A DNA stretch of 64,000 nt from a virus (taxonomy: Duplodnaviria; Caudoviricetes). Position numbers and translations under genes: made by a program. Numbering within the stretch: the first letter of the stretch is position 1; each line of letters begins with the position of its first letter. Below the pieces are notes generated by a model. That model ran no database searches. It had not been told where the DNA came from and was given only the letters and a program-made list of their open reading frames with translations. Location of the stretch: the IMG/VR virus record IMGVR_UViG_3300046727_000401, positions 782-64,781 of that record. One strand, 5' to 3'. This document shows, one piece after another, positions 1 through 64,000 of the stretch.

Positions 1-255
1 CACGTAGTAGGTGTCCCCGGGGAGGTTCGGCTGGGGCTCGGTCGTCTTGATCGACGCGCGCAGCTCGGCGAGTGCACCCGGGCCGGCCCCGGCGGCGACC
101 TCGAATGTGATCACCATCTTGCCCTTGCGCCCGGTCTCCTGACATGCGGAGACCAGCTTGCGCAGCCGGTCGGACGCCTGCTTGTTCGTGGCACCGTGCC
201 CGAACTCCTCCAGGAACTTGCTGAAATCGAAGTCTTCATCATCCGGCTTTGCCAT
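1..255 (-). CDS. YfdP-like phage protein, partial (runs off window start)
   Basis: Manual translation MAKPDEEDFDFSKFLEEFGHGATNKQASDRLRKLVSACQETGRKGKMVITFEV...; AGAGG SD upstream; resembles the usual upstream partner of DUF2303. Confidence 0.6.
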   Translation of the reverse strand, partial: MAKPDDEDFDFSKFLEEFGHGATNKQASDRLRKLVSACQETGRKGKMVITFEVAAGAGPGALAELRASIKTTEPQPNLPGDTYYV

Positions 256-314
256 GGTCACCTCTTTGGCCGCGTACTATAGCGGTAAACTGGCCAGAAT
301 GCTACCATCCCGGC

Positions 315-1025
315 ATGACAAATCTCCAACCTCTCGCGGTGGACGTCTACGCCGGTGACGGACCCAAGGACTGGGCTTCGTTCTGCGCAGCTGGCCCGCC
401 GTGGCACGTCGCCATCTTCAAGTGCTCGCAGGGGACATACTACCGCCCCGGCCACTACGTGAGCGAACGGGCGAAGTTCCTGCGCTCGGCCGGCCCGGAC
501 CACTTCGAGGGCGCGTACCACTACCTGGACTTCGGGATCGACGGCGCGGTCCAGGCTGACTACGCGGTGACCAGCGCGGGCGGGCGCCGTCCCAACACGC
601 TGCCGATGATGGTGGACGTCGAGCGCGGCGGTCAGCGGATCCAGGATCCGAGCCGCGCGCTGGTAGAGGACCGCGTGCGCAAGTTCGCCGACCGCTACTT
701 CGTTCTCACCGGCCGGCGCCCGACGCTCTACGGCGGCGAGCTGCTGCGGAGCCTCGGGATCGCCGACCGGCTCGGCTGCGCACTCTCCGCGGTCGCGCTG
801 TACGGCGCGCACCTCAACGCGCACGGGGAGAGCACGGAATCCTTTCTGGAGCGGACCGGAACCAACCTGGAGCACCTGCTGCTCTGGCAGTACCGCGAGG
901 CGGGCGGAACATCCGCGGTACCGGATGGCTACCCGACCTCGGCGCCGGGCGCGGGCGACGTCGACATCTCGGCTGTCACGCTGCCGGGCGGGATCGCCGC
1001 GCTGCACGCGATCTGCAAGGCTTGA
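315..1025 (+). CDS. GH25 muramidase (endolysin)
   Basis: AVDVY, FKCSQG, GAYHY, MVDVE (DxE), LWQY, GDVDIS motifs; start at ATG 315 after TGC-TACCAT. Confidence 0.85.
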   Translation: MTNLQPLAVDVYAGDGPKDWASFCAAGPPWHVAIFKCSQGTYYRPGHYVSERAKFLRSAGPDHFEGAYHYLDFGIDGAVQADYAVTSAGGRRPNTLPMMVDVERGGQRIQDPSRALVEDRVRKFADRYFVLTGRRPTLYGGELLRSLGIADRLGCALSAVALYGAHLNAHGESTESFLERTGTNLEHLLLWQYREAGGTSAVPDGYPTSAPGAGDVDISAVTLPGGIAALHAICKA

Positions 1026-1056
1026 CGTCGACTCGTAGCCGTGCGATAAACTTGGC
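1022..1056 (+). promoter_or_regulatory. Leaderless promoter candidate
   Basis: TTGACG-17 nt-GATAAA-6 nt-ATG(1057); contains GTAGCCGTGCGATAAAC. Confidence 0.6.
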
Positions 1057-1326
1057 ATGCGAGAGCTGACATCGTGGCGAGAGTTGATCGTTGCTGAAAT
1101 GGCGGACCATGGGGAGTCCTTCGCTGACGTGAAGGCGTGCACGATTACCGACGGTGAGCTTGATGAACGCTTTGATGCTGGGTTCGGCGGTACCGAAGGC
1201 AAGCCGTTCGCGCTGTGGACTTCTGCTCGGGTCTACTTCCCGCTGTCCTACGACGGTGCGGAGTGGTGCGGGTCGGCGCCTCGTCATCCAAGCGATGAAA
1301 CGCTCGCACACCAGGGCGGTGGCTGA
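1057..1326 (+). CDS. Hypothetical phage protein
   Basis: FDAGFGGTEGKPFALWT...YDGAEW; own promoter. Confidence 0.75.
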   Translation: MRELTSWRELIVAEMADHGESFADVKACTITDGELDERFDAGFGGTEGKPFALWTSARVYFPLSYDGAEWCGSAPRHPSDETLAHQGGG

Positions 1327-1424
1327 TGGCTACTCGCCGAACCCGAGCATCCTGGTGGGCGTTCTACCTCGCCATGGCCGCGCTCACCGTGTGGTGGACG
1401 GCCAAGGCCGGAGGATGTCTGTGA
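1326..1424 (+). CDS. Small membrane peptide (32 aa)
   Basis: MATRRTRASWWAFYLAMAALTVWWTAKAGGCL; TGATG and GTGA overlaps with neighbours. Confidence 0.5.
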   Translation: MATRRTRASWWAFYLAMAALTVWWTAKAGGCL

Positions 1425-1589
1425 AGCGTCGGCCGGACATCATCCCTGGCATGGTCGCGATCGGTGTCGCGTTCGTTGCGACGATCGTCCTCGCGTCGGC
1501 GGTGCAGCAGTGCCGCGCGCGACGCCTGCCGCGAGGGCGGCGGGCGCGTCGAGCAGGGCTTGGCGTACGGCTGGAGGTGCGTTCCATGA
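1421..1589 (+). pseudogene. Small membrane protein, apparently frameshifted at a (CG)4 run
   Basis: TM N-terminus in one frame; RDACREGGGRVEQGLAYGWRCVP-stop in the +1 frame ends in an ATGA overlap with the next gene. Confidence 0.35.
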
Positions 1590-1834
1590 GCGACAACCGA
1601 CCCAGCATCGCGGAGCTGAAGCGATTTCTGGCGCTGCGATCGGTGCCCCAGCCACTCATGGCCGAAATCCAAGAGGCACTCCCCGCGCTCCTGGAAATCG
1701 CAGATGCCGCCAAGACGTACTGGGATGCTCAGTGCGATAGCGCGCATTGCGATCGTCCTGCCCACCGCGGGGGATGCGCGATTCTAAAGGCTGGACGCAG
1801 GATGAGCGAAGCGCTCGCCAAGGTCCGCCCATGA
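1586..1834 (+). CDS. Hypothetical protein
   Basis: GGAGG SD, MSDNRPSIAEL..., ATGA overlap with rusA. Confidence 0.65.
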   Translation: MSDNRPSIAELKRFLALRSVPQPLMAEIQEALPALLEIADAAKTYWDAQCDSAHCDRPAHRGGCAILKAGRRMSEALAKVRP

Positions 1835-2244
1835 TCCGCGGCGCGCTCGCCCCGTTCCGCACTGCGACCTTCTGGGTATCCGGCATGCCAGAGACGAAGG
1901 GCAGCTGGATCCCGATCGGCGGTGGGCGCGTTCGCGCCGACAACCCGCGCGAGCACGCGTGGGTTGAGGCAGTGGGCTGGGCCGCGAAGGCCGCCATGCT
2001 GACCGCGCGCCACCCACAGCCGGACTCGCGCCGGTACGCGGTGGTGCTGGCGTTCACGCTCGCGGCGCCGCCCGACCGCACGCGCAAGAATCGGCGCGAC
2101 GCGGACAAGTTGGCACGCTCGTGTCTCGACGCGCTCACGGGAATCGTATGGATCGACGACGAGCAGGTGGACGATCTGCGGGCCACCAAGAAGATCGCCA
2201 AGGGCGCGTCCATCGGGGTGCAGATCACCGTGACCGCCCTGTAG
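1831..2244 (+). CDS. rusA: RusA-family Holliday junction resolvase
   Basis: G-x-P-x-T-K-G-S N-terminus and DADKLARSCLDALTGIVWIDDEQV catalytic motif. Confidence 0.85.
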   Translation: MIRGALAPFRTATFWVSGMPETKGSWIPIGGGRVRADNPREHAWVEAVGWAAKAAMLTARHPQPDSRRYAVVLAFTLAAPPDRTRKNRRDADKLARSCLDALTGIVWIDDEQVDDLRATKKIAKGASIGVQITVTAL

Positions 2245-2275
2245 CGTTTGCCTGTGGACTATGGCAGGGTGGCGC

Positions 2276-2596
2276 ATGGCCGCACCGACCCTGAGCGACG
2301 TCATGGCGAAGCTCGTCAAGATCGAGCTCGAGCAGCAAGAACAGACCGGCCTACTTTCAGCCCTCTTTGCAAGGAGTCAGATCATGTCTGCAGAAATGGA
2401 CACGCTTTCCGCACAGGTCACCCAGACCCTCACGGTCGAGCAGTCGGCCCTCACCCTGATCCAGGGCATCGCCGCGCAGGTCGCCGACGCCGCCGGTGAC
2501 CGCACCAAGAGCCTGGCGCTCTCGGCGACGCTCAAGACCTCGGCGGATGCGCTCGCCGCGGCCATCGTGGCGAACACCCCGACCCCCACCCCGTAG
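2276..2596 (+). CDS. Hypothetical helical phage protein
   Basis: Ala-rich ORF ending ALAAAIVANTP, followed by a terminator. Confidence 0.7.
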   Translation: MAAPTLSDVMAKLVKIELEQQEQTGLLSALFARSQIMSAEMDTLSAQVTQTLTVEQSALTLIQGIAAQVADAAGDRTKSLALSATLKTSADALAAAIVANTPTPTP

Positions 2597-2614
2597 TCTC
2601 CCCGCAACCGCCCC

Positions 2615-2648
2615 ACGCCCCGGAACCCCACCGGGGCGTTTGTGTTTG
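2615..2648 (+). terminator. Intrinsic terminator
   Basis: ACGCCCCGG-7 nt loop-CCGGGGCGT followed by TTGTGTTT. Confidence 0.65.
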
Positions 2649-2674
2649 TGGCGTAGATGAGCTATAAACGACGG

Positions 2675-3070
2675 ATGGGCGAAGAGGAGACGAAGTCCGC
2701 GGCCCGGAAAGCCGTCCACCTCGAGGTGAGCGCAGGGCTGCGCCCGCATGCCAATTCGGTCCCGTGCTCGGCGTGTGGGCACATCTACCAAGACGGCGAG
2801 CGTAGGCACGAGTGGCACCACCATCTCGGCTACGAGCGTGATCATTGGTTCTCGGTGATAGTGCTGTGCACAACTTGCCATGGGAGGCAAGGTGCGAGGG
2901 CAAACCAGACACATTGCGTGAACGGACACGAGTTCACGGCGGACAACACACATCGTCGAAGGAACGGCACGAGGGAATGCCGTGCCTGTCGCAGGGCGCA
3001 GAAGAAACGGCAACGTCCGGCGGCATGGTGGCGAGCGCGTCGTGCAAGAAAGGTGAACAATGGGCGATAA
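2675..3070 (+). CDS. HNH-like endonuclease with C-terminal Zn-binding domain
   Basis: CSACG...EWHHHLGY...LCTTCH plus THCVNGH...CRAC; TATAAA-6 nt-ATG. Confidence 0.65.
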   Translation: MGEEETKSAARKAVHLEVSAGLRPHANSVPCSACGHIYQDGERRHEWHHHLGYERDHWFSVIVLCTTCHGRQGARANQTHCVNGHEFTADNTHRRRNGTRECRACRRAQKKRQRPAAWWRARRARKVNNGR

Positions 3071-3947
3071 GACAGCGATATCGTGGACGGATCACACGTT
3101 CAACGTTTTCTGGGGTTGCGACAAGGTCTCGCCCGGATGCGACGCTTGTTATGCCGAGGCTTTCGATCACCGCCTCGGTGGCGAGCACTGGGGGCCGATG
3201 GCTCCGCGGCGCTTCTTTGGTGACGCGTACTGGCGCAAGCCGCTGGCCTGGAACGCTGCGGCGGAGAAGGCCGGCGTGCGCGCGAGCGTGTTCTGCAGCT
3301 CGATGGCGGACTGGGCGGAGGTACACCAGGTACCCGAGGTCCGCGAGCAGCAGGACGAGGCACGTGAGCGGCTGTGGCGCCTGATCGAGGAGACGGCGTG
3401 GCTGGACTGGCTCATGCTGTCGAAGCGGCCGGAGAACTTCGCGGCGCTGCTGCCGTGGACGAGCAAGGTCTGCAGCTGGTGCAAGCCGCCAGGGTCCGGC
3501 GTGGACACCTGCGAGCAGACCGGGAAGTGCTCGTCGTGCGGTGGGTGCGGTCGGTCGGAGGCCAGCGAGCCGTACCCCAACGTCACCCTCATGGTGACCG
3601 GCGAGAACACGGAGCAGCTGCTGCGCCGCGCGGCGATCCTGCGCCGGACCCCGGCGATACGCCGCGGGATCTCGGCCGAGCCGTTGCTGGAACACATCTC
3701 GGCGGAAGCATGGGACGAGGCGCTAGACTCTCGCGTTGCCGAGGTTCGCCATGATCGTCTGATCCACTGGCTCATCGTCGGCGACGAGAGCGGGCCGAAC
3801 CGCCGGCCGGCGCAGCTCGACTGGGTGCGCACCGCGCGTGAGGCCGCGCTGCGACACGGCGTGGCCTTCCACTTCAAGCAGTGGAACGGCAGCGGGAAGA
3901 CGGTCCACCTGCCGATTCTTGACGATCGCGTGCACGATGCCAGGTAG
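3060..3947 (+). CDS. DUF5131 (phage Gp37/Gp68) radical-SAM-like protein
   Basis: TAISWTDHTFN, GCDKVSPGCDACYA, VFCSSMAD, LSKRPEN, SAEPLL, WLIVGDESG, FHFKQW. Confidence 0.9.
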   Translation: MGDKTAISWTDHTFNVFWGCDKVSPGCDACYAEAFDHRLGGEHWGPMAPRRFFGDAYWRKPLAWNAAAEKAGVRASVFCSSMADWAEVHQVPEVREQQDEARERLWRLIEETAWLDWLMLSKRPENFAALLPWTSKVCSWCKPPGSGVDTCEQTGKCSSCGGCGRSEASEPYPNVTLMVTGENTEQLLRRAAILRRTPAIRRGISAEPLLEHISAEAWDEALDSRVAEVRHDRLIHWLIVGDESGPNRRPAQLDWVRTAREAALRHGVAFHFKQWNGSGKTVHLPILDDRVHDAR

Positions 3948-3965
3948 CTGTGCTATAAACACCAC

Positions 3966-5204
3966 ATGACGACACCGATCGACGACATGTTGCAGAACCT
4001 CATAGAGAAACTCCACGCCGCGCGCTTCGCCGAGGCGTCCCCGACCATCGCCGACCTGCACCAGGTCGCGACGGCGCTGGAGGACACGCGAAGAATGACG
4101 CGTGGAACCGCGACCGGCCTGATCGAGGCACAGGCGACGCGGATCAAATTGCTCGAAGAACAAAATCAGCACCGAATCGACCTCGCGTTTCACCGCATCG
4201 AACGGGTTGACCAGCTCGTGGCCACGGACAAGACCGATTACCGCGCGATCCTCGGGGCGGTCGCGGACCTGGGCGACCGGGTCAAGAAGCTCGAATCCCC
4301 GTCCATCGGAGACGCCGTGAAGGGATTGGCCGACGACATGCGCAAGCTGGCCGCGCTCCGCGACATCCCGGTGACGCCGGACCGCATCGCCACGTCGACC
4401 GGCGATGATCTCGACGAGGTAGCCGACGCGCTCGGGCTGTCTCGCAAGGGCTGGCCCTGTCACGAGGTGGAGGCCGACGATGCGCTCCGGGTCCGCTGCG
4501 CCGCCGCGCTGTTCGGGCAGTCGATGACGCGCGAGCTGGCGCGAAGCGTAGCGACCGATGCTCGGAGAGCATGGTGGTCCAATAAGAGCGCCGAAACATT
4601 CGCGCCAGAGACTTGCCCAGAGTGGGTGGTTGACGCCGTGATGGCCGCGGCTGGCGCGCACCCGGACGGTCGCCCGCTCGATCAACAGAGCGATCTAGCC
4701 GTCGCGATGGAGCGCGACATCACCGTTGCACTGGGGCTGGCGCCAGAGTCGGTCGCTTGGCCGCGGTGCCTTGAGCTCGTGCGCCAGGCCGTCGAGGCCG
4801 TGACCGCGCTCGGATCGCTGCGACAGCGCATCACCACGCTCGAGGAGCGCAACACGAAGCAGGCGCAGACGATCGCTGAGCTGCAGGACATCAACGCGCG
4901 CGGGATCTCCACCGTCGTGGACCAGGCCGCGCAGATCACGGCGCTGCGCGCCGAGGTCAAGCGCAGCGGAACGATCGACGGCGCCGATGCTCTGCCGCTG
5001 ATCGCCGCGGCCTTGCAGTGGCGCAAGGATGCGGTGGTTCGCTGCGGCGCCTTAGAGGAACCGGAACGGGATCTTGATGTGCTGGTCACGATCGGAGATG
5101 TGGTCTGGCATCGTTACGAGCTTCCGCTCGTCAAGGCGATCGACGAGTACATGGCGTCCAAGGCCACCACTGCGGAGATCGCCGCGTTGACTGGGGCGAC
5201 GTGA
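3966..5204 (+). CDS. Hypothetical coiled-coil protein with internal baseplate-like motif
   Basis: 412-aa ORF after GTAGCTGTGCTATAAAC promoter; contains TSTGDDLDEVADALGLSR...EADDALRVR. Confidence 0.75.
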   Translation: MTTPIDDMLQNLIEKLHAARFAEASPTIADLHQVATALEDTRRMTRGTATGLIEAQATRIKLLEEQNQHRIDLAFHRIERVDQLVATDKTDYRAILGAVADLGDRVKKLESPSIGDAVKGLADDMRKLAALRDIPVTPDRIATSTGDDLDEVADALGLSRKGWPCHEVEADDALRVRCAAALFGQSMTRELARSVATDARRAWWSNKSAETFAPETCPEWVVDAVMAAAGAHPDGRPLDQQSDLAVAMERDITVALGLAPESVAWPRCLELVRQAVEAVTALGSLRQRITTLEERNTKQAQTIAELQDINARGISTVVDQAAQITALRAEVKRSGTIDGADALPLIAAALQWRKDAVVRCGALEEPERDLDVLVTIGDVVWHRYELPLVKAIDEYMASKATTAEIAALTGAT

Positions 5205-5458
5205 GCGACGAGTGCACGTGCGGCCGGCCGCGGGCCACCGATGCCGATCTGGCGCGATGGGTTGATGTCGCTGGCGATCGCCCGATCGAGGCCCACCCGG
5301 CGCCGCTGCCTGCATCAGAGCTGTGGGCGAACGCGCTTTGCTGGACCATGCCCGGACAGCGTCGTTGCGCCATGCGCCGGCGCTGGGCCAGCGACACGCA
5401 CATCGGCGTGGCGCGCTCGGTGTTCGCGTTGTACCAGCTTGGCGTGGTGGTCAGATGA
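5201..5458 (+). CDS. Hypothetical protein
   Basis: GTGA/ATGA overlaps on both sides; Cys motifs. Confidence 0.55.
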   Translation: MSDECTCGRPRATDADLARWVDVAGDRPIEAHPAPLPASELWANALCWTMPGQRRCAMRRRWASDTHIGVARSVFALYQLGVVVR

Positions 5459-6159
5459 ACTTCGCCGACGCCAAGCTCTTGCTCGAGTTCGCCACGCTCC
5501 AGGCGCGGATCGCCGAGGACCACGGCGCGCTCTCAATCGATCCCGTGGCGCTCGCCGGATCACCGCGCGTGCGGCTGACCCAGACCAAGGGTTACCGCGA
5601 CCTGCGGGCGTTCTTCGAGCGCCTGTCCCCGCGCGCCAGGGAGGGGTTCCGCCGCCAGCTGAGGATGCAGATCGACGGCGTGCGCGCCGTGCTCAAACGC
5701 TGCGCGGAGACCGGGGAGCGGCCCTCGCTCGCGGACCTCGAGATCTCGGTCACCGACGTAGAAACCGGGCTGCCGGCCGATGGGCGCTGCGCCGGGTCCG
5801 GCGCAGGCATCACCGAGCCGGTCGACGAGCGCATCGGATGTCAGCGCTGCATGGCGTCGTGGCACCAGAACGACATCGGGTTCAAGATCCCCGAACACCA
5901 GGAGCAGAAAATGAACAAAGTCGACTACGTCAAGCGCCAAGGCCAGACGCGTTCACATCACTGTCACTGGCCGGGCTGCACCGCACAGGTTCCGCCGGCG
6001 ATGTGGGGCTGCAAGGCGCACTGGTTCAAGCTGCCGAAGGCGTTGCGTGACCGCATCTGGCGCGCGTACGTGCCCGGCCAGGAAATCGACATGTCGCCGA
6101 GCGCCGAGTACCTCAAGGTCGCCGACGACGTGCAGCGCTGGATCCGCGAGCACCCGTGA
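5455..6159 (+). CDS. Hypothetical protein with C-terminal CxxxxC/CxxHW Zn domain (possible internal start 5911)
   Basis: HHCHWPGCTAQVPPAMWGCKAHW; AGGAG SD before ATG 5911. Confidence 0.65.
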   Translation: MNFADAKLLLEFATLQARIAEDHGALSIDPVALAGSPRVRLTQTKGYRDLRAFFERLSPRAREGFRRQLRMQIDGVRAVLKRCAETGERPSLADLEISVTDVETGLPADGRCAGSGAGITEPVDERIGCQRCMASWHQNDIGFKIPEHQEQKMNKVDYVKRQGQTRSHHCHWPGCTAQVPPAMWGCKAHWFKLPKALRDRIWRAYVPGQEIDMSPSAEYLKVADDVQRWIREHP

Positions 6160-6344
6160 AGCCCGAGATCCTCCGCCAGAAGGTGACCGCGCTCGCGAAG
6201 ACCTACCGCGCTGACGTCGCTGAGGTCGCCGAGCTCGTCGAGGAGCGCGCGGCGATCCGCCAGCACGAGGGCGGTCAGAAGCAAGGCAACGCCGAGCTGG
6301 CCGCGCTGGTGGACGTCGCGGAGATCTTGGCGCGGCGCACGTAG
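6156..6344 (+). CDS. Hypothetical protein
   Basis: EERAAIRQHEGG motif; GTGA overlap. Confidence 0.6.
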   Translation: MKPEILRQKVTALAKTYRADVAEVAELVEERAAIRQHEGGQKQGNAELAALVDVAEILARRT

Positions 6345-6382
6345 CTCTTGCGCTCTCTCCACCGTTGCGCTATAAACATCGG

Positions 6383-6991
6383 ATGTCCGATCCACTCCGC
6401 ATCCGAACCGACCTGCTCCGCGCTGTCGCGCAGTGGAGCCTCGCCTCACCCGGTGATCGTCTTCACCTCGCGGTCGTCGCCGTGCTCGATGGCGAGCTGG
6501 TGGCCACCGACGGCCACCGCCTGGCGCGCGTCCCGGTCGGCACGCACAAGAACGCCAAGTTCGCGCTCAAGCGTGAACACATCTTCGCCGCGGCGGCCGC
6601 GCAGCATAAGCTCCGGGATGGCGTTCTGACCGACGAGGATGGGAAGCGCGTCATCGAGATCCGCCCCGACGGCAAAACGATCATGCTCGACCTCGGTCCG
6701 TTCGGGATGGTCGTGCCGGCGGGCCGCATCGAGGACTACCCGCCCTTCGACAGGGCCATGCCGAAGGGACCCGGGAAGTCGCCGCCCGCGGGATGCGTGG
6801 TCAACCCGCGCTACCTGGCGGCGATCGCCGACATTCAGGACGTGGTCCAAGGCGACGAGCGACACGGCATTCGGCTCACGATGTGGGGCGACCCGGACAA
6901 GAACGGCAACGTGCACGAGCCGATGCTGTTCGAGGGCTATGGCGGCACGCGCTACGTGATCATGCCGATGCGCGACTCGTTCAAGGACTGA
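6383..6991 (+). CDS. DNA polymerase III beta-clamp-like protein (shorter than DnaN)
   Basis: LVATDGHRLA, YPPFDRAMP, VNPRYL, YVIMPMR; promoter TTGCGC-17-TATAAA-6-ATG. Confidence 0.75.
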   Translation: MSDPLRIRTDLLRAVAQWSLASPGDRLHLAVVAVLDGELVATDGHRLARVPVGTHKNAKFALKREHIFAAAAAQHKLRDGVLTDEDGKRVIEIRPDGKTIMLDLGPFGMVVPAGRIEDYPPFDRAMPKGPGKSPPAGCVVNPRYLAAIADIQDVVQGDERHGIRLTMWGDPDKNGNVHEPMLFEGYGGTRYVIMPMRDSFKD

Positions 6992-6992
6992 G

Positions 6993-7166
6993 CTACGCGC
7001 CGTTCTTGCCCGCGCAGTAGCTCACGGTCACCTTGCCGCAGCACGGCCTGCTACACGCCTCATCGGCCGTCGTGGTGTACGTCGTGATGCCGCCGTTGAC
7101 CTGGGCCGGCTCGACGCGCCGGAGCTCCTCGCGGTGCAGCGGGAGCTTGCCGGTCTTGCGCTTCAC
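6993..7166 (-). CDS. Lanthipeptide/RiPP precursor-like peptide 1 (57 aa)
   Basis: Manual translation MKRKTGKLPLHREELRRVEPAQVNGG/ITTYTTTADEACSRPCCGKVTVSYCAGKNGA; GTGA overlap with upstream holin-like gene; below ORF-track cutoff. Confidence 0.65.
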   Translation of the reverse strand: MKRKTGKLPLHREELRRVEPAQVNGGITTYTTTADEACSRPCCGKVTVSYCAGKNGA

Positions 7167-7816
7167 AGGTCACCCGTGGATGTATGCCAGGTCGCGCCGC
7201 CGACCTTGCCGCGGAAGTCCTCGAGTTCGGCGCGGCCCGGTGGCGGCGCAGGGTTCGCGGCCAGCCCAGACGCCGCCGGCGAAATCGCCTTGGCCGCCGC
7301 GGCGACCATCTGGACGAGCGCGCACCCGCCGAGCGTCACGCCCTGCCCGATCGCGTCCGCCTCGACGCACCTCCAGTCGAGGCCGACCGGCGTCATGCAT
7401 CTCAGCCGCTCTGCAGCGGTCAGGTTGACGACCGCGGCGAGGGTCGCGAGGTCGAGCCCGGGCGTTGTTCCGATCGCCGTGGCGGTGCAGTTGATCGCGG
7501 CGTGACCTGCGCTGGTCGCGACGGCGCTACGCTCGGCGGCCGTGCAGGCAGTCTGCGCGGTCCCGAGCGCGCCCACGAGCAGCAGCACGGCGGCGGTCTT
7601 CACCCAGCTGCGGTTGACCTGGTAGCCGAACGAACCCAACCACGCCGCGGCGATACCGGCGATGTTCAGCGCCGTGCTGTTCGTGAGTAGGCCGCTCGCG
7701 AAGACGAGCGTGAGCGCCATCGCGGCGAGGTGCCCCCACCACTCGGTCGTCTTGTAGCCCGGCTTGGGCGGGGTAGGCGTGACTTGAACCTGTACGGGTA
7801 CGCTGATGTCTGCCAT
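7163..7816 (-). CDS. Holin-like membrane protein with Cys-containing C-terminal domain
   Basis: KPGYKTTEWW then hydrophobic segments and lipobox-like AQTAC; AAGGAG SD. Confidence 0.55.
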   Translation of the reverse strand: MADISVPVQVQVTPTPPKPGYKTTEWWGHLAAMALTLVFASGLLTNSTALNIAGIAAAWLGSFGYQVNRSWVKTAAVLLLVGALGTAQTACTAAERSAVATSAGHAAINCTATAIGTTPGLDLATLAAVVNLTAAERLRCMTPVGLDWRCVEADAIGQGVTLGGCALVQMVAAAAKAISPAASGLAANPAPPPGRAELEDFRGKVGGATWHTSTGDL

Positions 7817-7869
7817 GTGGTCTCCTTCGGACCACGGTACCAGTTTACCGCGCGAGAGTCACGGAGACT

Positions 7870-8256
7870 TCAGGACGTCCCGCGCGAGCATGGCGAGCTG
7901 GCGCCCTCGGCATGGCCCTCGGGTAATACGCAGGTAGCACCAAGGACAGGCCGCCCGCAGGGGGCGCCGAACTCCAAGCACCGGCAACCTTCGTGCAAGC
8001 ACTCCGCGCCCGGAACCTTATGCTCCACGAGCTCATGGCCGCAGCCGCATCGCACCCATTCGACGATGTCAGCTCCGAGTTCGACGCAGGATGGACCAAC
8101 CGATATCGCCATCACCGGCGACGATACGCAGCAGCCGCACCGGCCGCAGTCATCGTGCTCCACCGCCATATCGGCGATCGCCGGCCGTTCGGCGATGAGC
8201 TGCTGTAGTCGTTCGATCAACGTGCGGACCGTCAATTGTTCGAGATCAGTCTTCAT
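7870..8256 (-). CDS. Hypothetical Cys-rich protein
   Basis: CGCGH...H...CLHEGCRC; TTGACA promoter upstream. Confidence 0.6.
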   Translation of the reverse strand: MKTDLEQLTVRTLIERLQQLIAERPAIADMAVEHDDCGRCGCCVSSPVMAISVGPSCVELGADIVEWVRCGCGHELVEHKVPGAECLHEGCRCLEFGAPCGRPVLGATCVLPEGHAEGASSPCSRGTS

Positions 8257-8287
8257 CCCTCGATGTTTACCGCAGTCCTACGTGATG

Positions 8288-11257
8288 TCAAGGCGGGTTC
8301 ACGACGTCCGTGATCGTGAACGCGCGTGGGGTGATCACGTGCGTCCGCTTGCCTGCGAGCACGAGCACGATGTCCAGCCAATAGAGGCCGGGGGTGATGT
8401 TCGTCTCGGCCGATGTGAACCCGAACGACGCTCGCCCCTTGGTCGCCGGCGCGGTCTGGTCGAGCAGCACGACGGTGCCGGCCGCGAGAGACTTGGAGAG
8501 CGTCGGCGGGTCGGCTGCGCCGATCGCGGTCTTCACCTGGACCTCGAGCGCGGCAACCGAGGTCAGGTCGATCGGGGTATCAGTGTCGTCGGTGACGACG
8601 AGCACATAGTCCACATCGTCACCGCGGTACACGGTGAGCGGTCCTGAGAGCTCGATCATGTTCGGGCCTCCGTCCTGCAGTCGACCAAAGAGGGGGCTCC
8701 ATGTGAGCGAGCCGGACACCGGGCCGGTCGTGATGCCTACGGCGTGCCCGGAGATCGTGCCCGTCGCTGCGATCGCCGACGCACCAGCGGCGATCGCTCT
8801 GGCAGCCCCCGCGAATGCGCCGCTGCCGGCCAGCGCACCTGCGCCGGCTCCCGAGTTGAGCGCGGCGCTCGCCCCCGAGAGCCCCCCGACCCCGGCCAAG
8901 TCGCCGCTCGTGGCGATGATCTGCGCACCGACACCCGCGATGCTGCCCGCACCGGCCACCGCGCCCACGCCCGCCGTGAGCTGCGCGCCAGCGCCCGCGA
9001 TCGTGCCCGAGCCGGCCAGGCTTCCGGTGCCCGTGCCCGCCGCGCCCGCGGCGCCTGCCCCAGCGATCGCCCCCGATCCGGTGAAGTCGCCTGCCGTAGG
9101 CGCCGGCGATGCGCCGGTCGCCGCGATGGTGCCGCCGCCTTGCACTGCCGCCGCCCCGGCCGCCAAGCCGCCGCCGGCCGCTGCTAGCGCCCCGGTGCCC
9201 GCAAGTGCTGCCGCGCCGGCCGCGCTCGAGGTGCTGACCGCTGCGAGCGCACCGGTTCCCGCGAGCGCACCGATCCCGGTTGCGAGCTCTGCGCCGGTGC
9301 CGGCCATGTTCCCCGACCCCGAGAGCGCGCCGCCGCCTTGCACTGCCGCCGCGCCCACGCCGGCGAGCGCCCCCGATCCAGTCGCCGCGCCAGCAGCCGC
9401 GATCAGCGCGGCGCCGCCGCCGGCCAGGGCCCCGGCCCCCGTGAAACCGCTGGACCCCGAGCCGAGCGCGGCACCGTGCCCCGACATGTCTCCGGCCCCG
9501 GTGAAAGCGCCGGCCGGCGTGTCCAGCACGAGCAGGAAGTCGGTGTCCCCGGCGTTGTTGTTGGCCGGAGGCGTGAACACGTGGGTGCCCGTGTTTGCGA
9601 TCACGCCGATCGCCGTGAATGCGCTGTTCGTCGGATCGAACCACCGCGCCCGCGCCGAGGCCGCCATCGCGGTCATGGCCACGGTGATCGTGCCGGTGTG
9701 GTCGGGCGGGATGTACGCGAGCAGCAGATCGCCCTCGGGCGTCGCCGCCGCCGCGACGTAGGTCGTCGACTGCGGACTCGCCGTGCCGCCGCCCGCGGTG
9801 ATCAGCGAGATCATGCCGCCGAGCCCCGAGGGTTTCAGGCGGTGCCACGGCAGCGTCTTCCACAGCGCAAACTGCCGAGCCGCATCGAGCCGGCCCTGCG
9901 TCGCAAGCAGCGTCGTCCAGTCCGTCCCTGGCGATCCCGTGTCAAATCTCCAGAGCTGCTCGTGGCCGTAGAACCCGCCCGCGACGCCGCCGAGGAACTG
10001 CCAGTAGGGATACTTGCGGAACGGTGCCGAGCCGCCGAACAGGTCGAGCTCATAGAAGTATTCCAGGCCGATCACGGGCTTCGTCGGAGAGGCCGCGAAC
10101 CCGCGGCGCGCCAGCTCGGCCACCGACTCGTCGGCGTAGCACCCGTTCAGGTCGAACGACCCAGCGGCGAGCACCGTATCCGTCGACAGCGCCGGGCGAT
10201 CCCAGTGCGCGGTGAACAGCAGCGACGCCTGACCGGCCACCGACTTGAGGCCGGCCATCAAGTTGCTCACGGCCGCCGATTCGGCGGTGCTGAGCGTCTG
10301 CGTGTTCGAGCCGTAGTCGCCGCCCATCACCCAAATGATGTTGGGGTACGCTTTCCACCGCGCCGCCATCCATGCGCCGTAATTCCACATCTTCGACTTG
10401 GCGGGATTCGCGAACGACTGCCCGGTGAACCCGCCAGCGCCCGTGACCGCGTCCCACACGACCATCTCGTTGAGCCAGCCCTCGTCGTTCCGGTGGAACC
10501 CGAGGTAGCCGGGCCAGATCAGCACGATCAGCCCGCTGGCCAGCGCCGCGTTCAAGATCGTCTCGACCGTGGTCCAGTAGCTGTTGTTGATGAAGGTGCA
10601 GTCCGGAGCCTGATTGTTGATGTTCGAGTAATTGTCGCTCGCGAACTGGCCCTGCGTACCCGCCGCGCCGGTGGTGCCATTCGGCGAGCCGGTGAACGTG
10701 GTCCCGTCCATCTTCTGCGTGAACGGCAGCAGGCCGCCGCGCTCCTTGGGCGGCTTGACCAGGGTGTAGTGGTGCTCCATCGCGTTCGAGCTGACCGCGT
10801 TGAACCCCTGCGAGACGAGCGTGGAGAAGTACGTGTTCAGGCTAGCAAGCGGGATGTCCTCGAACAGCGACCATGTGGTGTCGGCGCAGAGCAGAAACGG
10901 CGTCCCGTCGGGGTGCACGAGGTAGCGCCCGTTCGCCGACACGCTGACCGGGAAGGAGTTGTTCGAGACCCCTGCGAGCGCACCGACACCAGCGAGCGCT
11001 CCCGCGCCGCCCGCCAGCGATGCGCCACCGCCGGCGAGTGCGCCGGAGCCGGTGAGGACGCCGACGCCCTGCCCGGCGCTCGTGGCGGCGAACGCTACAG
11101 ATCCGGCGAACGTTCCGGCGCCCGCGACCCCGCCGACCCCGGCGCCAGCTATGTCGCCAGAGCCGGTGAACGCGCCGTCGCCCGCAGCGGCCGGGACCCC
11201 GCTGAGCGCGCCAGGTCGCCGCTGCTGCGGTAGCGGTGGGGGACGAAAGAGCGACAC
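8288..11257 (-). CDS. Virion fibre-like protein: Gly/Ala repeats, DUF4038/apiosidase-like glycoside hydrolase, collagen-binding-like domain, BppU-like C-terminus
   Basis: VSANGRYLVHPDGTPFLLCADTTW, YPNIIWVMGGD, RARWFDPT, DFLLVL; C-terminal VYRGDD...PIDLT. Confidence 0.7.
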   Translation of the reverse strand: MSLFRPPPLPQQRRPGALSGVPAAAGDGAFTGSGDIAGAGVGGVAGAGTFAGSVAFAATSAGQGVGVLTGSGALAGGGASLAGGAGALAGVGALAGVSNNSFPVSVSANGRYLVHPDGTPFLLCADTTWSLFEDIPLASLNTYFSTLVSQGFNAVSSNAMEHHYTLVKPPKERGGLLPFTQKMDGTTFTGSPNGTTGAAGTQGQFASDNYSNINNQAPDCTFINNSYWTTVETILNAALASGLIVLIWPGYLGFHRNDEGWLNEMVVWDAVTGAGGFTGQSFANPAKSKMWNYGAWMAARWKAYPNIIWVMGGDYGSNTQTLSTAESAAVSNLMAGLKSVAGQASLLFTAHWDRPALSTDTVLAAGSFDLNGCYADESVAELARRGFAASPTKPVIGLEYFYELDLFGGSAPFRKYPYWQFLGGVAGGFYGHEQLWRFDTGSPGTDWTTLLATQGRLDAARQFALWKTLPWHRLKPSGLGGMISLITAGGGTASPQSTTYVAAAATPEGDLLLAYIPPDHTGTITVAMTAMAASARARWFDPTNSAFTAIGVIANTGTHVFTPPANNNAGDTDFLLVLDTPAGAFTGAGDMSGHGAALGSGSSGFTGAGALAGGGAALIAAAGAATGSGALAGVGAAAVQGGGALSGSGNMAGTGAELATGIGALAGTGALAAVSTSSAAGAAALAGTGALAAAGGGLAAGAAAVQGGGTIAATGASPAPTAGDFTGSGAIAGAGAAGAAGTGTGSLAGSGTIAGAGAQLTAGVGAVAGAGSIAGVGAQIIATSGDLAGVGGLSGASAALNSGAGAGALAGSGAFAGAARAIAAGASAIAATGTISGHAVGITTGPVSGSLTWSPLFGRLQDGGPNMIELSGPLTVYRGDDVDYVLVVTDDTDTPIDLTSVAALEVQVKTAIGAADPPTLSKSLAAGTVVLLDQTAPATKGRASFGFTSAETNITPGLYWLDIVLVLAGKRTHVITPRAFTITDVVNPP

Positions 11258-11264
11258 GGTGCGC

Positions 11265-11735
11265 TCAGTTCATCTCCCACACGTCGATCGAACAGCCGAT
11301 CGTGAGCGAGTCGACCGGCCCGGCGCCGAACCGCAACACGAGGAACTGGTTGCCGTGCGTCCCGACCATCATCTCGTCGGGGAAGATGACCTCCAGTGGG
11401 TTGCGAACGTTCCACCCCGTCGAGTACGGGGTCTCGGCCGTGCCCGCGCTCGCCGCCGTGGTGTCCGCGGTCCGCGCGGTGAACGAGGCCGCGGCGTCGG
11501 TGCGGACCTTGCGGATCGGAGTGAACGCCCCCGGTCCGCCGGATCCGACGGTCGTGTTGCCACGCACCAGGTTGATGGTCACCACCTCGTCCTGCGCATC
11601 GCCAAAGTCCGAGGTCTGCCAGATGCGAATCGCACGGACCTTGATCGGGAAGTCGGTGGCGGCGAGCACCGCGATCAGGTCGGTGGTCGCCACAGCGATC
11701 GCCGTCGGGGTCAGGTTCACGGTGTAGCAGCGCAT
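11265..11735 (-). CDS. Putative virion structural protein
   Basis: Beta-rich ORF in fibre cluster; GGAG SD. Confidence 0.65.
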   Translation of the reverse strand: MRCYTVNLTPTAIAVATTDLIAVLAATDFPIKVRAIRIWQTSDFGDAQDEVVTINLVRGNTTVGSGGPGAFTPIRKVRTDAAASFTARTADTTAASAGTAETPYSTGWNVRNPLEVIFPDEMMVGTHGNQFLVLRFGAGPVDSLTIGCSIDVWEMN

Positions 11736-11746
11736 GGTTTATCTCC

Positions 11747-12457
11747 CTAGAGTGAATGCAGGTAGTTTGGTGTGCGCGGATTGGACGGCGCGTCGGACAC
11801 CGCGGTCACAACCTCGGCGAAGATGCCGATCCCGGTCGCGTGCGTGTCGCCGCCCGTGGTCGCGGTGAACGTGGCCGCCACGTTGCCCGTCGCCGTGACC
11901 CGCTTGTCCTCGGGCTTCCCGAGACACGTGTTGGTGCTCCACACGTTGGTGCGGGCCGTGAACCCCGTGCCGGCGCTCGGGGTCGTGGTCCCCGAGGTGT
12001 CGATGCACATGCCCCAAACGAGCGCCGGCTGGCTGGTCGCGTTGGCGTTGCCCGAGCTCACTGCATCGGCCGTGGTTCCCGGTGCATCGTTCTCGGCGCG
12101 CGCCCCGTTGAGGAACGGGCTGGCCGTCGTGATGCCAGAGTACTCCGCGACGTAGACCGCGCGGAAGCGCGTGCTGGTCGAGAACGTCACGGTGAACGTG
12201 GTTGCGCCGCCCTTGCAGTTCGCCGCGAAGTACCACGCGCAGCGCTGGGCGTTGCCGGTGACCAGGTCCGTGCCGATCTGGGTGAACGTGTTGTGCGTCC
12301 CCAGGTTGTCGGAGAACGCGATGCTCGCGGTGTCGGCCGAATCGCCGGTAGCCGCGAACACGAGCAGGTTCCCCGCGGTCGGCGTGAGCGTGACGGTGAT
12401 CGTCGCCGCGCTCGCCGCGTTGTCGGCCGAGTTCTGCTGGACGAACGCGAAGGCCAT
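11747..12457 (-). CDS. Putative tail fibre/adhesin beta-domain protein
   Basis: MAFAFVQ..., TAGNLLV, VAEYSG; Thr/Ala-rich. Confidence 0.65.
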   Translation of the reverse strand: MAFAFVQQNSADNAASAATITVTLTPTAGNLLVFAATGDSADTASIAFSDNLGTHNTFTQIGTDLVTGNAQRCAWYFAANCKGGATTFTVTFSTSTRFRAVYVAEYSGITTASPFLNGARAENDAPGTTADAVSSGNANATSQPALVWGMCIDTSGTTTPSAGTGFTARTNVWSTNTCLGKPEDKRVTATGNVAATFTATTGGDTHATGIGIFAEVVTAVSDAPSNPRTPNYLHSL

Positions 12458-12479
12458 CGGGGATGCGCCGCGGCGCTCC

Positions 12480-12920
12480 TCAGGTCAACGTGACGGTGGT
12501 GGCCGAGGTGAGCTGCGGCGTGACGCCGTTGTTGACCGTGATCGTCGGCGAGATCGCCCCGAACAGCGCCAGCTCGCCGGCACCGCTGGATGACTTGCCC
12601 AGCCCGACGAACGTGGCGGTTCCGCCGGTGCCGCCGCTGCTGATCGGCCAGCTGACCGTGGTCGCCAGCGTCGCCGGGTTGCCCGAGACGGTCCAGCCGC
12701 CCGAGGTGCGAGCCACCGCCACGCGGGCGTACCCGGTGTAGCTGATCTCGTTCGTGGTCTGGTCACCACCGGCACCGGGTGTGGCGGTGTGGAGACTCAG
12801 GAACCACGAGCCGGCCGCGCCCGAGCCGACGATCCCGGTGGCGTCTCCGACACCGGCCCACGTCGTGTTGTTGAGCAGGAGCTTGAGGAGATCCAAGATC
12901 GCGGTGTTCGCGAAAGGCAT
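12480..12920 (-). CDS. Minor tail/fibre protein
   Basis: LSLHTATPG...EISYTGYARVAV, a motif common in phage minor tail proteins. Confidence 0.7.
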   Translation of the reverse strand: MPFANTAILDLLKLLLNNTTWAGVGDATGIVGSGAAGSWFLSLHTATPGAGGDQTTNEISYTGYARVAVARTSGGWTVSGNPATLATTVSWPISSGGTGGTATFVGLGKSSSGAGELALFGAISPTITVNNGVTPQLTSATTVTLT

Positions 12921-12962
12921 GGCACCACCCTACACGACGCGCAGATGCGGTACAACCACTGC

Positions 12963-13265
12963 ATGAGGCTGGCCTTCCGCATCCTGTTCCTTGTCTTTCT
13001 TGCCTGCGGATCTTCCTCGCCGCCGCCCGCTGCCGTGCCGCCGCCCCGCCCCGGACCTCTGGCGTGCTTCAACATCTGCAGCTCCAACGCGGAATGCTCC
13101 TTCGGGATCCTGCAGCGGTGCCCGTTCTGTTCGTTCGGCACCTGCTCCGGGGTGCGGCCCGAGCTCAAGGCGTGCCAGCAAGCCTGCGCGCCGAACATCG
13201 AGCCCCGTCCGGTGTGGTGTGACATTGGCGAGTGCGGCGCCATCCTGCGCGCCGCGGCGCGATAG
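12963..13265 (+). CDS. Cys-rich lipoprotein
   Basis: MRLAFRILFLVFLAC lipobox, Pro linker, multiple Cys. Confidence 0.7.
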   Translation: MRLAFRILFLVFLACGSSSPPPAAVPPPRPGPLACFNICSSNAECSFGILQRCPFCSFGTCSGVRPELKACQQACAPNIEPRPVWCDIGECGAILRAAAR

Positions 13266-13721
13266 CTACCGCCGCACCGACACGCGGTCCGCATCAGTCG
13301 GGACATCCGTCTCCCCGCCCGTCGCCGGGACCGATACGCCGAGGCGCAACAGCACCGCCCGCAGCTCGGCTATCTGGCGGCGCAGGTCATCGAGCTCCAG
13401 CGCGCGGGCGGTCTTGTACTCGTGGAACGACCGCGCCTGCTCATCGGAGGCCGCTGCCGCCGCAATTTGTGCGTCATGCGAGTGCAGCCAGTAGGCGCCC
13501 ACCGCGGCGAGGTTCGTTCCGGCGATGATCATGCCGGCGATGACGTGCCTTCGCGCAGACTTGAAGAACCCGTCCATCGCGCCGGCCCACTCGGCAAGGT
13601 GATGTGTCCTGATCGCGATCTTGGGCACGGAATGCTGGTCACAATGCGGAACAAGCAGCCGTTCCTCGGGTGTGGGGTCCGCCGGTAAGTATTCCGCAGG
13701 GTGACTCGAATCGACTTCCAC
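13266..13721 (-). CDS. Membrane protein with coiled coil (possibly lysis-related)
   Basis: One TM segment then coiled coil; GTG start 6 nt after TACGAT. Confidence 0.5.
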   Translation of the reverse strand: MEVDSSHPAEYLPADPTPEERLLVPHCDQHSVPKIAIRTHHLAEWAGAMDGFFKSARRHVIAGMIIAGTNLAAVGAYWLHSHDAQIAAAAASDEQARSFHEYKTARALELDDLRRQIAELRAVLLRLGVSVPATGGETDVPTDADRVSVRR

Positions 13722-14002
13722 CGCAGAATCGTAGGCAATTCTTGTATGTAGGCGCAACGCAATAGCCGAATCTCGCGGTACCGTGCCAAGCGACCGGCGC
13801 GGCCTGGTTGCTTCGTCCACTTCGCTGAGAGGGACCCCTGGCGGCGCCGGTCACGCAAATTGTTCCACGGACGCAAACTGTGCGTTTCCCTGCGGGGAAA
13901 ATCTCACGTAAGTAAAACTCGCAAACGGATATTGCAAAACGCGCAAACCATGCGCCATGAATATGGCAGGGCGATGCTTCCGCCCAAGAATTGGAGATTT
14001 GC

Positions 14003-14812
14003 ATGTTCTCTTCGCTGAAACTTCTTGCATTGATTGGAGTTCCGTGGGTGTCTGCGTGCCTAGGAGGGGGTGGCGAACGGGCGGCGCAGCAGGCCGTCGC
14101 TGGACCTGGCGGCGTCGCCGTGATGGAACCGGCGGCCGGCCAGCAGCTGATCACGTGGACTGCCGACGCCTCGGCCTGGAAGTTCTACGTGTTTCAGTCG
14201 ACGGCCGGTGGCGCGTTCGTGGACGTCGCGAGCGTGCTGCTGCCAAGCGCGCTGCCGCCCGCTCCGACGACGTGGACGGCAACCGGTCTCGCTGGTGGCG
14301 TGTCGTACTGCTACGCGATCGAAGCTGTGTACACCGATGGCTCGATGAGCGACCTGGGCATACCCGGCTGCGGGGTCGCAACGGGGACTGACATCGCGAG
14401 CAGCGCCACGAGCACCATACTGCTAGGCGCGGCGAATGCCGTGGCATCGAATGCCAGCATCATCCGCAACCAGCCCGACAACATCCTGACCACCGGGCCG
14501 ACCGTGCTTTTCTGGACGCTGCCGATGCGGGCAGGTGACCGTCTCAAGAATGGGGCGATCGTTGTCGTCGGCGATGGACTGGTCGACATCACCACCATTT
14601 CGCTGGACGTGGTCTCGGCGTCGGACAACACGACGAACCTCGTCAACGGCGCGTTCAGCAACGTTCCGCTGGCACTGAACAGCGTCCCGTTCTCGATTCC
14701 ATCCCCGATCGCGCTCGGCGTGACCGATCGCGTCGTGCTGAAAATGGTCGTCAACGCTGGCGGGCTGACCGTCGGATCATTCAGCGCGTCATACGATCAT
14801 CCGACGCCATGA
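14003..14812 (+). CDS. Lipoprotein with FN3-like domain
   Basis: VSAC lipobox; LITW...FYVFQST...TGLAGGVSYCYAIEAV; GGAG SD. Confidence 0.7.
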   Translation: MFSSLKLLALIGVPWVSACLGGGGERAAQQAVAGPGGVAVMEPAAGQQLITWTADASAWKFYVFQSTAGGAFVDVASVLLPSALPPAPTTWTATGLAGGVSYCYAIEAVYTDGSMSDLGIPGCGVATGTDIASSATSTILLGAANAVASNASIIRNQPDNILTTGPTVLFWTLPMRAGDRLKNGAIVVVGDGLVDITTISLDVVSASDNTTNLVNGAFSNVPLALNSVPFSIPSPIALGVTDRVVLKMVVNAGGLTVGSFSASYDHPTP

Positions 14813-14813
14813 C

Positions 14814-14847
14814 TTGACATCGCGCTAACGCGGTTTATAGTTCTGGT
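14814..14847 (+). promoter_or_regulatory. Sigma70-like leaderless promoter
   Basis: TTGACA-16-TATAGT-6-ATG(14848). Confidence 0.7.
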
Positions 14848-15198
14848 ATGAAGACCGCGCTGGCCATGATTGCCGTGTCGATGCTGGGGTGCGCTAACGG
14901 CTACGTCCGCCACGGTACCGCGACGCTGGCGTTGGCATCGCTCGCGTGCGATTGGGGTCAGACGCACGCCGCCGCGCGCAGGTCATGGCGCGGCCAGTAC
15001 GAGGCGAACCCGATCATGGGAACCGCGCCAAGCCCGGTCACGGTCGATCTGTACTTCGCCGCCGCTGCTGTTAGCATGATCGCTGTGGCGCAGGTTTTGC
15101 CGGAGCGTTGGCGGCCCGTGCTCTATAGCGCCGTGACGGTCAAGCAGGGGCAAACGATCGCCGGCAACCTCGAGACGAGCGGAACCTGCGGGCTATAG
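14848..15198 (+). CDS. Lipoprotein/membrane protein
   Basis: MLGC lipobox; DWGQT...YEANPIMG; hydrophobic helices. Confidence 0.7.
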   Translation: MKTALAMIAVSMLGCANGYVRHGTATLALASLACDWGQTHAAARRSWRGQYEANPIMGTAPSPVTVDLYFAAAAVSMIAVAQVLPERWRPVLYSAVTVKQGQTIAGNLETSGTCGL

Positions 15199-16425
15199 CC
15201 CCTCGGCGATGTAGAACGTCACTGCGCCGATCACCGTGCCGTTCTGTCCGCTGGCGATCTTGAGCATCAGGCGATCGGTCGGCACGGCCGCCGGGATGGC
15301 CTGGTTGATGCGGTTCTTCTCGAACGGCATTCGCCGCCCGTTACACCAGATTGGCACCCCCACCTTGGTCGTCGTCGAATGAACCACGGTCGGCCCAGCG
15401 GCGGGTGACTGCGTGTTCTCGAAGGCCCAGAACGGCAGAATGTCATCCGCGTCGGCACCGGAGCTCAGCTGGGGCACCGAGATCCGCGATGCGAACGTGC
15501 CAGAGAGGTTCGTCCCCGAGGTCTGGCCGAGCAGCATCGACGCCATCGTCGACCCGGCGTCATGCGATATGCCGATGCCTACGAGCCGCCCGATCGTCAC
15601 CGGACAGGGAATGATCAGAACGTTGGTTGCGTTCGTCGATGTCACTGTACTCACGGCATTGCTCGTCGACCACGCGGTGACCAGCTTGTAGGTCGACGGG
15701 TCGGCAACGTAGGTTCTAACCCCGAGCGGAATCCGCTGATCGTGCACCACGGCATTATTTACCGCTGTGGTATCGATGCCCATGATCGGGGCGTTGCCTC
15801 CCGTGGCCCAGCTGTTCCCCACGAGGACCGATCCGACGGCAACGGCGCCCGCGTCCGGCTCTGGCACCACTGGCGAGGCGCCTGGCGTGCCCTGCTTGAC
15901 CGATAGCGTGCACAGCAGCCGCCGCTTCGTCGCGGTGCCGGCCACCGTAGTGTTGGCCCGAGTGATCGCGTCCTGGAAGTCGACGTTGAGCGGGGTGTCG
16001 GTCGTGTAGCTCAGCGCCATCTGCAGCAGATCCACGCGAGGGTTTGTGCCGTCACCGGCGGTGAGCGTCCACTCTTCGGAGCCCGCGAACTTGTAGGCCA
16101 CGAGCGTCGAGTCGCTACCATCGGCGTTCGCGATCTTCTGGAGCAGCGTTCCAGGGGCGATCTGGATCTTGTTGTTCGCCGAGCCCTGACGCAGGTACGC
16201 CGCTCCCTCACAGAGCGCGTAGGCTCGCGCGGTGCTGGCATTCGCGCCGTTCTGGCCACCGAATGACGGATCAAGTCCCGTCGTCGGGACCACGGATCCG
16301 ATGAGCGTCTCGAGAATCTGATCGGTAAGCTGCGCGCGTAGGAACCGCTGGCCGTTGTTGAGCTTGTCGGTCTCGACCTCCTGGCCGCCCAGCCAGAGTT
16401 CGGTCGCATACAGGTCTGTCGTCAT
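15193..16425 (-). CDS. Tail fibre/baseplate-attached protein
   Basis: DGTNPRVDL, VKQGTPGASPVVP, DQR motifs; follows wedge genes. Confidence 0.7.
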   Translation of the reverse strand: MTTDLYATELWLGGQEVETDKLNNGQRFLRAQLTDQILETLIGSVVPTTGLDPSFGGQNGANASTARAYALCEGAAYLRQGSANNKIQIAPGTLLQKIANADGSDSTLVAYKFAGSEEWTLTAGDGTNPRVDLLQMALSYTTDTPLNVDFQDAITRANTTVAGTATKRRLLCTLSVKQGTPGASPVVPEPDAGAVAVGSVLVGNSWATGGNAPIMGIDTTAVNNAVVHDQRIPLGVRTYVADPSTYKLVTAWSTSNAVSTVTSTNATNVLIIPCPVTIGRLVGIGISHDAGSTMASMLLGQTSGTNLSGTFASRISVPQLSSGADADDILPFWAFENTQSPAAGPTVVHSTTTKVGVPIWCNGRRMPFEKNRINQAIPAAVPTDRLMLKIASGQNGTVIGAVTFYIAEGL

Positions 16426-16520
16426 GGCGCCATCGTAGCACCTCGGTGGGCGCCCACGTCACGCGCAAGGCCAGCGCAAGACAGATCGCCGCCGCCCGGC
16501 CCGGCCTCACGCTCTGGCCC

Positions 16521-16664
16521 ATGCCCAGATCCAGGCCGATCGACTTCGAGGACGAGGTCCCCACGCGAGTCGAGGCGCCGCTGCCGACCCGCTACCACCC
16601 CGAGACCCGGACCTACGAGCTCCGCGAGGATGCCCTGACCGAGAGCCGCCGCGAGCGCCCTTGA
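16521..16664 (+). CDS. Hypothetical small protein
   Basis: MPRSRPIDFEDEVPT...; fills gap, codon usage plausible. Confidence 0.4.
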   Translation: MPRSRPIDFEDEVPTRVEAPLPTRYHPETRTYELREDALTESRRERP

Positions 16665-16728
16665 CATCGTCCTTACCGCGGCGATATAAACCTGCCCGAG
16701 GGCTAACGCCCCGGAAAGCGAGACAGCG

Positions 16729-17118
16729 ATGAGGACGATCATGATGGTGGTGCTGTGTACGATGACTGCGTGCGCGGTGGATGCGCCGGACGAGAGCGTG
16801 GCGACCAGCAATCAGAGCTTGATCTGCGATCCAGACTGCGACCCCGGGAACTTCCAGCCCTTGGTATCCGCGGTGATCACCGCGGGCAGTGGGTTGGGTA
16901 CCAGAGTGTCCGGAACCATGGAGTGCTACCACTACGAAGGTGGCTGGTACCCTAACCCCGACGGTGGAGAGTCCTATTCCACGCCTCACGACGAGTGTGC
17001 AGAGACTCGGCAGGATCCGTGGGGGCAGCAGTATAGGGTGAGCTGCAACACCCTCGCAAGCGTCGGGTGCGGCCACTACGCCTGTGGCTACGATCAGAGT
17101 CAGTTGCCCTGCGGTTGA
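16729..17118 (+). CDS. Cys-rich lipoprotein
   Basis: MTAC lipobox, TSNQSL motif, several Cys; TTGACA...TATAAA upstream. Confidence 0.75.
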   Translation: MRTIMMVVLCTMTACAVDAPDESVATSNQSLICDPDCDPGNFQPLVSAVITAGSGLGTRVSGTMECYHYEGGWYPNPDGGESYSTPHDECAETRQDPWGQQYRVSCNTLASVGCGHYACGYDQSQLPCG

Positions 17119-17129
17119 GCTGCTGATCT

Positions 17130-18005
17130 CTACGGGTTCAGTCGGCGCTCCACGATGACCGCGAAGCCCGCGGCTTTCTTCGTGCGAATCGACTCGATCA
17201 CGCTGTTCTGCACGCCGGCCGAGGTCCCGAATGGGAGGATCAGCAGCAGCTTGAACGGGCGCGTCGAGGCAGCGCGAAACCCGCGCCCGACGTAGGCGCG
17301 CGCGAACCCGTCGGTGACGTTGCCGGTCACGTCGAGCCGCTGCGCCTTCCATGTGACCGTGGCATCGGCGCCAGCCACGCCGCCGGCGTTGGTCACGATC
17401 GCCGCGTTGCCGCTGAGCCCAGTGACCGAGCGCGTCCCGTTGTTCCCCGCGTTCGCCGCGCCGCTGATCACGAGCTGCCAGCTGATCACCGGGGCGACCG
17501 TGGCGGCCTGGAACGGCGGCGCCGGCCAGGGCAGCACGAGCGGCGTGAACATGCTCACCGTGCCGGCCTGGGTGAACGTGCCGCCGGTCCCGGTCATCGC
17601 CGTGTAATGCCCCAGCCACGCGCCATCGCGAGGGAGTTCGAGAAGCGCTGCCGACCCTGCCACCCCAGCAGCGACCAGGATAGCGTTGGCCGCATCGAGC
17701 ACGGCCTGACGGGTGACCGCGTCCGGGATCACCCGCAGGCGTTCCTGGAGCACCGGGTCGGCCTCCCCGGCTTGGCGCGAGGTCCCGCGGTCGCGCGCGT
17801 GCTGCGCCAACCAGTCCGGCGTGGTCGCGGTCGCGCCGGTGGCCTGCGTGATCAGCGTCTGGCTGAACAGGTAGACCGCGGTCGCGCGCGGCATGCCCAT
17901 CAGCTTGGCCGCGGCGGTCAGGAACTCGTCCGGCGAGCGCACCCAGTTCGGCAAGGCGCCGGTGGCGAAATCCAGGAGCTCCTGCTCGTCGCTGGTCAGG
18001 GCCAT
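17130..18005 (-). CDS. Baseplate wedge (gpI-like) protein
   Basis: Directly after baseplate J; WLAQHARDRG...EAD...LQERL and C-terminal KAAG. Confidence 0.65.
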   Translation of the reverse strand: MALTSDEQELLDFATGALPNWVRSPDEFLTAAAKLMGMPRATAVYLFSQTLITQATGATATTPDWLAQHARDRGTSRQAGEADPVLQERLRVIPDAVTRQAVLDAANAILVAAGVAGSAALLELPRDGAWLGHYTAMTGTGGTFTQAGTVSMFTPLVLPWPAPPFQAATVAPVISWQLVISGAANAGNNGTRSVTGLSGNAAIVTNAGGVAGADATVTWKAQRLDVTGNVTDGFARAYVGRGFRAASTRPFKLLLILPFGTSAGVQNSVIESIRTKKAAGFAVIVERRLNP

Positions 18006-18012
18006 GAGGTCC

Positions 18013-19092
18013 TCACGAGACGGTGATCACGCCGGGACGGATCACCTGGTTGGCCGTGGGCACGACGTCCGCGACCGGCGCGGACAGCACCAGCGCGTTG
18101 AGCGCGTCGGGGTCGACGCCGATCGCCGCGGACTTGATCGAGTCCAGGAACAGCGTTTCGCCCTGGCGCTGCTTGGCCATGCGACCGGCGATCGCGGTGG
18201 CGGCGAGCGCGCCCAGCACCGACGTGTCAACGCCCGGCTCCGCGACCAGCGTGCCGGTGACGTTGACGATCAGCGCCGCGCCGCCGAACACGCTCACGAT
18301 CGAGCCGGCCGCGCGCCAGTTCTCGATCTCGGTGACCACGTCGGCGACCATCTGCGCCGTGCTGTTGCCGTCGGAGTCGGTGACCACGAGCGTCACGATG
18401 CCGGAGATCGGATCCTCGGTGGCGCGCGCGATCCGCACGCTCGGGACCTGCAGCGCGCCGAACTCGAGCGCGCCGAGCGTCCCGCGACGCAAGGTCTGCC
18501 AGAAGTTGCGCGCGCGCACGCGGAGCTCGTCGTCGCTCTCGCCGTCGTTGCCCCCGCCCGCGGTCGCCGCGTTGGTGACGGTCAGCGTGGGATCGAACGG
18601 CGAGCCGATGAGCCGCGTGATCTGCCCGGCGGCGACGTTGCCGGCACGGCCCGCGATCTGCGCGGTCACGCCGACCGTGTGCGGCCCGTTGTCGGCGAGC
18701 GCGAACGTTACGTTGCTGTCGAGGGTGAAGACCTGCGAATTGCCGCTGGAGTCGATCTGCGAGGCGACGGAGAACCCGGCGAGGAGCGTGCCGCCGGCGC
18801 CGGCGCTGGTCCGCGCCAGCGTGACGGTGGCCTGCGCGAACGTCGCGACGTTGCGCTGAATGTTCAGGTGGTCGTTCACGAGGGCGGTGAGCGCGTCGCC
18901 CTTGGCCGTGTCGATGAAGGTGTCCTTGAGCGCCTGCACGATCAGGCGGATCACCGCGTCCGCCATCGCGCCGGCGCCGTGCTGGAGCGCGGTGGTGACG
19001 TCGCCTTCGAGGAACGTGAGCGTCGGCAGGTGGACCAGCGCCTCCGCCTCGAACTGGGTCAGAAGGTCATCGAACGACGGAGAAACCGGCAT
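18013..19092 (-). CDS. Baseplate J/gp47-family protein
   Basis: FIDTAKGDAL, GRAGNV, GGNDGESDDELRVR, RRGT. Confidence 0.9.
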   Translation of the reverse strand: MPVSPSFDDLLTQFEAEALVHLPTLTFLEGDVTTALQHGAGAMADAVIRLIVQALKDTFIDTAKGDALTALVNDHLNIQRNVATFAQATVTLARTSAGAGGTLLAGFSVASQIDSSGNSQVFTLDSNVTFALADNGPHTVGVTAQIAGRAGNVAAGQITRLIGSPFDPTLTVTNAATAGGGNDGESDDELRVRARNFWQTLRRGTLGALEFGALQVPSVRIARATEDPISGIVTLVVTDSDGNSTAQMVADVVTEIENWRAAGSIVSVFGGAALIVNVTGTLVAEPGVDTSVLGALAATAIAGRMAKQRQGETLFLDSIKSAAIGVDPDALNALVLSAPVADVVPTANQVIRPGVITVS

Positions 19093-19095
19093 GGG

Positions 19096-19593
19096 CTACC
19101 TGATCTCCAGGTGGATGGGGAGCGCCTGGTCGCCGCGGAGTCGGCCCTTGGGCGTGATCTTCACCGACAGCCGGATGCCCGGCGATCCATCCTCGAGCGG
19201 CGTCACCGTGGCCAGGTCGACCGTAAGCACGCGCGGATCCCGCAGGCTCTGCGCGCGCACGCGGCTCTCCAGCTCGGCGCGCGCGGCGGCGGTGTTCTTG
19301 CCCTTGACGTACTGTCGGCACCCGGCCCCGTAGTTGGGCGCGGTCTTCCAGTCCCCGGGGTTGGTCAGGTAGCGGCGGATCAGCGACTGCCGCAGCGCCT
19401 CGTGCTCCGTCACCATGGTGACGTCGCCCGCCGGCGTGATCACGTAGTTCGCGTGCCCGGTCTGGTCGGGCTGCGAGACATCGAACCAGATATCCGATCC
19501 GAAGAACTTGCCGACTTGTGCGGCGATCTCAGCCTCGGTGAGGCCGCCGCCGGTGCCGCCGAGCTCGAACGGTAGGGACAGGGGGAAGGTCAT
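19096..19593 (-). CDS. GPW/gp25-family baseplate protein
   Basis: LRQSLIRRYLTNPG...PNYGAG...DPRV. Confidence 0.85.
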   Translation of the reverse strand: MTFPLSLPFELGGTGGGLTEAEIAAQVGKFFGSDIWFDVSQPDQTGHANYVITPAGDVTMVTEHEALRQSLIRRYLTNPGDWKTAPNYGAGCRQYVKGKNTAAARAELESRVRAQSLRDPRVLTVDLATVTPLEDGSPGIRLSVKITPKGRLRGDQALPIHLEIR

Positions 19594-21284
19594 GCGTCAC
19601 CGAACGCGGCGACGAACCCGCAGGGTGCCGCATTGAAACTCGCGGACTTCTTGATCGTCGTGTTGCCCACCGCGCCCGCCGTGACCTTCGTGCCGACGGC
19701 GACCACGAGCACACCGAAGTTCCCCGTATTCAGGGCATACGGCTCGTCGGTGATGATGGTCAGGTTGGCAAGGTTCGCATTGACCACTGCGAAATGCTCG
19801 CCGAGGCTGAGGCCGCCGCCCTGCGTGACGAACGCGATCACCACCAGGCTGTTGTTCTTCGTCGTGGTCGGTCCGGCCATGGCGAAGTCGCTGTTCGAGA
19901 ACGAGGTCTCCTTGGACGTGACCACTGAGCCGTCGAGCGCGAGAGCACCCGCGCCGAACAGGGTGAACAGCTTGCAGTAGCTCTCATCGTTGCTGAGCAA
20001 AATCGTGGCGCCCGGCGCGTTGTGGTCGTTTGTGTCGAGGTCAGCCTGTGCGACCGGGCGCGAGAACAGCGCGAAGCCCTGCGTTGCTGTGCCGAATGCC
20101 TGCGTCGCATTGCCGAGCTGCGTCCACCCGGATGCCGGAATGGTGGGCGATGGAATCGCGACGTAGGTACCAGATGGCCACTTGTTGGACGCACAGAGGA
20201 GCAGCTGCAAGTGCTTGTCGCCGGTCATCGCGTAGGCCGCTGGCTTGAGCGTCGTGCTCGAGCCGGAGACCGGATGAAACTCCGGCTGGCCGTAGCCGAG
20301 GAATGCCGGAATCGTCGTCGTGCGCGGCAAGAGCCCGAGCTGGTCACGAGCCGCCGCCGCGAGGCGCTGGCCGATCGTGTAAATCCTGCGGGCGCCGTAG
20401 TGGATATTGTCGCTGTTGAGCCCCTGGTCGTCGGCGACCACAAGCCGGCAGCCGACGATCTCCTGAGAGGCCAGCAACATCTGCGGGCGGACCACCGTCG
20501 GGCGGAACGAGGAATCACAGTTGACGTTCATCTGGAGCAGGACGAGCTGCGCGCCTGGGAAGTCGATCAGGAACTGCGTCCAGAAGGTGACCCACCTGGA
20601 AGCGACCAGCGCCGCGTCGGTGGCGTTCGCGCCGTCGTTGGGTCCGAGGTCGCTGACCAGCAAGCTCAGCGTTCGGCCGCTCGCCGCCTCCGCGGCGCGG
20701 TAGCGCGCCTTCGCGAAGTTGTAAAAGTTGAGGCCGCCGAACGTCGGCGTCGAGGTGCCGTAGCTCGCGGCCGGCAGGCAGTCGAGCAGACGCACGCCCG
20801 AGATCGAGCAGCACACCAACCATGGCGTGTTGCTCTGCGTGGGCGCGGCGCCAAAGCCGTTGAGTAGGCTGAAGATCTCTTTCCCAAACGAGACCTCGGG
20901 GCCGAACCCGGGGAAGCTGGAAACGTTCGCCGCGCGCAGCGGGCCGCGCCCCATGTCGAAGGTCGGCACCGGCTCGCCCGCCGAGGTGCCATAGATCTTG
21001 TCGAGCAGGCAGCTGGGATTCGCGCTCAGAATGTCGTCCTGCCGGCTCGCGCCGTCAGTGGTCGCGCCAGCGGAGTTCCAGTTGCTGTTCCCGATGAACC
21101 CGATCAGCCGGTTGTTGCTCTGCGAGCCGAGCAGGAACGTCCGCACGTCGTCGAGGTACTGACAGATCTTGTTCCACTCCGCGGCGGTGATGTTCTTCGA
21201 CGGGTCATCGAGGCCGGACAGGGGCTTCTTGTCGCTCTTGGGGAACGGCAGCGGCAGGTTGTCGGTGACGAAGTTTTGCGGCAT
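19590..21284 (-). CDS. Tail-associated SGNH/SASA-like esterase
   Basis: IGNSN, LGPND and DNIHY catalytic blocks; C-terminal beta domain. Confidence 0.65.
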   Translation of the reverse strand: MPQNFVTDNLPLPFPKSDKKPLSGLDDPSKNITAAEWNKICQYLDDVRTFLLGSQSNNRLIGFIGNSNWNSAGATTDGASRQDDILSANPSCLLDKIYGTSAGEPVPTFDMGRGPLRAANVSSFPGFGPEVSFGKEIFSLLNGFGAAPTQSNTPWLVCCSISGVRLLDCLPAASYGTSTPTFGGLNFYNFAKARYRAAEAASGRTLSLLVSDLGPNDGANATDAALVASRWVTFWTQFLIDFPGAQLVLLQMNVNCDSSFRPTVVRPQMLLASQEIVGCRLVVADDQGLNSDNIHYGARRIYTIGQRLAAAARDQLGLLPRTTTIPAFLGYGQPEFHPVSGSSTTLKPAAYAMTGDKHLQLLLCASNKWPSGTYVAIPSPTIPASGWTQLGNATQAFGTATQGFALFSRPVAQADLDTNDHNAPGATILLSNDESYCKLFTLFGAGALALDGSVVTSKETSFSNSDFAMAGPTTTKNNSLVVIAFVTQGGGLSLGEHFAVVNANLANLTIITDEPYALNTGNFGVLVVAVGTKVTAGAVGNTTIKKSASFNAAPCGFVAAFGDA

Positions 21285-21844
21285 CACTTCCCCTTGAGCA
21301 CCGTGGTGCCCGTCGCTGTCGGAACCGTTCCGGTAGGTGGCCCCGCCGTGCCGCCGCCACCGCCGACAACCGGCAGGTGGAGCGTCGAGACGAAGGACGC
21401 GAGGTCCGAGACGTCGCTTTTGAGAGCCAACGACACCGCGCCGCCCGCGCCGTCGTGCACGACGACCTCAGTGCGCGTGATGACGATGCGGCCGGTAGCC
21501 GGCCCCTGGCCCGTGGGCACCCGGCCCGAGCTCAACACGTCGGTGATCGTCGGCATGAACTCGATCTGCCCCTCGGGTATCGTGACCATCACCTCTTCCC
21601 CGAGGTCGGGCACGCGCCACAGCGCGGCCGAGAGCCGGCAGGTCAGCGGGATGAGCGATGGCTGCAGCACGACCTCGACGAGCACATCGCTGTCGGTGAC
21701 CTCGAAGTGCGAGGCGCCGTCGTCGGGCGCGGTCACCAGGCCGATCGAGCACCACAGGCGCTGGTCGCTGAACGCCTTGCGCATGTCGGTGAGGTCGAGC
21801 TTCTTGCTCGCGCGCCGGCCGCGGAACGGGGCGGTGATCTTCAC
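21284..21844 (-). CDS. Baseplate spike (gpV-like)
   Basis: VPDLGEEVMV OB-fold motif; C-terminal H...GTAGPP. Confidence 0.75.
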   Translation of the reverse strand: MKITAPFRGRRASKKLDLTDMRKAFSDQRLWCSIGLVTAPDDGASHFEVTDSDVLVEVVLQPSLIPLTCRLSAALWRVPDLGEEVMVTIPEGQIEFMPTITDVLSSGRVPTGQGPATGRIVITRTEVVVHDGAGGAVSLALKSDVSDLASFVSTLHLPVVGGGGGTAGPPTGTVPTATGTTVLKGK

Positions 21845-21882
21845 GCCTTGACCTCCGTGCGTAGTCGTGCTACAAACTCGAC

Positions 21883-22179
21883 ATGCCCAAGACCTACCCA
21901 GAACCGATGACCATGACCGAGCGCGCCATACTGGACGAACTGAGCGCCATCGCCGCGCTTCCGTCCGAGGAGATGACCCTGGAGGATGCCCATCGGGCGC
22001 ACCATCTCAAGGGCTGCCTCGTCGTGATCGATAGGACTCGTCAGCCCGCCGGCAGTCGCGACGTCCGACCCCAGACCGCTGAATTCCAGTGCGACGTTTG
22101 CACTGCATGCGGCCCCCACGGCAACCCGTGCCCGTTCGAGCACTTTCCGCAAGGTCACTTCGTGCGACCTAGGAACTGA
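21883..22179 (+). CDS. Hypothetical Zn-binding protein (antisense insert)
   Basis: TTGACC-17-TACAAA-6-ATG; CDVCTAC...CPFEH. Confidence 0.65.
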   Translation: MPKTYPEPMTMTERAILDELSAIAALPSEEMTLEDAHRAHHLKGCLVVIDRTRQPAGSRDVRPQTAEFQCDVCTACGPHGNPCPFEHFPQGHFVRPRN

Positions 22180-22184
22180 GCCGC

Positions 22185-23906
22185 TCACTTCTGCCACCGC
22201 TTCCGCTGCGCGTCCTCGTACTGCTGGCTCCAGCCCACCGGCTTGCCGTCGCCGCCGCGCAGCGTCTGCCGCTTCGTGGCGAGCGTCGGCGGGGCCACCG
22301 CGCCGCTGTCCGGGCGGATCCCGTCGACCACCATGAAGTCTTGGAGCTCCATCTCGATCGAGATGCCGCTGTCGACGTCGTACTCGAACGTCCCTTCCTT
22401 GAAGCGCATCGGCCGGGTCAGCCCTTGAAGGATCGCGTAATGCTTGACGATGGTCGCGGCGACGCTCGACTGGTAGCCACGGGCCTCGAGGTGCCGCTGC
22501 TTGACGGCCGGCTCGAGGCCACTCGACAGCATCTCGAGATTGAACTCATCCCACTCGACGGTGAGCGCATCGCCCGCCGCGATGTCGAGGATGTTGACGC
22601 CGTGCAGATCCTTCAGGTCTCGGGTCTTCGCGATGAGCACGCGCTCGGCCTTGCCCAGCAGGTTGTAGCGGTTCTCCGCGATGCGCTGCAGCGTCGCCTG
22701 GTCCGTGATGCCGTGGACATCGACGATCTGGTACTCGTCGCGCTCGCGCACCGTCGTCTTGACCTTGCCCTTTTTCGAGACGCTCGTGCTCTCCTTGATT
22801 CGCCGCTTGAAGGTGAACGTGCCGCGCTTCTTGCCGCCGCCGTGGCTGGCCTTGAACACGCCGCTGCGGTCGATCGTGCCCGACGGGTGCTCTGCGGTGA
22901 GCGTGCCCTTCCCCGGCACGTACGAGCGAACCACGATCGTCGGCGCCTGCTCCTTGCCGAGGTGGCGCCGCATCGTCAGGTGTTCAAGATTCCGACCCCA
23001 CGCCATGCGGCGGATCTGCGAGACGTCCTTGTCGGTGATGGTCTTCGGCCGGCTGATCACCACGTCGAGGCCATCCACGAAACAGATAAACCCGTAGCGC
23101 TCGACGAGCTTGTAGATCACGTCCCAATAGCTGGTCTCTTGCTTGACCGGGATCCCGCGCTTGACGTTGGTGGCGACCTCGCTGTGCACGATCGGCAGCG
23201 TCGCCGCGTCGAGGCCGCGCACCGCGACGCCGAGCTGACCATCCGGGTCAGCCTCGCTGAGCAGGTCTTCGACGATGGTGTCAAGGCGCTTGCCGACCGG
23301 GATCCGCCGCGCGGTGCCGTTCGCGTTCGGCGGAAACTGCACCTGCGCGAGGAACGCAGTGTAGTCCTGCCCCTTGATCGTGACCCACTTCCCGTTTTCG
23401 CTGAGCTCGAGGTCGACGTCATCGAACGTGCCGACGATGCGCGGCTTGTTGCCGAGGGTGAACACGTCGCGCGCGGCGTCGGTGCCGAGCTCCAAGCTGA
23501 GCGTCTGCACGGCGTCGCGCGGTCGCGTGGCGCCGGGGTCGGCCGAGCTGAACGGGTGCTGGCGGTCGAGCACGCGCTGCTGGTCGGCGTTGCCGGCGTG
23601 CTCGAACAGGAAGATCTCCGCGGCGCCGGCGCGGATGATCTGCGGGTCGAAGGGCAGATCAAGCACGTCGAAAATGAGCTCGAAGCTGTCAGCCTGCTTG
23701 TAGCTGTTCACGTGGATGGTGACGTTCTTCGGGATGATCGGGATGACCTGGATTTCGCTGTCGCGCGCGGTGTCGCCGAACCCGTCGAGGATGACCTGCA
23801 GGATCGCGCGCGCCTGCGGTCGGTAGATGCGAGCGTGCGCGTCGCGCTGAGCATCGCCCACGGCCGCGGCGACCACGCGCTGTGCGGAGGCGGTCGGGCC
23901 TGGCAT
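22185..23906 (-). CDS. Baseplate hub (gpD-like)
   Basis: Lies between LysM and spike genes; ADSF, IKGQDYT, ETSYWDVI. Confidence 0.75.
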   Translation of the reverse strand: MPGPTASAQRVVAAAVGDAQRDAHARIYRPQARAILQVILDGFGDTARDSEIQVIPIIPKNVTIHVNSYKQADSFELIFDVLDLPFDPQIIRAGAAEIFLFEHAGNADQQRVLDRQHPFSSADPGATRPRDAVQTLSLELGTDAARDVFTLGNKPRIVGTFDDVDLELSENGKWVTIKGQDYTAFLAQVQFPPNANGTARRIPVGKRLDTIVEDLLSEADPDGQLGVAVRGLDAATLPIVHSEVATNVKRGIPVKQETSYWDVIYKLVERYGFICFVDGLDVVISRPKTITDKDVSQIRRMAWGRNLEHLTMRRHLGKEQAPTIVVRSYVPGKGTLTAEHPSGTIDRSGVFKASHGGGKKRGTFTFKRRIKESTSVSKKGKVKTTVRERDEYQIVDVHGITDQATLQRIAENRYNLLGKAERVLIAKTRDLKDLHGVNILDIAAGDALTVEWDEFNLEMLSSGLEPAVKQRHLEARGYQSSVAATIVKHYAILQGLTRPMRFKEGTFEYDVDSGISIEMELQDFMVVDGIRPDSGAVAPPTLATKRQTLRGGDGKPVGWSQQYEDAQRKRWQK

Positions 23907-25006
23907 CAGACGTTGCCTCGCTCTGGGATGATGAGCGTCTCCGACCCGGTCATCACGAAGCTGTGCAGCGCGTTCCGCTCGTGGATCAGCGCCCACGCGT
24001 GCGGCGTACCGTAGAACTTGCGGGCGATGCCGTAGAGGTGCTCACCGGCCTGGGGTCGGTACAGGCGCACGGCGTCCGGCTCGGCGTGTTCGGTGGCCGC
24101 GGCGTCGCCGTCGATCGACGAGCCCGCGACGATGCGCGCGGTGTAGCGCAGCGAGCGCGACCAGTCCTCGAAGTCGAGCACGTTAGCCGCGGTCCGCTCC
24201 GTCATGTCGAGGTCGGCGCGGATCGGCGCGAGCCGGACCAGCAGATCGCGCGCCGCGCCGCGCATCGAGCGGAACTGCGTGGCGATGCGCGAGAACACGT
24301 CCACGTTGGTCGTGATCGGCGCGAGCACGCTCTGGTCGATGCTCGCCGCGAGCGATTCGCGGAACGCGGTCATGTTCACGAGCACCTTGGTGACGTCGTC
24401 GGCGAGCGTTCCGCCGAGCACGTTCCGTGGAGCGAGCGCATCTGCATCGAGCGCGGCCTGCACCGACAGGTCCACCTTGTCCAGCGAGGTCAACGCGTCG
24501 TTGGGTGTGGTCGGAACCCGGGTCTGGTCACTCTCCTGGGGCTCGTTGTAGACGTCGAGGGTGAACTTGTAGTCGATGTCCCACAGCCGCTGCACCGGGC
24601 AGTCGTAGTCGGTGATGATCCCCTCGTACGCGATGTCGCCGTACTGCGCGCGCACGATGCGACCCCGCTTGCACATCGCGACGAAGCGCCGCCACTCGAA
24701 CCGCGCGTAGCCGTCGCCGTTGTAGCGGTCATCCCAGCGCCCCGAGAACGTGTGCGGCTTGTGGATATGGCCGAGAACCTGCACCGCAGGGATTACCGCG
24801 TTCGGGTAATTCGTGCGCACGGTGCGTTGCTGGCCGCCGATGCCCCAGGGCTTGATCGGGCACGCCTTCGCGCCGCCGCCCTTGGTGCCGTCGAATGGGG
24901 TCTTCGAGATCGGATCCGCGGTCCACTCGAAGCGCGCGAGGTCGTCCGCGCTCGACGGGTCCCCGCCGTCGGCGATCTCCTGCAGGGTGAAGACGTGTTC
25001 CGCCAT
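23906..25006 (-). CDS. Tail tube initiator with LysM-like C-terminus
   Basis: LYGIARKFYGTPHAWALIHERN...LIIP; follows tape measure. Confidence 0.8.
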   Translation of the reverse strand: MAEHVFTLQEIADGGDPSSADDLARFEWTADPISKTPFDGTKGGGAKACPIKPWGIGGQQRTVRTNYPNAVIPAVQVLGHIHKPHTFSGRWDDRYNGDGYARFEWRRFVAMCKRGRIVRAQYGDIAYEGIITDYDCPVQRLWDIDYKFTLDVYNEPQESDQTRVPTTPNDALTSLDKVDLSVQAALDADALAPRNVLGGTLADDVTKVLVNMTAFRESLAASIDQSVLAPITTNVDVFSRIATQFRSMRGAARDLLVRLAPIRADLDMTERTAANVLDFEDWSRSLRYTARIVAGSSIDGDAAATEHAEPDAVRLYRPQAGEHLYGIARKFYGTPHAWALIHERNALHSFVMTGSETLIIPERGNV

Positions 25007-26937
25007 CACCCCTCACGGATCGCGTGGAACGCGCTCGAGGGGTTCTTGGCCGCGTCGCGGAACTGCTCGATGAGCCCGAACGCGATGCGGTCCGGGTCGT
25101 CGCTCTGCACCTCGATGCGCGCGATGTGCACGCTCACGTTCGGCTTGTCGGCGATGGCCTTGTGCTTGCCGGTCGGATCCTCGGTGTCGGCGCGCAAGAT
25201 CGCGGTGATGGCCGCCGGGGAGATCGCGATCCCGCTGGTCAGCGAGCGGTTGATGTAGGTCAGGATGTCCTGCTGCGCCTTGGCCGTGTCGAGCGTCTGG
25301 CGCTGGTACTCGGTGAGCGTCATCAGGCCGAGTTCCCACGCGTCGGCGCCGGTGGCGACCATGGCGTCTTTCTGCGCCTGGAGCTGGTTCGCGCGCTCGA
25401 GCTGGGCCTGTGCGTATGCCTTCAGGCCGCCGGCCTTCGCGACCTCGTCATCCCCGACGCCCATCGCCTCGAGCTCCTTCATCTTCGCGATCATGACGTC
25501 GCCCGCGAACTCGTTGCCCTCGCGGTCGCGACGCATCGGTCCGCGCAAGGCGTCGCCAGCGAGGTTCGCCCTCTGCTTGTAGAGGTCGATCGCCGCCTGG
25601 ATGTTGTTCTCGGCCGCCGCCTTCTTTGGGGCCGCATCCGCGGCACGCTCCATGGCCTGCGTGAGCGTATCGGATGCCTTGGTGAGCAGCTCGAATTGCT
25701 TGCTCGTCTTGTCGAGCGCCAGCGTGGCCAGCGCGTGCGATGCCCCGAGCGCCTCGTTGAGGATTGAGCCGAACGCGTAGCCGAGCGCCAGCGATTGCGC
25801 GAGCAGGTTCGCGTTCGCGAACGCGCCCTTCATGCCGACGTTCTGCCGCCCCGCGCCGGCCGGCTCGAAGACATAGCCGCCGTTTTCGTCGAACCTGTCG
25901 CGCGCGCCGCGGCCCCACGCCATGAGCGACGAGCCGCGCGAGGCCAGGTTGGTCCCGCCCTCCGTCGCGCGTCCGCCGAGCACGCCGGCCACCTTCACGG
26001 CCAGCCAGATCTTCCCCATCGTCATCAGCGCCTCGCGGTGCTCGACGAGGAACCCGACGGCGTCCTTCATCACGCCGAACCCCTTCGCGATGCCATCGCC
26101 GATGGAGTGGGCGATGTTCGCGACGGTGTGCTCGTTCGCCGCAAGCCAGACGTTCCACCGCTGGATCTCCGCGGTCGCGGCCTTGAACAGGGGCAGCCCG
26201 ACCGCGCCGAGCCCGATCTGCAACTTGTCCTCCAGCGTCGAGGTCACGCCGGTCCAACTCGATGCAAACTCGTTCTGCGCGTTCTTCATGCTCTCGCTGT
26301 CGAGCGTGGCGCGCACCAGGTTGAGGCGCTTCGTCGCGCCCATCTGGCGGAACTCCTCCATCGAGACGTGCGCCATGCCGAGCATCTGTTTGGCGAACAT
26401 CATCCGCTGCGAGACGTTGCCGCTGAGCATCTCGGAGATCTCCAGCGCCGTGTACGCGGACTCGTAGCCGAACGCCTTCGCGGCGATCACTCCCTTTTCG
26501 GTGATCGTCGTCATGTCCTTGATGCTGCCGCCGGCCTGGAACGTGGCGACTGCGACCGCCTTGCCGAAGGTCAGAATCTCCTGGGTGGTGACCGGGGTCT
26601 CTGTCGAGAACTTCTGGAACTCGAGGTAGAGCCTGTTCGCGTTCTCGGTCGCCTGCTCCCACGAGCCCCCGAGGTTGCCCTGAAGCATCGCGGAGAGGCC
26701 GATCTTCGCGTTCTGCACGTTCGCGTTGAACCCTACCAACGCCTTCGCGGCATGCCCGAGCACGACGGCAAGCCCAGCTGTCGCTGCCGCGCCGAGCAGG
26801 CCGAACGACATCGCCGCATCCTTGTTCGCGCGCTCGAGCTGGCGCACGTCGCCCTTGAGCTCTTGCGTGCCCGTCCGGCCGCTGCGGTTGTCGACCGCAT
26901 ACCGAATCCCTACATTGTAGATGGTCTCGCCACTCAT
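25006..26937 (-). CDS. Tape measure protein
   Basis: 643-aa Ala-rich helical ORF after chaperone; FSTETP and SWTGVTSTLED motifs. Confidence 0.85.
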   Translation of the reverse strand: MSGETIYNVGIRYAVDNRSGRTGTQELKGDVRQLERANKDAAMSFGLLGAAATAGLAVVLGHAAKALVGFNANVQNAKIGLSAMLQGNLGGSWEQATENANRLYLEFQKFSTETPVTTQEILTFGKAVAVATFQAGGSIKDMTTITEKGVIAAKAFGYESAYTALEISEMLSGNVSQRMMFAKQMLGMAHVSMEEFRQMGATKRLNLVRATLDSESMKNAQNEFASSWTGVTSTLEDKLQIGLGAVGLPLFKAATAEIQRWNVWLAANEHTVANIAHSIGDGIAKGFGVMKDAVGFLVEHREALMTMGKIWLAVKVAGVLGGRATEGGTNLASRGSSLMAWGRGARDRFDENGGYVFEPAGAGRQNVGMKGAFANANLLAQSLALGYAFGSILNEALGASHALATLALDKTSKQFELLTKASDTLTQAMERAADAAPKKAAAENNIQAAIDLYKQRANLAGDALRGPMRRDREGNEFAGDVMIAKMKELEAMGVGDDEVAKAGGLKAYAQAQLERANQLQAQKDAMVATGADAWELGLMTLTEYQRQTLDTAKAQQDILTYINRSLTSGIAISPAAITAILRADTEDPTGKHKAIADKPNVSVHIARIEVQSDDPDRIAFGLIEQFRDAAKNPSSAFHAIREG

Positions 26938-27140
26938 CGTCGTTCGTCTTGCGGTCTGCTGCTCCCCGCCTCGTTCGCGCGCTCGATCAGATCGGTCAGC
27001 TCCTCGTTGGCCAGGTAACGGTCGGTCAGTCGCATGTCCAGGTAGTCGTCATGCGAGCCGGGCCACCCGTGGTAGTACGCGCGCGTGTACTCCTTCCAGA
27101 CTAGCCGGCGAGCCTCCCAGGCGAGGCGTTGGCGGGGGTC
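26934..27140 (-). CDS. Tail chaperone extension (gpT-like), probably made by -1 frameshift
   Basis: -1 frame RQRLAWEARRLVWKEY...DERR ends in ATGA overlap with the tape measure start. Confidence 0.55.
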   Translation of the reverse strand, partial: DPRQRLAWEARRLVWKEYTRAYYHGWPGSHDDYLDMRLTDRYLANEELTDLIERANEAGSSRPQDERR

Positions 27141-27613
27141 CCGTCGGTCCGAGGCGCGGACACGCCCACGGTCCGAGCCCCTCTCAGCCCCTCGAAGAAC
27201 TCCTCCGCCGGGAGCCCGTTCACGTCGTTGTAATACATGGCGAGCGCGTCCCACACGCGCTTGCCCCAGTCGTTGATCTCGGCGAGCGGCGCGCCGGTGT
27301 TGTTCACGTGCCGGTAGGCGACGGTGCCGTCCTCCAGCCGCGCGCCGAGCCCGACGATTGCGATCCGGATGCACTCGCGCTCCTCCGCCTCGCGCGACAG
27401 CTTGGCGCTCGACTTCTGCATCGTGGTCATGAGCGCGTCCGCCATCTCGGCGGCGGCGATGACGTCGCGGCTCTTGAGTTCGCGCACGAAGATCTCGGCG
27501 CACTCGGTGACCTGCTTGGGGAGGACGTACTGCTTGATGGGCCACGGCAGCGGGAATCGCTGCCGTAGCTCGCGCTCGAACCCCTCGAGCGCGTCGTTCC
27601 GTGGTTGCTCCAT
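27101..27613 (-). CDS. Tail assembly chaperone (gpG-like)
   Basis: Between tube and tape measure; FVRELKSRD. Confidence 0.7.
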   Translation of the reverse strand: MEQPRNDALEGFERELRQRFPLPWPIKQYVLPKQVTECAEIFVRELKSRDVIAAAEMADALMTTMQKSSAKLSREAEERECIRIAIVGLGARLEDGTVAYRHVNNTGAPLAEINDWGKRVWDALAMYYNDVNGLPAEEFFEGLRGARTVGVSAPRTDGTPANASPGRLAG

Positions 27614-27645
27614 GTGCTTGCTCCTGTGCTTGCTCCTGTGCTTGC
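27613..27645. repeat. 12-bp tandem repeat (TGTGCTTGCTCC x2.75) over the chaperone RBS
   Basis: Copies at 27613, 27625 and 27637 (partial). Confidence 0.85.
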
Positions 27646-27667
27646 CGGCGAACCCGCGCCGGCTCGG

Positions 27668-28111
27668 TCAGACGTTCAGCAGCTCACGCCGCTTGAACTT
27701 GCCGCTGTACTTCCCCCGGATCGGCTCCTTGCGCCCGCCGAACGACTCCTCGTCCTGCTTGACGAAGCCGAGATGGAACAGCGCCGCCCGGCTCGGGATG
27801 GTCGGGTCGGCGAACGTGTAGATCACCGTGAGCGTGATGTCGGCCGGGCGCTGGTGCTTCTGGAAGCGAGTGATCTGGTCGTCGACGTACTCGATACTCG
27901 CGGCGTCGATCGTGTCGATCGAGAACCCGACGTCCCACCCATGGTGCTGGAAGTCGAGGTCCGTCTCGTCCTCGCCAAGGTAGTCGTCCTCGTCGATCGT
28001 CGAGCGCGGCGTCGCGGTGAAGTCGCGCACCTTGATCATCGAGCCCTGCTGCAGGTCGCCGTCCGCGGTGATCCGAATATTTGCGCTTCTGCCGCGTGTT
28101 TTTATCGACAC
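27668..28111 (-). CDS. Tail tube protein
   Basis: 147 aa, directly after sheath. Confidence 0.75.
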   Translation of the reverse strand: MSIKTRGRSANIRITADGDLQQGSMIKVRDFTATPRSTIDEDDYLGEDETDLDFQHHGWDVGFSIDTIDAASIEYVDDQITRFQKHQRPADITLTVIYTFADPTIPSRAALFHLGFVKQDEESFGGRKEPIRGKYSGKFKRRELLNV

Positions 28112-28153
28112 CTCTTGACTCCGTTCTGCCTGTGCGATCCAGGCGATGGCGAG

Positions 28154-29710
28154 CTACTGCTGGATCACCGTGCCCGTTGCAATGTCCGTATCAAGCACGA
28201 CGGCGAGCATGTGGCCGATGAGCTTGACCCGCCAGAGGATGTGCTCCTCGCCCTGCGCGCGCTGACCCGGCGTGTTCACGCTGACCTGGTCGACGCTGAA
28301 CCCGTTGCCGCCGTCGGGCGAGCGGTCGATGACGCGCGAGGCGAGCTGCAGGCCGAGCGAGAACGCGGTGAGCTCGGCGCCCATGAGCGCGCGGATCTCC
28401 GGGGTGTTCTTGCCCTTGACGTAGGTGCGCAGGCGCGTCGCGGCCGACAGCTGGAGGAAGTCGGCCATGCGGCGCCGCGCCAGCTCGGTGCGGCCTGACG
28501 AGAGGTTGGTGGTGACCACCGAGCGGAACTGGAACCCGTCGCTGGTGCGCTCGAGCGTCGAGATGCCGGCCGCCTTGAGCGCGCGGAGGTCGGGCACGGA
28601 GAGCGTGGTGTTCGTGACGCGCTCGATGCCGGCGAGTAGCGCCACCGTCTGGAACGAGCCGGCGTGAATATCCACGTCGACCTGGGACATGATCGACGCG
28701 AGCCAGACGTGCGGAGCGGTCTGCATCTCCTGGCTCGTCGTCGGGTCGATGGTGAAAGGGCTGTTGTAGCACCACACGATGCGGTCGCTCCGCGTGGTGA
28801 TCTGCGTACCCACCTGCGTGACCTCGGTGCTCACGCTTTGGCCGTGGACCTGCGCCCAGGTGAGGAACACCCGGTCCGAGACCTGCGAGCTTAGCGTGAC
28901 GAGGTTCGAGTGGAACGTCGCTGCCGAGCCGGTCACGATCTCCGGCACGAGCACGCACCGGACGTCCGGGAACACCGCGAGCGTGTTCACCGCGGTGTTG
29001 TAGTCGGTGACCGTGAGCGTGCCCTCGGAGCCAGCCACAGAGGTGTATGCGGCTACGGTTTGCCCCAGTAGGGTAAACCCAAGCGTGTCGGCGCCATCCA
29101 CGCCGGAGGCGCTGTTGTTCGGCCGTCCGTCGGCCAGCTTCACGAGGTCGATGTACCGCGCGACGTCCGAGCCCACGAGCGCGGCGGTGTTGTCCACGCC
29201 GGTCGAGATGTCTACGTTCTGGTAGACGATCTGCTTGTTGAGGTACTTGATCGTCAAGTTGAACTGCGTGCTGATCGCCGATGTCGCCGCGGTGACCGAC
29301 CAGCCGACCAGCGAGCCCCAGGCGCCGACGCTCGACGCGTCGATCCGGAGCACCGCGGTGCCGCCGCCGCCCGCCGTGTTCTCGAGCGTGAACGACGCCT
29401 TGACCGCGTCGCTTGCGTGGACACGCTGGACCACGAGCGTCCCGAAGGACTTGTTCAGCAGCGCCTTCCAGACCTCGCCAACCAACGTTCCGCCGCTGCC
29501 CTGGTCGCGCGTGCCGTAGGTGTTCACGAAGTCGCCGACGTTCGTGATCGTGACCGGCGCATCGGGGCCGCGTACGCACTTGCCCGCGAGCCCGGTGATC
29601 GAGAAGTCGGCCCCGCGGATGAACCCGGACGGGCCGCGCTCGGCGACGTACAGCGCCTCGAGCTTCGCGTAGTCGGCGGGATTCGTGCTGAATATCACGT
29701 CGGTGCTCAT
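28154..29710 (-). CDS. Tail sheath protein
   Basis: GKCVRGP...FVNTYG, GAWG, RRMADFL, NTP motifs. Confidence 0.9.
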   Translation of the reverse strand: MSTDVIFSTNPADYAKLEALYVAERGPSGFIRGADFSITGLAGKCVRGPDAPVTITNVGDFVNTYGTRDQGSGGTLVGEVWKALLNKSFGTLVVQRVHASDAVKASFTLENTAGGGGTAVLRIDASSVGAWGSLVGWSVTAATSAISTQFNLTIKYLNKQIVYQNVDISTGVDNTAALVGSDVARYIDLVKLADGRPNNSASGVDGADTLGFTLLGQTVAAYTSVAGSEGTLTVTDYNTAVNTLAVFPDVRCVLVPEIVTGSAATFHSNLVTLSSQVSDRVFLTWAQVHGQSVSTEVTQVGTQITTRSDRIVWCYNSPFTIDPTTSQEMQTAPHVWLASIMSQVDVDIHAGSFQTVALLAGIERVTNTTLSVPDLRALKAAGISTLERTSDGFQFRSVVTTNLSSGRTELARRRMADFLQLSAATRLRTYVKGKNTPEIRALMGAELTAFSLGLQLASRVIDRSPDGGNGFSVDQVSVNTPGQRAQGEEHILWRVKLIGHMLAVVLDTDIATGTVIQQ

Positions 29711-29717
29711 GGGTCTC

Positions 29718-30347
29718 CTACGCGGGCGAAAGCGTCCCGTCGGCGTTGATGCTGACCAGCTGGACCGCGCCGGCCGATGACGTCGAGTCGCCCGCGACGC
29801 CGAGGGTCAGCGTTTCGATCGTGTACACGGGCGCGTCGATCGTCAGGGCCGGCACCGCGACGTCGACCTGGATCCGGCTCTCGTAGCGGCGATCGAGAGC
29901 CAGGGTCTCGACCCACTGATCCTCGTCGAGGTCGAAGTAGGTGGTCCAGTCGCCAACCTCGGGACAGGCCGTGACCGTGAACACCAGGATCCCGGGCTGG
30001 TGCATGCCGCTGATCGGGTGCTTGGAGCTCAGGAACAGGTCCAGCACCTGCGCCTCGAGCACGGCGCGCTGGCGCGGCGAGGACGCGATGATCGAGATCA
30101 CGCACGCAGCCTCGTGCCATCCCACCTGGTAGACCAGCACGTTGCCGGGCAGCGAGCGCACGGCCTCGACGGTGTCCGCGTTGTAGAGCCACTTGCTCGG
30201 CTCGATCGACAGGTTCGGCACCTTCTCCAGCTCGCCGCTCGGCGCCTGTCCGGCGCACGTGCGGCCCACGAGCGCGGGGATGTTGGCCTCGACAAACGCG
30301 GTGAACGCCTCGAGCGCGTCGATCCGCACGATGCATGGGACGGTCAC
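29718..30347 (-). CDS. Putative tail terminator/neck protein
   Basis: Position before sheath; GTGA overlap. Confidence 0.6.
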   Translation of the reverse strand: MTVPCIVRIDALEAFTAFVEANIPALVGRTCAGQAPSGELEKVPNLSIEPSKWLYNADTVEAVRSLPGNVLVYQVGWHEAACVISIIASSPRQRAVLEAQVLDLFLSSKHPISGMHQPGILVFTVTACPEVGDWTTYFDLDEDQWVETLALDRRYESRIQVDVAVPALTIDAPVYTIETLTLGVAGDSTSSAGAVQLVSINADGTLSPA

Positions 30348-30919
30348 GGTTGTTTCTCCGCGTTCGCCAGCGCCCGCTCGAGCTCGTCGATCATCACCCG
30401 GCGAATCTCGGGGAGCGCGTTCTTGACGAACAACCGCGCCGGCGTGCCCTTCGTCGCGATGCGATGCACGATCGCGTTGGTCACCTCGCTGATCACCGGG
30501 TCCTCGCCGTGGTACGGCCGCATCGTGACCGTGGCCTCGATCCGATGGCGCATGCGGCCCTTGCCACCGAGCTTGCCGCCTCGGTAGTGCCGGCGGACCC
30601 ACTCGTAGATCGCCGTCCACCCCTCGGGGGACATCGGGTGCGGCCGACTACCGAGCTCCACCGCGGCGATGTTGGGGCTGTTGTTGACCAGCGTCGCCAG
30701 CACGCCGTCAAGGTCGCCCTCGAAGTCGGCCGTGCCTGGGTTGACCTTCCAGCCGGCCTTCATCGGCCCGAGGTCAACAGGGGTCACCCGGACCACCACG
30801 GCGCGGCCCCGGTGTGCCCCGGCCAGCGCGCCGCGCGCGATTGCCCGCCGCACCTTGCGCTCGGTGCGGTCCAGCGCCGCATCCAGGCCGCTGAGCGGCA
30901 CCTCGATCACGACGCTCAC
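30344..30919 (-). CDS. HK97 gp10-like tail completion protein
   Basis: TPVDLGPMKAGW, AAVELGSRPH, GTPARLF. Confidence 0.75.
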   Translation of the reverse strand: MSVVIEVPLSGLDAALDRTERKVRRAIARGALAGAHRGRAVVVRVTPVDLGPMKAGWKVNPGTADFEGDLDGVLATLVNNSPNIAAVELGSRPHPMSPEGWTAIYEWVRRHYRGGKLGGKGRMRHRIEATVTMRPYHGEDPVISEVTNAIVHRIATKGTPARLFVKNALPEIRRVMIDELERALANAEKQP

Positions 30920-30958
30920 GATTGCCCCTTGCGCGAGCACAGTAGCGGTGCTACAAAC
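30918..30958 (+). repeat. 41-bp promoter cassette, copy A (inverted copy at 44223-44263)
   Basis: ACGATTGCCCCTTGCGCGAGCACAGTAGCGGTGCTACAAAC; 40/41 identical to copy B. Confidence 0.85.
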
Positions 30959-30963
30959 TCATC

Positions 30964-31182
30964 ATGTCGAACATGCCAACCGTCGGACGCATCGTGCACT
31001 TCCTCCCACCGTTCACCGGATCGGACCAGCCCCGAGCGGCGATCATCACGAGCGTGAACCAGGCGACCGGACGCGCCAACCTCGTGTATTGGGACATCAA
31101 CGGCGATCAGCGCCGCGTTTTCGACGCCGAGCAGAGCGATACGCTGCAGGCCGATCGGTGGTGTTGGCCGCCGCGCGTGTAG
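30964..31182 (+). CDS. Small phage protein (antisense insert)
   Basis: PTVGRIVHF...RAAIIT...WCWPPRV; TTGCGC-17-TACAAA-6-ATG. Confidence 0.75.
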   Translation: MSNMPTVGRIVHFLPPFTGSDQPRAAIITSVNQATGRANLVYWDINGDQRRVFDAEQSDTLQADRWCWPPRV

Positions 31183-31190
31183 CACCGAGA

Positions 31191-31700
31191 TCACGGCGTC
31201 CATGGCGGCGCGGCCTCCACGCGGCGGAGGTGGAGCACCCAGCCCATGTCCACCTCGCGATCGATGAACGGGGGCTGCGTGTGACCCCACAGCCGGACCG
31301 GCGACCCCTGGCCATTGCCCTCGCCGATCGCGATGAACATCTCCTGCCGCTGCGCGTCGAGCGGCTGCGCGGTTAGGTCGGCGTCGCTGTAGGTCAGCGA
31401 GATCTCGGTGAGCTTGACGTCGCCCAGCTCGCGGATCCCGCAGACAGCCTGTACGTACTTGAGGCCGTCCCAGATCTTGACCCGCGGCCGGGGCCGCAGC
31501 TCGGCGCCCACGTCCGTCATCGTGCCCTCTCCGATGTCCCCACCGGACCACGTGCGCACCACCCGGTACACGCGGTACGCGCGTACGCCGAACGACGGCA
31601 GCAGCTCGTCTCGCAGCCCGTCGATCAGGTCGGGCACGAGCGAGTCCACGAGGACCGTGGGATCCAGCGTGGCACTGCCGATGAGGGCCGGGACGGTCAT
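31191..31700 (-). CDS. Putative head closure protein
   Basis: Position in neck module; ELRPRPRV...GDVKLTEIS. Confidence 0.6.
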   Translation of the reverse strand: MTVPALIGSATLDPTVLVDSLVPDLIDGLRDELLPSFGVRAYRVYRVVRTWSGGDIGEGTMTDVGAELRPRPRVKIWDGLKYVQAVCGIRELGDVKLTEISLTYSDADLTAQPLDAQRQEMFIAIGEGNGQGSPVRLWGHTQPPFIDREVDMGWVLHLRRVEAAPPWTP

Positions 31701-31704
31701 AGGG

Positions 31705-32433
31705 TCAGATCAGCGCGAAGGCCTTGCGCAGGGTGATCGTCAGAGCGATCGCGGGCGTGGTCGAGCCGGTCAGGTGCGCGCGGATCGCATTGTGCGGGCC
31801 GGCGACCGTGAGCGGCGTGGCCGCGTTCGAGGTCGTGATCCCGGAGCCTCGGTTCGTCCAGACCGGGCTGACCACGGTCGGATCCTCCGTGGTCTGCATC
31901 TGCACCGTGCCCGATCCGAAGGTGCCGGTCACGGTTACCACCGCGTCCTGGCATTCGAGCATCGAGACCGCGGTGTCACCGTCCGCGGTCAACGCGTAGA
32001 CCTTGTTCACGATCGAGAGCGGCGAGCTGATCGCCGCGAGCGCGTCGCTGGCGAGCGTCGCCGCGGTGATCCCGCCTGCGCCGGGGTTGACCGTAGCCAC
32101 GTTCTGATCCAGCGCGGTCACCTGGTGGCACACGTTGATCGTGTCCGCGGTGGCGACCGCGATCCGCACGCCGAGCGCGCCGATCGTGTCGAAATCGGCC
32201 GTGTTGTGGACGACCTTGTACCACCCGTTGGTCAACTCCGTGATGGCGGTCCCGGCATTGACCGCGGCGAACGCGCCACCGGCCTTGCTGATCGTCATCA
32301 CCGGGACCACTCCGGTGGCGTCGGTCGAGTCGGCGCTCTTGACGAGGTGGAACTGCCAGGTCAGCTGCGCCGCCGTGGCTTCGTCCTTGGTGAAAATCAA
32401 GCTCGGTGCGTAGCTGCATTGCGCGGTCGCCAT
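31705..32433 (-). CDS. Putative virion (head/neck) structural protein
   Basis: ISKAGGAF...TELTNGWY, GTFGSGTVQ; AAGGA SD. Confidence 0.6.
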   Translation of the reverse strand: MATAQCSYAPSLIFTKDEATAAQLTWQFHLVKSADSTDATGVVPVMTISKAGGAFAAVNAGTAITELTNGWYKVVHNTADFDTIGALGVRIAVATADTINVCHQVTALDQNVATVNPGAGGITAATLASDALAAISSPLSIVNKVYALTADGDTAVSMLECQDAVVTVTGTFGSGTVQMQTTEDPTVVSPVWTNRGSGITTSNAATPLTVAGPHNAIRAHLTGSTTPAIALTITLRKAFALI

Positions 32434-32525
32434 GGTGTTCCTTAAATGCTCCTGGTCTCAGTAGATCCAACGTCGGGCGGCGGAGGCACTGGAGCGTTAT
32501 GCTCCACCGCCCGACGCGGAACGGG

Positions 32526-32924
32526 TCAGCCCTGCATCTGCGAGTTGCCGCCTCCGGTGGGGCCGCCGAACGACGAGCGGAAAGCAGGCAGGCTTGGCTG
32601 GAAGGGCGAGTTGTGGACCTCGACGCCGAGCAGGGTCGCGAGCCGGCCCAGCCGCTCCTCGCCGCGGGATCGGAGCTGCTTGAGCTCGCGCGGCGCCAGC
32701 TCGATGCTGCCGACCTTGTCCGCCTTGAACCGGACCTCGCAGGCCACGAGCGCGGCGTCGATCCGCGCCAGCTCGGCGAGGTGCACGCGCACCTTGGCCT
32801 CGTCGTCGGGCATGGTCTCGATCGCGGACATGGCCCGTTCCAGCGCCGTATCGAACTGCGCGAAGCGCGCGCTCCATCCCATGTACTCGCGGATGGTCGT
32901 CTTCTCGGCGCCGGTGAAGGCCAT
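32526..32924 (-). CDS. Putative head-tail adaptor
   Basis: MAFTGAEKTTIREYMGW...KVGSIEL...LATLLGV; position after capsid genes. Confidence 0.6.
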   Translation of the reverse strand: MAFTGAEKTTIREYMGWSARFAQFDTALERAMSAIETMPDDEAKVRVHLAELARIDAALVACEVRFKADKVGSIELAPRELKQLRSRGEERLGRLATLLGVEVHNSPFQPSLPAFRSSFGGPTGGGNSQMQG

Positions 32925-32926
32925 GG

Positions 32927-33562
32927 TCAGCGACCGGCCTTCTTGATCTCGGGCTTGGCGGGCGCGGCGGGCGCCTGCGCGGCCGGCAGGGTCGGCGTAG
33001 GCATGTCTTCTGGATCGTCGTCCGGGATCTGCACCACGCCGGTGTCGTCCGCCGCGGCGCGCGTCGGGCGCGGCGCCGGCACGTTCTCGACCGCGGCCTC
33101 GACCTGGACCTCGGTCCCGTCGGTGCGCTGCATCACGAGGCGCATCGGCGCGCGCTCGGACTCGGCGCGCTCGACCATCGCGGCCTCCCACTGCGCCTTG
33201 ACCTCGGCGGCGCGGAACTCCGAGACGACCATCGGGATCCGCGGGCCGGGCTGGACGTGCCACGTCTCGATGCCGGACTTGATCGAGCGCTTGCCGGGCC
33301 ACGCCTCGCGCATCGTGTTGACCTCGATCGCCGGCGGCAGCTTGTAGTTCTTCGACGCCATCGACTGGGTCTCGACGGTATACCCACGCTGCAGCAGGGT
33401 GCTCTCGCCGGGCTTGAGCCGGATCATCCGCGGCGGCGAGCCGGGGACGGTGGCGATCTCGAACCGCGCGTCGAAGGGCGAGACGTTAAAGACCCGCACG
33501 TCCCCGCCCTCGCGGGCGGCGCGGTCAAATTCGATGTCATTCTCGGTGCGTTGCTGCTGCAT
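32927..33562 (-). CDS. Hypothetical protein after capsid
   Basis: CACAGGAG SD; Pro/Ala-rich tail. Confidence 0.65.
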   Translation of the reverse strand: MQQQRTENDIEFDRAAREGGDVRVFNVSPFDARFEIATVPGSPPRMIRLKPGESTLLQRGYTVETQSMASKNYKLPPAIEVNTMREAWPGKRSIKSGIETWHVQPGPRIPMVVSEFRAAEVKAQWEAAMVERAESERAPMRLVMQRTDGTEVQVEAAVENVPAPRPTRAAADDTGVVQIPDDDPEDMPTPTLPAAQAPAAPAKPEIKKAGR

Positions 33563-33595
33563 GTCGGCTGCTCCTGTGCCGTGCGCCAGGGGTGA

Positions 33596-33624
33596 GCACG
33601 TCGGCCGGCGCGGTGCCGACGTGC
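33596..33624 (-). terminator. 10-bp stem-loop downstream of capsid gene
   Basis: GCACGTCGGC-9 nt-GCCGACGTGC; no U-tract, so may be an mRNA stabiliser. Confidence 0.45.
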
Positions 33625-33632
33625 CTCGAAGA

Positions 33633-34679
33633 TCACAGCGCGGCGTCGAGGTCCTTGATCACGCCGTTGCGGAACGGGTACCGGCACTGCAGCTGCGGGT
33701 ACAGGATCAGCTGGAACGGGTACGCGTCGCCCTTCGGCCCCAGCGGGTGGATCCGCGCGGTGAGCTTGCCGGTCGGCTGGCCGAGCTGCTCCTCCGGCGT
33801 GCCGGCGACGGCGATCATGGCCATCGACTGGTTGGCCATGCTGACCTGGTCGGGCAGCTGCAGCACGCGCACCGTCGCGCTGTTCAGCATCACCATGTTG
33901 CCGGTCGGGCAGTCGACGTCTTCCAGGATCGGGACGCCGTCGAACTCGAGCATGGTGAAACCGCCGTCGAGCACGATCTGCTGACCGCGGAGCCGGATGT
34001 CGGTCACGTACCGGCGCTGCTGACCGAACAGCGTCCCGTACTTGTTGTACAGCTCGGGGGTGGTGATGATGAGGTCGGGCTTGACGCCGCTCGCGCGGTA
34101 GATCTGCGTGCGCAGTCCGCGCATCACGTCGAAGGTCAGGGCCCGGCCCACGCCGCCGTTGGCCGAGACGTTCGCCTGCCACTGCGTGCGGACCGCGCGA
34201 TCGATACCGGCGTAGGTGCCGGTGTTGCCCAGCGGGCCGCCGGTGGTGAGCAGGCCGAAGATGAAGTTCGCCGCGCCCGAGCCGGACCACAGGTCCTGGC
34301 CCACGCCCTTAGCGAGCCGCTCGACGCTATCGCCGAGCTCGTCCACGAAGAGGTTGGCGATCTCGTCGGGGTTCTTCGCCGCCGCCGCCATCGCCATCGC
34401 CTTGCCGGTGACGCTGAACGACGTGTCGTAGGTCCCGAACTCCAGCGAGGCCGGGATCTTGTCATCGTTGTCGAACGTGACGACGTCGGCGCCCTCGGCG
34501 CGCGCCGCTCCCACGGCGGTGCCAAAGCGAGCCGCCCACGTGATGTTTTTTCCGGTGGTGCCGTTGCCGACGGGCAGCACCTGCAGCAGCACCGTGGCGC
34601 GGTTGATCTGGCTCGCGATCCGATCCTCGAAGATCGTGGTCAGCGCGCTGGCGATTTGTGCGGTTGCGACGACGGACAA
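33633..34679 (-). CDS. Major capsid protein
   Basis: 348 aa; YAGIDR, KPDLIITT, FDGVPILED.DCP, GVIKDL; TTG start with AGGAG SD. Confidence 0.85.
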   Translation of the reverse strand: MSVVATAQIASALTTIFEDRIASQINRATVLLQVLPVGNGTTGKNITWAARFGTAVGAARAEGADVVTFDNDDKIPASLEFGTYDTSFSVTGKAMAMAAAAKNPDEIANLFVDELGDSVERLAKGVGQDLWSGSGAANFIFGLLTTGGPLGNTGTYAGIDRAVRTQWQANVSANGGVGRALTFDVMRGLRTQIYRASGVKPDLIITTPELYNKYGTLFGQQRRYVTDIRLRGQQIVLDGGFTMLEFDGVPILEDVDCPTGNMVMLNSATVRVLQLPDQVSMANQSMAMIAVAGTPEEQLGQPTGKLTARIHPLGPKGDAYPFQLILYPQLQCRYPFRNGVIKDLDAAL

Positions 34680-34680
34680 G

Positions 34681-34817
34681 GGAGACTCCTGGGGATGTGC
34701 GCGCGGGGTCGCCCGCGCCGCGTTCGCCCAGGGTCATCCCCTGTCGTGCTCCCAAGCCGGAGGCTCCGTCTCCAACTTGTAGTAATTACACGCTACGATT
34801 ATCCGTGGAAAAGTCAA
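34681..34817 (-). promoter_or_regulatory. Capsid promoter and structured 5' leader
   Basis: TTGACT-16-TAGCGT; nested inverted repeats GGAGAC/GTCTCC, GGGGATG/CATCCCC, GCGCGGG/CCCGCGC. Confidence 0.5.
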
Positions 34818-34894
34818 CAGCTTTCAGCGCTGCGGCGACCGGGCGAACCTGCGGGCGCCGCGCGCGAAGGCGAGGACCTCGCTGGTCTTGTGGG

Positions 34895-35227
34895 TCACGG
34901 CGACACCGGACCGGCAGAGCGCGCCGCGGCGAACGCGGCGATACCCGTGTCGGTTAGCAGAATCGCTTGGCGACCACGCGGCCCCTCGAACCGGAACAGC
35001 ACGGGCCAGGCGCCCGGCCAGACCTCGCCGCCATACGTGCTGACCGCGGGCTCCTCATTCCAGATCGTGACCTCACACCAGGGCGCCGCGGGCGGGCGAA
35101 GCGTCGTCGCCCACTCCGGGGCGACGTCACCGCCGCGGACCTCGAACTGCTCATGGACGATCGGTCTGCCATCGTCAAGACGGCGCACGACAGCGCGCGT
35201 GATGAGGACGACCTCGGGCGCGCTCAC
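34895..35227 (-). CDS. Hypothetical protein
   Basis: GTGA overlap with upstream ORF. Confidence 0.5.
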   Translation of the reverse strand: MSAPEVVLITRAVVRRLDDGRPIVHEQFEVRGGDVAPEWATTLRPPAAPWCEVTIWNEEPAVSTYGGEVWPGAWPVLFRFEGPRGRQAILLTDTGIAAFAAARSAGPVSP

Positions 35228-35460
35228 GACCGCACCGCCTGCGCGTCGGTCGCGGCGTACAGCGCCTGCTTGGCGCTCTCGCTCGCGTTGATCTTGTCGG
35301 CGCAGCACCGCCGCGCCGAGGCCGTGTGCGGTTCGCTGGTGTCCCAGTCCAGCGCCGCGACGGTGAGATCGAATGTGGTCATGTCGCCGCTCTCGAACGC
35401 GCGGATCCCGAGGTCGCGGATCTGGCTGCGGGTGATGGTCTCGCCGGTCAGGTTCGTCAT
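35224..35460 (-). CDS. Hypothetical protein
   Basis: GTAGCGGTGCTATAAAT promoter, 6 nt to ATG. Confidence 0.7.
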   Translation of the reverse strand: MTNLTGETITRSQIRDLGIRAFESGDMTTFDLTVAALDWDTSEPHTASARRCCADKINASESAKQALYAATDAQAVRS

Positions 35461-35501
35461 GCCCTATTTATAGCACCGCTACGCTCGAACGCAAGGGGAA
35501 T

Positions 35502-35576
<75 letters not shown>

Positions 35577-35620
35577 AGCAGAGCCTACCTGAAACAGGCC
35601 GAGCGCGCTACGGTCGCGGC

Positions 35621-35812
35621 ATGAAGCAAACGAGCAAGCGGGTACTGAAGCTGTCGCGTGAGAGCGTGCGCGTGCTGTCGAGCCGGCAGCTGGCCGGAGC
35701 CGGCGGTGGGTTCATCCCCGATCCAACCACCGCGGCCACGGACGGGAACAACGGGTGCCCCAGCGAGGCGACCGGATGCCACACCGGCCTGAGCGGCTGC
35801 GGAAGCTGCTGA
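35621..35812 (+). CDS. Lanthipeptide/RiPP precursor-like peptide 2 (63 aa)
   Basis: Leader VLKLSRESVRVL...AGGG; Ser/Thr/Cys-rich core; TACGGT-6-ATG. Confidence 0.7.
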   Translation: MKQTSKRVLKLSRESVRVLSSRQLAGAGGGFIPDPTTAATDGNNGCPSEATGCHTGLSGCGSC

Positions 35813-35869
35813 TCGGACGAGCGCGAAGGTCAGGCTTGCCAATGTTTGTAGCGGTGCTAGGATTCCGGC

Positions 35870-36058
35870 ATGACCGTCATCGAACTACAGACCAAACTGA
35901 CCGCGCTGGTCGCGGCGGATCCCAGCGTTGCCGACCTCGATGTCTGGATGAACGCTGATGGCAGAACGTGGACCACCAGCGAGGTGAGCCTCGTCGAGCT
36001 CGATCCGGGGCAACGCGCGCGCGTCACGCGGTTCGACCGCACCGTCGAGATCGGTTAG
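35870..36058 (+). CDS. Hypothetical protein
   Basis: TTGCCA-16-TAGGAT-6-ATG; MTVIEL...L. Confidence 0.65.
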   Translation: MTVIELQTKLTALVAADPSVADLDVWMNADGRTWTTSEVSLVELDPGQRARVTRFDRTVEIG

Positions 36059-36846
36059 CTGTTCGGAAGGTCCCCGCCGGCCACGAGCGCCCCCGCCGCC
36101 TGCGCGAGCTGCTCGTACGCGCCGGCCACCTTCTGCGCCTTGGCGGTCTTCGCGTCGCCGCTAGCCGCCGGACGCGCGCCACCGTTGCCGCCGATCACGC
36201 GCGGCATGCCGGTCCCGCCCGGACGCGGAGTCGCCGGAGCGGCCACGTGCGCCTTGCCCTCGTCCGTGCCGATCCAGTCCTTCGCGCCGGCGCCCAGGTC
36301 CAGCTCCTCGGTGTAGCCGTCGCGCTGCGCCACGTACGACCACTCACCCGTCTTGTCGTCCTGGCGGGTGCTCTCGCGGAGGATCGCCACCGCGCCTCGC
36401 ATGAGCTCGGGCTTGACCCCCAGCTTGCCGAGGTGGTCGCGGAGTGCGCCGTCGCGCTGCGCCGCCGCGGCCTGGGTGCGCTCCCTGGCCCGCTCCTCCT
36501 TCATCTGCGCCAGCTCGCGCTGCATCGCGGCCACCGCGGGGTCCGGGCCGGCCGCGCGCGCGGGCTGCTTGCCGGCCTTGCCCTTCGTGGGCTTCACCGG
36601 CTCCTCGGTATCGTCGTCCTCGGTCTCCTCACCGGCCGGGGTCGCCTTGGCCTTGCCCTGGATCAGGTCCTTGAGCTCGGCGAGCTGCGGCGCCAGCGCC
36701 GTGCCCACCGCCTTGTCCAGCTGGCGGCCCAGCTGCTTGCTCACCGCCGCGTTCACCAGGCCGCCCAGCTTGGTCAGCTGAGACTCGGTGAAGTCGTCGG
36801 TCTCGGTCTCGTCGTCGTCGTCCGGCTTCTTGATTTTGGGTGCCAT
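36055..36846 (-). CDS. Putative scaffolding protein
   Basis: Acidic N-terminus, coiled coil, GGTG tail; upstream of capsid; CAGGAG SD. Confidence 0.7.
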   Translation of the reverse strand: MAPKIKKPDDDDETETDDFTESQLTKLGGLVNAAVSKQLGRQLDKAVGTALAPQLAELKDLIQGKAKATPAGEETEDDDTEEPVKPTKGKAGKQPARAAGPDPAVAAMQRELAQMKEERARERTQAAAAQRDGALRDHLGKLGVKPELMRGAVAILRESTRQDDKTGEWSYVAQRDGYTEELDLGAGAKDWIGTDEGKAHVAAPATPRPGGTGMPRVIGGNGGARPAASGDAKTAKAQKVAGAYEQLAQAAGALVAGGDLPNS

Positions 36847-36886
36847 GATGCTCCTGTGACATCTTGGCGCGTTTACCGCACGGCGT

Positions 36887-37345
36887 CTATAGGATGTGCG
36901 ACCCGTCGGGACGACGGCGAACCGGCGGCATCCCATCGCTACACGGATGATGGCCCCGCGTGGCGAAATAGCGGTCCCGCCGCCATAGCCTGCCGTTGAC
37001 CCAGAATCCCCACCGCCGAACAACCGGGCCGGTGATGAGCAGCGTGACAGCACCGCCGGGATCGACCTCCACGGTGTGCCTGTGCGTTGCCGGACGGAAT
37101 CGCACCGACCCGAAGCGCAGCCGGTCGCGTCCCGCCGGCGACACATCGGTGATTCCGCCCCACACGAGGACCGACAGGAACCACCACCCGTGGTCATGAA
37201 ACGCACGCCGATCGTCGCTCGCACGCCAAGCGTGCAAACGCAGCGCGAATGCACCGAAGTCGACGACCCAGCGGCGCATATACGGACACTGCGGCAGTCC
37301 CAGGCGCTCACCCCATGTCAGCCGGGGCCATCGAAGCTTGATCAT
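36887..37345 (-). CDS. Cupin-like phage protein
   Basis: YMRRW, LH...SDD...FHDHGW, HRHTV, TGP..RRWGF. Confidence 0.7.
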   Translation of the reverse strand: MIKLRWPRLTWGERLGLPQCPYMRRWVVDFGAFALRLHAWRASDDRRAFHDHGWWFLSVLVWGGITDVSPAGRDRLRFGSVRFRPATHRHTVEVDPGGAVTLLITGPVVRRWGFWVNGRLWRRDRYFATRGHHPCSDGMPPVRRRPDGSHIL

Positions 37346-37422
37346 TGGTCAGGGAGGCGTGGATTTGAACCAGCGACCTGCAGGTTAGTATGCCTGCTGC
37401 TCTACCGCTGAGCTACTCCCCG
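37346..37422 (-). tRNA. Non-canonical tRNA with 8-nt anticodon loop (identity undetermined)
   Basis: CGGGGAG TA GCTC AGCGGTA GAGC A GCAGG CATACTAA CCTGC AGGTC GCTGG TTCAAAT CCACGC CTCCCTG A CCA; TTGACT promoter upstream. Confidence 0.8.
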
Positions 37423-37462
37423 GTGACCTCATATTCATAGCAACTCGGTAAACAAAGTCAAG

Positions 37463-39016
37463 TTACTTCGGCGTCCCGAACGGCCACCACCAACGCCGGG
37501 CCGGTGCGACCTGGCGCGCCTTCGGCAGGTCCCGGGCATTGCGCGCGGCGTCCACCGGGAATGGGACCGAGCCGGGCGGGACCACGAACCGCTCGCGCTC
37601 CGCGGTGGCCTTCGCGATGGCGCGGTCTGTGCTCTCGCGCCGCTCGCGGGCCACGCGCAGGTCGTACTCGTACCAGGACTCGCCCGGCCGGCGTCCGGCC
37701 CCTGCGCTGCCGCCGCTCTGCTTGATGCGCTCGAGCCTGATCCGTTCCTCATCCGCGACCGAGGTCTGGCGCCACACCTGCGTCGTCCCGCGAGGCTTCG
37801 CTGCCACTGCCTCTGCCGCCACACGCTGCTCCGCAGCCTCCGCAAGTTGGGCCAGCTTCGCCGCGGCGCGCTCGGCTGCTGCGCGGTACGCGGACTCGGG
37901 CACGTGCTCGCGCGCGACCACCGCCGGCTGCGTCGGCACGACGTCCGGGACCTCGGTGGCGTGCTCGTGGATGCGGCCCACGCCGATCCGCCAGCCGTCG
38001 GGCGCGTGGTCGGCTGCCCGGTTCTCGACCGCCACCGGCCCGTCTTCGGGCTTGATCGGCTCGGGTGCCGGTTCGGGCCGCGCCGCGGCGCGCGCGTCGG
38101 TCGCGGTCCGCATCTCACCCCAAGCAGGATTCCAGGCGAGCGCGATGCACCGGCAACACGAATGGGCCGGTGGGCTGTCGTACCCGCCGGGGAACATGCC
38201 ACCGATCGGCGCCGTCTTGCCGTCGAGCCCCGCGCAGATCGGGCACACCCGGCTGTCCATGCTCGCGTCCCACCGCCGCACGTACTCCGGCTCGCCATCG
38301 GGCCGGTTCTCGTTCGCGTGCTCGGTGGCCACGTCGTGCTGGACGTTGTAGGCGTGCATCACCTCGGTCCGGACCAGCCGGTCCGCCCACCAGCGGTGCC
38401 GTGCGAACATCCCCTCCGCGATCCGCGCCGCGTCCGCCCCGGGATCGCCGCCCACCGAACGCGGGCCGGGGCCGAGCTTGCGGAGCCGCGCCACGAGCTG
38501 CTCGATGCTCTCGTGCTTCGCGACCCCGATGGCCAGCAGGTGCTTGATGTCGTCGCCGACCTGGCCCGCGTAGCGCTTCGCCGAGCTCTCGTGCCGGCGC
38601 CACAGCAGCTTGTCGCCCTGCGCGAGCACCGCCGCGGTCTTGATGTCGGGCAGCTGCGGCATGCCGTTGCCGAAGATCGCCGACAGCCGAGTGATCTCGG
38701 TGTCGAGGTTGTGGATCGCCAGCGGCCCAGTGGCATGGCGCCCCGCCGCGAGCGCGCCGGCCATCGCCGGGTCGAGCTCCTTGACCCGGGCGAACGTGCC
38801 CTCGAGCGCGCGCAGCATCCCGGTGCGCTGCAGCGCGGTGAACGCGCCCCGGTAGTCGGCCCTGTCGAGCCAGCCCCGGACGTCGGCCTGCAGCTCGTCG
38901 CGGACCGCCCGCAGCGCCGGCAGCACCGCCCGCAGCGCCACGGGCGAGAGCGCATCCACCGCCTGGACCGACTCGCGGACCAGGCGTTGAACGGCCTCGA
39001 CTTTGGCGCTTGACAT
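37463..39016 (-). CDS. Minor head morphogenesis protein (Mu gpF/SPP1 gp7-like)
   Basis: RLVRTE..HAYN, RWDASMDSRVCPIC..LDG, PPAHSCCRC. Confidence 0.85.
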   Translation of the reverse strand: MSSAKVEAVQRLVRESVQAVDALSPVALRAVLPALRAVRDELQADVRGWLDRADYRGAFTALQRTGMLRALEGTFARVKELDPAMAGALAAGRHATGPLAIHNLDTEITRLSAIFGNGMPQLPDIKTAAVLAQGDKLLWRRHESSAKRYAGQVGDDIKHLLAIGVAKHESIEQLVARLRKLGPGPRSVGGDPGADAARIAEGMFARHRWWADRLVRTEVMHAYNVQHDVATEHANENRPDGEPEYVRRWDASMDSRVCPICAGLDGKTAPIGGMFPGGYDSPPAHSCCRCIALAWNPAWGEMRTATDARAAARPEPAPEPIKPEDGPVAVENRAADHAPDGWRIGVGRIHEHATEVPDVVPTQPAVVAREHVPESAYRAAAERAAAKLAQLAEAAEQRVAAEAVAAKPRGTTQVWRQTSVADEERIRLERIKQSGGSAGAGRRPGESWYEYDLRVARERRESTDRAIAKATAERERFVVPPGSVPFPVDAARNARDLPKARQVAPARRWWWPFGTPK

Positions 39017-39043
39017 AGTTTACCGCGGTGCTATGTTGAGGGC

Positions 39044-39373
39044 ATGAACGACGGCATCAATACGACCTACCCCTACGAAGCCACCAGCCCCGGAGTCGCG
39101 CGGCATCAGTGCGAGGAGTGCGGAGGCTGGGAGCGCTCGGACAAGGGCGGCGGCGAGATCAGGCACAGCAAGCGCTGCGACTCTCGCCCGCAGCCCGAGA
39201 GTGCCAAGACGCTCGCTGCCGACCGCGCGCAGCAGTCGCGCCGCTCGGGCCTGGAGCGGTTCGCCCGTCAGGTGCGCCGTACCGGGATGACCAAGGGGCG
39301 CGACCAGGATGTGCGCGATGCCGTTGCGGCCGGGCTGCTCAGCGAGTCCGACGCGATGAACACCGACGATTGA
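39044..39373 (+). CDS. Hypothetical Zn-finger protein (antisense insert)
   Basis: TTGACA-16-TATGTT-6-ATG; CEECG...H..RC. Confidence 0.7.
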   Translation: MNDGINTTYPYEATSPGVARHQCEECGGWERSDKGGGEIRHSKRCDSRPQPESAKTLAADRAQQSRRSGLERFARQVRRTGMTKGRDQDVRDAVAAGLLSESDAMNTDD

Positions 39374-39375
39374 GC

Positions 39376-41232
39376 TCACTTCTTCGCCCGCGTCGGCTTC
39401 GCTGCAGGCTTGCCCGGCTTCGCGGGCATGTTCGGGTTGCCCTGCGGGTCCTCGCCCTCCATCGGCGTCCCGCCCTTGCCGGGCTGCACCGACCCGCCCG
39501 CGGTCGCCGCGGCCTGCATCGCCTCTGCCGCCATCTCCTCCGCCGTCAGGCTCTCGCGGATCTGCTCGCGGATGAGCTCGGCGTCATCCTGGGGCACGTC
39601 GCCCAGGATCGTCCCGTACGTCTTCGACAGAAACAGCTCGGCGAACCGCGGGGACTTCTGCGGGATCCCGTTGAACACGTCGATCGCCAGCGCGATCGCG
39701 TCGTTCACACCCTCGACGTCGAAGGACTCCAGGCCGGTGATGTTCGCCTTCGGCACCGCCTCGCCGCGCCCCAAGCTCGCGAGCACGAACAGCCGGCGCA
39801 CGAACGGGTGCAGCAGTGCCGCGAGCGCGTCCAGCACCACCGCCGTGGTTGCGTGGTCTTGCTGCTTGCTCTCGCCCGACCGCTGTAGCGCCGCGTTGTC
39901 CATGTTCGCGCTGAGAGCCATGCTGAACATGACCCGGTGCATCTCGCGCATCGCGTCGTTGCAGCTCTCGCGCGCCGCGACGAACACCGCCGGGTCGATC
40001 CCGACGTACCGCGCATCATCGCCGGCCGCGCGCGTCTGCGTGTACCCGACGCCGCGCACCTGGTTCGTGGTCCGGTTCTGGTCGCTGGCGATCGTCGGAA
40101 GGTCCGTCCCGGATTGGGAACCGTCGCTCGGCCCCAGGAATTCGTAGAGCTGCGCGAACAGCGAGCGGTACTCGGCCCAGCCCATCGCACAGCGCTTGTT
40201 GAGGTGCTCCTTCGCGAGGCAGTGGAGCTTGCCCATCGCGTAGAGGCCCTCGGGCAAGGCCAGGCACTCGAGCGGGACGCGGCCGAACGCGTGCGGGCCG
40301 CCGTCGACCGGCCTGAATACCTCGTCCACCTGCGGCGGCTTGGCCGGGTCGACATCGATCACGTACTTGAGCCACTGGTAGGCGTCCCACACGACGAACG
40401 TGTGGCGCATCGTCTTGCGGCGATCCTTCGGCGTCGCGCGGATCCGCGTGCAGGTCAGGACCATCGCCCAGGTCAGCCGGCCCTCGTCGTCGTACTGCCA
40501 GTCGACCACCTGCTCCGCAGGGATCAGGCGAAGATACGGGTCCAGACCCTCGCCCGGCTCCTCTTCGCCGGCGCGCGGCAGGTCGGCCAGCACCCACGCG
40601 GTGCGGGTCTGCAGCGCCTCGCGCAGCACGTCCACGCAGAAGCGGTGGATCGACCGGCCGCCTTCGTCGTCCTCGTCCTCGTCGTTGCCGTCCTCGAGCC
40701 CGTAGTCCGCGGGCCGCTCGGCCTCGTCAGTGACATCGGACACCCACTCCTGCCACCACTTCGCCTTCGCATCGGGCTCCTGTGCCTTGCCGTCGTCGGC
40801 ATCGAGCAGGGTGAACGAGACCTTGAGCGGGTCGGTCCCGAGCCCGGCCAGCAGGTGGTCGATGATGGTCCCGGGGTACGGGTAGTAGTGGGCGCGGCGC
40901 TTGCGCTGCTCGTAGACGGCCGCGTCCTCATACAGGTTCTGCGGGAACAGCCGCTTCATGAGCGCCGGGTCGGCGAGCAGGCGCTGGCCGCCGGCGTAGA
41001 GCGCTCGGCACTCGGCCCAGTAGTCGCCCAGCCACTCGTCATGACGCTGGCACAGGTCCCCCCAGGTCAGCGTGAGCGCGTCGGACGTGAGGTTGAGCTG
41101 CGCGGTCGCGGTGCCACCGGCCGGCGCATCGGACCGCAGGCGCATGTTCAGTGCGGTCGCCGCGGCGAGCGCCGGGCCGCCGGGCAGGCTGTCGAGCTGG
41201 GCGCCGATCATGGAGCCAGGGATAGATGCCAT
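39376..41232 (-). CDS. Portal protein
   Basis: Position before minor head gene; RALYAGG, YEQRKRRA, HAFGRVP, SGESKQQD. Confidence 0.8.
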   Translation of the reverse strand: MASIPGSMIGAQLDSLPGGPALAAATALNMRLRSDAPAGGTATAQLNLTSDALTLTWGDLCQRHDEWLGDYWAECRALYAGGQRLLADPALMKRLFPQNLYEDAAVYEQRKRRAHYYPYPGTIIDHLLAGLGTDPLKVSFTLLDADDGKAQEPDAKAKWWQEWVSDVTDEAERPADYGLEDGNDEDEDDEGGRSIHRFCVDVLREALQTRTAWVLADLPRAGEEEPGEGLDPYLRLIPAEQVVDWQYDDEGRLTWAMVLTCTRIRATPKDRRKTMRHTFVVWDAYQWLKYVIDVDPAKPPQVDEVFRPVDGGPHAFGRVPLECLALPEGLYAMGKLHCLAKEHLNKRCAMGWAEYRSLFAQLYEFLGPSDGSQSGTDLPTIASDQNRTTNQVRGVGYTQTRAAGDDARYVGIDPAVFVAARESCNDAMREMHRVMFSMALSANMDNAALQRSGESKQQDHATTAVVLDALAALLHPFVRRLFVLASLGRGEAVPKANITGLESFDVEGVNDAIALAIDVFNGIPQKSPRFAELFLSKTYGTILGDVPQDDAELIREQIRESLTAEEMAAEAMQAAATAGGSVQPGKGGTPMEGEDPQGNPNMPAKPGKPAAKPTRAKK

Positions 41233-41241
41233 TGCGCAAGC

Positions 41242-41667
41242 CTACACGGTTTCGTCTTCGGCCGCGGCACGGATCGCGGTCTCCACGACGGCCTCTTGGT
41301 CGACGTCTCGCTCGCGGAACAGCGCGACAGGTCTCGGCTTGTCGGCCTGCCGCTTGAACTCCTCGATGAGCCCGAACGCGATCCGATCAGGATCGTCGCC
41401 GTGGACTTCGATCTTCTGGATGTGGATCCCGAGCGGCAGAAATCGCCGCGCGATCCCGCCGAGGTTCGGGAACCGTTCGACGATCCTCGCGGCGTGCTCA
41501 TGACAGACGAGGATCCTTGGCATGATGTCGTTGATCAGCGCAAACGTTGCGATCGCGTGACATTCACCCGGGACACGATCATTGCCGTACCGGGTGAAGT
41601 ATTCGCAGCCTGGCTCTGCGATCTCCGCGGCGGTACATGTCACGACGTCGCCAGGTTCGATGGGCAT
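41242..41667 (-). CDS. Cys/His protein carrying a copy of the tape-measure C-terminal motif
   Basis: HIQKIEVHGDDPDRIAFGLIEEF vs TMP HIARIEVQSDDPDRIAFGLIEQF; TGC-TACCGT-6-ATG. Confidence 0.8.
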   Translation of the reverse strand: MPIEPGDVVTCTAAEIAEPGCEYFTRYGNDRVPGECHAIATFALINDIMPRILVCHEHAARIVERFPNLGGIARRFLPLGIHIQKIEVHGDDPDRIAFGLIEEFKRQADKPRPVALFRERDVDQEAVVETAIRAAAEDETV

Positions 41668-41705
41668 GGCTCGACGGTAGCACGTTTGCCGTGCTACAAA
41701 CCAGC

Positions 41706-41933
41706 ATGCTCACCACCGCGCACCTCCTGCTCCACCTCGGCAAGCACACGTGCGGCACGGCCGGATGCCGAGACCGCGCCTCGCGCCTGATCCGCTGCAC
41801 GACCTGCAAGGCAGTCATCGCGCGCTGCGGAACCCACGGGGCGAACATGATGCGCGAGCGCGACCGGCACTGCGCTACGCCAGCGCCTGTTCGTACTGCG
41901 GACCCACGAGCGCCAGCGTCGGAGTCCCGCTGA
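41706..41933 (+). CDS. Small Zn-finger protein (antisense insert)
   Basis: GTGCTACAAAC promoter; C..GC...CTTC...CGTH. Confidence 0.55.
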
Positions 41934-42774
41934 CCGTGACCGCCTGCATCAACACGAAGTGACCCGGCGGCACGAGGTACTTGAGCGAGCCCACGTTCCC
42001 CGAGGTCGCCCCGACCCCGGCGATCTTGACGCCTCGACGGTCGCGCTCGGTGGTTGGCGGATTCGACGCATCGCAGAGGAGCTTGACGTACCCCTCTTGC
42101 GCGCCGAGCAGGGTCGACGTCGCCTCCGCGTTGACGCAGTAGCTCACGTTGCACGGCGCGGTGGTGCTCGGTTGCCAGGCCGATCCACCGATCGCGCGAG
42201 TCGTGGTCGTCGTGGTGATCGTCCCGAACCCCGCGCCCGGATCTCCCTGCGCTCCTGTCGCGCCGGTGGCACCCGTCGAACCCTGTGCACCAGGAGCTCC
42301 AGTTGCTCCGGCGGGGCCTTGCGCGCCGGTTGATCCTGTTCCTCCGGTCGATCCAGCCGGCCCAGTTGCCCCCGTCGGTCCGGTCGCACCTGTTGATCCC
42401 TGCGATCCCGTGGGTCCCGTCGCTCCCTGCGGTCCGGTGATGCCAGGATCCCCCACCGGGCCCTGTGAACCCGTCGGACCTGTCGGACCTGCTGCGCCAG
42501 CCGGCCCGGTCGCGCCTGTGGCGCCTGGCGCTCCTTGCGGGCCCGTGGGACCAGTCGCGCCTGTGGCGCCCGTTGCCCCGGTGGGGCCCTGCGCGCCCTG
42601 CGGACCCTGTGGTCCCATCGGGCCGATGAGCTCGTAGCCCGCGGCGCCCTTCCAGAACAGCGAGCAGGCATCGGCGCCACTCTGGTAGGCGATCAGCTGC
42701 GGATCGCTGCCGGGCGGAGCCGTCACCCTCGGATCCACGTTCGTGATGTACGGATGCAAAGCGTCGAACGTCAT
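41875..42774 (-). CDS. Collagen-like (Gly-X-Y) protein
   Basis: About 44 uninterrupted GXY triplets and a C-terminal beta domain; GGAGG SD. Confidence 0.85.
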
Positions 42775-42839
42775 CTCGTAACCTCCTGCCCCAGTGAGGG
42801 GGAGGCTACGATACGGCGCCGGCGAAAGCTACCAGCTGA

Positions 42840-43208
42840 TCAGCCCGCGATCTTGACCACGTCCATCATGTCGGTGCGAGACGAGCGCTCGCGGAGCTGG
42901 GCCGTGACCTTGACGTCACCCTGCCTGGTCGGCTCGTCGAAGGTCTCTTCGCGCAGCTGGCGCTTGAGCTGGTCGATCCGGACCAACGCCGCCGCGAGCG
43001 AGCGCTCCGCCACCGCAGCCCGGGACTCGGCGATCGCCAGCTCCACCAGGGCCGCCGCCGCCGTGTCGCTGATCAGCGCGAGGTGCGGCGCCAGGTGCTT
43101 GTGGCAGACCTCGGCCCCACGCTGGGCCAGGCGCAACAGGCGACCGCGGGACCGCGAATCCGCGGGGAGGCGATTCGGGATGGGCCCGACTTTGGTTCCG
43201 GTGCTCAT
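42840..43208 (-). CDS. Hypothetical protein
   Basis: ATGA overlap; coiled coil. Confidence 0.55.
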   Translation of the reverse strand: MSTGTKVGPIPNRLPADSRSRGRLLRLAQRGAEVCHKHLAPHLALISDTAAAALVELAIAESRAAVAERSLAAALVRIDQLKRQLREETFDEPTRQGDVKVTAQLRERSSRTDMMDVVKIAG

Positions 43209-43552
43209 CGCCAGTCCGCGCAGTAGCCGAGGTGGCAGATCGGCTGGTCGGTCCCGGCCGGGCACGTGTACGAGTGCTGGCACACGGCGGCGGAGTCGAG
43301 GCACATCGTCTGACACGCCTGGTCCCCGAGGCCGAACAGCAGCGTCGGGTCGCAGTTCGAGGTGACCGACGAGCATCGATTGACGGGCGCCCCGCCGCCC
43401 CCGCCGCCCCCTCCGTCGCAGTAGATCGGGTTGCCGTCGTCGTCGTAGTCGCACGGCACCTGCAGCGCCTGCGTGCTGTCGGACGTGGACGGTGCCATGT
43501 TGACCGCGCAGGCCACCGTTGCGCATATCAGGAACAGGATCGTCGCTCTCAT
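43205..43552 (-). CDS. Cys-rich lipoprotein
   Basis: MRATILFLICATVAC lipobox, DSTQAL, Gly linker, many Cys. Confidence 0.75.
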   Translation of the reverse strand: MRATILFLICATVACAVNMAPSTSDSTQALQVPCDYDDDGNPIYCDGGGGGGGGAPVNRCSSVTSNCDPTLLFGLGDQACQTMCLDSAAVCQHSYTCPAGTDQPICHLGYCADWR

Positions 43553-43926
43553 CGTCGCTCTCCTTCTTTGGGTTCGGGTACGCGGTGCGCGGCGAGGATC
43601 TTGTCGAGCGCGGCGATCGTCTCCGGGAACCCGCCGTATCGCGCCACGAAGTTGCGCGCCGCTTCGAACTCCACCAGCGCCTCCGGCCCGAGCCCGTACG
43701 GCACTGGGCACACGTGGCCGGGCGACGTGGCGGGCGGGGTGATCTTCAGTGCCCTGACGATGGCGTCCAGTTCCATGCAGACCGCTTGGATGTTTCCCCG
43801 GATGACGTCGAGCGCCTCGGGCGCGGTGAAGCCGGCGTCATCGCAACGCTTGATGATGCGGAGCGCGGCCTCCTTCGCGCTTGTCCAGTCGATCTCGGTC
43901 GCTGAGGTCAAAACGGTGCGGGTCAC
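43549..43926 (-). CDS. Hypothetical protein
   Basis: GTGA/ATGA overlaps. Confidence 0.55.
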   Translation of the reverse strand: MTRTVLTSATEIDWTSAKEAALRIIKRCDDAGFTAPEALDVIRGNIQAVCMELDAIVRALKITPPATSPGHVCPVPYGLGPEALVEFEAARNFVARYGGFPETIAALDKILAAHRVPEPKEGERR

Positions 43927-44216
43927 CAGCGGAACTCCACCGGCGCAATGGCGGGCCGGAGCTGCGCCGAGGGGTACTCGTAGGAGCTGGTCGACCCGTC
44001 GGCGTCCGTGGTGGTGATGGCCCAGTGGTCGGCCCGTCGTCCGGGTCCGGTGACCACCGCGGTGTTGTAGTGGTCCCACATCCACACGACCGCGCCGGCC
44101 GCGTAGTTGCGCACCACGGGGCCGCGCCACGCCGCCAGGGTCGCGGGCTTGATGCTGGCGATGTGGGCCGCCAGGACGGCGAACGGGTCGGTCTGGGTCT
44201 GCGTCGTGTTCATCAT
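43923..44216 (-). CDS. Hypothetical protein
   Basis: Directly downstream of promoter cassette copy B. Confidence 0.6.
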   Translation of the reverse strand: MMNTTQTQTDPFAVLAAHIASIKPATLAAWRGPVVRNYAAGAVVWMWDHYNTAVVTGPGRRADHWAITTTDADGSTSSYEYPSAQLRPAIAPVEFRW

Positions 44217-44222
44217 GGTTCT

Positions 44223-44263
44223 GTTTATAGCACCGCTACTGTGCTCGCGCAAGGGGCAATCGT
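44223..44263 (-). repeat. 41-bp promoter cassette, copy B
   Basis: Reverse complement ACGATTGCCCCTTGCGCGAGCACAGTAGCGGTGCTATAAAC. Confidence 0.85.
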
Positions 44264-44313
44264 CCGAACGGTTACCCTGGTACAATGTCAGCAAGACATG
44301 TTACCATCATGTC

Positions 44314-44835
44314 ATGCCAAGGATCTACACCAAGCGCGACCCGATGGAACGCTTTAATTACAAGGTCTTGAAGACAGAAACGTGTCACATCTGGCAGGGT
44401 ACCAGGCTCGGTAAAGGGGGAACTCTGTACGGGATTTTTGCTCACAGAACCAGCCGGCCCAAGGCAACATGCTTGGCGCATCGCTGGATTTTCGAGCAGA
44501 CCCACGGGCTCATCCCGGACGGGATGTTCGTGCTGCACAAATGCGACAACCCTGCCTGCGTGAGGATCGACCATCTTTTTCTTGGAACGCCCAAGCAGAA
44601 CACCCAGGACATGCTCCGCAAGAAGCGGAATTTCGTGCGTAACGGAGAGTTGAGCGGAATGGCCAAGCTCAGTGATGCCCAGGTCGCAGATCTTCGCCGC
44701 AGAGCGAAGAACGGTGAGAGCCGAAAGTCACTGGCCAATAGGTTCAAGACGTGCGCCACCAACGTTAGGTCAATCATCCTCGGCCTCAGCAGATCGAGAC
44801 CAGCAGACCGCCGTCTAGCCAAATGGGGCCTTTGA
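44314..44835 (+). CDS. HNH homing endonuclease with C-terminal HTH-like domain
   Basis: CHIWQG, YG, AHRW, VLHKCDNPACVRIDHLFLGTPKQNTQDM, AKLSDAQV; visibly lower GC. Confidence 0.9.
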   Translation: MPRIYTKRDPMERFNYKVLKTETCHIWQGTRLGKGGTLYGIFAHRTSRPKATCLAHRWIFEQTHGLIPDGMFVLHKCDNPACVRIDHLFLGTPKQNTQDMLRKKRNFVRNGELSGMAKLSDAQVADLRRRAKNGESRKSLANRFKTCATNVRSIILGLSRSRPADRRLAKWGL

Positions 44836-46377
44836 TGGAGATGTACCTCTCTGAGATTGCTTGACTTCCCAGAGTTCATTGTACCCGTGTGCGAGCGCGT
44901 CGATCTGGTCATCCTCCAAATCCCCCACGCCCGTGAACTTGTCCGCCTCCCACAGCAGCTCATCGGCCCAGGTGATTCCGGCCTGAACGCCGGCGCGGAG
45001 CTTGCGCGCGAAGCGCTCGCCGGTGACCTCGTTGGCCGGCAGCATGAACCGGCCCTGGCGCCCGTCGGGCCATGTCGCCTTGCTGTCCCACCACAGGTCA
45101 CTGTCGATCGGCACGAGCACCCGGCCCGCGTTCCAGGCCGCCGCGAAGCCTTGCGCGCGCGTGAACTTGTCGCCCTTGGGCTTGATTGGGCGGATGCGCA
45201 GGCGCGGCTCGATCTCCTTGAGGATCTGCGGGACCGCCTTGAACCCGCCCACGGACTCGACGGCGATCGGCACCGGGTAGCGGTCGCCCCAGTGGCGTTG
45301 CTGGATCTCGTAGAGCTTGCGCGCGACAGCCGGCACGGTGATGTGGTCGCGCCAGCCGTGGAGGATCCACACCTTCATGTCCAGGCCGAACCCCTTCGCG
45401 GCGAGCACGAACGCGGCCGAGAAGTCGGCGCGGTTGTCGTCGGTCGCGGCGGGGTCGCAGCAGATGATGATGCGGTGCTCGTCCGGGCGCCAGTCGGCCA
45501 GGCTGAACGTGGCCGGCTCTCCGAAGATGTCGGCGCCCTTCGGCCGCGGGCGCTGCTGGTAGAGCGACGCGAAGCTGTACGGCCCCGAGCTCTCCTCGAT
45601 CCGCCGGAGCTCCTCGATCGGCATCTGCTCGGGCCAGAGCGCCTCGCCGATCTGCCGCCCCAGGATGTCGTCCTCGTCCTCGCAGATCGCGGGGAGGCGA
45701 ACCTCCTCGAACTGGTACCCCTTGTACTTGCCCTGCAGCAGCCGCCCGATCAGGTCGTCGGCGTGCCAGCGCGTGAACTGCGCGATCACCGAAGCGCCCA
45801 TGTTGCGCTTGCTCGGCGGGTGCAGACGCGGCCACAGGACGTCGGTGAAGAACTCCCACACGTTCTCGCGGATCACCTTGCTCTCGGCGTCCTTGCGGTC
45901 CTTGTACAGGTCGTCGAGGAGTGCCACGCCGTTGATCGGCATGCCCGACCACTGGCCTTTGTACCCGTGCGCGAGCAGCCCGCCGCCGCGGTCCGTCTGC
46001 CACTCGTGCACCGCCGCCGACCCGCGCGGTATCTCGACGCCACCACCGGTGGCCATGCGCCGGCAGATGCGGGACTTCGATGCCGCGAGCTGGTCGTTGT
46101 ACGTCGCGTAGCCGTGCGACAGCACCGGGTCGCGCGCCATGCGCCAAGCCAGCCCATGCAACCCGGTCGTGCTCTTGCCGGTCTGCGGTGGCTGCATCAC
46201 GCACGCGAACACCCGCTCATACCGCGTGCGCTCCCACAGGTCGGCGACAGGCTCGAGGTGGCGCTTGATGCTGTGGTGCGGCGAGACGCGCGCCACGAAG
46301 TCCCGGAATGACTCGCCGTGGTCCGCACGCAGGAGGGCGGTGAGCCGCGCTTCCTCTGCGGTCCCGAAGGCGACCAC
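44815..46377 (-). CDS. terL: Terminase large subunit
   Basis: PPQTGKST Walker A, LLDD Walker B, TRWHADDL, LYQQRP, CDPA, DDQIDA. Confidence 0.95.
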   Translation of the reverse strand: MVAFGTAEEARLTALLRADHGESFRDFVARVSPHHSIKRHLEPVADLWERTRYERVFACVMQPPQTGKSTTGLHGLAWRMARDPVLSHGYATYNDQLAASKSRICRRMATGGGVEIPRGSAAVHEWQTDRGGGLLAHGYKGQWSGMPINGVALLDDLYKDRKDAESKVIRENVWEFFTDVLWPRLHPPSKRNMGASVIAQFTRWHADDLIGRLLQGKYKGYQFEEVRLPAICEDEDDILGRQIGEALWPEQMPIEELRRIEESSGPYSFASLYQQRPRPKGADIFGEPATFSLADWRPDEHRIIICCDPAATDDNRADFSAAFVLAAKGFGLDMKVWILHGWRDHITVPAVARKLYEIQQRHWGDRYPVPIAVESVGGFKAVPQILKEIEPRLRIRPIKPKGDKFTRAQGFAAAWNAGRVLVPIDSDLWWDSKATWPDGRQGRFMLPANEVTGERFARKLRAGVQAGITWADELLWEADKFTGVGDLEDDQIDALAHGYNELWEVKQSQRGTSPSKAPFG

Positions 46378-46380
46378 GCG

Positions 46381-46614
46381 TTACCTGTGGATCTTGGCGA
46401 CCGGCAACGGAGCCGGCGGGCTGTTCCCCTCGATGCAGTCGTGCACCTCGATCACGAGGTTCTGACCTTGCTCGGTGTTCGCCCAACGCGTGTAGCTGCA
46501 GTACATGCAGCGACCAGGAAAGACGGTGTGCCATTGCCGGGTTCCGTCGTCGGAGAATCCGCTCGGCTGCCTCAGACGGGCAACCACCCAGCGCGCGACA
46601 TCGGCCAGTTTCAC
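46381..46614 (-). CDS. Hypothetical Zn-binding protein
   Basis: CMYC...HDC; GTGA overlap. Confidence 0.55.
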   Translation of the reverse strand: MKLADVARWVVARLRQPSGFSDDGTRQWHTVFPGRCMYCSYTRWANTEQGQNLVIEVHDCIEGNSPPAPLPVAKIHR

Positions 46615-47189
46615 GCCTGCCCCCGCGGCCTGCGCCCGATGTCCGTGGGGATCTCGACCTCCGGCACCAGCGTCACCACTGGTCCGGCCGCCGTGCGGTG
46701 CAGGATATTGATCAGCATGTGGCCCGGGTCGAGCATGTCCTGCTCGCACGTGACCTCGACGCCGAGCACGTCCGGATCGAACGCCTGGAGCGCAGCGGTG
46801 AGCTCGGCGCGCAGTTCGGGCAGAGCGCTCGCCGGCCCTGGCACGTACCGCTGCATCACCGCGGCGACCACGTCACCGGCCGCGGGCTGCTCCTGGCGTG
46901 CGATCGCCCGGCCGATCACCACCGCCCAGCGCGGCACCGGGCGCGGGATCCACAGGTCGGCCGCGTCCCGGGTACCGCGGAGCGTCAGCATGCCGGTATG
47001 GTGCGCGTCGTCGATCACCAGCTGTCCGATCGCCTCCCACATGGTCAGTCGGCCCACGCCGAACAGCGCCATGACCAGCGCCTCGCGCTCCAGGCCGTGC
47101 CGGCGGTCGCAGGAATCGCAGAGCACGCAGCGGCGCAGCTCGGCGCGGAGGCCGACCTGGATCACGCCACAGCAGCGACAGGGCCTCAC
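46611..47189 (-). CDS. Zn-finger protein with gp25/sheath-like C-terminal segment
   Basis: CRCC...CVLCDSC; ELRAELTAALQAFDPDVLGVEVT...PGHMLINI. Confidence 0.6.
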   Translation of the reverse strand: MRPCRCCGVIQVGLRAELRRCVLCDSCDRRHGLEREALVMALFGVGRLTMWEAIGQLVIDDAHHTGMLTLRGTRDAADLWIPRPVPRWAVVIGRAIARQEQPAAGDVVAAVMQRYVPGPASALPELRAELTAALQAFDPDVLGVEVTCEQDMLDPGHMLINILHRTAAGPVVTLVPEVEIPTDIGRRPRGQA

Positions 47190-47503
47190 GTTCGCCCGGG
47201 CTTTCGCTGCCCGGGGTAGAGCACATCCCACCAGCGGTACACCGCTGAGTGCGCGAACGGGAACCGGGCGAGTGCGATCACCCGACGGTGCGCCTCCAGG
47301 AGCCTGATGTCCTCGAGCGCGGCGAACCTGCAGGTGAACCGGGCCAACCTCGTCGCGATGCATGGGTCGTCGCTGCCGAGTTGCCGCATGCTCTCGCGCG
47401 TCCGCTCGACGAGGTCAGCGATCTCCGCCGGGGTCATGTACCGCACCGTGAGCAGGTCGCGACCGCGGCGCGCCTTCTGACGCAACGTCCCTTCCGAGGT
47501 CAT
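47186..47503 (-). CDS. Hypothetical protein
   Basis: AGGAGG SD; overlaps with neighbours. Confidence 0.55.
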   Translation of the reverse strand: MTSEGTLRQKARRGRDLLTVRYMTPAEIADLVERTRESMRQLGSDDPCIATRLARFTCRFAALEDIRLLEAHRRVIALARFPFAHSAVYRWWDVLYPGQRKPGRT

Positions 47504-47688
47504 CGCATCCTCCTGGCCTGCTCGTCGGCGCTCGGCAGCGGGGCGAACCGCTCGCCGACCAGGCGGTGACCGCTCCAGCAATCCGACACGGCGCGCACCG
47601 GCCGCCGTGCTTCCTCGGGGCCAAACCTGGCCCACGCGCGATCGATCGCACGCTCCGACCAGATCCCGTCCTTCGGGCGGTAGCTCAC
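47500..47688 (-). CDS. Hypothetical protein
   Basis: GTGA/ATGA overlaps. Confidence 0.5.
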   Translation of the reverse strand: MSYRPKDGIWSERAIDRAWARFGPEEARRPVRAVSDCWSGHRLVGERFAPLPSADEQARRMR

Positions 47689-47891
47689 CGGAGCTCCGTG
47701 ATGACCGCGTCGTAGGTTTCGCCGTCCCCTGGGCGCCAGACGCCATCCGGGCCGAACCTGTAATCGGCCTCACAGCGATGTGCCAGGCAGAGGCGAGTCT
47801 CGAACGGTCCGGTGTGGAACGTTCTGCCTCGTGTGGTCAGTGTGAACCGGGCCGGTGCTGAGCATCCGACAACTGCGCACTTGATCACCAC
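47685..47891 (-). CDS. Hypothetical Zn-finger protein
   Basis: CAVVGC...LCLAH. Confidence 0.55.
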   Translation of the reverse strand: MVIKCAVVGCSAPARFTLTTRGRTFHTGPFETRLCLAHRCEADYRFGPDGVWRPGDGETYDAVITELR

Positions 47892-47893
47892 GG

Positions 47894-48415
47894 TCAGTTC
47901 CCATCCCTTCCTGCCGCCTCGCGCATCGCGGCCTCGCGCTTGGCCAGCAGCTCGTCGATCTCCGCGCGGCGCTCACTCGGCGACATCGACAGCGGATCCA
48001 CCGCGGCGTCGACCTTGACCACCGTCGGCGCCAGCAGCCCGTCGAGCTGGCACGAGAGCTTGGCGATCTTCGTGCACTCCGCCCGGCTCAGCGTCGCCGC
48101 CATCGTCGTAAGCGGCCGGCCATCGGTGTCGGTGCTCGCCTGGTAGCTCGCGCGGAACAGCATCATGAGCTGCTGGCGCATCATGTCGCGCCGGGCGGGG
48201 CGGAGCTCGATGTCCTCCTTGGTCCAGCGCGCGAAGACCTCGGCGCGCCAGCGGCGCACCGTGTCCTCGTTGTCGGTGCGGCCGTCCTCGATCATGATCT
48301 CGATGCACCGCTCGATCGTGTAGCCCTCGACGATCAGGCTCTCGAGGCGCGCGAGGTTGGCGCGGTGCACGTGGGCGGGCGGGCGCCCGCGGCCCTTCTG
48401 TGGTTCGTCTTCCAT
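47894..48415 (-). CDS. Putative terminase small subunit
   Basis: GRP plus HTH-like N-terminus, helical core, LDGLLAP..KVD; upstream of terL. Confidence 0.55.
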   Translation of the reverse strand: MEDEPQKGRGRPPAHVHRANLARLESLIVEGYTIERCIEIMIEDGRTDNEDTVRRWRAEVFARWTKEDIELRPARRDMMRQQLMMLFRASYQASTDTDGRPLTTMAATLSRAECTKIAKLSCQLDGLLAPTVVKVDAAVDPLSMSPSERRAEIDELLAKREAAMREAAGRDGN

Positions 48416-48483
48416 GGCTCCGGCTCCATCGTACCACGCGACGGCGGCGCCTGTCACCGGGGTTTACTGCGGAACGGATGCGG

Positions 48484-48672
48484 TCACGTCGTCCCGTTAC
48501 AATTCGGGCACGGCTCGTCTACCGACTCCTGGCCAGCCACGAACGCGTTGTGAAGCTCTCGCTGCAGGCGCTCCAGCAGCGTCTCGCCAGTCTCGTTCTC
48601 CATGTCCGCGTCGAGTTGGAACATCTCGATCAGCTCACGCGCCAGCGCATCGAAGTCGGTCCGGTTGCTCAC
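48484..48672 (-). CDS. Hypothetical protein
   Basis: GGAGG SD; ends CPNCNG. Confidence 0.55.
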   Translation of the reverse strand: MSNRTDFDALARELIEMFQLDADMENETGETLLERLQRELHNAFVAGQESVDEPCPNCNGTT

Positions 48673-48941
48673 CTGTCCTCCGTGAGCGAGTCCGGGACCT
48701 GGTCGAGCTCGAAGTCCGGGCTGCCGCCGTGCTCGATCGTCCGGTCGCGCGGCTCCAGCCCGAGCCGATCGCGAGCGGCAGCCCAGCGTGCGCGCGCGGC
48801 CTCGCGCAACTTCTCTCGCCTCTCCGGGCTTGGCCTGCCCTTGCGCCGGGCCTGCATCACGCGGTTGCGCTGGGCGATGAGCCGGCGGCGCTCGGCAAGG
48901 CGGCGGGTCGCGTCCGAGGTGTGGCCGACGAACGCGGTCAT
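48669..48941 (-). CDS. Hypothetical Arg-rich protein
   Basis: Overlaps; SPERREKLREAARARWA (NUMOD3-like). Confidence 0.5.
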   Translation of the reverse strand: MTAFVGHTSDATRRLAERRRLIAQRNRVMQARRKGRPSPERREKLREAARARWAAARDRLGLEPRDRTIEHGGSPDFELDQVPDSLTEDR

Positions 48942-49459
48942 CGGGTGCACGATTCCTGGTAGCCACGCATCCACTGCTCGAACGTGCGGCCGTCCTCATT
49001 GCGACCAGACGCGCCCTCGATCGCGTAGTCGGTCAGGTCGTAGACTTGGAACACCGGATACGAAGGATCTCCGACATGGCTGTGATGCCTCCGCCCGTGC
49101 TCCATCTCCCTCCGCATCCCGCTGGAGAACCGGCGGCCGCAGAGCACGATGCCATCGCAGCGCTCGACCACCGCGCAGGCGTCGACCATGCCAGCGTCGC
49201 GCTGAGCTGGATCGGCGTCGTCCGCGCCCGCCACGACGCTCGCGATCCACGGAGCGATGAACGTGGTCTCCGGGAAGCGCTTGCGCAGCCACGCGAGCCA
49301 GCGCTGGGCACTCGCAAGGTGCGCCAGCAGAACGCCCAGCGTGACCTCCTCGAAACTGGCATCTCCGGGCCCTGGCCGCTCTCGCCAGGCCGGATGGCTC
49401 CGGATCTCGTCCTCGGTCGGCCGCAGGCAGTGCGCGACGTACAACACGCGGCGGGTCAC
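48938..49459 (-). CDS. Nucleoside 2-deoxyribosyltransferase-like (DUF4406-type) protein
   Basis: LYVAH, IAPW, VERCDGIVLCG...SSGMRRE. Confidence 0.65.
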   Translation of the reverse strand: MTRRVLYVAHCLRPTEDEIRSHPAWRERPGPGDASFEEVTLGVLLAHLASAQRWLAWLRKRFPETTFIAPWIASVVAGADDADPAQRDAGMVDACAVVERCDGIVLCGRRFSSGMRREMEHGRRHHSHVGDPSYPVFQVYDLTDYAIEGASGRNEDGRTFEQWMRGYQESCTR

Positions 49460-49956
49460 GACCGCCCCCGGCGCCGCTCACGCGTCCGCTCCTGCTTGGC
49501 CAGCGCCTGGTACTCGGCGACCACGATGGCTCCGGCGTCCTCGCTCGATCCGACGATGACATCGATCGCGCGATCTGCGATCAGTCGCCACTGCCGCGCG
49601 CTCTCCTGCCACTCTGCGGCCCGGCTGGTCGCCACGTGCTTGCGCCCTTCGTCGAGCGCGGTGTCGCGCCCGGTCGGGGCCCACACGATGCACAGCCGGC
49701 CGCTGATCTTGCACGGGCGCTCGCCGATCTGGCGGATCAGACCGCGCGCCTGGAGCTCGGTGAACCGGCCGCGCCACGCGTTGACGTTGGTCGCGCCGGA
49801 GATGTACGCGTTGAGCACTTCGCCGCTCGTAGCCGGGCCGTTCTCGACCAGAGCGTTCAGGACTCGCATGCACTTGCCCTTGATCTGGCCCGAGGCCACG
49901 AGGCCCTCGTAGGCCAGCCGGCTCGTGCGCTTGATTCGACGTGGGATGGCCACCAT
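49456..49956 (-). CDS. Winged-HTH protein
   Basis: TSRLAY...GPATSGE...RFTELQARGLI...RPCKISGR..IVW; AAGGAG SD. Confidence 0.7.
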   Translation of the reverse strand: MVAIPRRIKRTSRLAYEGLVASGQIKGKCMRVLNALVENGPATSGEVLNAYISGATNVNAWRGRFTELQARGLIRQIGERPCKISGRLCIVWAPTGRDTALDEGRKHVATSRAAEWQESARQWRLIADRAIDVIVGSSEDAGAIVVAEYQALAKQERTRERRRGRS

Positions 49957-50085
49957 GTTGCTCCTTGGTTTACCGCGCCAGCATAGACTACTGGGCAGCG
50001 CTGTCAACGTGCATCGTGCGCACGCCGTCGAGCCAGCAGCGCGAGCACAGCCACCACCCTCCGACCATGGCGACCATCACGACCA

Positions 50086-50976
50086 TCACGACCCGTCGCT
50101 GGGCGCAGTGCTCGCACGTAGGAGGGCGTCCATCTGCGCCGTGGTCAGCTCGTGTCCGTTCTCGCATCGGTAGCCCGTACCATCGAGGGGTGACATCGGC
50201 GTCGCGCACTGAGGACAGATCCCGAGCGGGTTGACGTGCTCTGCGGGATCGAACACGGCCAGGGTCGGGATGTCGACAAGCAGCGAACGCAGCTTCGCCA
50301 CTTCGCGCTCGATCTCTTCCGGCGATCGATTCGGGTAGCTAGCGGAGACGCGGTGGATCTCGGCGTGGATGGGAGCGTTGTGGTGGTGCGCCTCGAATTT
50401 GGGTCGCACCGCATCGGCGATGATGCCGATGGCCGGCTCCGGTGCTGGCGCCGGAGTTGCCATCGTCGCCAGCATCTCCCTGCCGATCGTCAGGAACACG
50501 CCGTGCGGCTCGATCGTCAGGCCGTGCACGATCTCGCAGTCGTCGATCCCTTTCGCGATGCACAGCCCCAACGCCGCGACCACGTGATGAGACTCGACCA
50601 GGTCTTGGCGCTCCAGCGCCGCGAGCCGGGTCACCCCGTGCACCGGCTGGACGTCGTCGCGGCGCGTGAGGGCGCGCGCCAGGTCCAGGATCGGCGCGAT
50701 CGCCAAGCCATGCAGGTACGCGTAGCCGGCCGCGCAGACCATCGCCTTGCCCAGGTGCTCGACCGCGTGCTCCGCGTCCTCGGTCTCAAAGGTGCCGCCG
50801 ACATACTCGATCACACCGAGGGCGAGCTGCTGCGGATCAAGGTCGCTGCCAGAGCACCAGATTCGCTCCTGGAGCTCGTGGACCTGGTTCTCGAGCTCGA
50901 GGTCGGTCGGCTTGTGGTCCTCGCCGTCGCCCCAGCGACGGATCGCGGACTCGTACAGCCGCGCGAGGTCGGTCAC
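50086..50976 (-). CDS. Chimeric protein: degenerate MazG-like N-terminus, TMP-end-like motif, Zn ribbon
   Basis: LGVIEYVG...EHLGKAMV; IHRVSASYPNRSPEEIEREVAKL; CPQC...CENGH. Confidence 0.55.
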   Translation of the reverse strand: MTDLARLYESAIRRWGDGEDHKPTDLELENQVHELQERIWCSGSDLDPQQLALGVIEYVGGTFETEDAEHAVEHLGKAMVCAAGYAYLHGLAIAPILDLARALTRRDDVQPVHGVTRLAALERQDLVESHHVVAALGLCIAKGIDDCEIVHGLTIEPHGVFLTIGREMLATMATPAPAPEPAIGIIADAVRPKFEAHHHNAPIHAEIHRVSASYPNRSPEEIEREVAKLRSLLVDIPTLAVFDPAEHVNPLGICPQCATPMSPLDGTGYRCENGHELTTAQMDALLRASTAPSDGS

Positions 50977-51344
50977 GGCAGCACCGCGCCCCGGTCGAGG
51001 ATGTCTCCAACCGTCACCGCGCCGAGTACACCGACGATCCGGTCACGGTCATCGGTGACGGACTCGAGCGTTGCCTCCAGCTCGCGGATGCGCGCGATCA
51101 GCGCGAGCGTGATCGGCGGCCCGTTCGCGGCAATGTGCTCGGCATCCTCGGTGGTCGCATCGGGGGAATCGCAGCAACCGCACCCAGCTACGATCTCGCG
51201 AAACTCACCATCCTCGTCGAGATCGGTCAAGGTGGAGATGCACCCAGTTCCTCCGCCATTTCGCTGCTCGCTGGGCGTTCGCTGCCATTGGTCCTGTGTC
51301 GCCGCCTTTGCCTTACGTTCGAGGTCGTCGAGATCGATCTTCAT
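50973..51344 (-). CDS. Ead/Ea22-like protein
   Basis: LERKAKAATQDQW...DAEHIAANGP...LALIARIRELE; TTGACA-16-TATAAA-6-ATG. Confidence 0.8.
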   Translation of the reverse strand: MKIDLDDLERKAKAATQDQWQRTPSEQRNGGGTGCISTLTDLDEDGEFREIVAGCGCCDSPDATTEDAEHIAANGPPITLALIARIRELEATLESVTDDRDRIVGVLGAVTVGDILDRGAVLP

Positions 51345-51374
51345 GCCATGTTTATAGCACGCGGGTGGCCGATG

Positions 51375-52049
51375 TCAAGCCGGCTCGATCATCGCCAGCC
51401 GGCGAGATGCGAGCGTCACGCTGTCCGCGCTGAGGTCACATCCCATGAACAAGCGCCTGGCCATCAACGCCGCGCTGCCCACCGACGCAGAGCCCATGAA
51501 CGGGTCCACCACCAGCTCGCCGGGCTGCGTGCTCTGCTCGATCAGCACGGTCGAGAGCTTGACGGGTTTCTCCGTCGGGTACCCGTCACGCACACGCGCC
51601 GCGGTGATCACGTCCGGCACGCCCAGGTCGTTGAGCTTGCGCTTGCCCTTCTCGAAGAACAGCACGAACTCGTGCCGGCAGCGGTAGTGGTACCCCATGC
51701 CGATCGTGACCTTGTCCCACACCAGCGGTTTCCAGAATCGGAACCCTGCCGCCTCGGCCATCGGCTTGACCACGAACATCGTCTCCTGGTCGCACATCAG
51801 GTAGAAGTGCCGGTCTGCTCGCAGCACCCGATAGACCTCGGCAAGGAACTCGGGGAAGCGGGCGTTAGGGAAGATCTGGAACCAGTCATTGCTCGAGCCG
51901 GCGCTGTGCTTGAGCCGGGTGGTCGTGCCGATGGCGCGGTGCTTCTCCAGGGACTCGTACGCCGGGTCCGTGACGACCAGGTCAACCGAGGCGTCGGGAA
52001 GGCCGCGCAGCCACTGCACCGCGTCGCCCTGCGAGACGGACCAGGTCAT
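51375..52049 (-). CDS. N4/N6 DNA methyltransferase (beta class)
   Basis: VDLVVTDPAY (motif IV) before YPTEKP and DPFMGSAS (motif I). Confidence 0.9.
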   Translation of the reverse strand: MTWSVSQGDAVQWLRGLPDASVDLVVTDPAYESLEKHRAIGTTTRLKHSAGSSNDWFQIFPNARFPEFLAEVYRVLRADRHFYLMCDQETMFVVKPMAEAAGFRFWKPLVWDKVTIGMGYHYRCRHEFVLFFEKGKRKLNDLGVPDVITAARVRDGYPTEKPVKLSTVLIEQSTQPGELVVDPFMGSASVGSAALMARRLFMGCDLSADSVTLASRRLAMIEPA

Positions 52050-52231
52050 GATCCGCCGCCGCGGAACAGTCGGTGCTTGCGGGCCAGCAGACCCGTCACG
52101 ATGACGCGCTGGTACCAGTCAGGCGGGTACCTGTTCTCTCGCGCGGCCTTGATGCGATCGCAGACCTCCGACCACCGGACTTCAGTGGTCGCCTGCTCGA
52201 GGTCTTCATACTCCTCGGTCGTGAGATTCAT
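52046..52231 (-). CDS. Hypothetical protein
   Basis: AAGGAG SD; WSEVCDRIK..R...YPPDW. Confidence 0.65.
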   Translation of the reverse strand: MNLTTEEYEDLEQATTEVRWSEVCDRIKAARENRYPPDWYQRVIVTGLLARKHRLFRGGGS

Positions 52232-52308
52232 AGATTGCTCCTTGCTAACCGCGGACGTCCAGGCGCCGCATGAGTTTACCCTACCACTACGCCGGGCGAT
52301 TGCAAGCG

Positions 52309-52671
52309 CTACCGCTCGCCGCGAACGTCGGCGCCGAGCTTGCCCAGGATGCCAGCGAGCAGCGTCCGGTGGCAGTGCGCCGGGTCGTTGCAGTAGCAGC
52401 ACAGCGTGACCTCGGCGCAGGAAAGCAGCCGATCCCAGGCCGCGCGGTTCTCGCGGTAGCTGGCGCGCATCTCGGCGGTGTAATCGGTGACATACTCCGG
52501 CCACAGCAGCGCGCCAGCCGGGCCATTTTCGCGTCGCGACCTGAGCATCGGCCCGAGGATCTTCCACGACGGAGCGAACGGGAGCCCGTCAGGCCGGGCG
52601 GTCTTGCGAGTGACGTCGAGGCGGTCGATGCCGACGTAGGTCACGCGAGCGGTGTAGACGACGAGCGTCAC
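52309..52671 (-). CDS. DUF488-family protein
   Basis: FAPSW...Y...EMR...VTLCCYC....CHR. Confidence 0.8.
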   Translation of the reverse strand: MTLVVYTARVTYVGIDRLDVTRKTARPDGLPFAPSWKILGPMLRSRRENGPAGALLWPEYVTDYTAEMRASYRENRAAWDRLLSCAEVTLCCYCNDPAHCHRTLLAGILGKLGADVRGER

Positions 52672-52844
52672 GGCTTGGCTCCGCGCGCCTGGCGCGCTCG
52701 GTCGATGATCTCGCGCGCTCGACTGGACAGTGCTGACGTCTCGCCGGCCCGGCCGCGGCGACGCTTCAGCCGAGGTGCGAGCATCGGTGCTCCGACCTTC
52801 TCCTTCAGGTCCAGCGCCTGGATCGGCGTGAGCCGTTTCGTCAC
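52668..52844 (-). CDS. Hypothetical protein
   Basis: GTGA overlaps on both sides. Confidence 0.45.
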   Translation of the reverse strand: MTKRLTPIQALDLKEKVGAPMLAPRLKRRRGRAGETSALSSRAREIIDRARQARGAKP

Positions 52845-53686
52845 AGGGCCGCCCGCTGCCGCTCCAGTGTCTTCGGGCTGAAGCACTTGCGGCACTTCGA
52901 GCACGCGGTCCCGCCCACGCCGCGCACGTTGCCGAGCTCGAGCCGGCCCGCGTCCACCGGGCAGTCGGCGATCCCGTCGTAGGGCAGGCCCTGGGTTTGC
53001 TTCTCGTTGAACACGATCGCCGCGCCGCTCACGTCGTCCGTGACCTTCGTGCGCAGGAACGAGACGTAGGCCCGAGGATTGTCGGCGACGAGAGCCCGGG
53101 TCGCCGCGCGCGCCGGCGGCGTCGTGGTCGCGTCAACGCTGAGCTGCAGGTACAGGTTCGACCTCGGCTCCAAGCCGGCGGCGATCAACGGTCGCCGGCT
53201 CACCACCCACAGCGCGACCTCGGGGTGGTCGGCCATGAACAGGTTCAGCGCAGCAACCACCTCAGGCGTCAGGTCCCCTGTGCCGTTGACCCGAAGGAAG
53301 TCGATGCGCACGCCCCGGCTGACCCACTTCGCCGTAGTGCGCCGGCGCGAGAACTCGTGCCAGAGCCGGTTCGCCGCGGCGCGTGGGGTGGAGAGCTGGA
53401 AGTAGCGCAGCGTCCGCAGTCGCATGCGCAGGCTCTTGTCCCACCGCGCCGGCGTGCCCGGCCTGGAGGCGTAGCAGACCTTCGAGCACAGCGCGGTCGG
53501 TGCGCACGTGTGCCCGATCGGGAAGTCGAGCGAGAGGGAGGTCTTCGCGTTCGACGAGAGCAGCGGGAACTTGCAGAGCTGTTCCAGCGTCATGCCGTTG
53601 ATCTCGAGCATCAGGTCGCGCTCGTGGGCCTGCAGGGACGTGAAGCGGTGGTCCAGGACGGGGAGGATCTTGCGCGCTGTCACCAT
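52841..53686 (-). CDS. GP88-like radical-SAM/Fe-S protein
   Basis: NAKT, TCAPTALCSKVCYA, RVNGTGD, NLYLQLSVD, CP...CSKCRKCF. Confidence 0.75.
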   Translation of the reverse strand: MVTARKILPVLDHRFTSLQAHERDLMLEINGMTLEQLCKFPLLSSNAKTSLSLDFPIGHTCAPTALCSKVCYASRPGTPARWDKSLRMRLRTLRYFQLSTPRAAANRLWHEFSRRRTTAKWVSRGVRIDFLRVNGTGDLTPEVVAALNLFMADHPEVALWVVSRRPLIAAGLEPRSNLYLQLSVDATTTPPARAATRALVADNPRAYVSFLRTKVTDDVSGAAIVFNEKQTQGLPYDGIADCPVDAGRLELGNVRGVGGTACSKCRKCFSPKTLERQRAAL

Positions 53687-53742
53687 ACCTGAACTATAAA
53701 CTACCCCGCGCGCCCATGTCAACTATTCGCGTGCGCCCCTGA

Positions 53743-54033
53743 CTAATCGTCCCTCATGCAGTAGCAGGGGCGGATCAACGTTCCGCAGAACTTGCAGCAC
53801 TCGCCCATCAGCTCGCAGCGCTGCTCGTCGGTCAACGCGCGGAACGCTGTCACCATGGTGCGGTCAATGGCCGCCTGCATCAGGCCGGCGATTGCCAGGT
53901 TCCAGGAGAGCACCCCCGTCCACCACGGATAGAACTCGCAGAGCAGATGCCCGGTCCCAGCAAGACAGTCCAGCGGCGGGTCCATCGGGACCAGGATGGC
54001 ATCCCAGGCCACGTGATCGTTTCGTGCTTCCAT
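53743..54033 (-). CDS. Hypothetical protein
   Basis: TTGACA-16-TATAGT-6-ATG; ends CKFCG...CYCMRDD. Confidence 0.65.
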   Translation of the reverse strand: MEARNDHVAWDAILVPMDPPLDCLAGTGHLLCEFYPWWTGVLSWNLAIAGLMQAAIDRTMVTAFRALTDEQRCELMGECCKFCGTLIRPCYCMRDD

Positions 54034-54047
54034 AGATGAACTATAAA

Positions 54048-54398
54048 CTATACGCGCACCCTGTCAACCCAGATTTCCCGCTCAAGCTCGGCAACTTCGA
54101 CCTCGAGTGCTTCGATCTGAGCTTCTCTTTCCTGGACCATTTGCCGATATCCTGCATCCATCGACGTTTGCGCGCTGATCAGCTTACGAACTTGCAGCTC
54201 CAGATCCACAACGTCGTTTTCCTGGGTCTCGCATCGATGGCTGAGAGAATTCACCGATTTGGCGAGATTGGCGTTCACCTGCTGGAGATGATCACGTTCG
54301 GCAACGCATCGCACAATGAGCGCGTCCCGCTGCGCGATCGTGGCGCGCGCTTGCTCCAGCTCACGAGCTAGCGCATCCAGATCGGCCTGGTCGCTCAT
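54048..54398 (-). CDS. Coiled-coil protein
   Basis: Heptad pattern; flanked by 16-bp direct repeat. Confidence 0.65.
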   Translation of the reverse strand: MSDQADLDALARELEQARATIAQRDALIVRCVAERDHLQQVNANLAKSVNSLSHRCETQENDVVDLELQVRKLISAQTSMDAGYRQMVQEREAQIEALEVEVAELEREIWVDRVRV

Positions 54399-54423
54399 CG
54401 TGCACCAACCCTGTCAACCCAGA
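54058..54423. repeat. 16-bp direct repeat ACCCTGTCAACCCAGA (54058-54073 and 54408-54423)
   Basis: Exact match 350 bp apart. Confidence 0.8.
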
Positions 54424-54718
54424 CCGCGCGTTCTTCCGGCGCCCGCTTGCCGAGCTCCACCAGAGCGGCGCGGACCTCGCGCAGCACATCCTGGTGCGCC
54501 GGCGGCAGGAATCCGTCACGCGGGACGATGCGCTCGAGCCGGTCCAGCAGGTCAAGAGCGCGGTCTCGTTCGGCTGCGCGCATCGCGAGTGACTCGCCGA
54601 CGTCCGGGATCAGCGCGGCAACCCCGCGACCGCCTCGGCCGAGCAGCTCGGACTCGCGGCGCGCGAGCTTGCGCCCGGGCTGCGTACCATCGGCCAGCTT
54701 GGGCTTGGCGAGCTTCAT
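54395..54718 (-). CDS. Hypothetical protein
   Basis: ATGA overlaps. Confidence 0.55.
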   Translation of the reverse strand: MKLAKPKLADGTQPGRKLARRESELLGRGGRGVAALIPDVGESLAMRAAERDRALDLLDRLERIVPRDGFLPPAHQDVLREVRAALVELGKRAPEERAVWVDRVGAR

Positions 54719-54918
54719 GCCGAGACCTTCACGACGCGCCGACGCTCCCCGCGCGGTCTATACTGACCGTGGGCGCCGCGGGTAGGCTCGTGTCCCTCGA
54801 ACAAGTCGCCGCACCAGCAGCAGACGAAGTCGCCATGGCGCACACGGTAGTGGATGCAGTGTGCTGGATGCTCCTCGGAATGGTCCGGGGACTTCTTGCA
54901 TGTGCCTTCACCCTTCAC
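54715..54918 (-). CDS. Small Cys/His protein
   Basis: HCIH...CCWCG...HGQY. Confidence 0.6.
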   Translation of the reverse strand: MKGEGTCKKSPDHSEEHPAHCIHYRVRHGDFVCCWCGDLFEGHEPTRGAHGQYRPRGERRRVVKVSA

Positions 54919-55256
54919 GGGACGGTCTTTCGTTGCATAGTTCGCACGCGCAGGTACTCACGATGTCCGCCGCGCTTCCATGCCAGCACAAGGCACTCGA
55001 TCGGCGACAACATGAGGTGCGCGCCGCGGCCCAGCGTCACATCGGTCTCACCGCGGGCATAGGCGCGCTCGCACAGATCGATGATCCCGCGGATTCCGAC
55101 GATGGTCAGCTTGATGTCATGGATCGTCCGCGTGGCCGCGATAGTAGCCTCCGAGACTCCGCCGAACGGCGCGAGCATCAGCTCCGCACGCAATAGTCCG
55201 ATGCGGTCGCTGACTGGCATATCCTCTCGACCGGACAAATTGACAAGATCGCTCAT
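54915..55256 (-). CDS. Hypothetical protein
   Basis: GAGG SD; overlaps. Confidence 0.5.
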   Translation of the reverse strand: MSDLVNLSGREDMPVSDRIGLLRAELMLAPFGGVSEATIAATRTIHDIKLTIVGIRGIIDLCERAYARGETDVTLGRGAHLMLSPIECLVLAWKRGGHREYLRVRTMQRKTVP

Positions 55257-55540
55257 CTGCACCTCACGGTCTGCCAGTCTACCACGGTGGGCCGCGTCGT
55301 ACCAGTGCAATAAACCCGGCCTTCGAGCACCCACGCCGGCTGCACGCTGCGCTCCGGTCGGAGGTAGGTCCCGTCCCACTCCGGGTCCCCGACCGGGTGC
55401 GGCCAGCACGCGAACCGGCCGTCTCGCCGGATCCCGGTGCGCAGGTCCAGGTCGCCAGGGCACCGCGCCGAGGTCGGGCGGAACCAGGCGGCGAGCGCCA
55501 GGCAGAGGAGCGAGAGCAGCGCGGCGGTGAACGAGCTCAC
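55253..55540 (-). CDS. Secreted/membrane-anchored Cys protein
   Basis: Hydrophobic N-terminus, four Cys in mature part. Confidence 0.55.
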   Translation of the reverse strand: MSSFTAALLSLLCLALAAWFRPTSARCPGDLDLRTGIRRDGRFACWPHPVGDPEWDGTYLRPERSVQPAWVLEGRVYCTGTTRPTVVDWQTVRCR

Positions 55541-55764
55541 CCGGCCCTCCATGCGCGCGCCCGCGTCGTCTTGCCGGCCGCCTTGGCGCCGCGCTTGATT
55601 CGCTTGAGCTCGGCCAGCGCCTGCTCATGCGTGATCTCGCCGGACTTCATCCGCTCGACGAGCACGGCGCGCACGGACATCGAGTCGGCTACCTCTCCGG
55701 CCGCCTCTGCTGCGTTCACGGCGGCGCGCTTGTCTTGGCCTGCCTGCCATCGATCGCGCGTCAT
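55537..55764 (-). CDS. Hypothetical protein
   Basis: VADSMSVR...GEIT...ELKRIKR. Confidence 0.65.
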   Translation of the reverse strand: MTRDRWQAGQDKRAAVNAAEAAGEVADSMSVRAVLVERMKSGEITHEQALAELKRIKRGAKAAGKTTRARAWRAG

Positions 55765-56510
55765 CCGAGCTCTCCATCCACGCCGAAGGACAGCGCGGTC
55801 TCCGCCTCCGTCATGTGGTCATGCGTGCAGGTCTCCGCGCCGAGCAGCTTGCAGTTCTCTGACGTGAGCGACCCCGATGCCGAGCTGTGCTGCTCGCGCA
55901 GCGCCTTGCAGTTGCACGGGAACGCCCGGTCGAAGATTCCGGACAGCGGCTCGCGGCCTTCCGCCTTCTCGATGACCTTCGCGGCGTCGCGGATCAGCTC
56001 GACCGACAGCGGGCGCGGCGGCGGATATTGGACCAACGTCGGCGCGAGCGAGCGGTCGATGCCAACGAACCCCCTACCGCGTGATTCCTCCACGCTGTTG
56101 TCGCCCATATAGTAGAGCCCGCACTTCGGGCATGGATCCGGCATCAGGTCGGCATCAGGGGTATCGCTGTTCGCGAGGTGCAGGCACGCCCGCACTTCGC
56201 GCATGGCATCGCGCGCGGTCTCGGCCAGCTGTTCCGCGAGCGGACGCGAGATGTCCCAGGCCCAGGCGTCGCCCTGGTCTCCGGTGGAGATCCTGTGCGA
56301 CCCGAGCGGCAACTCGTAGAGGGCCTCGCCCTCGGCCAAGCCACCGTGGACCGCGATCATCCGCCCCGCCGCAACGTCCACCTCCGGCTCCTTGGCCTTT
56401 CCGAGGGACAGTAGCTGCCCGCAGTCCGCGCACTGCTTGAACCATCGGGGTCCTTCGGAGCGCTTCTTGTGCCTGCACTGCGCCAACTTGTCACGCCTAC
56501 GTTTCGCCAT
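55761..56510 (-). CDS. Multi-Zn-finger protein with capsid-like segment
   Basis: CADC, CPKC, CNC; GFVGIDRS...RPLSVELIRDAAKVIEKAEG; GGAG SD. Confidence 0.65.
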   Translation of the reverse strand: MAKRRRDKLAQCRHKKRSEGPRWFKQCADCGQLLSLGKAKEPEVDVAAGRMIAVHGGLAEGEALYELPLGSHRISTGDQGDAWAWDISRPLAEQLAETARDAMREVRACLHLANSDTPDADLMPDPCPKCGLYYMGDNSVEESRGRGFVGIDRSLAPTLVQYPPPRPLSVELIRDAAKVIEKAEGREPLSGIFDRAFPCNCKALREQHSSASGSLTSENCKLLGAETCTHDHMTEAETALSFGVDGELG

Positions 56511-56531
56511 AAGTGCTCCATTTCATTGATA

Positions 56532-56951
56532 TTATTCTCCACGGACTCGGAGAAGAGCTGGAAAACATTCCCTGAGACTTCGGGCACCTAGGATACGGTG
56601 CCTGTAGACTTCGTGGCGCTGAGACCAGCGCATGACGACCGCGATCTGCCGCCAATCGCGGCAGTCTAACTGGTTGATTTTATCCAGCTCGATCGCCCAC
56701 TGCTGAATCAGAACATCGCGTAATCGTTGAGTTCCTATAGCGACGACGTGAGCCGGGTTGTTCTCACGTAGTAGTGATGCGAGCTCTCGCGCCAGTTCGA
56801 GCGCCTGAGCAGACGGGAGATCGCCGACCCACACGCCTTGCCTGATTTGCCGTCCAGGGCTTCGCAGGTACGATCCATCTGGCTCGGCGGCATCTTCCTG
56901 CACCCCCCCATCTCGCGCTCTCCTGCGCGAGCCTGTGCGGTCGTCGCTCAC
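56532..56951 (-). CDS. Stand-alone phage replication-protein C-terminal-like domain
   Basis: WAIELDKINQLDCRDWRQIAVVMRWSQ...YRHRILGARSLRECF; lower GC. Confidence 0.5.
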   Translation of the reverse strand: MSDDRTGSRRRARDGGVQEDAAEPDGSYLRSPGRQIRQGVWVGDLPSAQALELARELASLLRENNPAHVVAIGTQRLRDVLIQQWAIELDKINQLDCRDWRQIAVVMRWSQRHEVYRHRILGARSLRECFPALLRVRGE

Positions 56952-57553
56952 GTGGACTTCCTGAGAATCTCGCCGATCAGCTGGCCGATGGGCTTGGCCG
57001 ATTGGTCTTCGATCCGTTGGAGCTCTTGCTTCGCGCGCAGCTGGCGGACTGCCGGGAGGCTTTCGCTGAGCTGTGATCGGCGCCGCGTTGCCGCGAGGTG
57101 GTCGTAGAGCTCGATGAACCGAGCGCGGTCGGCGACCTGATTTTCCGACGAGCACAGCTCGACCCAGTCCATCGCGGACACGGCTTCAGCGACGAGCGGA
57201 TCCGGGAATGTGAAGTCGACGCCGGGCGAGCGCATGTAGCCGTAGCGTCGGATCGCCTTGACGACGTCGCCCCACGCCGAGCCGCCGGGCCGAACTTCTC
57301 CGACGGTGAGCGCGAGCGCTGCCTCGCGGATCTCGGCGACCGTCGGCGGGAAGTTGGGCTTCGTCGCCAGCAGCCGCTCGAGCGCGGCGAGAGCCGTTTC
57401 GTAGTCCAGATCCCGCAACATGTGCTCGTAGGCGTTCGAGGTTCCGGGGGAGTCCGGTCCGCCATCGATCCCCGGCGTCGTCGGGATCCATCGCGCGTTC
57501 GGGTAACTCACCATGAGCACGGCCACGACTTCGGCAACCTGGGAATTGTTCAT
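56948..57553 (-). CDS. Replicative helicase loader/inhibitor (G39P-like)
   Basis: SYP, LRDLDY, FPPTVAEIR, AW..V..AIRRYG, RARF...Y. Confidence 0.8.
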   Translation of the reverse strand: MNNSQVAEVVAVLMVSYPNARWIPTTPGIDGGPDSPGTSNAYEHMLRDLDYETALAALERLLATKPNFPPTVAEIREAALALTVGEVRPGGSAWGDVVKAIRRYGYMRSPGVDFTFPDPLVAEAVSAMDWVELCSSENQVADRARFIELYDHLAATRRRSQLSESLPAVRQLRAKQELQRIEDQSAKPIGQLIGEILRKST

Positions 57554-58470
57554 TTGTTCTCAGCCCTTTCCTGTGCTTTGAGCATGGCGATCCGCTCCAT
57601 CTGCAGCTCGATCGGACTCTTGGCTCGCTGCGGTCCGGATCGCCCGTTGCCGTGCCCGTTGAGTGTTCCATTTGCGAAACGAACCGCGTTGCCGAGCCAG
57701 GTCCGGAATGCCGCGTCCCAGTCGACGAACATCGAGCCCTTGGCCGCGTGGTGATCGCGAAACCGATCGAGCTCGGCGGGGAGCTGCAGGTGCATGGCTG
57801 CGGCCTTGTCGATCTCCTGCTGCCTGGGTGTCCACTCAGGTGGCATGCGGTGTGCCGCTACCTGTACCCGTGGTTTACGCGCGCGCGCGTTGATTTGCTT
57901 GGGAGGATTCGCTTGCGAATCCGAATCCGGGGAGAGCGCTAGCTCTCCGGATACTGTTCCTGTTCCGGATACTGTTCCGGATACTGATACTGTATGAAAG
58001 GGGTCGGCAACCCCGTCGGCAACCCCTTCCTGGATCCCGTTGGGGAAGGGGTTGTGGACCCCCTTGGTAAAGAGGTTCCTCCAGCCTTTGCAAGCTATTT
58101 CAAGAGCTTGCCAGATTTCAAATTTCATGCCACAGTGTGGAACGTCGTCCCATGACTTCGCGATCGCCGCGATGTGGTTCGGTCCTTGGATGGGCTGGTA
58201 AGTAAGAGCTTTTCTGAGCCAGATGAGGCGTTCGTGGATGGAAACCCCAAGCCCCTTGGCGAGGAGTTCCCGGAACCCTTCCCCGACCCCTTCCGGTCTC
58301 CACCCGATCTGCTCTGCGATCGCCATCTCCCCCGCGATGATCACCCCGGGGATAGGGAGCATGAACGGAGATGTAAGCAGATATAGCCAAAGTAACTTCC
58401 CTCGGTCTGTGAGGGCCGCGACCTTGCGGTCGTTCCAGAGCCGGACGTCGACCGGGCGCCATTTCGCCAC
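57550..58470 (-). CDS. Phage replication initiator with DnaT-like C-terminal domain
   Basis: LWND...KLLWLYLLT; PPEWTP...FRDHH..KG....DWDAAFRTW. Confidence 0.8.
   Translation of the reverse strand: MAKWRPVDVRLWNDRKVAALTDRGKLLWLYLLTSPFMLPIPGVIIAGEMAIAEQIGWRPEGVGEGFRELLAKGLGVSIHERLIWLRKALTYQPIQGPNHIAAIAKSWDDVPHCGMKFEIWQALEIACKGWRNLFTKGVHNPFPNGIQEGVADGVADPFHTVSVSGTVSGTGTVSGELALSPDSDSQANPPKQINARARKPRVQVAAHRMPPEWTPRQQEIDKAAAMHLQLPAELDRFRDHHAAKGSMFVDWDAAFRTWLGNAVRFANGTLNGHGNGRSGPQRAKSPIELQMERIAMLKAQERAENK
57905..58030. repeat. Candidate replication origin: hairpins and iteron-like repeats inside initiator
   Basis: GGATTCGC/GCGAATCC and GGAGAGC/GCTCTCC hairpins; CCGGATACTG x3; TCGGCAACCCC x2. Confidence 0.55.
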
Positions 58471-58471
58471 G

Positions 58472-58705
58472 TCAGGCCGCCTTGCTGGCGCTCGCCGCGT
58501 CGATCCTTGCGAGCCGTTCCTCTACCGCGCGACGGATGAACTCAGAGCGGCTGATCTCGCCGAGCGTCTCCGCGGCAGCGTCGATCGCGTTCACCATGGT
58601 GCCCGGCAGCGCGGTGGACACAGGGACCGTGCATTCCAGCGAGGGAGCGTCGAGCCTCATCCGGGGCTTGAGGTTCCGCCGTCTTCGTCCTACGCGCTTG
58701 GCCAT
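58472..58705 (-). CDS. Ribbon-helix-helix (CopG-like) regulator
   Basis: VSTALP...AIDAAA...ISRSEFIRRAV. Confidence 0.8.
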   Translation of the reverse strand: MAKRVGRRRRNLKPRMRLDAPSLECTVPVSTALPGTMVNAIDAAAETLGEISRSEFIRRAVEERLARIDAASASKAA

Positions 58706-58766
58706 ATTCTGGAACAGTGCGCCGACAGGACAGCTGTGTCAAGGGCGCTCGTGCTACCGTGGGACT

Positions 58767-58919
58767 ATGAAGCGCCAACCCACACGTCTCCGCCTCAACC
58801 GCGAATCCATCCGCTCCTTGGCAGCATCTGACCTGCAGGTCGCCGCTGGGCTGCTGTTCTCCAACCCCGTCATAAGCTGCGACAGCTGCACAGGCTGCGG
58901 GTGCAAGCCGCCGGGGTAG
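58767..58919 (+). CDS. Lanthipeptide/RiPP precursor-like peptide 3 (50 aa)
   Basis: MKRQPTRLRLNRESIRSLAASDLQVAAG/LLFSNPVISCDSCTGCGCKPPG; TGC-TACCGT-6-ATG. Confidence 0.7.
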   Translation: MKRQPTRLRLNRESIRSLAASDLQVAAGLLFSNPVISCDSCTGCGCKPPG

Positions 58920-58920
58920 A

Positions 58921-59145
58921 TCAGGTCCACGCGGCGAGCAGCCGGATCAGCGCGTCGTAGGTCTTCGGATGCTCGGTGCGCGCGTGATCGGTCCCGCAGA
59001 ACCGGCGCAGCGTGGCGAGGTCGGCGGCGCTCGGCGGGTCCTGGTTCTCGGCGACATGCTGGTCGAGCGCCGGAGAGAGCTCCGGGACCGCAGCATCGCA
59101 TGCAGCGTCCCATCCAGCACGGTATGCGCGCTCGATCGGACTCAC
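58921..59145 (-). CDS. Hypothetical protein
   Basis: AYRAGWDAA; GTGA overlap. Confidence 0.55.
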   Translation of the reverse strand: MSPIERAYRAGWDAACDAAVPELSPALDQHVAENQDPPSAADLATLRRFCGTDHARTEHPKTYDALIRLLAAWT

Positions 59146-59486
59146 GGGGTGACCTCTGCCGCGGGCTGCTTGCGGGGCTTGCGCTTCCTCGCCCGCTTGG
59201 GCGCCGCCGCGCGCGGCCTGCCCTTGACCTGGTCCCAGCTCGCCGAGCTCACCTTGTTTTTGGTGAACGCGGCGATCTTGTTCGCCAGCTGGCGACCGGG
59301 CTTGAAGTAGGCGTTGCGCATGTTGTAGACGCTCGAGTCGGACAGACCGAGACCCTCGGCAACCTCCTTCGGCGTGAGCCCGCAGGTCGCGAGCCACTCG
59401 CTGAACGCGTTGCCAGGCGCGCGGCTGTCCCGTGGGCGCCCGCCGGGGCCTGCCTTGTCCGTCAGAGGTAGCGATCTGAGTGCCAT
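59142..59486 (-). CDS. XRE/Cro-like HTH regulator
   Basis: GLTPKEVAEGLGLSDSSVYNMRN...PG..LA.KI...T...V...SW; TTGACG promoter. Confidence 0.8.
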   Translation of the reverse strand: MALRSLPLTDKAGPGGRPRDSRAPGNAFSEWLATCGLTPKEVAEGLGLSDSSVYNMRNAYFKPGRQLANKIAAFTKNKVSSASWDQVKGRPRAAAPKRARKRKPRKQPAAEVTP

Positions 59487-59527
59487 AGCACTGTTTACCG
59501 CATCGCTGTAGGGATCGTCAAGGTCGC

Positions 59528-59854
59528 TCACCACGTGCCGATCTTGCCGGCGCGCGGGCTGTCGGCCCCGCACCACTCCACGCGGTGAATGAATCGATCC
59601 TCTGTCGCGAGCCAGGTCAGGCCCTCGGCGACCGGATCGACGTGCTGCGCGAGGGGCCCGAGCCGGCATCGCATGCCGAGCACGGTGTTGCCGATCGTGA
59701 TCGGCTCGACCTTGAAGAATCCGATCCACGCCTCGGCGGACTTGAGCACGGCGGCGAACTCCCAGGCGATCTCGCCGATCGAGCCCAGGAGGATGACCTC
59801 GAGCGTCCCGTCCGGGGCGGGGAACAGCCAGATTCGGCGGGTCGGCGGGGTCAT
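59528..59854 (-). CDS. Hypothetical protein
   Basis: ATGA overlap. Confidence 0.55.
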   Translation of the reverse strand: MTPPTRRIWLFPAPDGTLEVILLGSIGEIAWEFAAVLKSAEAWIGFFKVEPITIGNTVLGMRCRLGPLAQHVDPVAEGLTWLATEDRFIHRVEWCGADSPRAGKIGTW

Positions 59855-60429
59855 CGCCCGGCCTCAGCGACAGCCGCCGTCGCCTCCGCAAGCTCCTTCC
59901 AGTAGTCGCGCTCACGCCGCCGAGCCTCGCTCTCGTCGATCAGCGCAGCGATGCTCCGCTGATTCGCCGTGATCGTCACGATGCATTCGTCGTAGCGACG
60001 GTGCCAGGCGTCCCGCTCGGCCTCCACGCGTTGCAGCTCGAGCCGGGTCGGGCGCTGCTGCGCGAGCCACCGGATGCGGCCGGCCAGGTCGAGCGGGCGG
60101 TAGACCTCGGCGGTGTTCACGGCGTACGGCACGCCTGCGTCGTCGAGCGCCTTGCTCGCGGCCTGGTAGAGCTCGGTGAGCTCCACGACCTCGGGATCGC
60201 CGTCCGAGAGCACGCGGACGATCGCGGTTGTGGCGATCGCGGAGTGCTGCTCCGCCGGCCGGTTGGCGGCGACATCATCGAGAGAGGTGAGCGCAGCCGC
60301 GCGCATCGCGTCGATCGGCAGGCGCTCGAGCAGCTCCCTGGCGATATCGTCGAATCCCGGGACGTCGCCCATCGAGAGCCCATCCCACGACGCAGCGAGC
60401 GCCTCCGAGATCCAGCGCGGCGCGGTCAC
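59851..60429 (-). CDS. Hypothetical coiled-coil protein
   Basis: GTGA overlap. Confidence 0.6.
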   Translation of the reverse strand: MTAPRWISEALAASWDGLSMGDVPGFDDIARELLERLPIDAMRAAALTSLDDVAANRPAEQHSAIATTAIVRVLSDGDPEVVELTELYQAASKALDDAGVPYAVNTAEVYRPLDLAGRIRWLAQQRPTRLELQRVEAERDAWHRRYDECIVTITANQRSIAALIDESEARRRERDYWKELAEATAAVAEAGR

Positions 60430-60752
60430 GATGCACCGACCGGAACGTGAAAGTACAGCGCAACGTGCGCTTGGTCGGGCGCACCCACGGGGAATCCGTA
60501 GGTCACCGCCGGCGTGGTCTTCGAGCCGAACCCAGCCGCGACGAGCGCGACAGCGATGGCCTTGCTGACCTGCACTCCGAGGTCGAACGAGCCGGCCTGC
60601 AGGGTGAAGCACCAGCATCCAGGATAGGCACCGGCGTCCGACGCGTGGTCCCCGGTGACCGTGGCGTCCTCGTAGTAGATCGTCTGCACGATCGTGGCGC
60701 GGGCCAACGCGATCCGCTCGTAGCGGGTCTCGGGAAGTTTCGAGTTCGTCAT
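60426..60752 (-). CDS. Hypothetical protein
   Basis: GTAGCGGTGCTATAAAC promoter, 6 nt to ATG. Confidence 0.65.
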   Translation of the reverse strand: MTNSKLPETRYERIALARATIVQTIYYEDATVTGDHASDAGAYPGCWCFTLQAGSFDLGVQVSKAIAVALVAAGFGSKTTPAVTYGFPVGAPDQAHVALYFHVPVGAS

Positions 60753-60799
60753 GCTCTGTTTATAGCACCGCTACTCAGCGATGCAAGAGCAAAACGACG

Positions 60800-62095
60800 C
60801 TACTCGCCGCGGCCGGCGGACGAGCAGGCATCGCAAAGCGCGCCAGCCATGTCCGACTTCGGGACCTCGATCGTGTCGCTGCAGCCCGCGCAGGTGCGGT
60901 ACTCGTTGCCCTCCGCCGGAGGTGGGGTGCCGGGCGGCAGGTCGGCCATCGGCATCGCCTGCTGCACGGGCGGCGGTGCGGCGGGGGCCTGCTTGCTGGT
61001 GAGGGCGCCCTTGAGCGCGGCGGTGCCCTTGCCCGAGCTGATGCGCAGCCCGGTGCGCGGCAGGTCAGCCGGCGGAGTGGGCTCGCGTGGCTTGGCCTGC
61101 TCGGCGGGGACGGCGGGAACGCCGGGCGGTGGACCCTGCGGGGTAGCTGCGGGCGCCGGCGAAGCGCCTCCGTTGGTCGCGGGCTTCGCTGCGGGCTTGA
61201 CCTCGCCATCCGCCGCCACCTCCTTGAGCGCGTCGGCCCACGTGGTCTCGCCGTCGCGGATCGCCGCGAACAGCCCGCGCAAGTCGTCGAGCTCGGCCGG
61301 GCTGATCGTATCGGTGCTGTGCCCGAGCCACTGCTCCAGCGCCGCCGGTTTCACGCCGATCGAGCCGAACGCGTCGAACAGCTTGTTGCGCGCCGCCGCC
61401 GGGTCCGCGGCGTCCGCCTTGCTCGCGACGTCCTTGCAGAGCCGGCGTGCCTCATCCTGCAGGTGGCCCGGGATGATGCGGAGGATGCCGGTGCGGCTCG
61501 CCTTGCTGATCTCGGCGTTCTGCTTGGTCCTCACGTCGTCGTCGGTGGCCTCGACGATAAACACGCGGTCCCCATACGAGTTGACGCGCTCGCCGAGCGG
61601 CTTCTGTCCGCGGTTGAGCTTCCGGCGCTCGACGGTCTTGTTGATGGTGATGTCGGTCTGCCACATGGAGTTCCGCTCGTAGTCCACCACCTTGACGCGG
61701 ATGCAGCGCACGGCCGGGTCGTCGTAGATGGTCTCGCTGGACGCGGACATGTTGCCCGAACACCGCATCGCGACCTCGGCGAAGCGGATCGAGAGCCCCT
61801 CGATCTTCTTCTCGCCGCGCGGCAGGCTGTAGATCGCCACCGCTGCGAACCCCGGCCGCTTGCACTCGGCGATCAGGTCCTGGCGAACCTGGTCCAGGTT
61901 GCGCGGCCATCTCTTCGCCATGATGCACGCCGCCTCGATCTCGGCGCGGGACTTGGCGACCATCGCCTCGATCGCCCCGTTCTGCGTGGCGAGGCTGCCG
62001 CCCTGGAAGTCCTGGCGGGCGATCTGGTTGTTGCCGCGCTGCGTGGTGAGCGCGCCGGCCGGCTCGTCGGTATAGTCCTGTTCCTCGTCGGTCAT
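60800..62095 (-). CDS. Putative single-strand annealing/recombination protein
   Basis: AKRWPR, YSLPRG..KIEGLSIRFAE, SKASR..ILRIIP; coupled to YqaJ gene. Confidence 0.7.
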   Translation of the reverse strand: MTDEEQDYTDEPAGALTTQRGNNQIARQDFQGGSLATQNGAIEAMVAKSRAEIEAACIMAKRWPRNLDQVRQDLIAECKRPGFAAVAIYSLPRGEKKIEGLSIRFAEVAMRCSGNMSASSETIYDDPAVRCIRVKVVDYERNSMWQTDITINKTVERRKLNRGQKPLGERVNSYGDRVFIVEATDDDVRTKQNAEISKASRTGILRIIPGHLQDEARRLCKDVASKADAADPAAARNKLFDAFGSIGVKPAALEQWLGHSTDTISPAELDDLRGLFAAIRDGETTWADALKEVAADGEVKPAAKPATNGGASPAPAATPQGPPPGVPAVPAEQAKPREPTPPADLPRTGLRISSGKGTAALKGALTSKQAPAAPPPVQQAMPMADLPPGTPPPAEGNEYRTCAGCSDTIEVPKSDMAGALCDACSSAGRGE

Positions 62096-63249
62096 TCCTG
62101 CTCCTCGCCCTTCGGGGCTTTCCATGTTCGTGGGTAACAAAGCGGACGCTTGCCGGGAATTTCGTGGGTGTACGCCGCGTCCGTCCGCGACGCGACCTCT
62201 TCGAGCGACGTTTGTAGCACAGAAACGAGCTCACGGATCTCGCCGGCAGTCATCGCCGCGCGCGAGTTCGGACCGACCGGCGTGTGCTCGCCCATGACCT
62301 GCAGGCAGATCTTGGCCCGCTCGATGTCGGCGCGCTTGGCGGAGAGCGCCATCCGCGCATCGGTCCGCGCGTCGTTCGCGATGCCGGTGTAGTCGATCTT
62401 GCGCGACGCCTTGTTGCGCTTCCACGTCAGTTTCTCGGGCTTCCCCTTGGCGTTGTTCCAGGTCAACCCGGCATCTCCGGCGATCCGCAGCTTGAACCGC
62501 TGACCGATCGTCACCAGCTCGCGCTCGACATCGGCGCCCTGTTCGCGCAGCTCCTTCGCGCGGTCGATCAGCGCCAGCAGCTCGCGGTCCGCATCGGCCT
62601 TGAGCTCGATGAGCGCGTCCGTGTTCTTCTCGTGCCTCGCCTTGAGCCACGCGTCGAACGACTCCGACCCGTCCGGGTCCGGCACGGCGCCGCCGCGCAC
62701 GTTGTCGATCAGGAACCGCTCCGCGCGCTCGCGCAGGATGCCGATCAGCTCGTCGTCCCGGTCGATGATGTAATCGTTCGGCTGGCCGTCGATGAAGGCC
62801 ACCACGTCCCACCGGATCAACCCGGTGACCGCCATGCACCAGACGCACTGCACGAGCACGTACGGCGGAACCTCGTCGGAGCCGGGCGCCCCGTAGAGGT
62901 GGGCGAGCCGCACGGTGTGGCATTTGATCTCGAGGCCGCGCACGGGGTCGACGTCCTGGTAGCCGACGCCGTCCGGAGAGCAGAGCATCCACGGCGAGTC
63001 GGGGTGCTCGAGCGTGCCAGGGACCTCGATGCGCAGGCCGGTGCGCTCCTCGTAGTCCGCGCGGATGGGGCCTTCAAGAATATCCCCCCAGCGCGTACGG
63101 TCGTCTTCCTCGAACGGCGGCGCATCGCCGCGCTTGCTACGCCAGACGTCGATCGCCGAGCGGTAGGGGTGGGCACCGGCGATCGCCGCGCAGTCGGTGG
63201 CGGTGATCCCGCGCAGGCGCAACGCTAGCTGGTCGGGCGTGAGGGTCAT
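62092..63249 (-). CDS. YqaJ-family viral recombinase/exonuclease
   Basis: RGITATD, HPYRS, WG..LE, CSPDG, GLEIKC, VP.Y..VQC.W.M.VTG. Confidence 0.9.
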   Translation of the reverse strand: MTLTPDQLALRLRGITATDCAAIAGAHPYRSAIDVWRSKRGDAPPFEEDDRTRWGDILEGPIRADYEERTGLRIEVPGTLEHPDSPWMLCSPDGVGYQDVDPVRGLEIKCHTVRLAHLYGAPGSDEVPPYVLVQCVWCMAVTGLIRWDVVAFIDGQPNDYIIDRDDELIGILRERAERFLIDNVRGGAVPDPDGSESFDAWLKARHEKNTDALIELKADADRELLALIDRAKELREQGADVERELVTIGQRFKLRIAGDAGLTWNNAKGKPEKLTWKRNKASRKIDYTGIANDARTDARMALSAKRADIERAKICLQVMGEHTPVGPNSRAAMTAGEIRELVSVLQTSLEEVASRTDAAYTHEIPGKRPLCYPRTWKAPKGEEQE

Positions 63250-63470
63250 GGGATTCGTTCCGCGTGGCCGACTGAGTGCGCACCGGCGAAGATCTCGCCT
63301 CGCGCATGGAACGGGTCCCACGTGCACTCGATGTCGCGAGAGCGCAGGGCATTCATGCGTCTCACTTCGTTGTAGATCGACGATGCAACCCAGTCCCGGT
63401 CGCAATCGTCGGCGACTTCGATCTCTGAGGATTTCTTGTCACGGCCGACATCGTAGATCCTGATCTTCAT
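63246..63470 (-). CDS. Hypothetical protein
   Basis: TTGACT-16-TAAACT-7-ATG; F..VGRDKK-like start. Confidence 0.65.
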   Translation of the reverse strand: MKIRIYDVGRDKKSSEIEVADDCDRDWVASSIYNEVRRMNALRSRDIECTWDPFHARGEIFAGAHSVGHAERIP

Positions 63471-63508
63471 GCCGCACAGTTTACCGCACGGCTACGCAAA
63501 GTCAAGTC

Positions 63509-63682
63509 TCATCCCCACAGTCCGGACCTGAGAACCCACCAGCCCGCGCCGACCACGCCGGCCGCGAACAGGCCACCGGCGAGCCACCAGCTGACCCAGT
63601 AGCCGAGCGCGGCGAACGGGACGAACCCGAGCGTCACCGCGACCGCACCGCGCGCCAGGGCTGCGCGCTCGTGCCGGTTCAC
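63509..63682 (-). CDS. Small two-TM membrane protein (57 aa)
   Basis: Manual translation MNRHERAALARGAVAVTLGFVPFAALGYWVSWWLAGGLFAAGVVGAGWWVLRSGLWG; GTGA overlap. Confidence 0.55.
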   Translation of the reverse strand: MNRHERAALARGAVAVTLGFVPFAALGYWVSWWLAGGLFAAGVVGAGWWVLRSGLWG

Positions 63683-64000
63683 GGGGTGCCCGCGAGTACG
63701 AGCCGGCCGGTGTCCTTCGCGACCTTCGCGCGGACCTCGCCGAACGCGTCACGCTCGACCTCCGCGCGCCGGTGCAGGGTGAACGAGAACGACGGCCGTC
63801 CCTCGATGAGCGCGAACCGAACGCGCGACTCGATCGGATACCTCTTGCCACCATCGAACACAGGAATTCCGAGCATGAACGCGCGCGGGATCTGCGTGGA
63901 CTTGGCGTCCGTCTCCGTCTTGCAAACGAAGATCGAGTCTCCGTTAGTGGGGTTAACCTCGCGCTGGAATGTTCCCTTGGTGAGGATGTTCAGCGAGGGG
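63679..64000 (-). CDS. DUF2303/YfdQ-family protein, C-terminal part
   Basis: Frame open to window end; QIPRAFMLGIPVFDGG..Y.I..R.RF...AF......V......VLAGTP. Confidence 0.8.
   Translation of the reverse strand, partial: PSLNILTKGTFQREVNPTNGDSIFVCKTETDAKSTQIPRAFMLGIPVFDGGKRYPIESRVRFALIEGRPSFSFTLHRRAEVERDAFGEVRAKVAKDTGRLVLAGTP

Follow-up and report, generated by a model that had tools for sequence, protein, structure and literature searches.

A second copy of the tape measure end module ahead of the portal gene of a soil myophage, tentatively read as a counter-defence decoy

[quoted passage not shown] Its counterpart anti-Tab is encoded by a small non-essential gene located inside the late packaging operon, beside an antisense gene; it is reported to bind Tab, and TMP mimicry is not stated in the available part of the report (PMC10884400). 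In the Tai/Ati system, according to the accessible sections, the inhibition of tail assembly and the answer to it both centre on the C-terminal part of a tail protein, and the Ati-type counter-defence is made during lytic growth and binds the inhibitor with which it is paired (PMC11364771). The available parts of two other reports describe the TMP-directed immunity of Rta of PLE11, whose escape substitutions L362P and N355S are not at the TMP C-terminal end (PMC12987554), and the recognition by Avs18 of a central helical TMP segment of about 130 residues, not the end (PMC13581612). Since immunity repeatedly targets the TMP or is triggered by it (Rta, Avs18), a TMP mimic could matter.

The stretch of DNA analysed here (the window, 64,000 nucleotides) is nearly the whole 64.8-kb genome of an uncultured soil myophage, with 67% GC. 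Its TMP and the end of this protein are as follows:

25006-26937, minus strand: tape measure protein (TMP), 643 aa without Cys, identified by its position and size
25009-25131, minus strand: TMP end module, aa 603-643 (41 aa), an extended strand followed by the turn DDPDR and two helices

The identity of the TMP is given by gene position and not by a profile match, no family match being found in Pfam, PHROGs or NCBIfam. The gene is located downstream of the sheath and tube genes, is flanked by a chaperone-like gene (27101-27613) and baseplate genes, and is followed downstream by gp25-like and gp6/J-like genes. A -1 frame ORF (26934-27545) overlaps the chaperone-like gene and extends to the TMP start; no canonical slippery heptamer was found at this overlap. 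The tblastn search with the TMP gave only matches of 24-29%, to hypothetical proteins of two phages, and 85 TMP relatives with lengths of 570-675 aa were retrieved. The module starts exactly 41 aa from the C-terminal end in 83 of the 91 retrieved proteins, and its mean column conservation is 0.845, against 0.52 for the whole TMP, a figure that is biased because the protein set had been retrieved using the module; as judged from this set, no other part of the TMP is as well conserved. In the structure predicted by AF2 (mean pLDDT 78), residues 601-614 are extended and two helices follow, at 615-631 and 633-642. According to the available parts of the sources (PMC10884400; P2 preprint), the end of the TMP should be found at the distal hub, and the expected location of the module is the tail tip, inside the baseplate hub.

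A second copy of the module is found in a small accessory gene directly ahead of the portal gene, in the following arrangement:

39376-41232, minus strand: portal gene (phrog_145 portal, E 1e-20), directly downstream of the accessory gene
41242-41667, minus strand: accessory gene carrying the putative mimic, 141 aa; homologues P0002-P0005 back its coding and the ATG at 41667
41311-41433, minus strand: copy of the TMP end module, aa 79-119 of the accessory protein, sharing 20 of 33 residues with TMP 601-633
41494-41607, minus strand: domain A, aa 21-58, putative zinc-binding domain, Cys21-x14-Cys36 ... Cys55-x2-His58
41637-41933, plus strand: small antisense ORF, rich in Cys and His and 63-98 aa long, in head-to-head orientation to the accessory gene
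44815-46377, minus strand: large terminase (phrog_38, E 9e-69; weak Pfam Terminase_6N/6C matches)

The accessory protein begins with an MPIEPGDVV N-terminus, continues with a CCCH zinc-type domain (domain A) and the module copy, and ends in an acidic tail. P0002, P0003 and P0108, in which domain A is present without the TMP end module, all keep the residues C21, C36, C55 and H58, and domain A is also found as a stand-alone small protein; metal binding by it and by the other Cys/His clusters is presumed. As for the module copy, TMP aa 601-633 and aa 79-111 of the accessory protein are 60.6% identical over 33 aa (E 7e-11 to 3e-10); when 102 proteins (the 100 called genes and two versions with the lengths of the earlier note) were compared all-vs-all by BLASTP, no other non-self pair fell below E 1e-3. 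When the best score against 25 virion-block proteins was compared with 100 shuffles of each sequence, the copy reached 47.0 bits against a maximum of 28.1, that is, 0 of 100 shuffles reached its score. A profile built from 73 distinct TMP ends, run on the six-frame ORFs of the window, found the TMP (E 8e-29) and the accessory ORF (E 3e-14), and the next-best match was at E 0.29 in the wrong frame. By BLASTP, shuffles and module profile the TMP copy, the one fragment that the earlier note called unambiguous, is confirmed. At the DNA level the two segments are identical at 67 of 99 positions (68%), and 7 of the codons for the 20 identical residues differ synonymously; dN/dS is 0.21 when 23 codons are used and 0.46 with 31, which are very few, and dS is about 0.7. 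The copy is evidently old, not recent, and appears constrained; its first 26 or so residues are well conserved, and its second half has diverged.

The earlier note placed this gene outside the capsid block; it is located rather inside the packaging/head module, in the interval between terminase and portal, on the same strand as both, with 9 nt separating its stop from the portal start. The region 41242-44800, bounded upstream by the large terminase, is a variable accessory region. Among seven loci, the slot ahead of the portal gene contains the module gene in two, an unrelated 263-aa gene in two and no gene in two, and could not be aligned in one; a second module copy is present in just two of seven complete or near-complete relatives. 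The slot is hypervariable, a hot spot for gene gain and loss, and the accessory gene is dispensable, since in close relatives the slot is empty or occupied by another gene. Because it shares the strand of the packaging and head genes, the gene is presumably expressed late, alongside the tail proteins, to judge by gene order alone; neither a promoter nor a terminator signal was found for it. The antisense ORF is kept in relatives both with and without the mimic gene, and its retention in G005 and L008, where the slot is empty, argues against an obligate pairing with the mimic. GC3 is uninformative on the frame and strand of this candidate ORF, because the wobble phase is common to both strands.

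In the sister phage L033, whose terminase and portal are 96% and 82% identical to those of the window, the 128-aa protein P0005 occupies the same slot, 8 nt ahead of the portal gene; it is 35% identical overall to the accessory protein, and the module core is the best kept part (18 of 25 residues). Conservation of the fragment in accessory homologues, which the earlier note asked for, is seen for the TMP copy only, of which P0005, P0105, P0106 and P0109 keep the core, and DPDR-AFG-E is invariant in all five family members. Eight proteins other than TMPs carry the module, in at least four unrelated architectures (portal-slot family included), with the module at the N-terminus of P0095 and in the middle of P0110. 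Another carrier is a homologue of the following gene:

3966-5204, plus strand: second candidate of the earlier note, no module in the window; the homologue G006:C256 has the module as an insertion

The two proteins align over 264 aa at 25% identity (E 4e-8), the module lying opposite a gap in the window protein, and the module profile gives E 1.2e-8 for the homologue, a 477-aa protein, and E 36 for the window frame, whose gene is in a non-structural plus-strand block. The carrier modules are identical to their nearest TMP modules at 22, 20, 19, 18 and 13 of 25 positions, and this unequal match suggests captures of different ages. While about the first 26 module residues are kept in all carriers, the terminal half of the TMP's module has diverged or been lost in seven of the eight (the G006 copy retains most of it), and the terminal REG of the TMP ends none of them. 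Such a loss would be expected of a partial mimic that avoids full docking at the hub. The TMP end module is probably a selected, portable interaction element.

In its full form, the proposal of the earlier note was that five accessory proteins of this genome each show a fragment of a different virion protein. All five ORFs are present at the stated coordinates, but beyond the TMP copy the virion-like segments are at chance level. The best BLASTP E value in the window is 0.11 for the baseplate wedge motif claimed in 3966-5204 (3 of 100 shuffles reach the score), 0.22 for the gp25/sheath-like segment in 46611-47189, 0.62 for the generic TMP end in 50086-50976 and 0.13 for the capsid segment in 55761-56510; in the last three, 70, 49 and 33 of 100 shuffles reach the best virion-block score (63 for a 250-aa version listed with the 70). 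None of the five ORFs has a structural family match in Pfam, PHROGs or NCBIfam. Cys/His modules were indeed seen in four of the five, 3966-5204 being the exception, and clustered Cys are conserved in relatives in 46611-47189, at the C-terminus of 50086-50976, at the N-terminus of 55761-56510 and in the accessory ORF 41242-41667. In favour of five such proteins, besides these clusters, are the homology (E 2e-5) between the zinc ribbon at the C-terminus of 50086-50976 and the central part of P0005, and the TMP module in the homologue of 3966-5204 in another phage. However, four of the five similarities have no profile support, and 46611-47189, located just upstream of the large terminase, is, by position only, more likely the small terminase. 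A five-member modular family fails, since four members are supported by chance-level matches alone; for this window the proposal is refuted at the sequence level and has almost no chance of being right. The core idea of fragment display survives for one fragment and is strengthened by the portability of the TMP module.

The best reading of ORF 41242-41667, which is put forward tentatively, is a late-expressed TMP-end mimic serving as a counter-defence decoy. In its protein a small CCCH zinc-type domain is fused to a diverged copy of the 41-residue end module of the phage's own TMP, and the copied module would act as a binding epitope; carried on a small stable scaffold and present when the TMP is made, it would compete for the proteins that grip the TMP end. 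The decoy may sequester a Tab-like blocker of tail assembly, or a sensor, that is encoded by the host or a prophage and directed at the TMP C-terminus, so that the real TMP would be left free to dock. Late expression, binding and the decoy role are presumed steps of this proposal; the established part is the similarity of the module and its conservation, the fact that unrelated accessory proteins captured it more than once, and the position and dispensability of the gene. The published TMP-directed defences (Tab, Rta, Avs18) make a decoy plausible; no defence gene aimed at the end module was found, and the literature searched yielded neither a precedent for TMP mimicry by a counter-defence protein nor a published description of counter-defence via mimicry of a virion-protein epitope. 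The phage's own TMP would also be expected to meet competition from the mimic at the hub, which counts against the decoy. That a soil myophage clade uses epitope decoys against host or prophage proteins gripping the TMP end, either assembly blockers or infection sensors, is possible and rather doubtful.

The module might instead be a tail-targeting tag, which docks the accessory protein on the baseplate partner of the TMP end (hub or LysM-like protein), so that it becomes a minor component of the tail tip or tube lumen, or cargo delivered at infection. The place of the gene in the structural block, 9 nt from the portal gene, the tag-like occurrence of the module at N-terminal, internal and C-terminal positions and the expected position of the TMP end at the distal hub all fit. 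The internal proteins of T4 have a capsid-targeting sequence, and the cargo of extracellular contractile injection systems (eCIS/PVC) has N-terminal packing signals; like the module, these are short portable peptides on unrelated accessory proteins, directing them to a virion compartment, but neither signal is copied from the end of a structural protein, and we know of no tail-lumen cargo system in phages. Moreover, each hub subunit is expected to hold one TMP chain, so that extra module copies would displace the TMP, and neither the non-structural plus-strand setting of the window homologue of the 477-aa carrier nor the fate of the terminal half, lost or diverged in seven of eight carriers with REG in none, suits a tag, which makes this reading unlikely. 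Still less likely is a self-association or fold element, in which the strand-helix-helix would be a small oligomerisation or ribbon-helix-helix-like unit with no common partner, closing the trimer in the TMP and used for dimerisation or DNA binding in the zinc-ribbon proteins. The predicted AF2 model, with an unpaired extended stretch and then two helices, would allow it, small phage regulators often have zinc ribbons, and one source names the TMP fragment P0065 an Arc/MetJ-type ribbon-helix-helix regulator, which is the sole origin of that label. But no ribbon-helix-helix was found in Pfam (E up to 10, 10 module-bearing or related proteins) or by PDB sequence profile, the fold search gave no match, and such an element would not need repeated capture from TMPs with surface residues so near the TMP's (up to 22 of 25).

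Interference with rival phages, in which the module protein blocks TMP docking of co-infecting or superinfecting relatives, is improbable. The strand residues of the copy differ from those of its own TMP and resemble variants in other clade TMPs (for example Q-K in P0094), and tail-assembly interference is a known strategy in the available parts of two reports (PMC11364771, PMC10884400). However, the gene is in the late operon and not in a lysogeny-expressed cassette, and no integrase or repressor was found among about 50 ORFs scanned, which are part of the window's genes. In the compared core the copy and the phage's own TMP module agree at 18 of 25 positions, which makes self-poisoning likely: a dominant-negative inhibitor in its own late operon would poison the docking of its own nearly identical TMP. 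Neutral recombination debris, a functionless TMP 3′ fragment pasted into a moron, would suit a slot in which genes are often gained and lost, and phage genomes are mosaics; it is disfavoured, and very improbable, in view of a core that is invariant in a 35%-identical homologue, a dN/dS below 0.5 at a dS of about 0.7 and at least four independent carriers.

If phages display a copy of the targeted epitope, this would be a new and simple counter-defence logic, and also a bioinformatic handle, since short copies of a phage's virion termini in its accessory proteins could reveal the exact epitopes recognised by immunity or assembly partners. If the module is a docking tag, it would offer a route for loading accessory proteins into the phage tail tip. 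In either case, the module marks where a TMP family that is otherwise unannotatable makes its functional contacts.

Compared with the known systems, the decoy proposal differs from Rta and Avs18 in that no phage decoy is reported in the accessible text on them (PMC12987554, PMC13581612). It differs from Tai/Ati in that their target is the central tail fibre and not the TMP, that they are carried by satellites and prophages, and that no mimicry is described in the sections available (PMC11364771). As regards Tab/anti-Tab, in so far as its report is available, the antisense ORF of the window persists in relatives without the mimic, and JBD26 is a siphophage whereas the window is from a myophage. 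Like anti-Tab, however, ORF 41242-41667 is a small, non-essential gene in what is, by gene order, a late packaging operon, and it too is adjoined by a candidate antisense ORF, here the Cys-rich 41637-41933.

Only one virion-protein fragment was recovered among the five ORFs that the earlier note had read as displaying such fragments. [quoted passage not shown] When the candidates were compared with 25 virion-block proteins, using 100 shuffles per candidate, the small ORF scored 47 bits vs a shuffle maximum of 28.1 (n=100). The best score was reached by 3/100 shuffles for 3966-5204 (read as a baseplate wedge motif; the match pairs a coiled-coil-like stretch with the N-terminus of the Mu-F protein), 33/100 for 55761-56510 (read as a capsid segment), 49/100 for 50086-50976 (read as a TMP end) and 70/100 for 46611-47189 (read as a gp25/sheath-like segment). 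A profile of 73 distinct TMP ends, run against all six-frame ORFs, returned the TMP at 8e-29 and the small ORF at 3e-14, and the third-best match had E 0.29 and lay in the wrong frame. Searches of Pfam, PHROGs and NCBIfam gave no structural-family match for any of the five ORFs. The TMP copy is thus upheld by BLASTP, shuffles and profile, the other four ORFs hold no detectable virion-protein segment, and a five-member fragment system is absent from this genome.

The other four ORFs are real genes conserved in relatives, with Cys clusters likewise conserved in three of the four. Judged by position only, immediately ahead of the terminase gene, 46611-47189 could encode the small terminase, for which profile searches and the ESM Atlas gave no support. 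The early protein 50086-50976(-), which is without the TMP module, has a C-terminal zinc ribbon (aa 210-286) homologous to the middle of P0005, a homologue of the small ORF (35% over 78 aa, E 2e-5); within the clade, zinc ribbons therefore pass from one accessory protein to another. Two weak intra-genome matches, both at E 0.002-0.005 and borderline with 102 queries, link 16729-17118(+) with 43205-43552(-) (41-aa N-termini in common, 40% identity) and 48669-48974(-) with 19590-21287(-) (27 aa, 56% identity).

The source record in IMG/VR has 64,781 bp and is rated complete by CheckV; the window covers its bases 782-64781, with a GC content of 64-72%. Genes were called on the basis of GC3, and the following were then placed by profile search:
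44815-46377(-), large terminase
39376-41232(-), portal
37463-39016(-), Mu-F-like head protein
33633-34679(-), major head protein
30344-30940(-), tail completion protein
19096-19593, gp25-like baseplate gene
18013-19092, gp6/J-like baseplate gene

The replication/early block is marked by a RecE-like exonuclease at 62092-63249(-) (phrog_434, 1e-56) and a DNA methyltransferase at 51375-52049(-) (phrog_67, 3e-39). A role as tail fibre or depolymerase enzymes is probable for the products of 8288-11257(-) (989 aa, an apiosidase-like glycosidase domain and a collagen-binding-type domain) and 19590-21287(-) (565 aa, a SASA carbohydrate esterase domain). The gene for the esterase has only 30% identity to its counterpart in G001, the closest relative, and its neighbours more than 90%. 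Direct terminal repeats are present in four relatives (G001, G002, G007 and G009). In the deposited-phage collection, the near-DNA search and the search with the small-ORF protein gave no match and the TMP gave two weak matches, both to hypothetical proteins, so that by these searches the collection contains no close relative of this phage.

The 643-aa product of 25006-26937(-) has no profile match in Pfam, PHROGs or NCBIfam. It is accepted as the TMP because the gene ahead of it is chaperone-like and overlapped by an ORF in the -1 frame extending to the start of 25006-26937, because the hub and baseplate genes come after it, and because it is a member of a 570-675-aa protein family in related phages. 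The preceding gene is as follows:
27101-27613(-), chaperone-like gene; with the overlapping -1 frame ORF, which continues to the TMP start, the pair spans 26934-27613

This layout is the usual tail-chaperone frameshift arrangement; within 26934-27613, no in-frame slippery site of the canonical X XXY YYZ form was detected. In the protein encoded after the TMP, at 23906-25009(-), the C-terminal ~50 aa of the consensus look LysM-like by eye, resembling what is seen at the P2 gpX / Mu gp43 position, with no Pfam match.

The last 41 residues of the TMP form a module composed of a strand, a DDPDR turn and two helices. Within the size range 225-2000 aa, the TMP-family profile search gave 91 proteins, of which 85 measure 570-675 aa, five are shorter TMP fragments and one is P0095. 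By pattern match, the module starts exactly 41 residues from the C-terminus in 83/91; in two others this distance is 42 and 44 residues, and in P0095 the module is N-terminal; the strict pattern was unmatched in 5/91. Across 86 full-length TMPs with 26-96% identity to that of the window, the mean conservation of the last 41 columns is 0.845, a value inflated by the retrieval of the set with the module itself, as compared with 0.52 for the whole protein and 0.66 for the next-best 40-residue window. The AF2 model of the last 104 residues (48-row alignment, pLDDT 78) shows an unpaired extended segment at 601-614 and helices at 615-631 and 633-642; searches of the PDB gave no match either by fold with this model (best E 3.6) or by sequence with the TMP end (best E 0.5). 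In G001, which is without the mimic gene, the Gly of the AFGL motif, otherwise near-invariant, is replaced by Glu at the TMP end (L011; protein P0007).

The 141-aa product of the small ORF consists of four parts: a short N-terminus, nine residues of which are letter-identical to P0005; domain A (Cys21, Cys36, Cys55, His58), found as a stand-alone unit as well in P0002, P0003 and P0108, all of them small proteins; the module at aa 79-119; and a 20-residue acidic tail. Its AF2 model is poor (mean pLDDT 48). Between the small ORF and the TMP, 20/33 residues and 67/99 DNA positions are identical, and the codons differ at 7/20 of the identical residues. By the Nei-Gojobori method, dS is about 0.7 and dN/dS is 0.21 for the 23-codon core and 0.46 for 31 codons, all of them rough values from few codons. 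Such values speak against a copy that is recently duplicated or decaying neutrally.

A second module search, covering proteins of 25-415 aa, returned 24 proteins: 13 TMP fragments, three with domain A only, seven non-TMP carriers (the window ORF, P0005, P0105, P0106, P0109, P0095 and P0110) and one chimera candidate. The last, P0102 on an 847-bp contig, joins a signal-peptide/TonB-plug-like N-terminus to a TMP end and was excluded from the carriers as probably an assembly chimera. Four of the carriers (P0005, P0105, P0106 and P0109) are homologous to the window ORF, with the same N-terminus, a divergent domain A, an added zinc ribbon and the module last. The earlier note had allowed that its fragments might not be conserved in homologues; for the TMP copy, the DPDR-AFG-E core is unchanged in 5/5 family members at 35-43% overall identity. 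The architecture is different in P0095, where an N-terminal module is followed by Cys-rich segments, and in P0110, where a Cys/His-rich N-terminus is followed by a mid-protein module.

With the module alignment, the viral contigs yielded only TMP ends (8 loci), and one contig was matched among the genome contigs, the 67.8-kb MAG contig G006:C256. It encodes the eighth carrier, a protein of ~477 aa (module E 1.2e-8 by profile), 28 kb away from its TMP. This carrier is homologous to 3966-5204 (E 4e-8) and has the module as an insert that the window's protein lacks. A degenerate module in 3966-5204, suggested by MAFFT placing TPDRIA under the G006 module, was rejected, since BLASTP shows the insertion and the profile gives E 36. 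Scans of viral contigs with the small ORF, P0095, P0110 and the g8-like protein of G006 found no further carriers. Of seven complete or near-complete clade genomes, two (the window's own, G000, and G006) have a further module copy beside that of the TMP, and G001, G002, G007, G008 and G009 do not.

Over 25 core positions, the best TMP match is 22 for P0095, 20 for P0110, 19 for the window ORF, 18 for P0005 and 13 for G006; since these values range from 22 to 13, several captures of different age are suggested. In the two genomes where both are known, the variable residue after DPDR is that of the resident TMP (I for the window, M for G006), which with n=2 is only a hint that it tracks the TMP. 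All eight carriers keep the first ~26 residues of the module, 7/8 have lost or diverged in the terminal half, and none ends in the REG of the TMP.

The small ORF lies between terminase and portal, shares the strand of the portal gene and stops 9 nt short of the portal start. At L033 (terminase 96%, portal 82% identity), P0005 occupies this slot, 8 nt ahead of the portal; L003 and L004 (G001, G003) have an 857-bp insert with an unrelated 263-aa ORF; at L005 and L008 the conserved flank is separated from the portal start by 0-5 bp; and at L006 (G002) the region is not alignable. The module gene is thus in the slot at 2/7 loci, and because the contents differ among relatives, the terminase-portal interval is a hot spot for accessory cassettes. 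Two further features lie upstream of the small ORF:
41637-41933(+), antisense Cys/His-rich ORF of 63-98 aa, surrounded by late genes, conserved in G001, G005 and L033 and oriented head to head with the mimic ORF
41875-42774(-), collagen-repeat (G-X-Y) gene, 299 aa, with a globular C-terminal part, inside the late operon

The antisense ORF, whose strand and frame are provisional, could be a separately expressed moron; its candidacy as a Tab-like partner of the mimic was left as weak, for relatives with an empty slot retain it. The collagen-repeat gene (Pfam Collagen 1e-19, NCBIfam Scl-like 2e-21) was missed by the GC3 gene call and is missing from G001, L005 and L008. One soil contig junction joins 41875 to 42865, skipping this gene, and one 687-bp contig is identical to the window over 40821-41507; both may derive from the source sample itself and do not count as independent evidence. 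Around the small ORF, the promoter/terminator scan found nothing exceeding shuffles. Three DNA sequencing runs (two soil, one freshwater) contain parts of the region, and no RNA run is listed for it.

At the level of sequence, then, the module is a conserved and portable unit, its core is under selection within non-TMP proteins, and the accessory protein that carries it is dispensable. Since the TMP end is expected in the distal hub, according to PMC10884400 and a P2 preprint, the simplest function of the copy would be to bind whatever binds the TMP end. A counter-defence decoy is tentatively favoured for the small ORF, because TMP-directed blockers and sensors exist (the tail-assembly blocker Tab is reported to need the TMP C-terminus and to be countered by a small late-operon protein), because the gene is accessory and patchy, as is typical of anti-defence genes, and because all carriers retain the first part of the module and most have lost or diverged in the rest. 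Such a partial module would let the mimic engage an inhibitor without full competition for the hub.

The same expected location would suit a hub-docking tag, which is considered rather unlikely, the terminal half being lost or diverged in most carriers. A generic oligomerisation or ribbon-helix-helix-like element is unlikely; the two predicted helices are compatible with it, and Pfam lends the ribbon-helix-helix version no support. Interference with rival phages, for which a copy that binds partners of the TMP end might also serve, is doubtful, and debris is the least probable reading, with the low dN/dS of the core and its invariance in the family standing against it. What remains of the module finding is recurrent and appears constrained.

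Full-text searches found no paper on accessory proteins with a copied TMP terminus, which is no proof of absence. The finding is placed with phage mosaicism and anti-defence accessory genes, the working part of which would here be the copy of a virion epitope. The closest known systems are Tab/anti-Tab and Tai/Ati, in which, by the partial descriptions available, counter-proteins made in the lytic cycle act against tail-assembly blockers; compared by description only, the present case differs from them in that mimicry of the target is not described there for the counter-proteins.

Follow-up and report, generated by a model that had tools for sequence, protein, structure and literature searches.

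The 141-residue protein encoded upstream of the portal gene in this 64.8-kb virus record (ORF141, 41242–41667, minus strand), 14 kb from the tail genes, is, as judged from alignments, a chimera, in which a head of the kind found in a family of small CCCH proteins is joined to a copy of the end of the phage's own tape-measure protein (TMP). The gene is dispensable, and its TMP-end motif recurs in other accessory proteins, is restricted to a single phage lineage and is constrained at the protein level. By these comparisons the motif behaves as a portable module, apparently attached to, or placed within, members of at least three unrelated families of accessory proteins, and we tentatively propose that it may serve as a docking tag, taking accessory proteins to the tail-tip partner of the TMP end. 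Positions are those of the window, the whole stretch of 64,000 nucleotides that was analysed.

The TMP gene (25006–26937, minus strand, 643 aa) is flanked on one side by the sheath gene (28154–29710, minus strand; PDB 9ezm_A, 'tail sheath protein FI', E 5.5e-6) and downstream small genes, and on the other by the genes for a LysM protein, the hub and Baseplate_J proteins; an out-of-frame ORF (26934–27545) overlaps it. The donor-type motif lies at 25060–25128, 31 residues from the C-end. The copy in ORF141 occupies residues 79–111 (41335–41433, minus strand), which BLASTP aligns with TMP residues 601–633 at 20/33 identities (E 2e-12 for the pair) and which score 78 bits against the motif profile A3. 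The first-pass annotation had rested on a shorter segment with 18 of 23 residues identical, 12 of them consecutive, and this we could reproduce (ORF141 residues 82–104, 41356–41424, against TMP residues 604–626), as well as the observation that the four D-P-D-R codons differ only at synonymous third positions. Its suggestion of selection at the protein level also holds, as pS exceeds pN in every comparison (Nei-Gojobori, ORF141 against TMP: pS 0.46 and pN 0.14 for the 23-codon core, pS 0.49 and pN 0.28 for 33 codons). The motif is built of a hydrophobic stretch, IHIxKIEV, and an N-capped amphipathic helix with the core DDPDRxAFGLxExF. In AF2 monomers of both ORF141 and the TMP end the helix begins, with moderate confidence, at the proline of DDPDR and is preceded by an unstructured stretch (in ORF141 the helix spans residues 93–109, and residues 81–90 are of low confidence). 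A segment folding on a partner would be expected to look like this.

Profile A3 matched 202 proteins at E ≤ 1, 120 of which were listed. Among the matches listed, leaving aside ORF141 and a protein that we call P0023, the motif is near the C-end in 111 of 118; 99 of these 111 proteins have at least 500 aa, and in 95 of the 99 the motif is exactly 31 residues from the end. By this measure it is the hallmark of one TMP family of ~640 aa, in which the E, V, S, DDPDR and F of the motif are invariant and a tip, KNPSSA..REG, is conserved. In ORF141 the residues E, V, DDPDR, A, F, G, L, E and F are retained, the serine is replaced, the conserved tip is missing and the motif lies 51 residues from the end. 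ORF141 was considered as a member of the TMP family itself and rejected, since with 141 aa and a position upstream of the portal it has neither the length (~590–675 aa) nor the gene position of that family, which is between the tail tube or chaperone genes and those of the baseplate hub. ORF141 residues 72–141 gave no match to longer proteins at E ≤ 0.1, the region being too short for significance among 5.8 billion sequences, and a PDB profile search with the motif returned nothing. Most matches to the DNA pattern for DDPDR[ILMF]AFG are due to chance or in the wrong frame; the full motif is present in three of four stretches from viral contigs, 1 of 72 from species genomes and 7 of 103 from metagenomes (L042, L044, L077, L082, L085, L091 and L117). 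No search placed the motif anywhere but in the ~640-aa TMP family and in accessory proteins encoded by the same lineage of phages.

The N-terminal module (residues 21–79, 41431–41607, minus strand) has a different origin: residues ~20–79 of ORF141 fall into an unnamed family, the members of which are small CCCH proteins that stand alone. HMMER found 20 relatives of the head among 1.84 billion representatives (E 3e-16 to 2.4e-4), with the matches confined to residues ~5–80, and none of the 20 has the TMP-end motif. In the alignment of the 21 sequences (A1) the residues C21, Y23, Y27, C36, L44, C55, H58, A59, I62, R65, P67, L69, G70, R75 and F76 are invariant, and ORF141 has C21, C36, C55 and H58 together with the CxYFxxYG and RFPxLG signatures within ~60 residues. 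The fusion to a Cys/His head, described initially as a C...C...C...CHEH module, is therefore real, but only C21, C36, C55 and H58 of that pattern are invariant. The head is modelled with pLDDT 80–94 and probably binds zinc. Scanning ORF141 and the whole head family of 21 members against Pfam and PHROGs did not point to any consistent family, ORF141 has no Pfam domain, and in a Foldseek search of the PDB with the model of ORF141 no match reached E ≤ 0.001 (best E 2.2). Leads from the ESM Atlas (below 0.9; unnamed virus and Actinomycetota clusters, DUF7455) were not confirmed by Pfam, and an alignment of head relatives mixed with TMP ends (A4) was dropped as it misplaced the TMP ends. The C-terminal tail of 30 aa (41245–41334, minus strand), in which the model has a helix at residues 124–138, is unique to ORF141 and found in none of its relatives.

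ORF141 sits, as originally noted, just upstream of the portal gene (39376–41232, minus strand; phrog_145, E 1.2e-20), the ATG of which is 9 nt past the end of ORF141. Its GC3 is 0.77, compared with 0.93 for both portal and TMP. On the upstream side this slot is bounded by a divergent small Cys-rich ORF of 75 aa (41706–41933, plus strand), conserved in four related phages (G001, L117, L128 and L131) and without a Pfam family. ORF141 is preceded by an extended -10-like element, TGCTACCGT, followed by 6 nt and the ATG (41665–41682, minus strand), an arrangement of the leaderless type; the window contains 8 occurrences of the pattern TGNTANNNT-N6-RTG, where 0.34 would be expected. The promoter-like element attributed to the gene is thus present but is not its own: in L131, where the slot is empty, the same -10-like element lies 7 nt before the portal ATG, so that it is an element of the portal operon. 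No terminator-like site was found on the minus strand between 41000 and 45000. Its place between the promoter-like element of the portal and the portal gene makes late synthesis, alongside the virion proteins, probable for ORF141.

The slot has at least four states: ORF141 in the window, a divergent orthologue in L117, an unrelated 263-aa gene (phrog_10141) in G001 and L127, and no gene in L128 and L131. In G001, the closest complete relative, ORF141 is absent while the flanks of the slot are 91% identical to the window, and phages with 97% identical portals have the slot empty or filled with an unrelated gene. Presence or absence at a fixed site in close relatives is what characterises morons. 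Because such near-identical phages do without it, ORF141 is, by gene comparison, accessory and dispensable, and a role as a core timer of tail assembly, which had been suggested, is not supported. A Pfam scan of 20 larger ORFs identified no integrase among them. No close relatives of ORF141 were found in the viral contigs searched, and tblastn with ORF141 against 50,697 phage records gave no match at all.

Besides ORF141, three other non-TMP proteins carry the motif: the slot gene of L117 (ORF128, 128 aa), P0023 and a 477-aa protein. ORF128 has the same position as ORF141 in a phage with an 82% identical portal, and it stops directly behind the motif, with no counterpart of the 30-aa tail. The two proteins can be aligned from end to end with 35% identity (BLASTP, E 9e-13), a relationship clearer in this pairwise comparison than when ORF128 is compared by profile with the CCCH family A1 (32% probability only), and their genes differ with pS 0.47 and pN 0.20, the first nine codons having four synonymous and no non-synonymous differences. 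The expectation that homologues would retain the motif is thus borne out by the positional orthologue and fails for the 20 homologues of the N-terminal module. The head of P0023, a protein not found in viral contigs, is homologous to ORF112 of G001 (E 1e-8), which ends where the motif of P0023 starts. The 477-aa carrier (profile E 1.2e-9) shares a contig with its TMP, from which it differs with pS 0.38 and pN 0.15. Its motif-less homologue in the window, ORF412 (3966–5204, plus strand), aligns at 25% identity (BLASTP, E 4e-8) with a gap of ~27 residues exactly at the motif. Motif-less relatives were found for every head family of the carriers, two of the carriers or their motif-less homologues are located outside the structural module, and three complete relatives (G001, G005 and G010) have no second copy of the motif at all.

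The helix residues DDPDR, A, G, L, E and F are kept in all carriers, with the Phe after DDPDRxA changed to Ile in the 477-aa protein. The serine before DDPDR, invariant in the 99 TMPs, is replaced, along with the usual Gln, in ORF141, ORF128 and P0023, and the 477-aa carrier has Thr and Ala at these two positions. The TMP tip (...KNPSSA...REG) is absent from the same three proteins; in the 477-aa carrier the helix and some of the tip remain and the stretch preceding the helix is missing, so only ~16 residues are common to all four carriers. ORF141, ORF128 and TMP are about equidistant (58, 56 and 54 of 78 nt), and at such near-equal distances a common origin of the carrier motifs is not distinguishable from separate captures.

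What could be the role of a TMP end on separate proteins? The reading that we lean towards, while holding it as tentative, is that of a portable docking tag. The tag would bind whatever the TMP end binds, be it the baseplate hub, the spike or tube-initiator cavity, or the bundle of TMP ends itself, and would deliver the variable head to the tail tip as it grows, in the simplest case as a virion passenger. For the tagged proteins we infer late co-expression, presence in the virion and binding to the partner of the TMP end, and this set of otherwise unassigned motif-bearing proteins is probably connected with the tail tip. Two candidate partners are encoded next to TMP: a LysM-ended protein, a candidate tube initiator (23906–25009, minus strand; phrog_21362), the start of which overlaps the TMP stop and the LysM end of which resembles PDB 9gtp_P (E 0.0021), and a candidate baseplate hub of 573 aa (22185–23906, minus strand), suggested by its position, its conservation in relatives and a weak match to a PHROG 'tail protein', the matches of its profile to the PDB being at chance level only. 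A candidate spike is encoded at 21284–21844 and the tail chaperone at 27101–27613.

Action via the partners of the TMP end is strengthened by the existence of three further non-TMP carriers in related phages. At the most variable position of the motif, carrier and own TMP have I/I for ORF141 and M/M for the 477-aa protein, while a third pair has L/M (I is found in 8% and M in 44% of TMPs); the residue of the cognate TMP is matched in two pairs and not in the third, which strengthens the partner reading weakly. The proposed TMP mimic is right in part: at the protein level the motif does reproduce the TMP end and is conserved, but the carriers are not full mimics, because the TMP-invariant Ser is lost and so is the conserved tip, wholly in three of the carriers. 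These losses also count against docking. In phage phiTE three C-terminal TMP fragments are reported to be buried in the hub, where they contact the spike helices and hub walls, with the very tip of TMP as the deepest-buried part (PMC11972413). A hub cavity of this type, filled by three TMP ends, would leave no obvious free site, which speaks against docking as well. Other points against it are the small stretch common to all carriers, the location of two carriers, or of their motif-less homologues, outside the structural module, and the complete relatives that have no second copy.

A further proposal, which we consider rather unlikely, goes beyond docking and takes the last TMP helix as a loading signal, by which proteins tagged with ~16–35 residues would enter the baseplate hub or the lumen of the tube, next to the TMP end, and be injected into the following host ahead of the DNA. 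Phages would then have an equivalent of the cargo signals used by contractile injection systems (CIS), and the variable small zinc-binding heads would be injected effectors, for example anti-defence or take-over factors. In another variant, a tagged regulator sequestered in finished tail tips would tie the control of late genes to assembly, in the manner of FlgM export in flagella.

The copy could also compete with the real TMP end, either modulating or sabotaging the tail tip of its own or of co-infecting phages, or soaking up a host sensor. A conserved copy of the TMP end is what such a decoy would look like, and precedents are at hand: immune receptors that sense TMP have been described, Avs18 being reported to be activated by it (preprint 10.64898/2026.01.04.697583), moron-encoded Tai proteins near the packaging module are described as blocking tail assembly of other phages (PMC11364771), and T4 Imm is reported to bind TMP (preprint 10.64898/2026.03.06.709160). 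A decoy would need the motif alone, however, and here it is always joined to sizeable and varied other domains. ORF141 would moreover be made in the portal operon alongside the phage's own tail proteins, with nearly the same motif, so a decoy would poison its own assembly. The invariant Ser is absent in all four carriers and the tip in all except, in part, the 477-aa one, and inspection of ORF141 by eye revealed no evident signal peptide or membrane segment. On balance we regard competition as unlikely. Somewhat more unlikely still is a generic role, in which the DDPDR-capped amphipathic helix would be a self-association unit, perhaps with this role in the TMP trimer too, reused for oligomers with no link to the tail. 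The broad hydrophobic face of residues 93–109, as read from the sequence and AF2 model, and the small size of the part common to the carriers would fit, and the TMP end of P2 is reported as a three-helix bundle (preprint 10.64898/2026.09.14.750843). Such a unit should not be limited to one TMP family and its lineage, as was found in every search, nor should the variable position agree between a carrier and its own TMP; phage G007, which has a homologue of the CCCH head but not the ~640-aa TMP family, has no motif.

Two explanations would deprive the motif of any function in the protein. It is improbable that it is a neutral relic, a TMP 3' end captured by illegitimate recombination that happens to be in frame in GC-rich DNA. 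All four carriers have it in the same reading frame with the core kept despite pS of ~0.4–0.5, the L117 orthologue, for all its divergence, retains both the motif and the first nine residues, and substitutions are concentrated outside the DDPDRxAFGLxE core. This outweighs, in our opinion, the mosaic nature of phage genomes, the recombination hot spot that the slot with its several states represents, the rarity of stop codons at 68% G+C and the fact that ORF141 is the sole member of its 90%-identity cluster, carried by one contig. Finally, the shared stretch might be a DNA or RNA site for recombination or regulation, with the protein similarity as a by-product. For this one can cite the run of 21 identical nucleotides after the D-P-D-R codons of ORF141 and the TMP gene, but identity over the motif is only 67 of 99 nt while the amino-acid core is kept, synonymous sites vary freely across 10 TMP genes and the carriers, and every copy is read in the same frame, so that such an element is hardly credible.

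A related principle operates in the head of phage T4, where a short targeting sequence shared by the internal proteins directs unrelated accessory proteins into a compartment of the virion, the capsid, via an interaction during assembly. Unlike the T4 sequence, which is located at the N-terminus, engages the head scaffold and is removed by cleavage, the module described here is C-terminal or internal, comes from a tail protein and has a targeting role that we infer. Full-text literature searches, judged by the titles and abstracts of the papers listed, turned up no earlier description of a TMP-end copy on separate proteins, the nearest being papers on CIS effectors. Tme of Streptomyces davawensis (PMC11126660) and Sle1 of S. 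lividans (PMC13277306) are TMP-related effectors for which loading into a contractile tail-like particle has been reported, as has, for Tme, an interaction with the proteins of the spike and tube initiator (PMC11126660). Both are described as TMP-derived sequence joined to variable functional domains in a modular, 'reconfigurable' architecture, a feature shared with the present carriers. They are, however, described as large and TMP-like, containing transmembrane and coiled-coil regions, and their genes lie in bacterial CIS clusters, while here only ~16–35 residues of the TMP end are found on small accessory proteins and the full TMP is kept. ORF141 in particular has 141 aa with TMP similarity over 33 residues and no Pfam domain, and belongs to a virus record.

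In Thermus phage P23-45 the virion RNA polymerase is reported to be fused to TMP (preprint 10.1101/2022.12.01.518664). The likeness would be an extra function travelling with the tape measure into the host, which for our carriers is a proposal; the reported P23-45 cargo is part of the TMP polypeptide, and here a separate protein has the TMP end only. With morons and the tai genes, as described (PMC11364771), ORF141 shares small size, a position near packaging or portal genes, polymorphism among relatives and, as proposed for ORF141, a connection with tail-tip assembly. The Tai proteins are described as targeting the central tail fibre of other phages rather than as copies of structural proteins.

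If the docking tag is real, it would provide a rule, readable from sequence, for recognising accessory proteins that ride in a phage tail, and a small handle by which proteins of choice could be loaded into contractile tails, and the TMP end would be a discrete docking module and more than the end of a ruler. Whatever the mechanism, a piece of ~27 residues from a structural protein appears to have been inserted repeatedly in accessory proteins that are not related to each other, and to have been maintained there by selection. As an example of mini-module shuffling in phages this is unusually clean.

Contigs of three DNA runs, compared over 40800–42200, contain no second allele of ORF141; one run has an identical piece of 687 nt, another has a junction of the G001 type with the collagen-like gene missing, and another has a 247-nt contig with a gene start of the L117 type.

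The window covers 64,000 of the 64,781 bases of an IMG/VR virus record rated complete, has a G+C content of 67.7% and encodes a contractile-tail module with a sheath (match to PDB 9ezm_A, E 5.5e-6) and Baseplate_J and gp25-like proteins, as well as a portal (phrog_145), a large terminase, an SU10-type capsid protein and a Mu-F-like protein. The gene at 25006-26937 (-), which encodes 643 aa, is flanked on one side by the sheath gene and the small genes downstream of it, one of them overlapped by an out-of-frame ORF, and on the other by the genes for a LysM-ended protein and a hub candidate. None of the Pfam and PHROG models searched names it as a tape-measure protein (TMP), and we accept it as such because of its position and its membership of a family of ~640-aa proteins.

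The product of the 141-aa gene at 41242-41667 (-), ORF141, shares with the TMP a segment in which 20/33 residues are identical (BLASTP E 2e-12), so that the resemblance proposed in the first-pass annotation is real, and the stretch of 18/23 identities with 12 consecutive ones pointed out there falls inside this match. The four DPDR codons indeed differ between the two genes at synonymous positions only; they are followed by a 21-nt run that is identical in both. Overall 67/99 bases are equal, and the 23-codon core has pS 0.46 and pN 0.14. A HMMER search of 1.84 billion representative proteins (E<=0.001) returned 22 proteins: ORF141 itself, 20 small proteins of 62–129 aa that match only residues ~5–80, and P0023, a 290-aa protein whose match is confined to residues 78–112. 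C21, C36, C55, H58 and eleven more positions are invariant across ORF141 and the 20 relatives of its head, which stop a few residues from position 80 or have unrelated short tails; the TMP segment is found in none of the 20 in the alignment. One of these relatives sits among small genes upstream of the terminase in an unrelated 52-kb phage, where a motif copy was looked for and none was found. Pfam, PHROG and fold comparison gave neither a family nor a fold match for the head. ORF141 belongs to an unnamed CCCH family and has a TMP-end module in addition; it falls outside every named family and is not a TMP. Judged by its sequence, it is a chimera.

The shared motif characterises one TMP family. 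With a profile built from twelve motif segments, 202 proteins scored E<=1, and the best 120 of them were examined. With ORF141 and P0023 left out, the motif is near the C-terminal end in 111/118 of these, and 99 of the 111 have at least 500 aa; among these 99 from the best 120 of 202 matches, 95 have the start of the motif at exactly 31 residues from the C-terminus. The twelve short proteins read as C-terminal TMP pieces from short contigs or late start calls, P0119 being ambiguous. The same 99 full-length TMPs from the best 120 of 202 are invariant in DDPDR, in the E, V and S ahead of it and in the F that comes next, and the tip after the motif (RDAAKNPSSA..A.REG) is conserved at >=0.9 at most positions. 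Solved structures searched with the motif profile gave no match, and species genomes yielded one true TMP copy in 72 pattern matches, on a phage-sized contig.

ORF141 lies in a variable slot and is dispensable. In the closest complete relative (G001, 63.6 kb, TMP 95% identical) the sequence on either side of ORF141 matches the window at 91% identity, and the interval holds an unrelated 263-aa gene (phrog_10141). Across six portal-bearing relatives in IMG/VR this gene occupies the slot at two loci, one of them G001 itself; two others (L128 and L131, portal 97% identical) have next to nothing separating the portal from the divergent small Cys-rich ORF, a more distant relative (L129) has other genes in the region, and in L130 the region is absent. 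ORF141 is, as had been stated, just upstream of the portal gene, which starts 9 nt past its stop. The promoter assigned to it stands as an element, TGCTACCGT, found 6 nt before the ATG, though not as one private to ORF141, as the same element lies 7 nt before the portal ATG in L131. The pattern TGNTANNNT-N6-RTG occurs 8 times in the window against 0.34 expected (at 300, 16423, 35855, 39029, 41665, 44299, 52269 and 58752), and ORF starts coincide with at least five of the eight sites, which suggests that transcripts are leaderless and start from extended -10 promoters, as is known from Actinobacteria. The sites at 35855 and 39029 head small plus-strand ORFs within the minus-strand structural module. 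Because L131 has the same element before its portal and the pattern is enriched in the window, we read ORF141 as a cassette inserted between the promoter-like element of the portal operon and the portal gene; it would share a transcript with the structural genes, a timing that we infer.

Further proteins outside the TMPs carry the motif in this lineage. A DNA pattern scan found L117, a 3.7-kb metagenome contig with the gene order of the window (terminase, divergent small ORF, slot gene, portal 82% identical). Its slot gene, ORF128, encodes 128 aa, aligns with ORF141 over its full length (35% identity, E 9e-13) and has the motif at its end (profile E 2.6e-14 among the frames searched); its first nine residues are those of ORF141, their codons differing at four synonymous and no non-synonymous positions. 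Upstream of it lies a second small cassette (1046-1320 of L117, with a 50-aa ORF at 1086-1238 (-)), and the boundary sequence GTTTGTAGCAC...AACGTG...TA.C is repeated ahead of each, which suggests that the cassettes were stacked by recombination at the promoter region. In P0023 the motif follows a ~105-residue head homologous (E 1e-8) to a 112-aa ORF of G001 (L011 4165-4503, an insertion relative to the window at ~49957) that ends where the motif would start. P0023 and the TMP P0028 probably share a contig, since each has a single Logan contig of 59,406 bases as its known source. Finally, in a 67.8-kb contig from a metagenome-assembled genome the profile finds the TMP and a second copy in a 477-aa protein (L206 1141-2574, E 1.2e-9). 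The latter adjoins a DUF5131 gene and is homologous to ORF412 of the window (3966-5204, +), itself downstream of a DUF5131 gene, relative to which it has a gap-free insertion of ~27 residues, the DDPDR helix; family searches with both gave no known family. Its 21-codon core has pS 0.38 and pN 0.15 against its own TMP. Among complete or near-complete genomes a second copy is present in the window (searched with the ORF141 protein) and the 67.8-kb contig (searched with the profile); the profile found none in G001, where the motif is in the TMP only, in G005 or in G010, nor in G006, a genome that is 51% complete.

ORF141, ORF128 and P0023 retain the stretch IH[IV]x[KR]IE[VL], have the Ser and the usual Gln before DDPDR replaced, and do not keep the TMP tip, the L117 product ending four residues past the helix Phe; the 477-aa protein keeps the helix and part of the tip without the preceding stretch, and has Thr and Ala in place of Ser and Gln. 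All four keep DDPDR and the A, G, L, E and F of the helix, with the Phe after DDPDRxA changed to Ile in the 477-aa protein. Because the other parts are lost in one carrier or another, the common denominator is DDPDRxAFGLxExF. The helix begins at the Pro of DDPDR in AlphaFold2 monomer models both of ORF141 (pLDDT 76) and of the C-terminal 120 residues of the TMP (pLDDT 76, 41-row alignment), and in both the stretch before it is unstructured (pLDDT about 50–70). The most variable motif position in the TMPs (M 0.44, F 0.38, I 0.08) is I in ORF141 and its TMP, M in the 477-aa protein and its TMP, and L in P0023 against M in P0028; three pairs are too few for a test, and such agreement is also what a copy taken from the phage's own TMP would show.

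What is the role of the motif then? A portable interaction module is a better fit than a scar of recombination or an element acting at the DNA level, because the motif is restricted to one lineage, sits on three unrelated head families each with motif-less relatives, keeps its frame and amino-acid core at pS 0.4–0.5, and in two carriers heads the portal operon; a neutral relic is accordingly improbable in our estimate, and a DNA element scarcely credible. Since the TMP end sits in the hub cavity of solved tails, we give most weight, tentatively, to a tag that would bind the partner of the TMP end and thereby carry the head to the tail tip. In phiTE three TMP C-terminal fragments touch every one of the three spike subunits as well as two hub subunits (PMC11972413), in P2 the TMP end is a three-helix bundle near the spike (preprint 10.64898/2026.09.14.750843), and an AlphaFold2 model of the T4 TMP with the tube initiator gp48 is reported in another preprint (10.64898/2026.03.06.709160). 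Against docking, the carriers lack the invariant Ser and, in ORF141, ORF128 and P0023, the TMP tip.

The carriers could instead compete with the TMP end or act as its decoys, for which there are the reported TMP-sensing Avs18 (preprint 10.64898/2026.01.04.697583) and the precedents of Tai (PMC11364771) and T4 Imm (preprint 10.64898/2026.03.06.709160); we consider this unlikely, and a generic self-association helix more doubtful still. The carriers have their nearest described counterparts in Tme and Sle1, TMP-related effectors of actinobacterial contractile injection systems, which PMC11126660 and PMC13277306 describe as TMP-like proteins with variable functional domains, loaded in the particle. 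In contrast to these, the tag here is a mini-module of the TMP end, on separate small proteins, in phages that retain a complete TMP. The pattern of tagged proteins is clean and testable, and the function is one that we infer.

Divergent from ORF141, and preceded within a few bases by a TGCTAC-type -10-like element of its own, is a 75-aa Cys-rich ORF (41706-41933, +), with no family in Pfam, which is kept in G001, L117, L128 and L131 whatever the slot content and could regulate the divergent promoters. A collagen-repeat protein (41875-42774, -; Pfam Collagen E 1.1e-19, many PHROG tail-fibre families) is encoded in the interval from the terminase-proximal genes to the slot; its gene is wholly missing from G001, where the flanks are 24 nt apart, and a junction lacking it is also present in a public run. 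The protein at 43205-43711 (-) is Cys-rich, is hydrophobic at its N-terminus and contains a run of Gly; L128 and L131 encode similar small Cys-rich proteins, probably secreted, in this region, and L129 has several copies. A 98-aa ORF at 21883-22179 (+), whose composition resembles that of coding sequence (GC3 0.77), separates the hub candidate from the spike candidate in the minus-strand tail module and may be one more accessory gene that was inserted. A ~967-aa open frame (8300-11200, -) with an apiosidase-like catalytic domain (E 2.7e-43) and a collagen-binding-type domain, and a 565-aa protein among the baseplate genes (19590-21287, -) with a SASA-type carbohydrate esterase domain (E 1.2e-6), are likely to be tail proteins that degrade the host surface.
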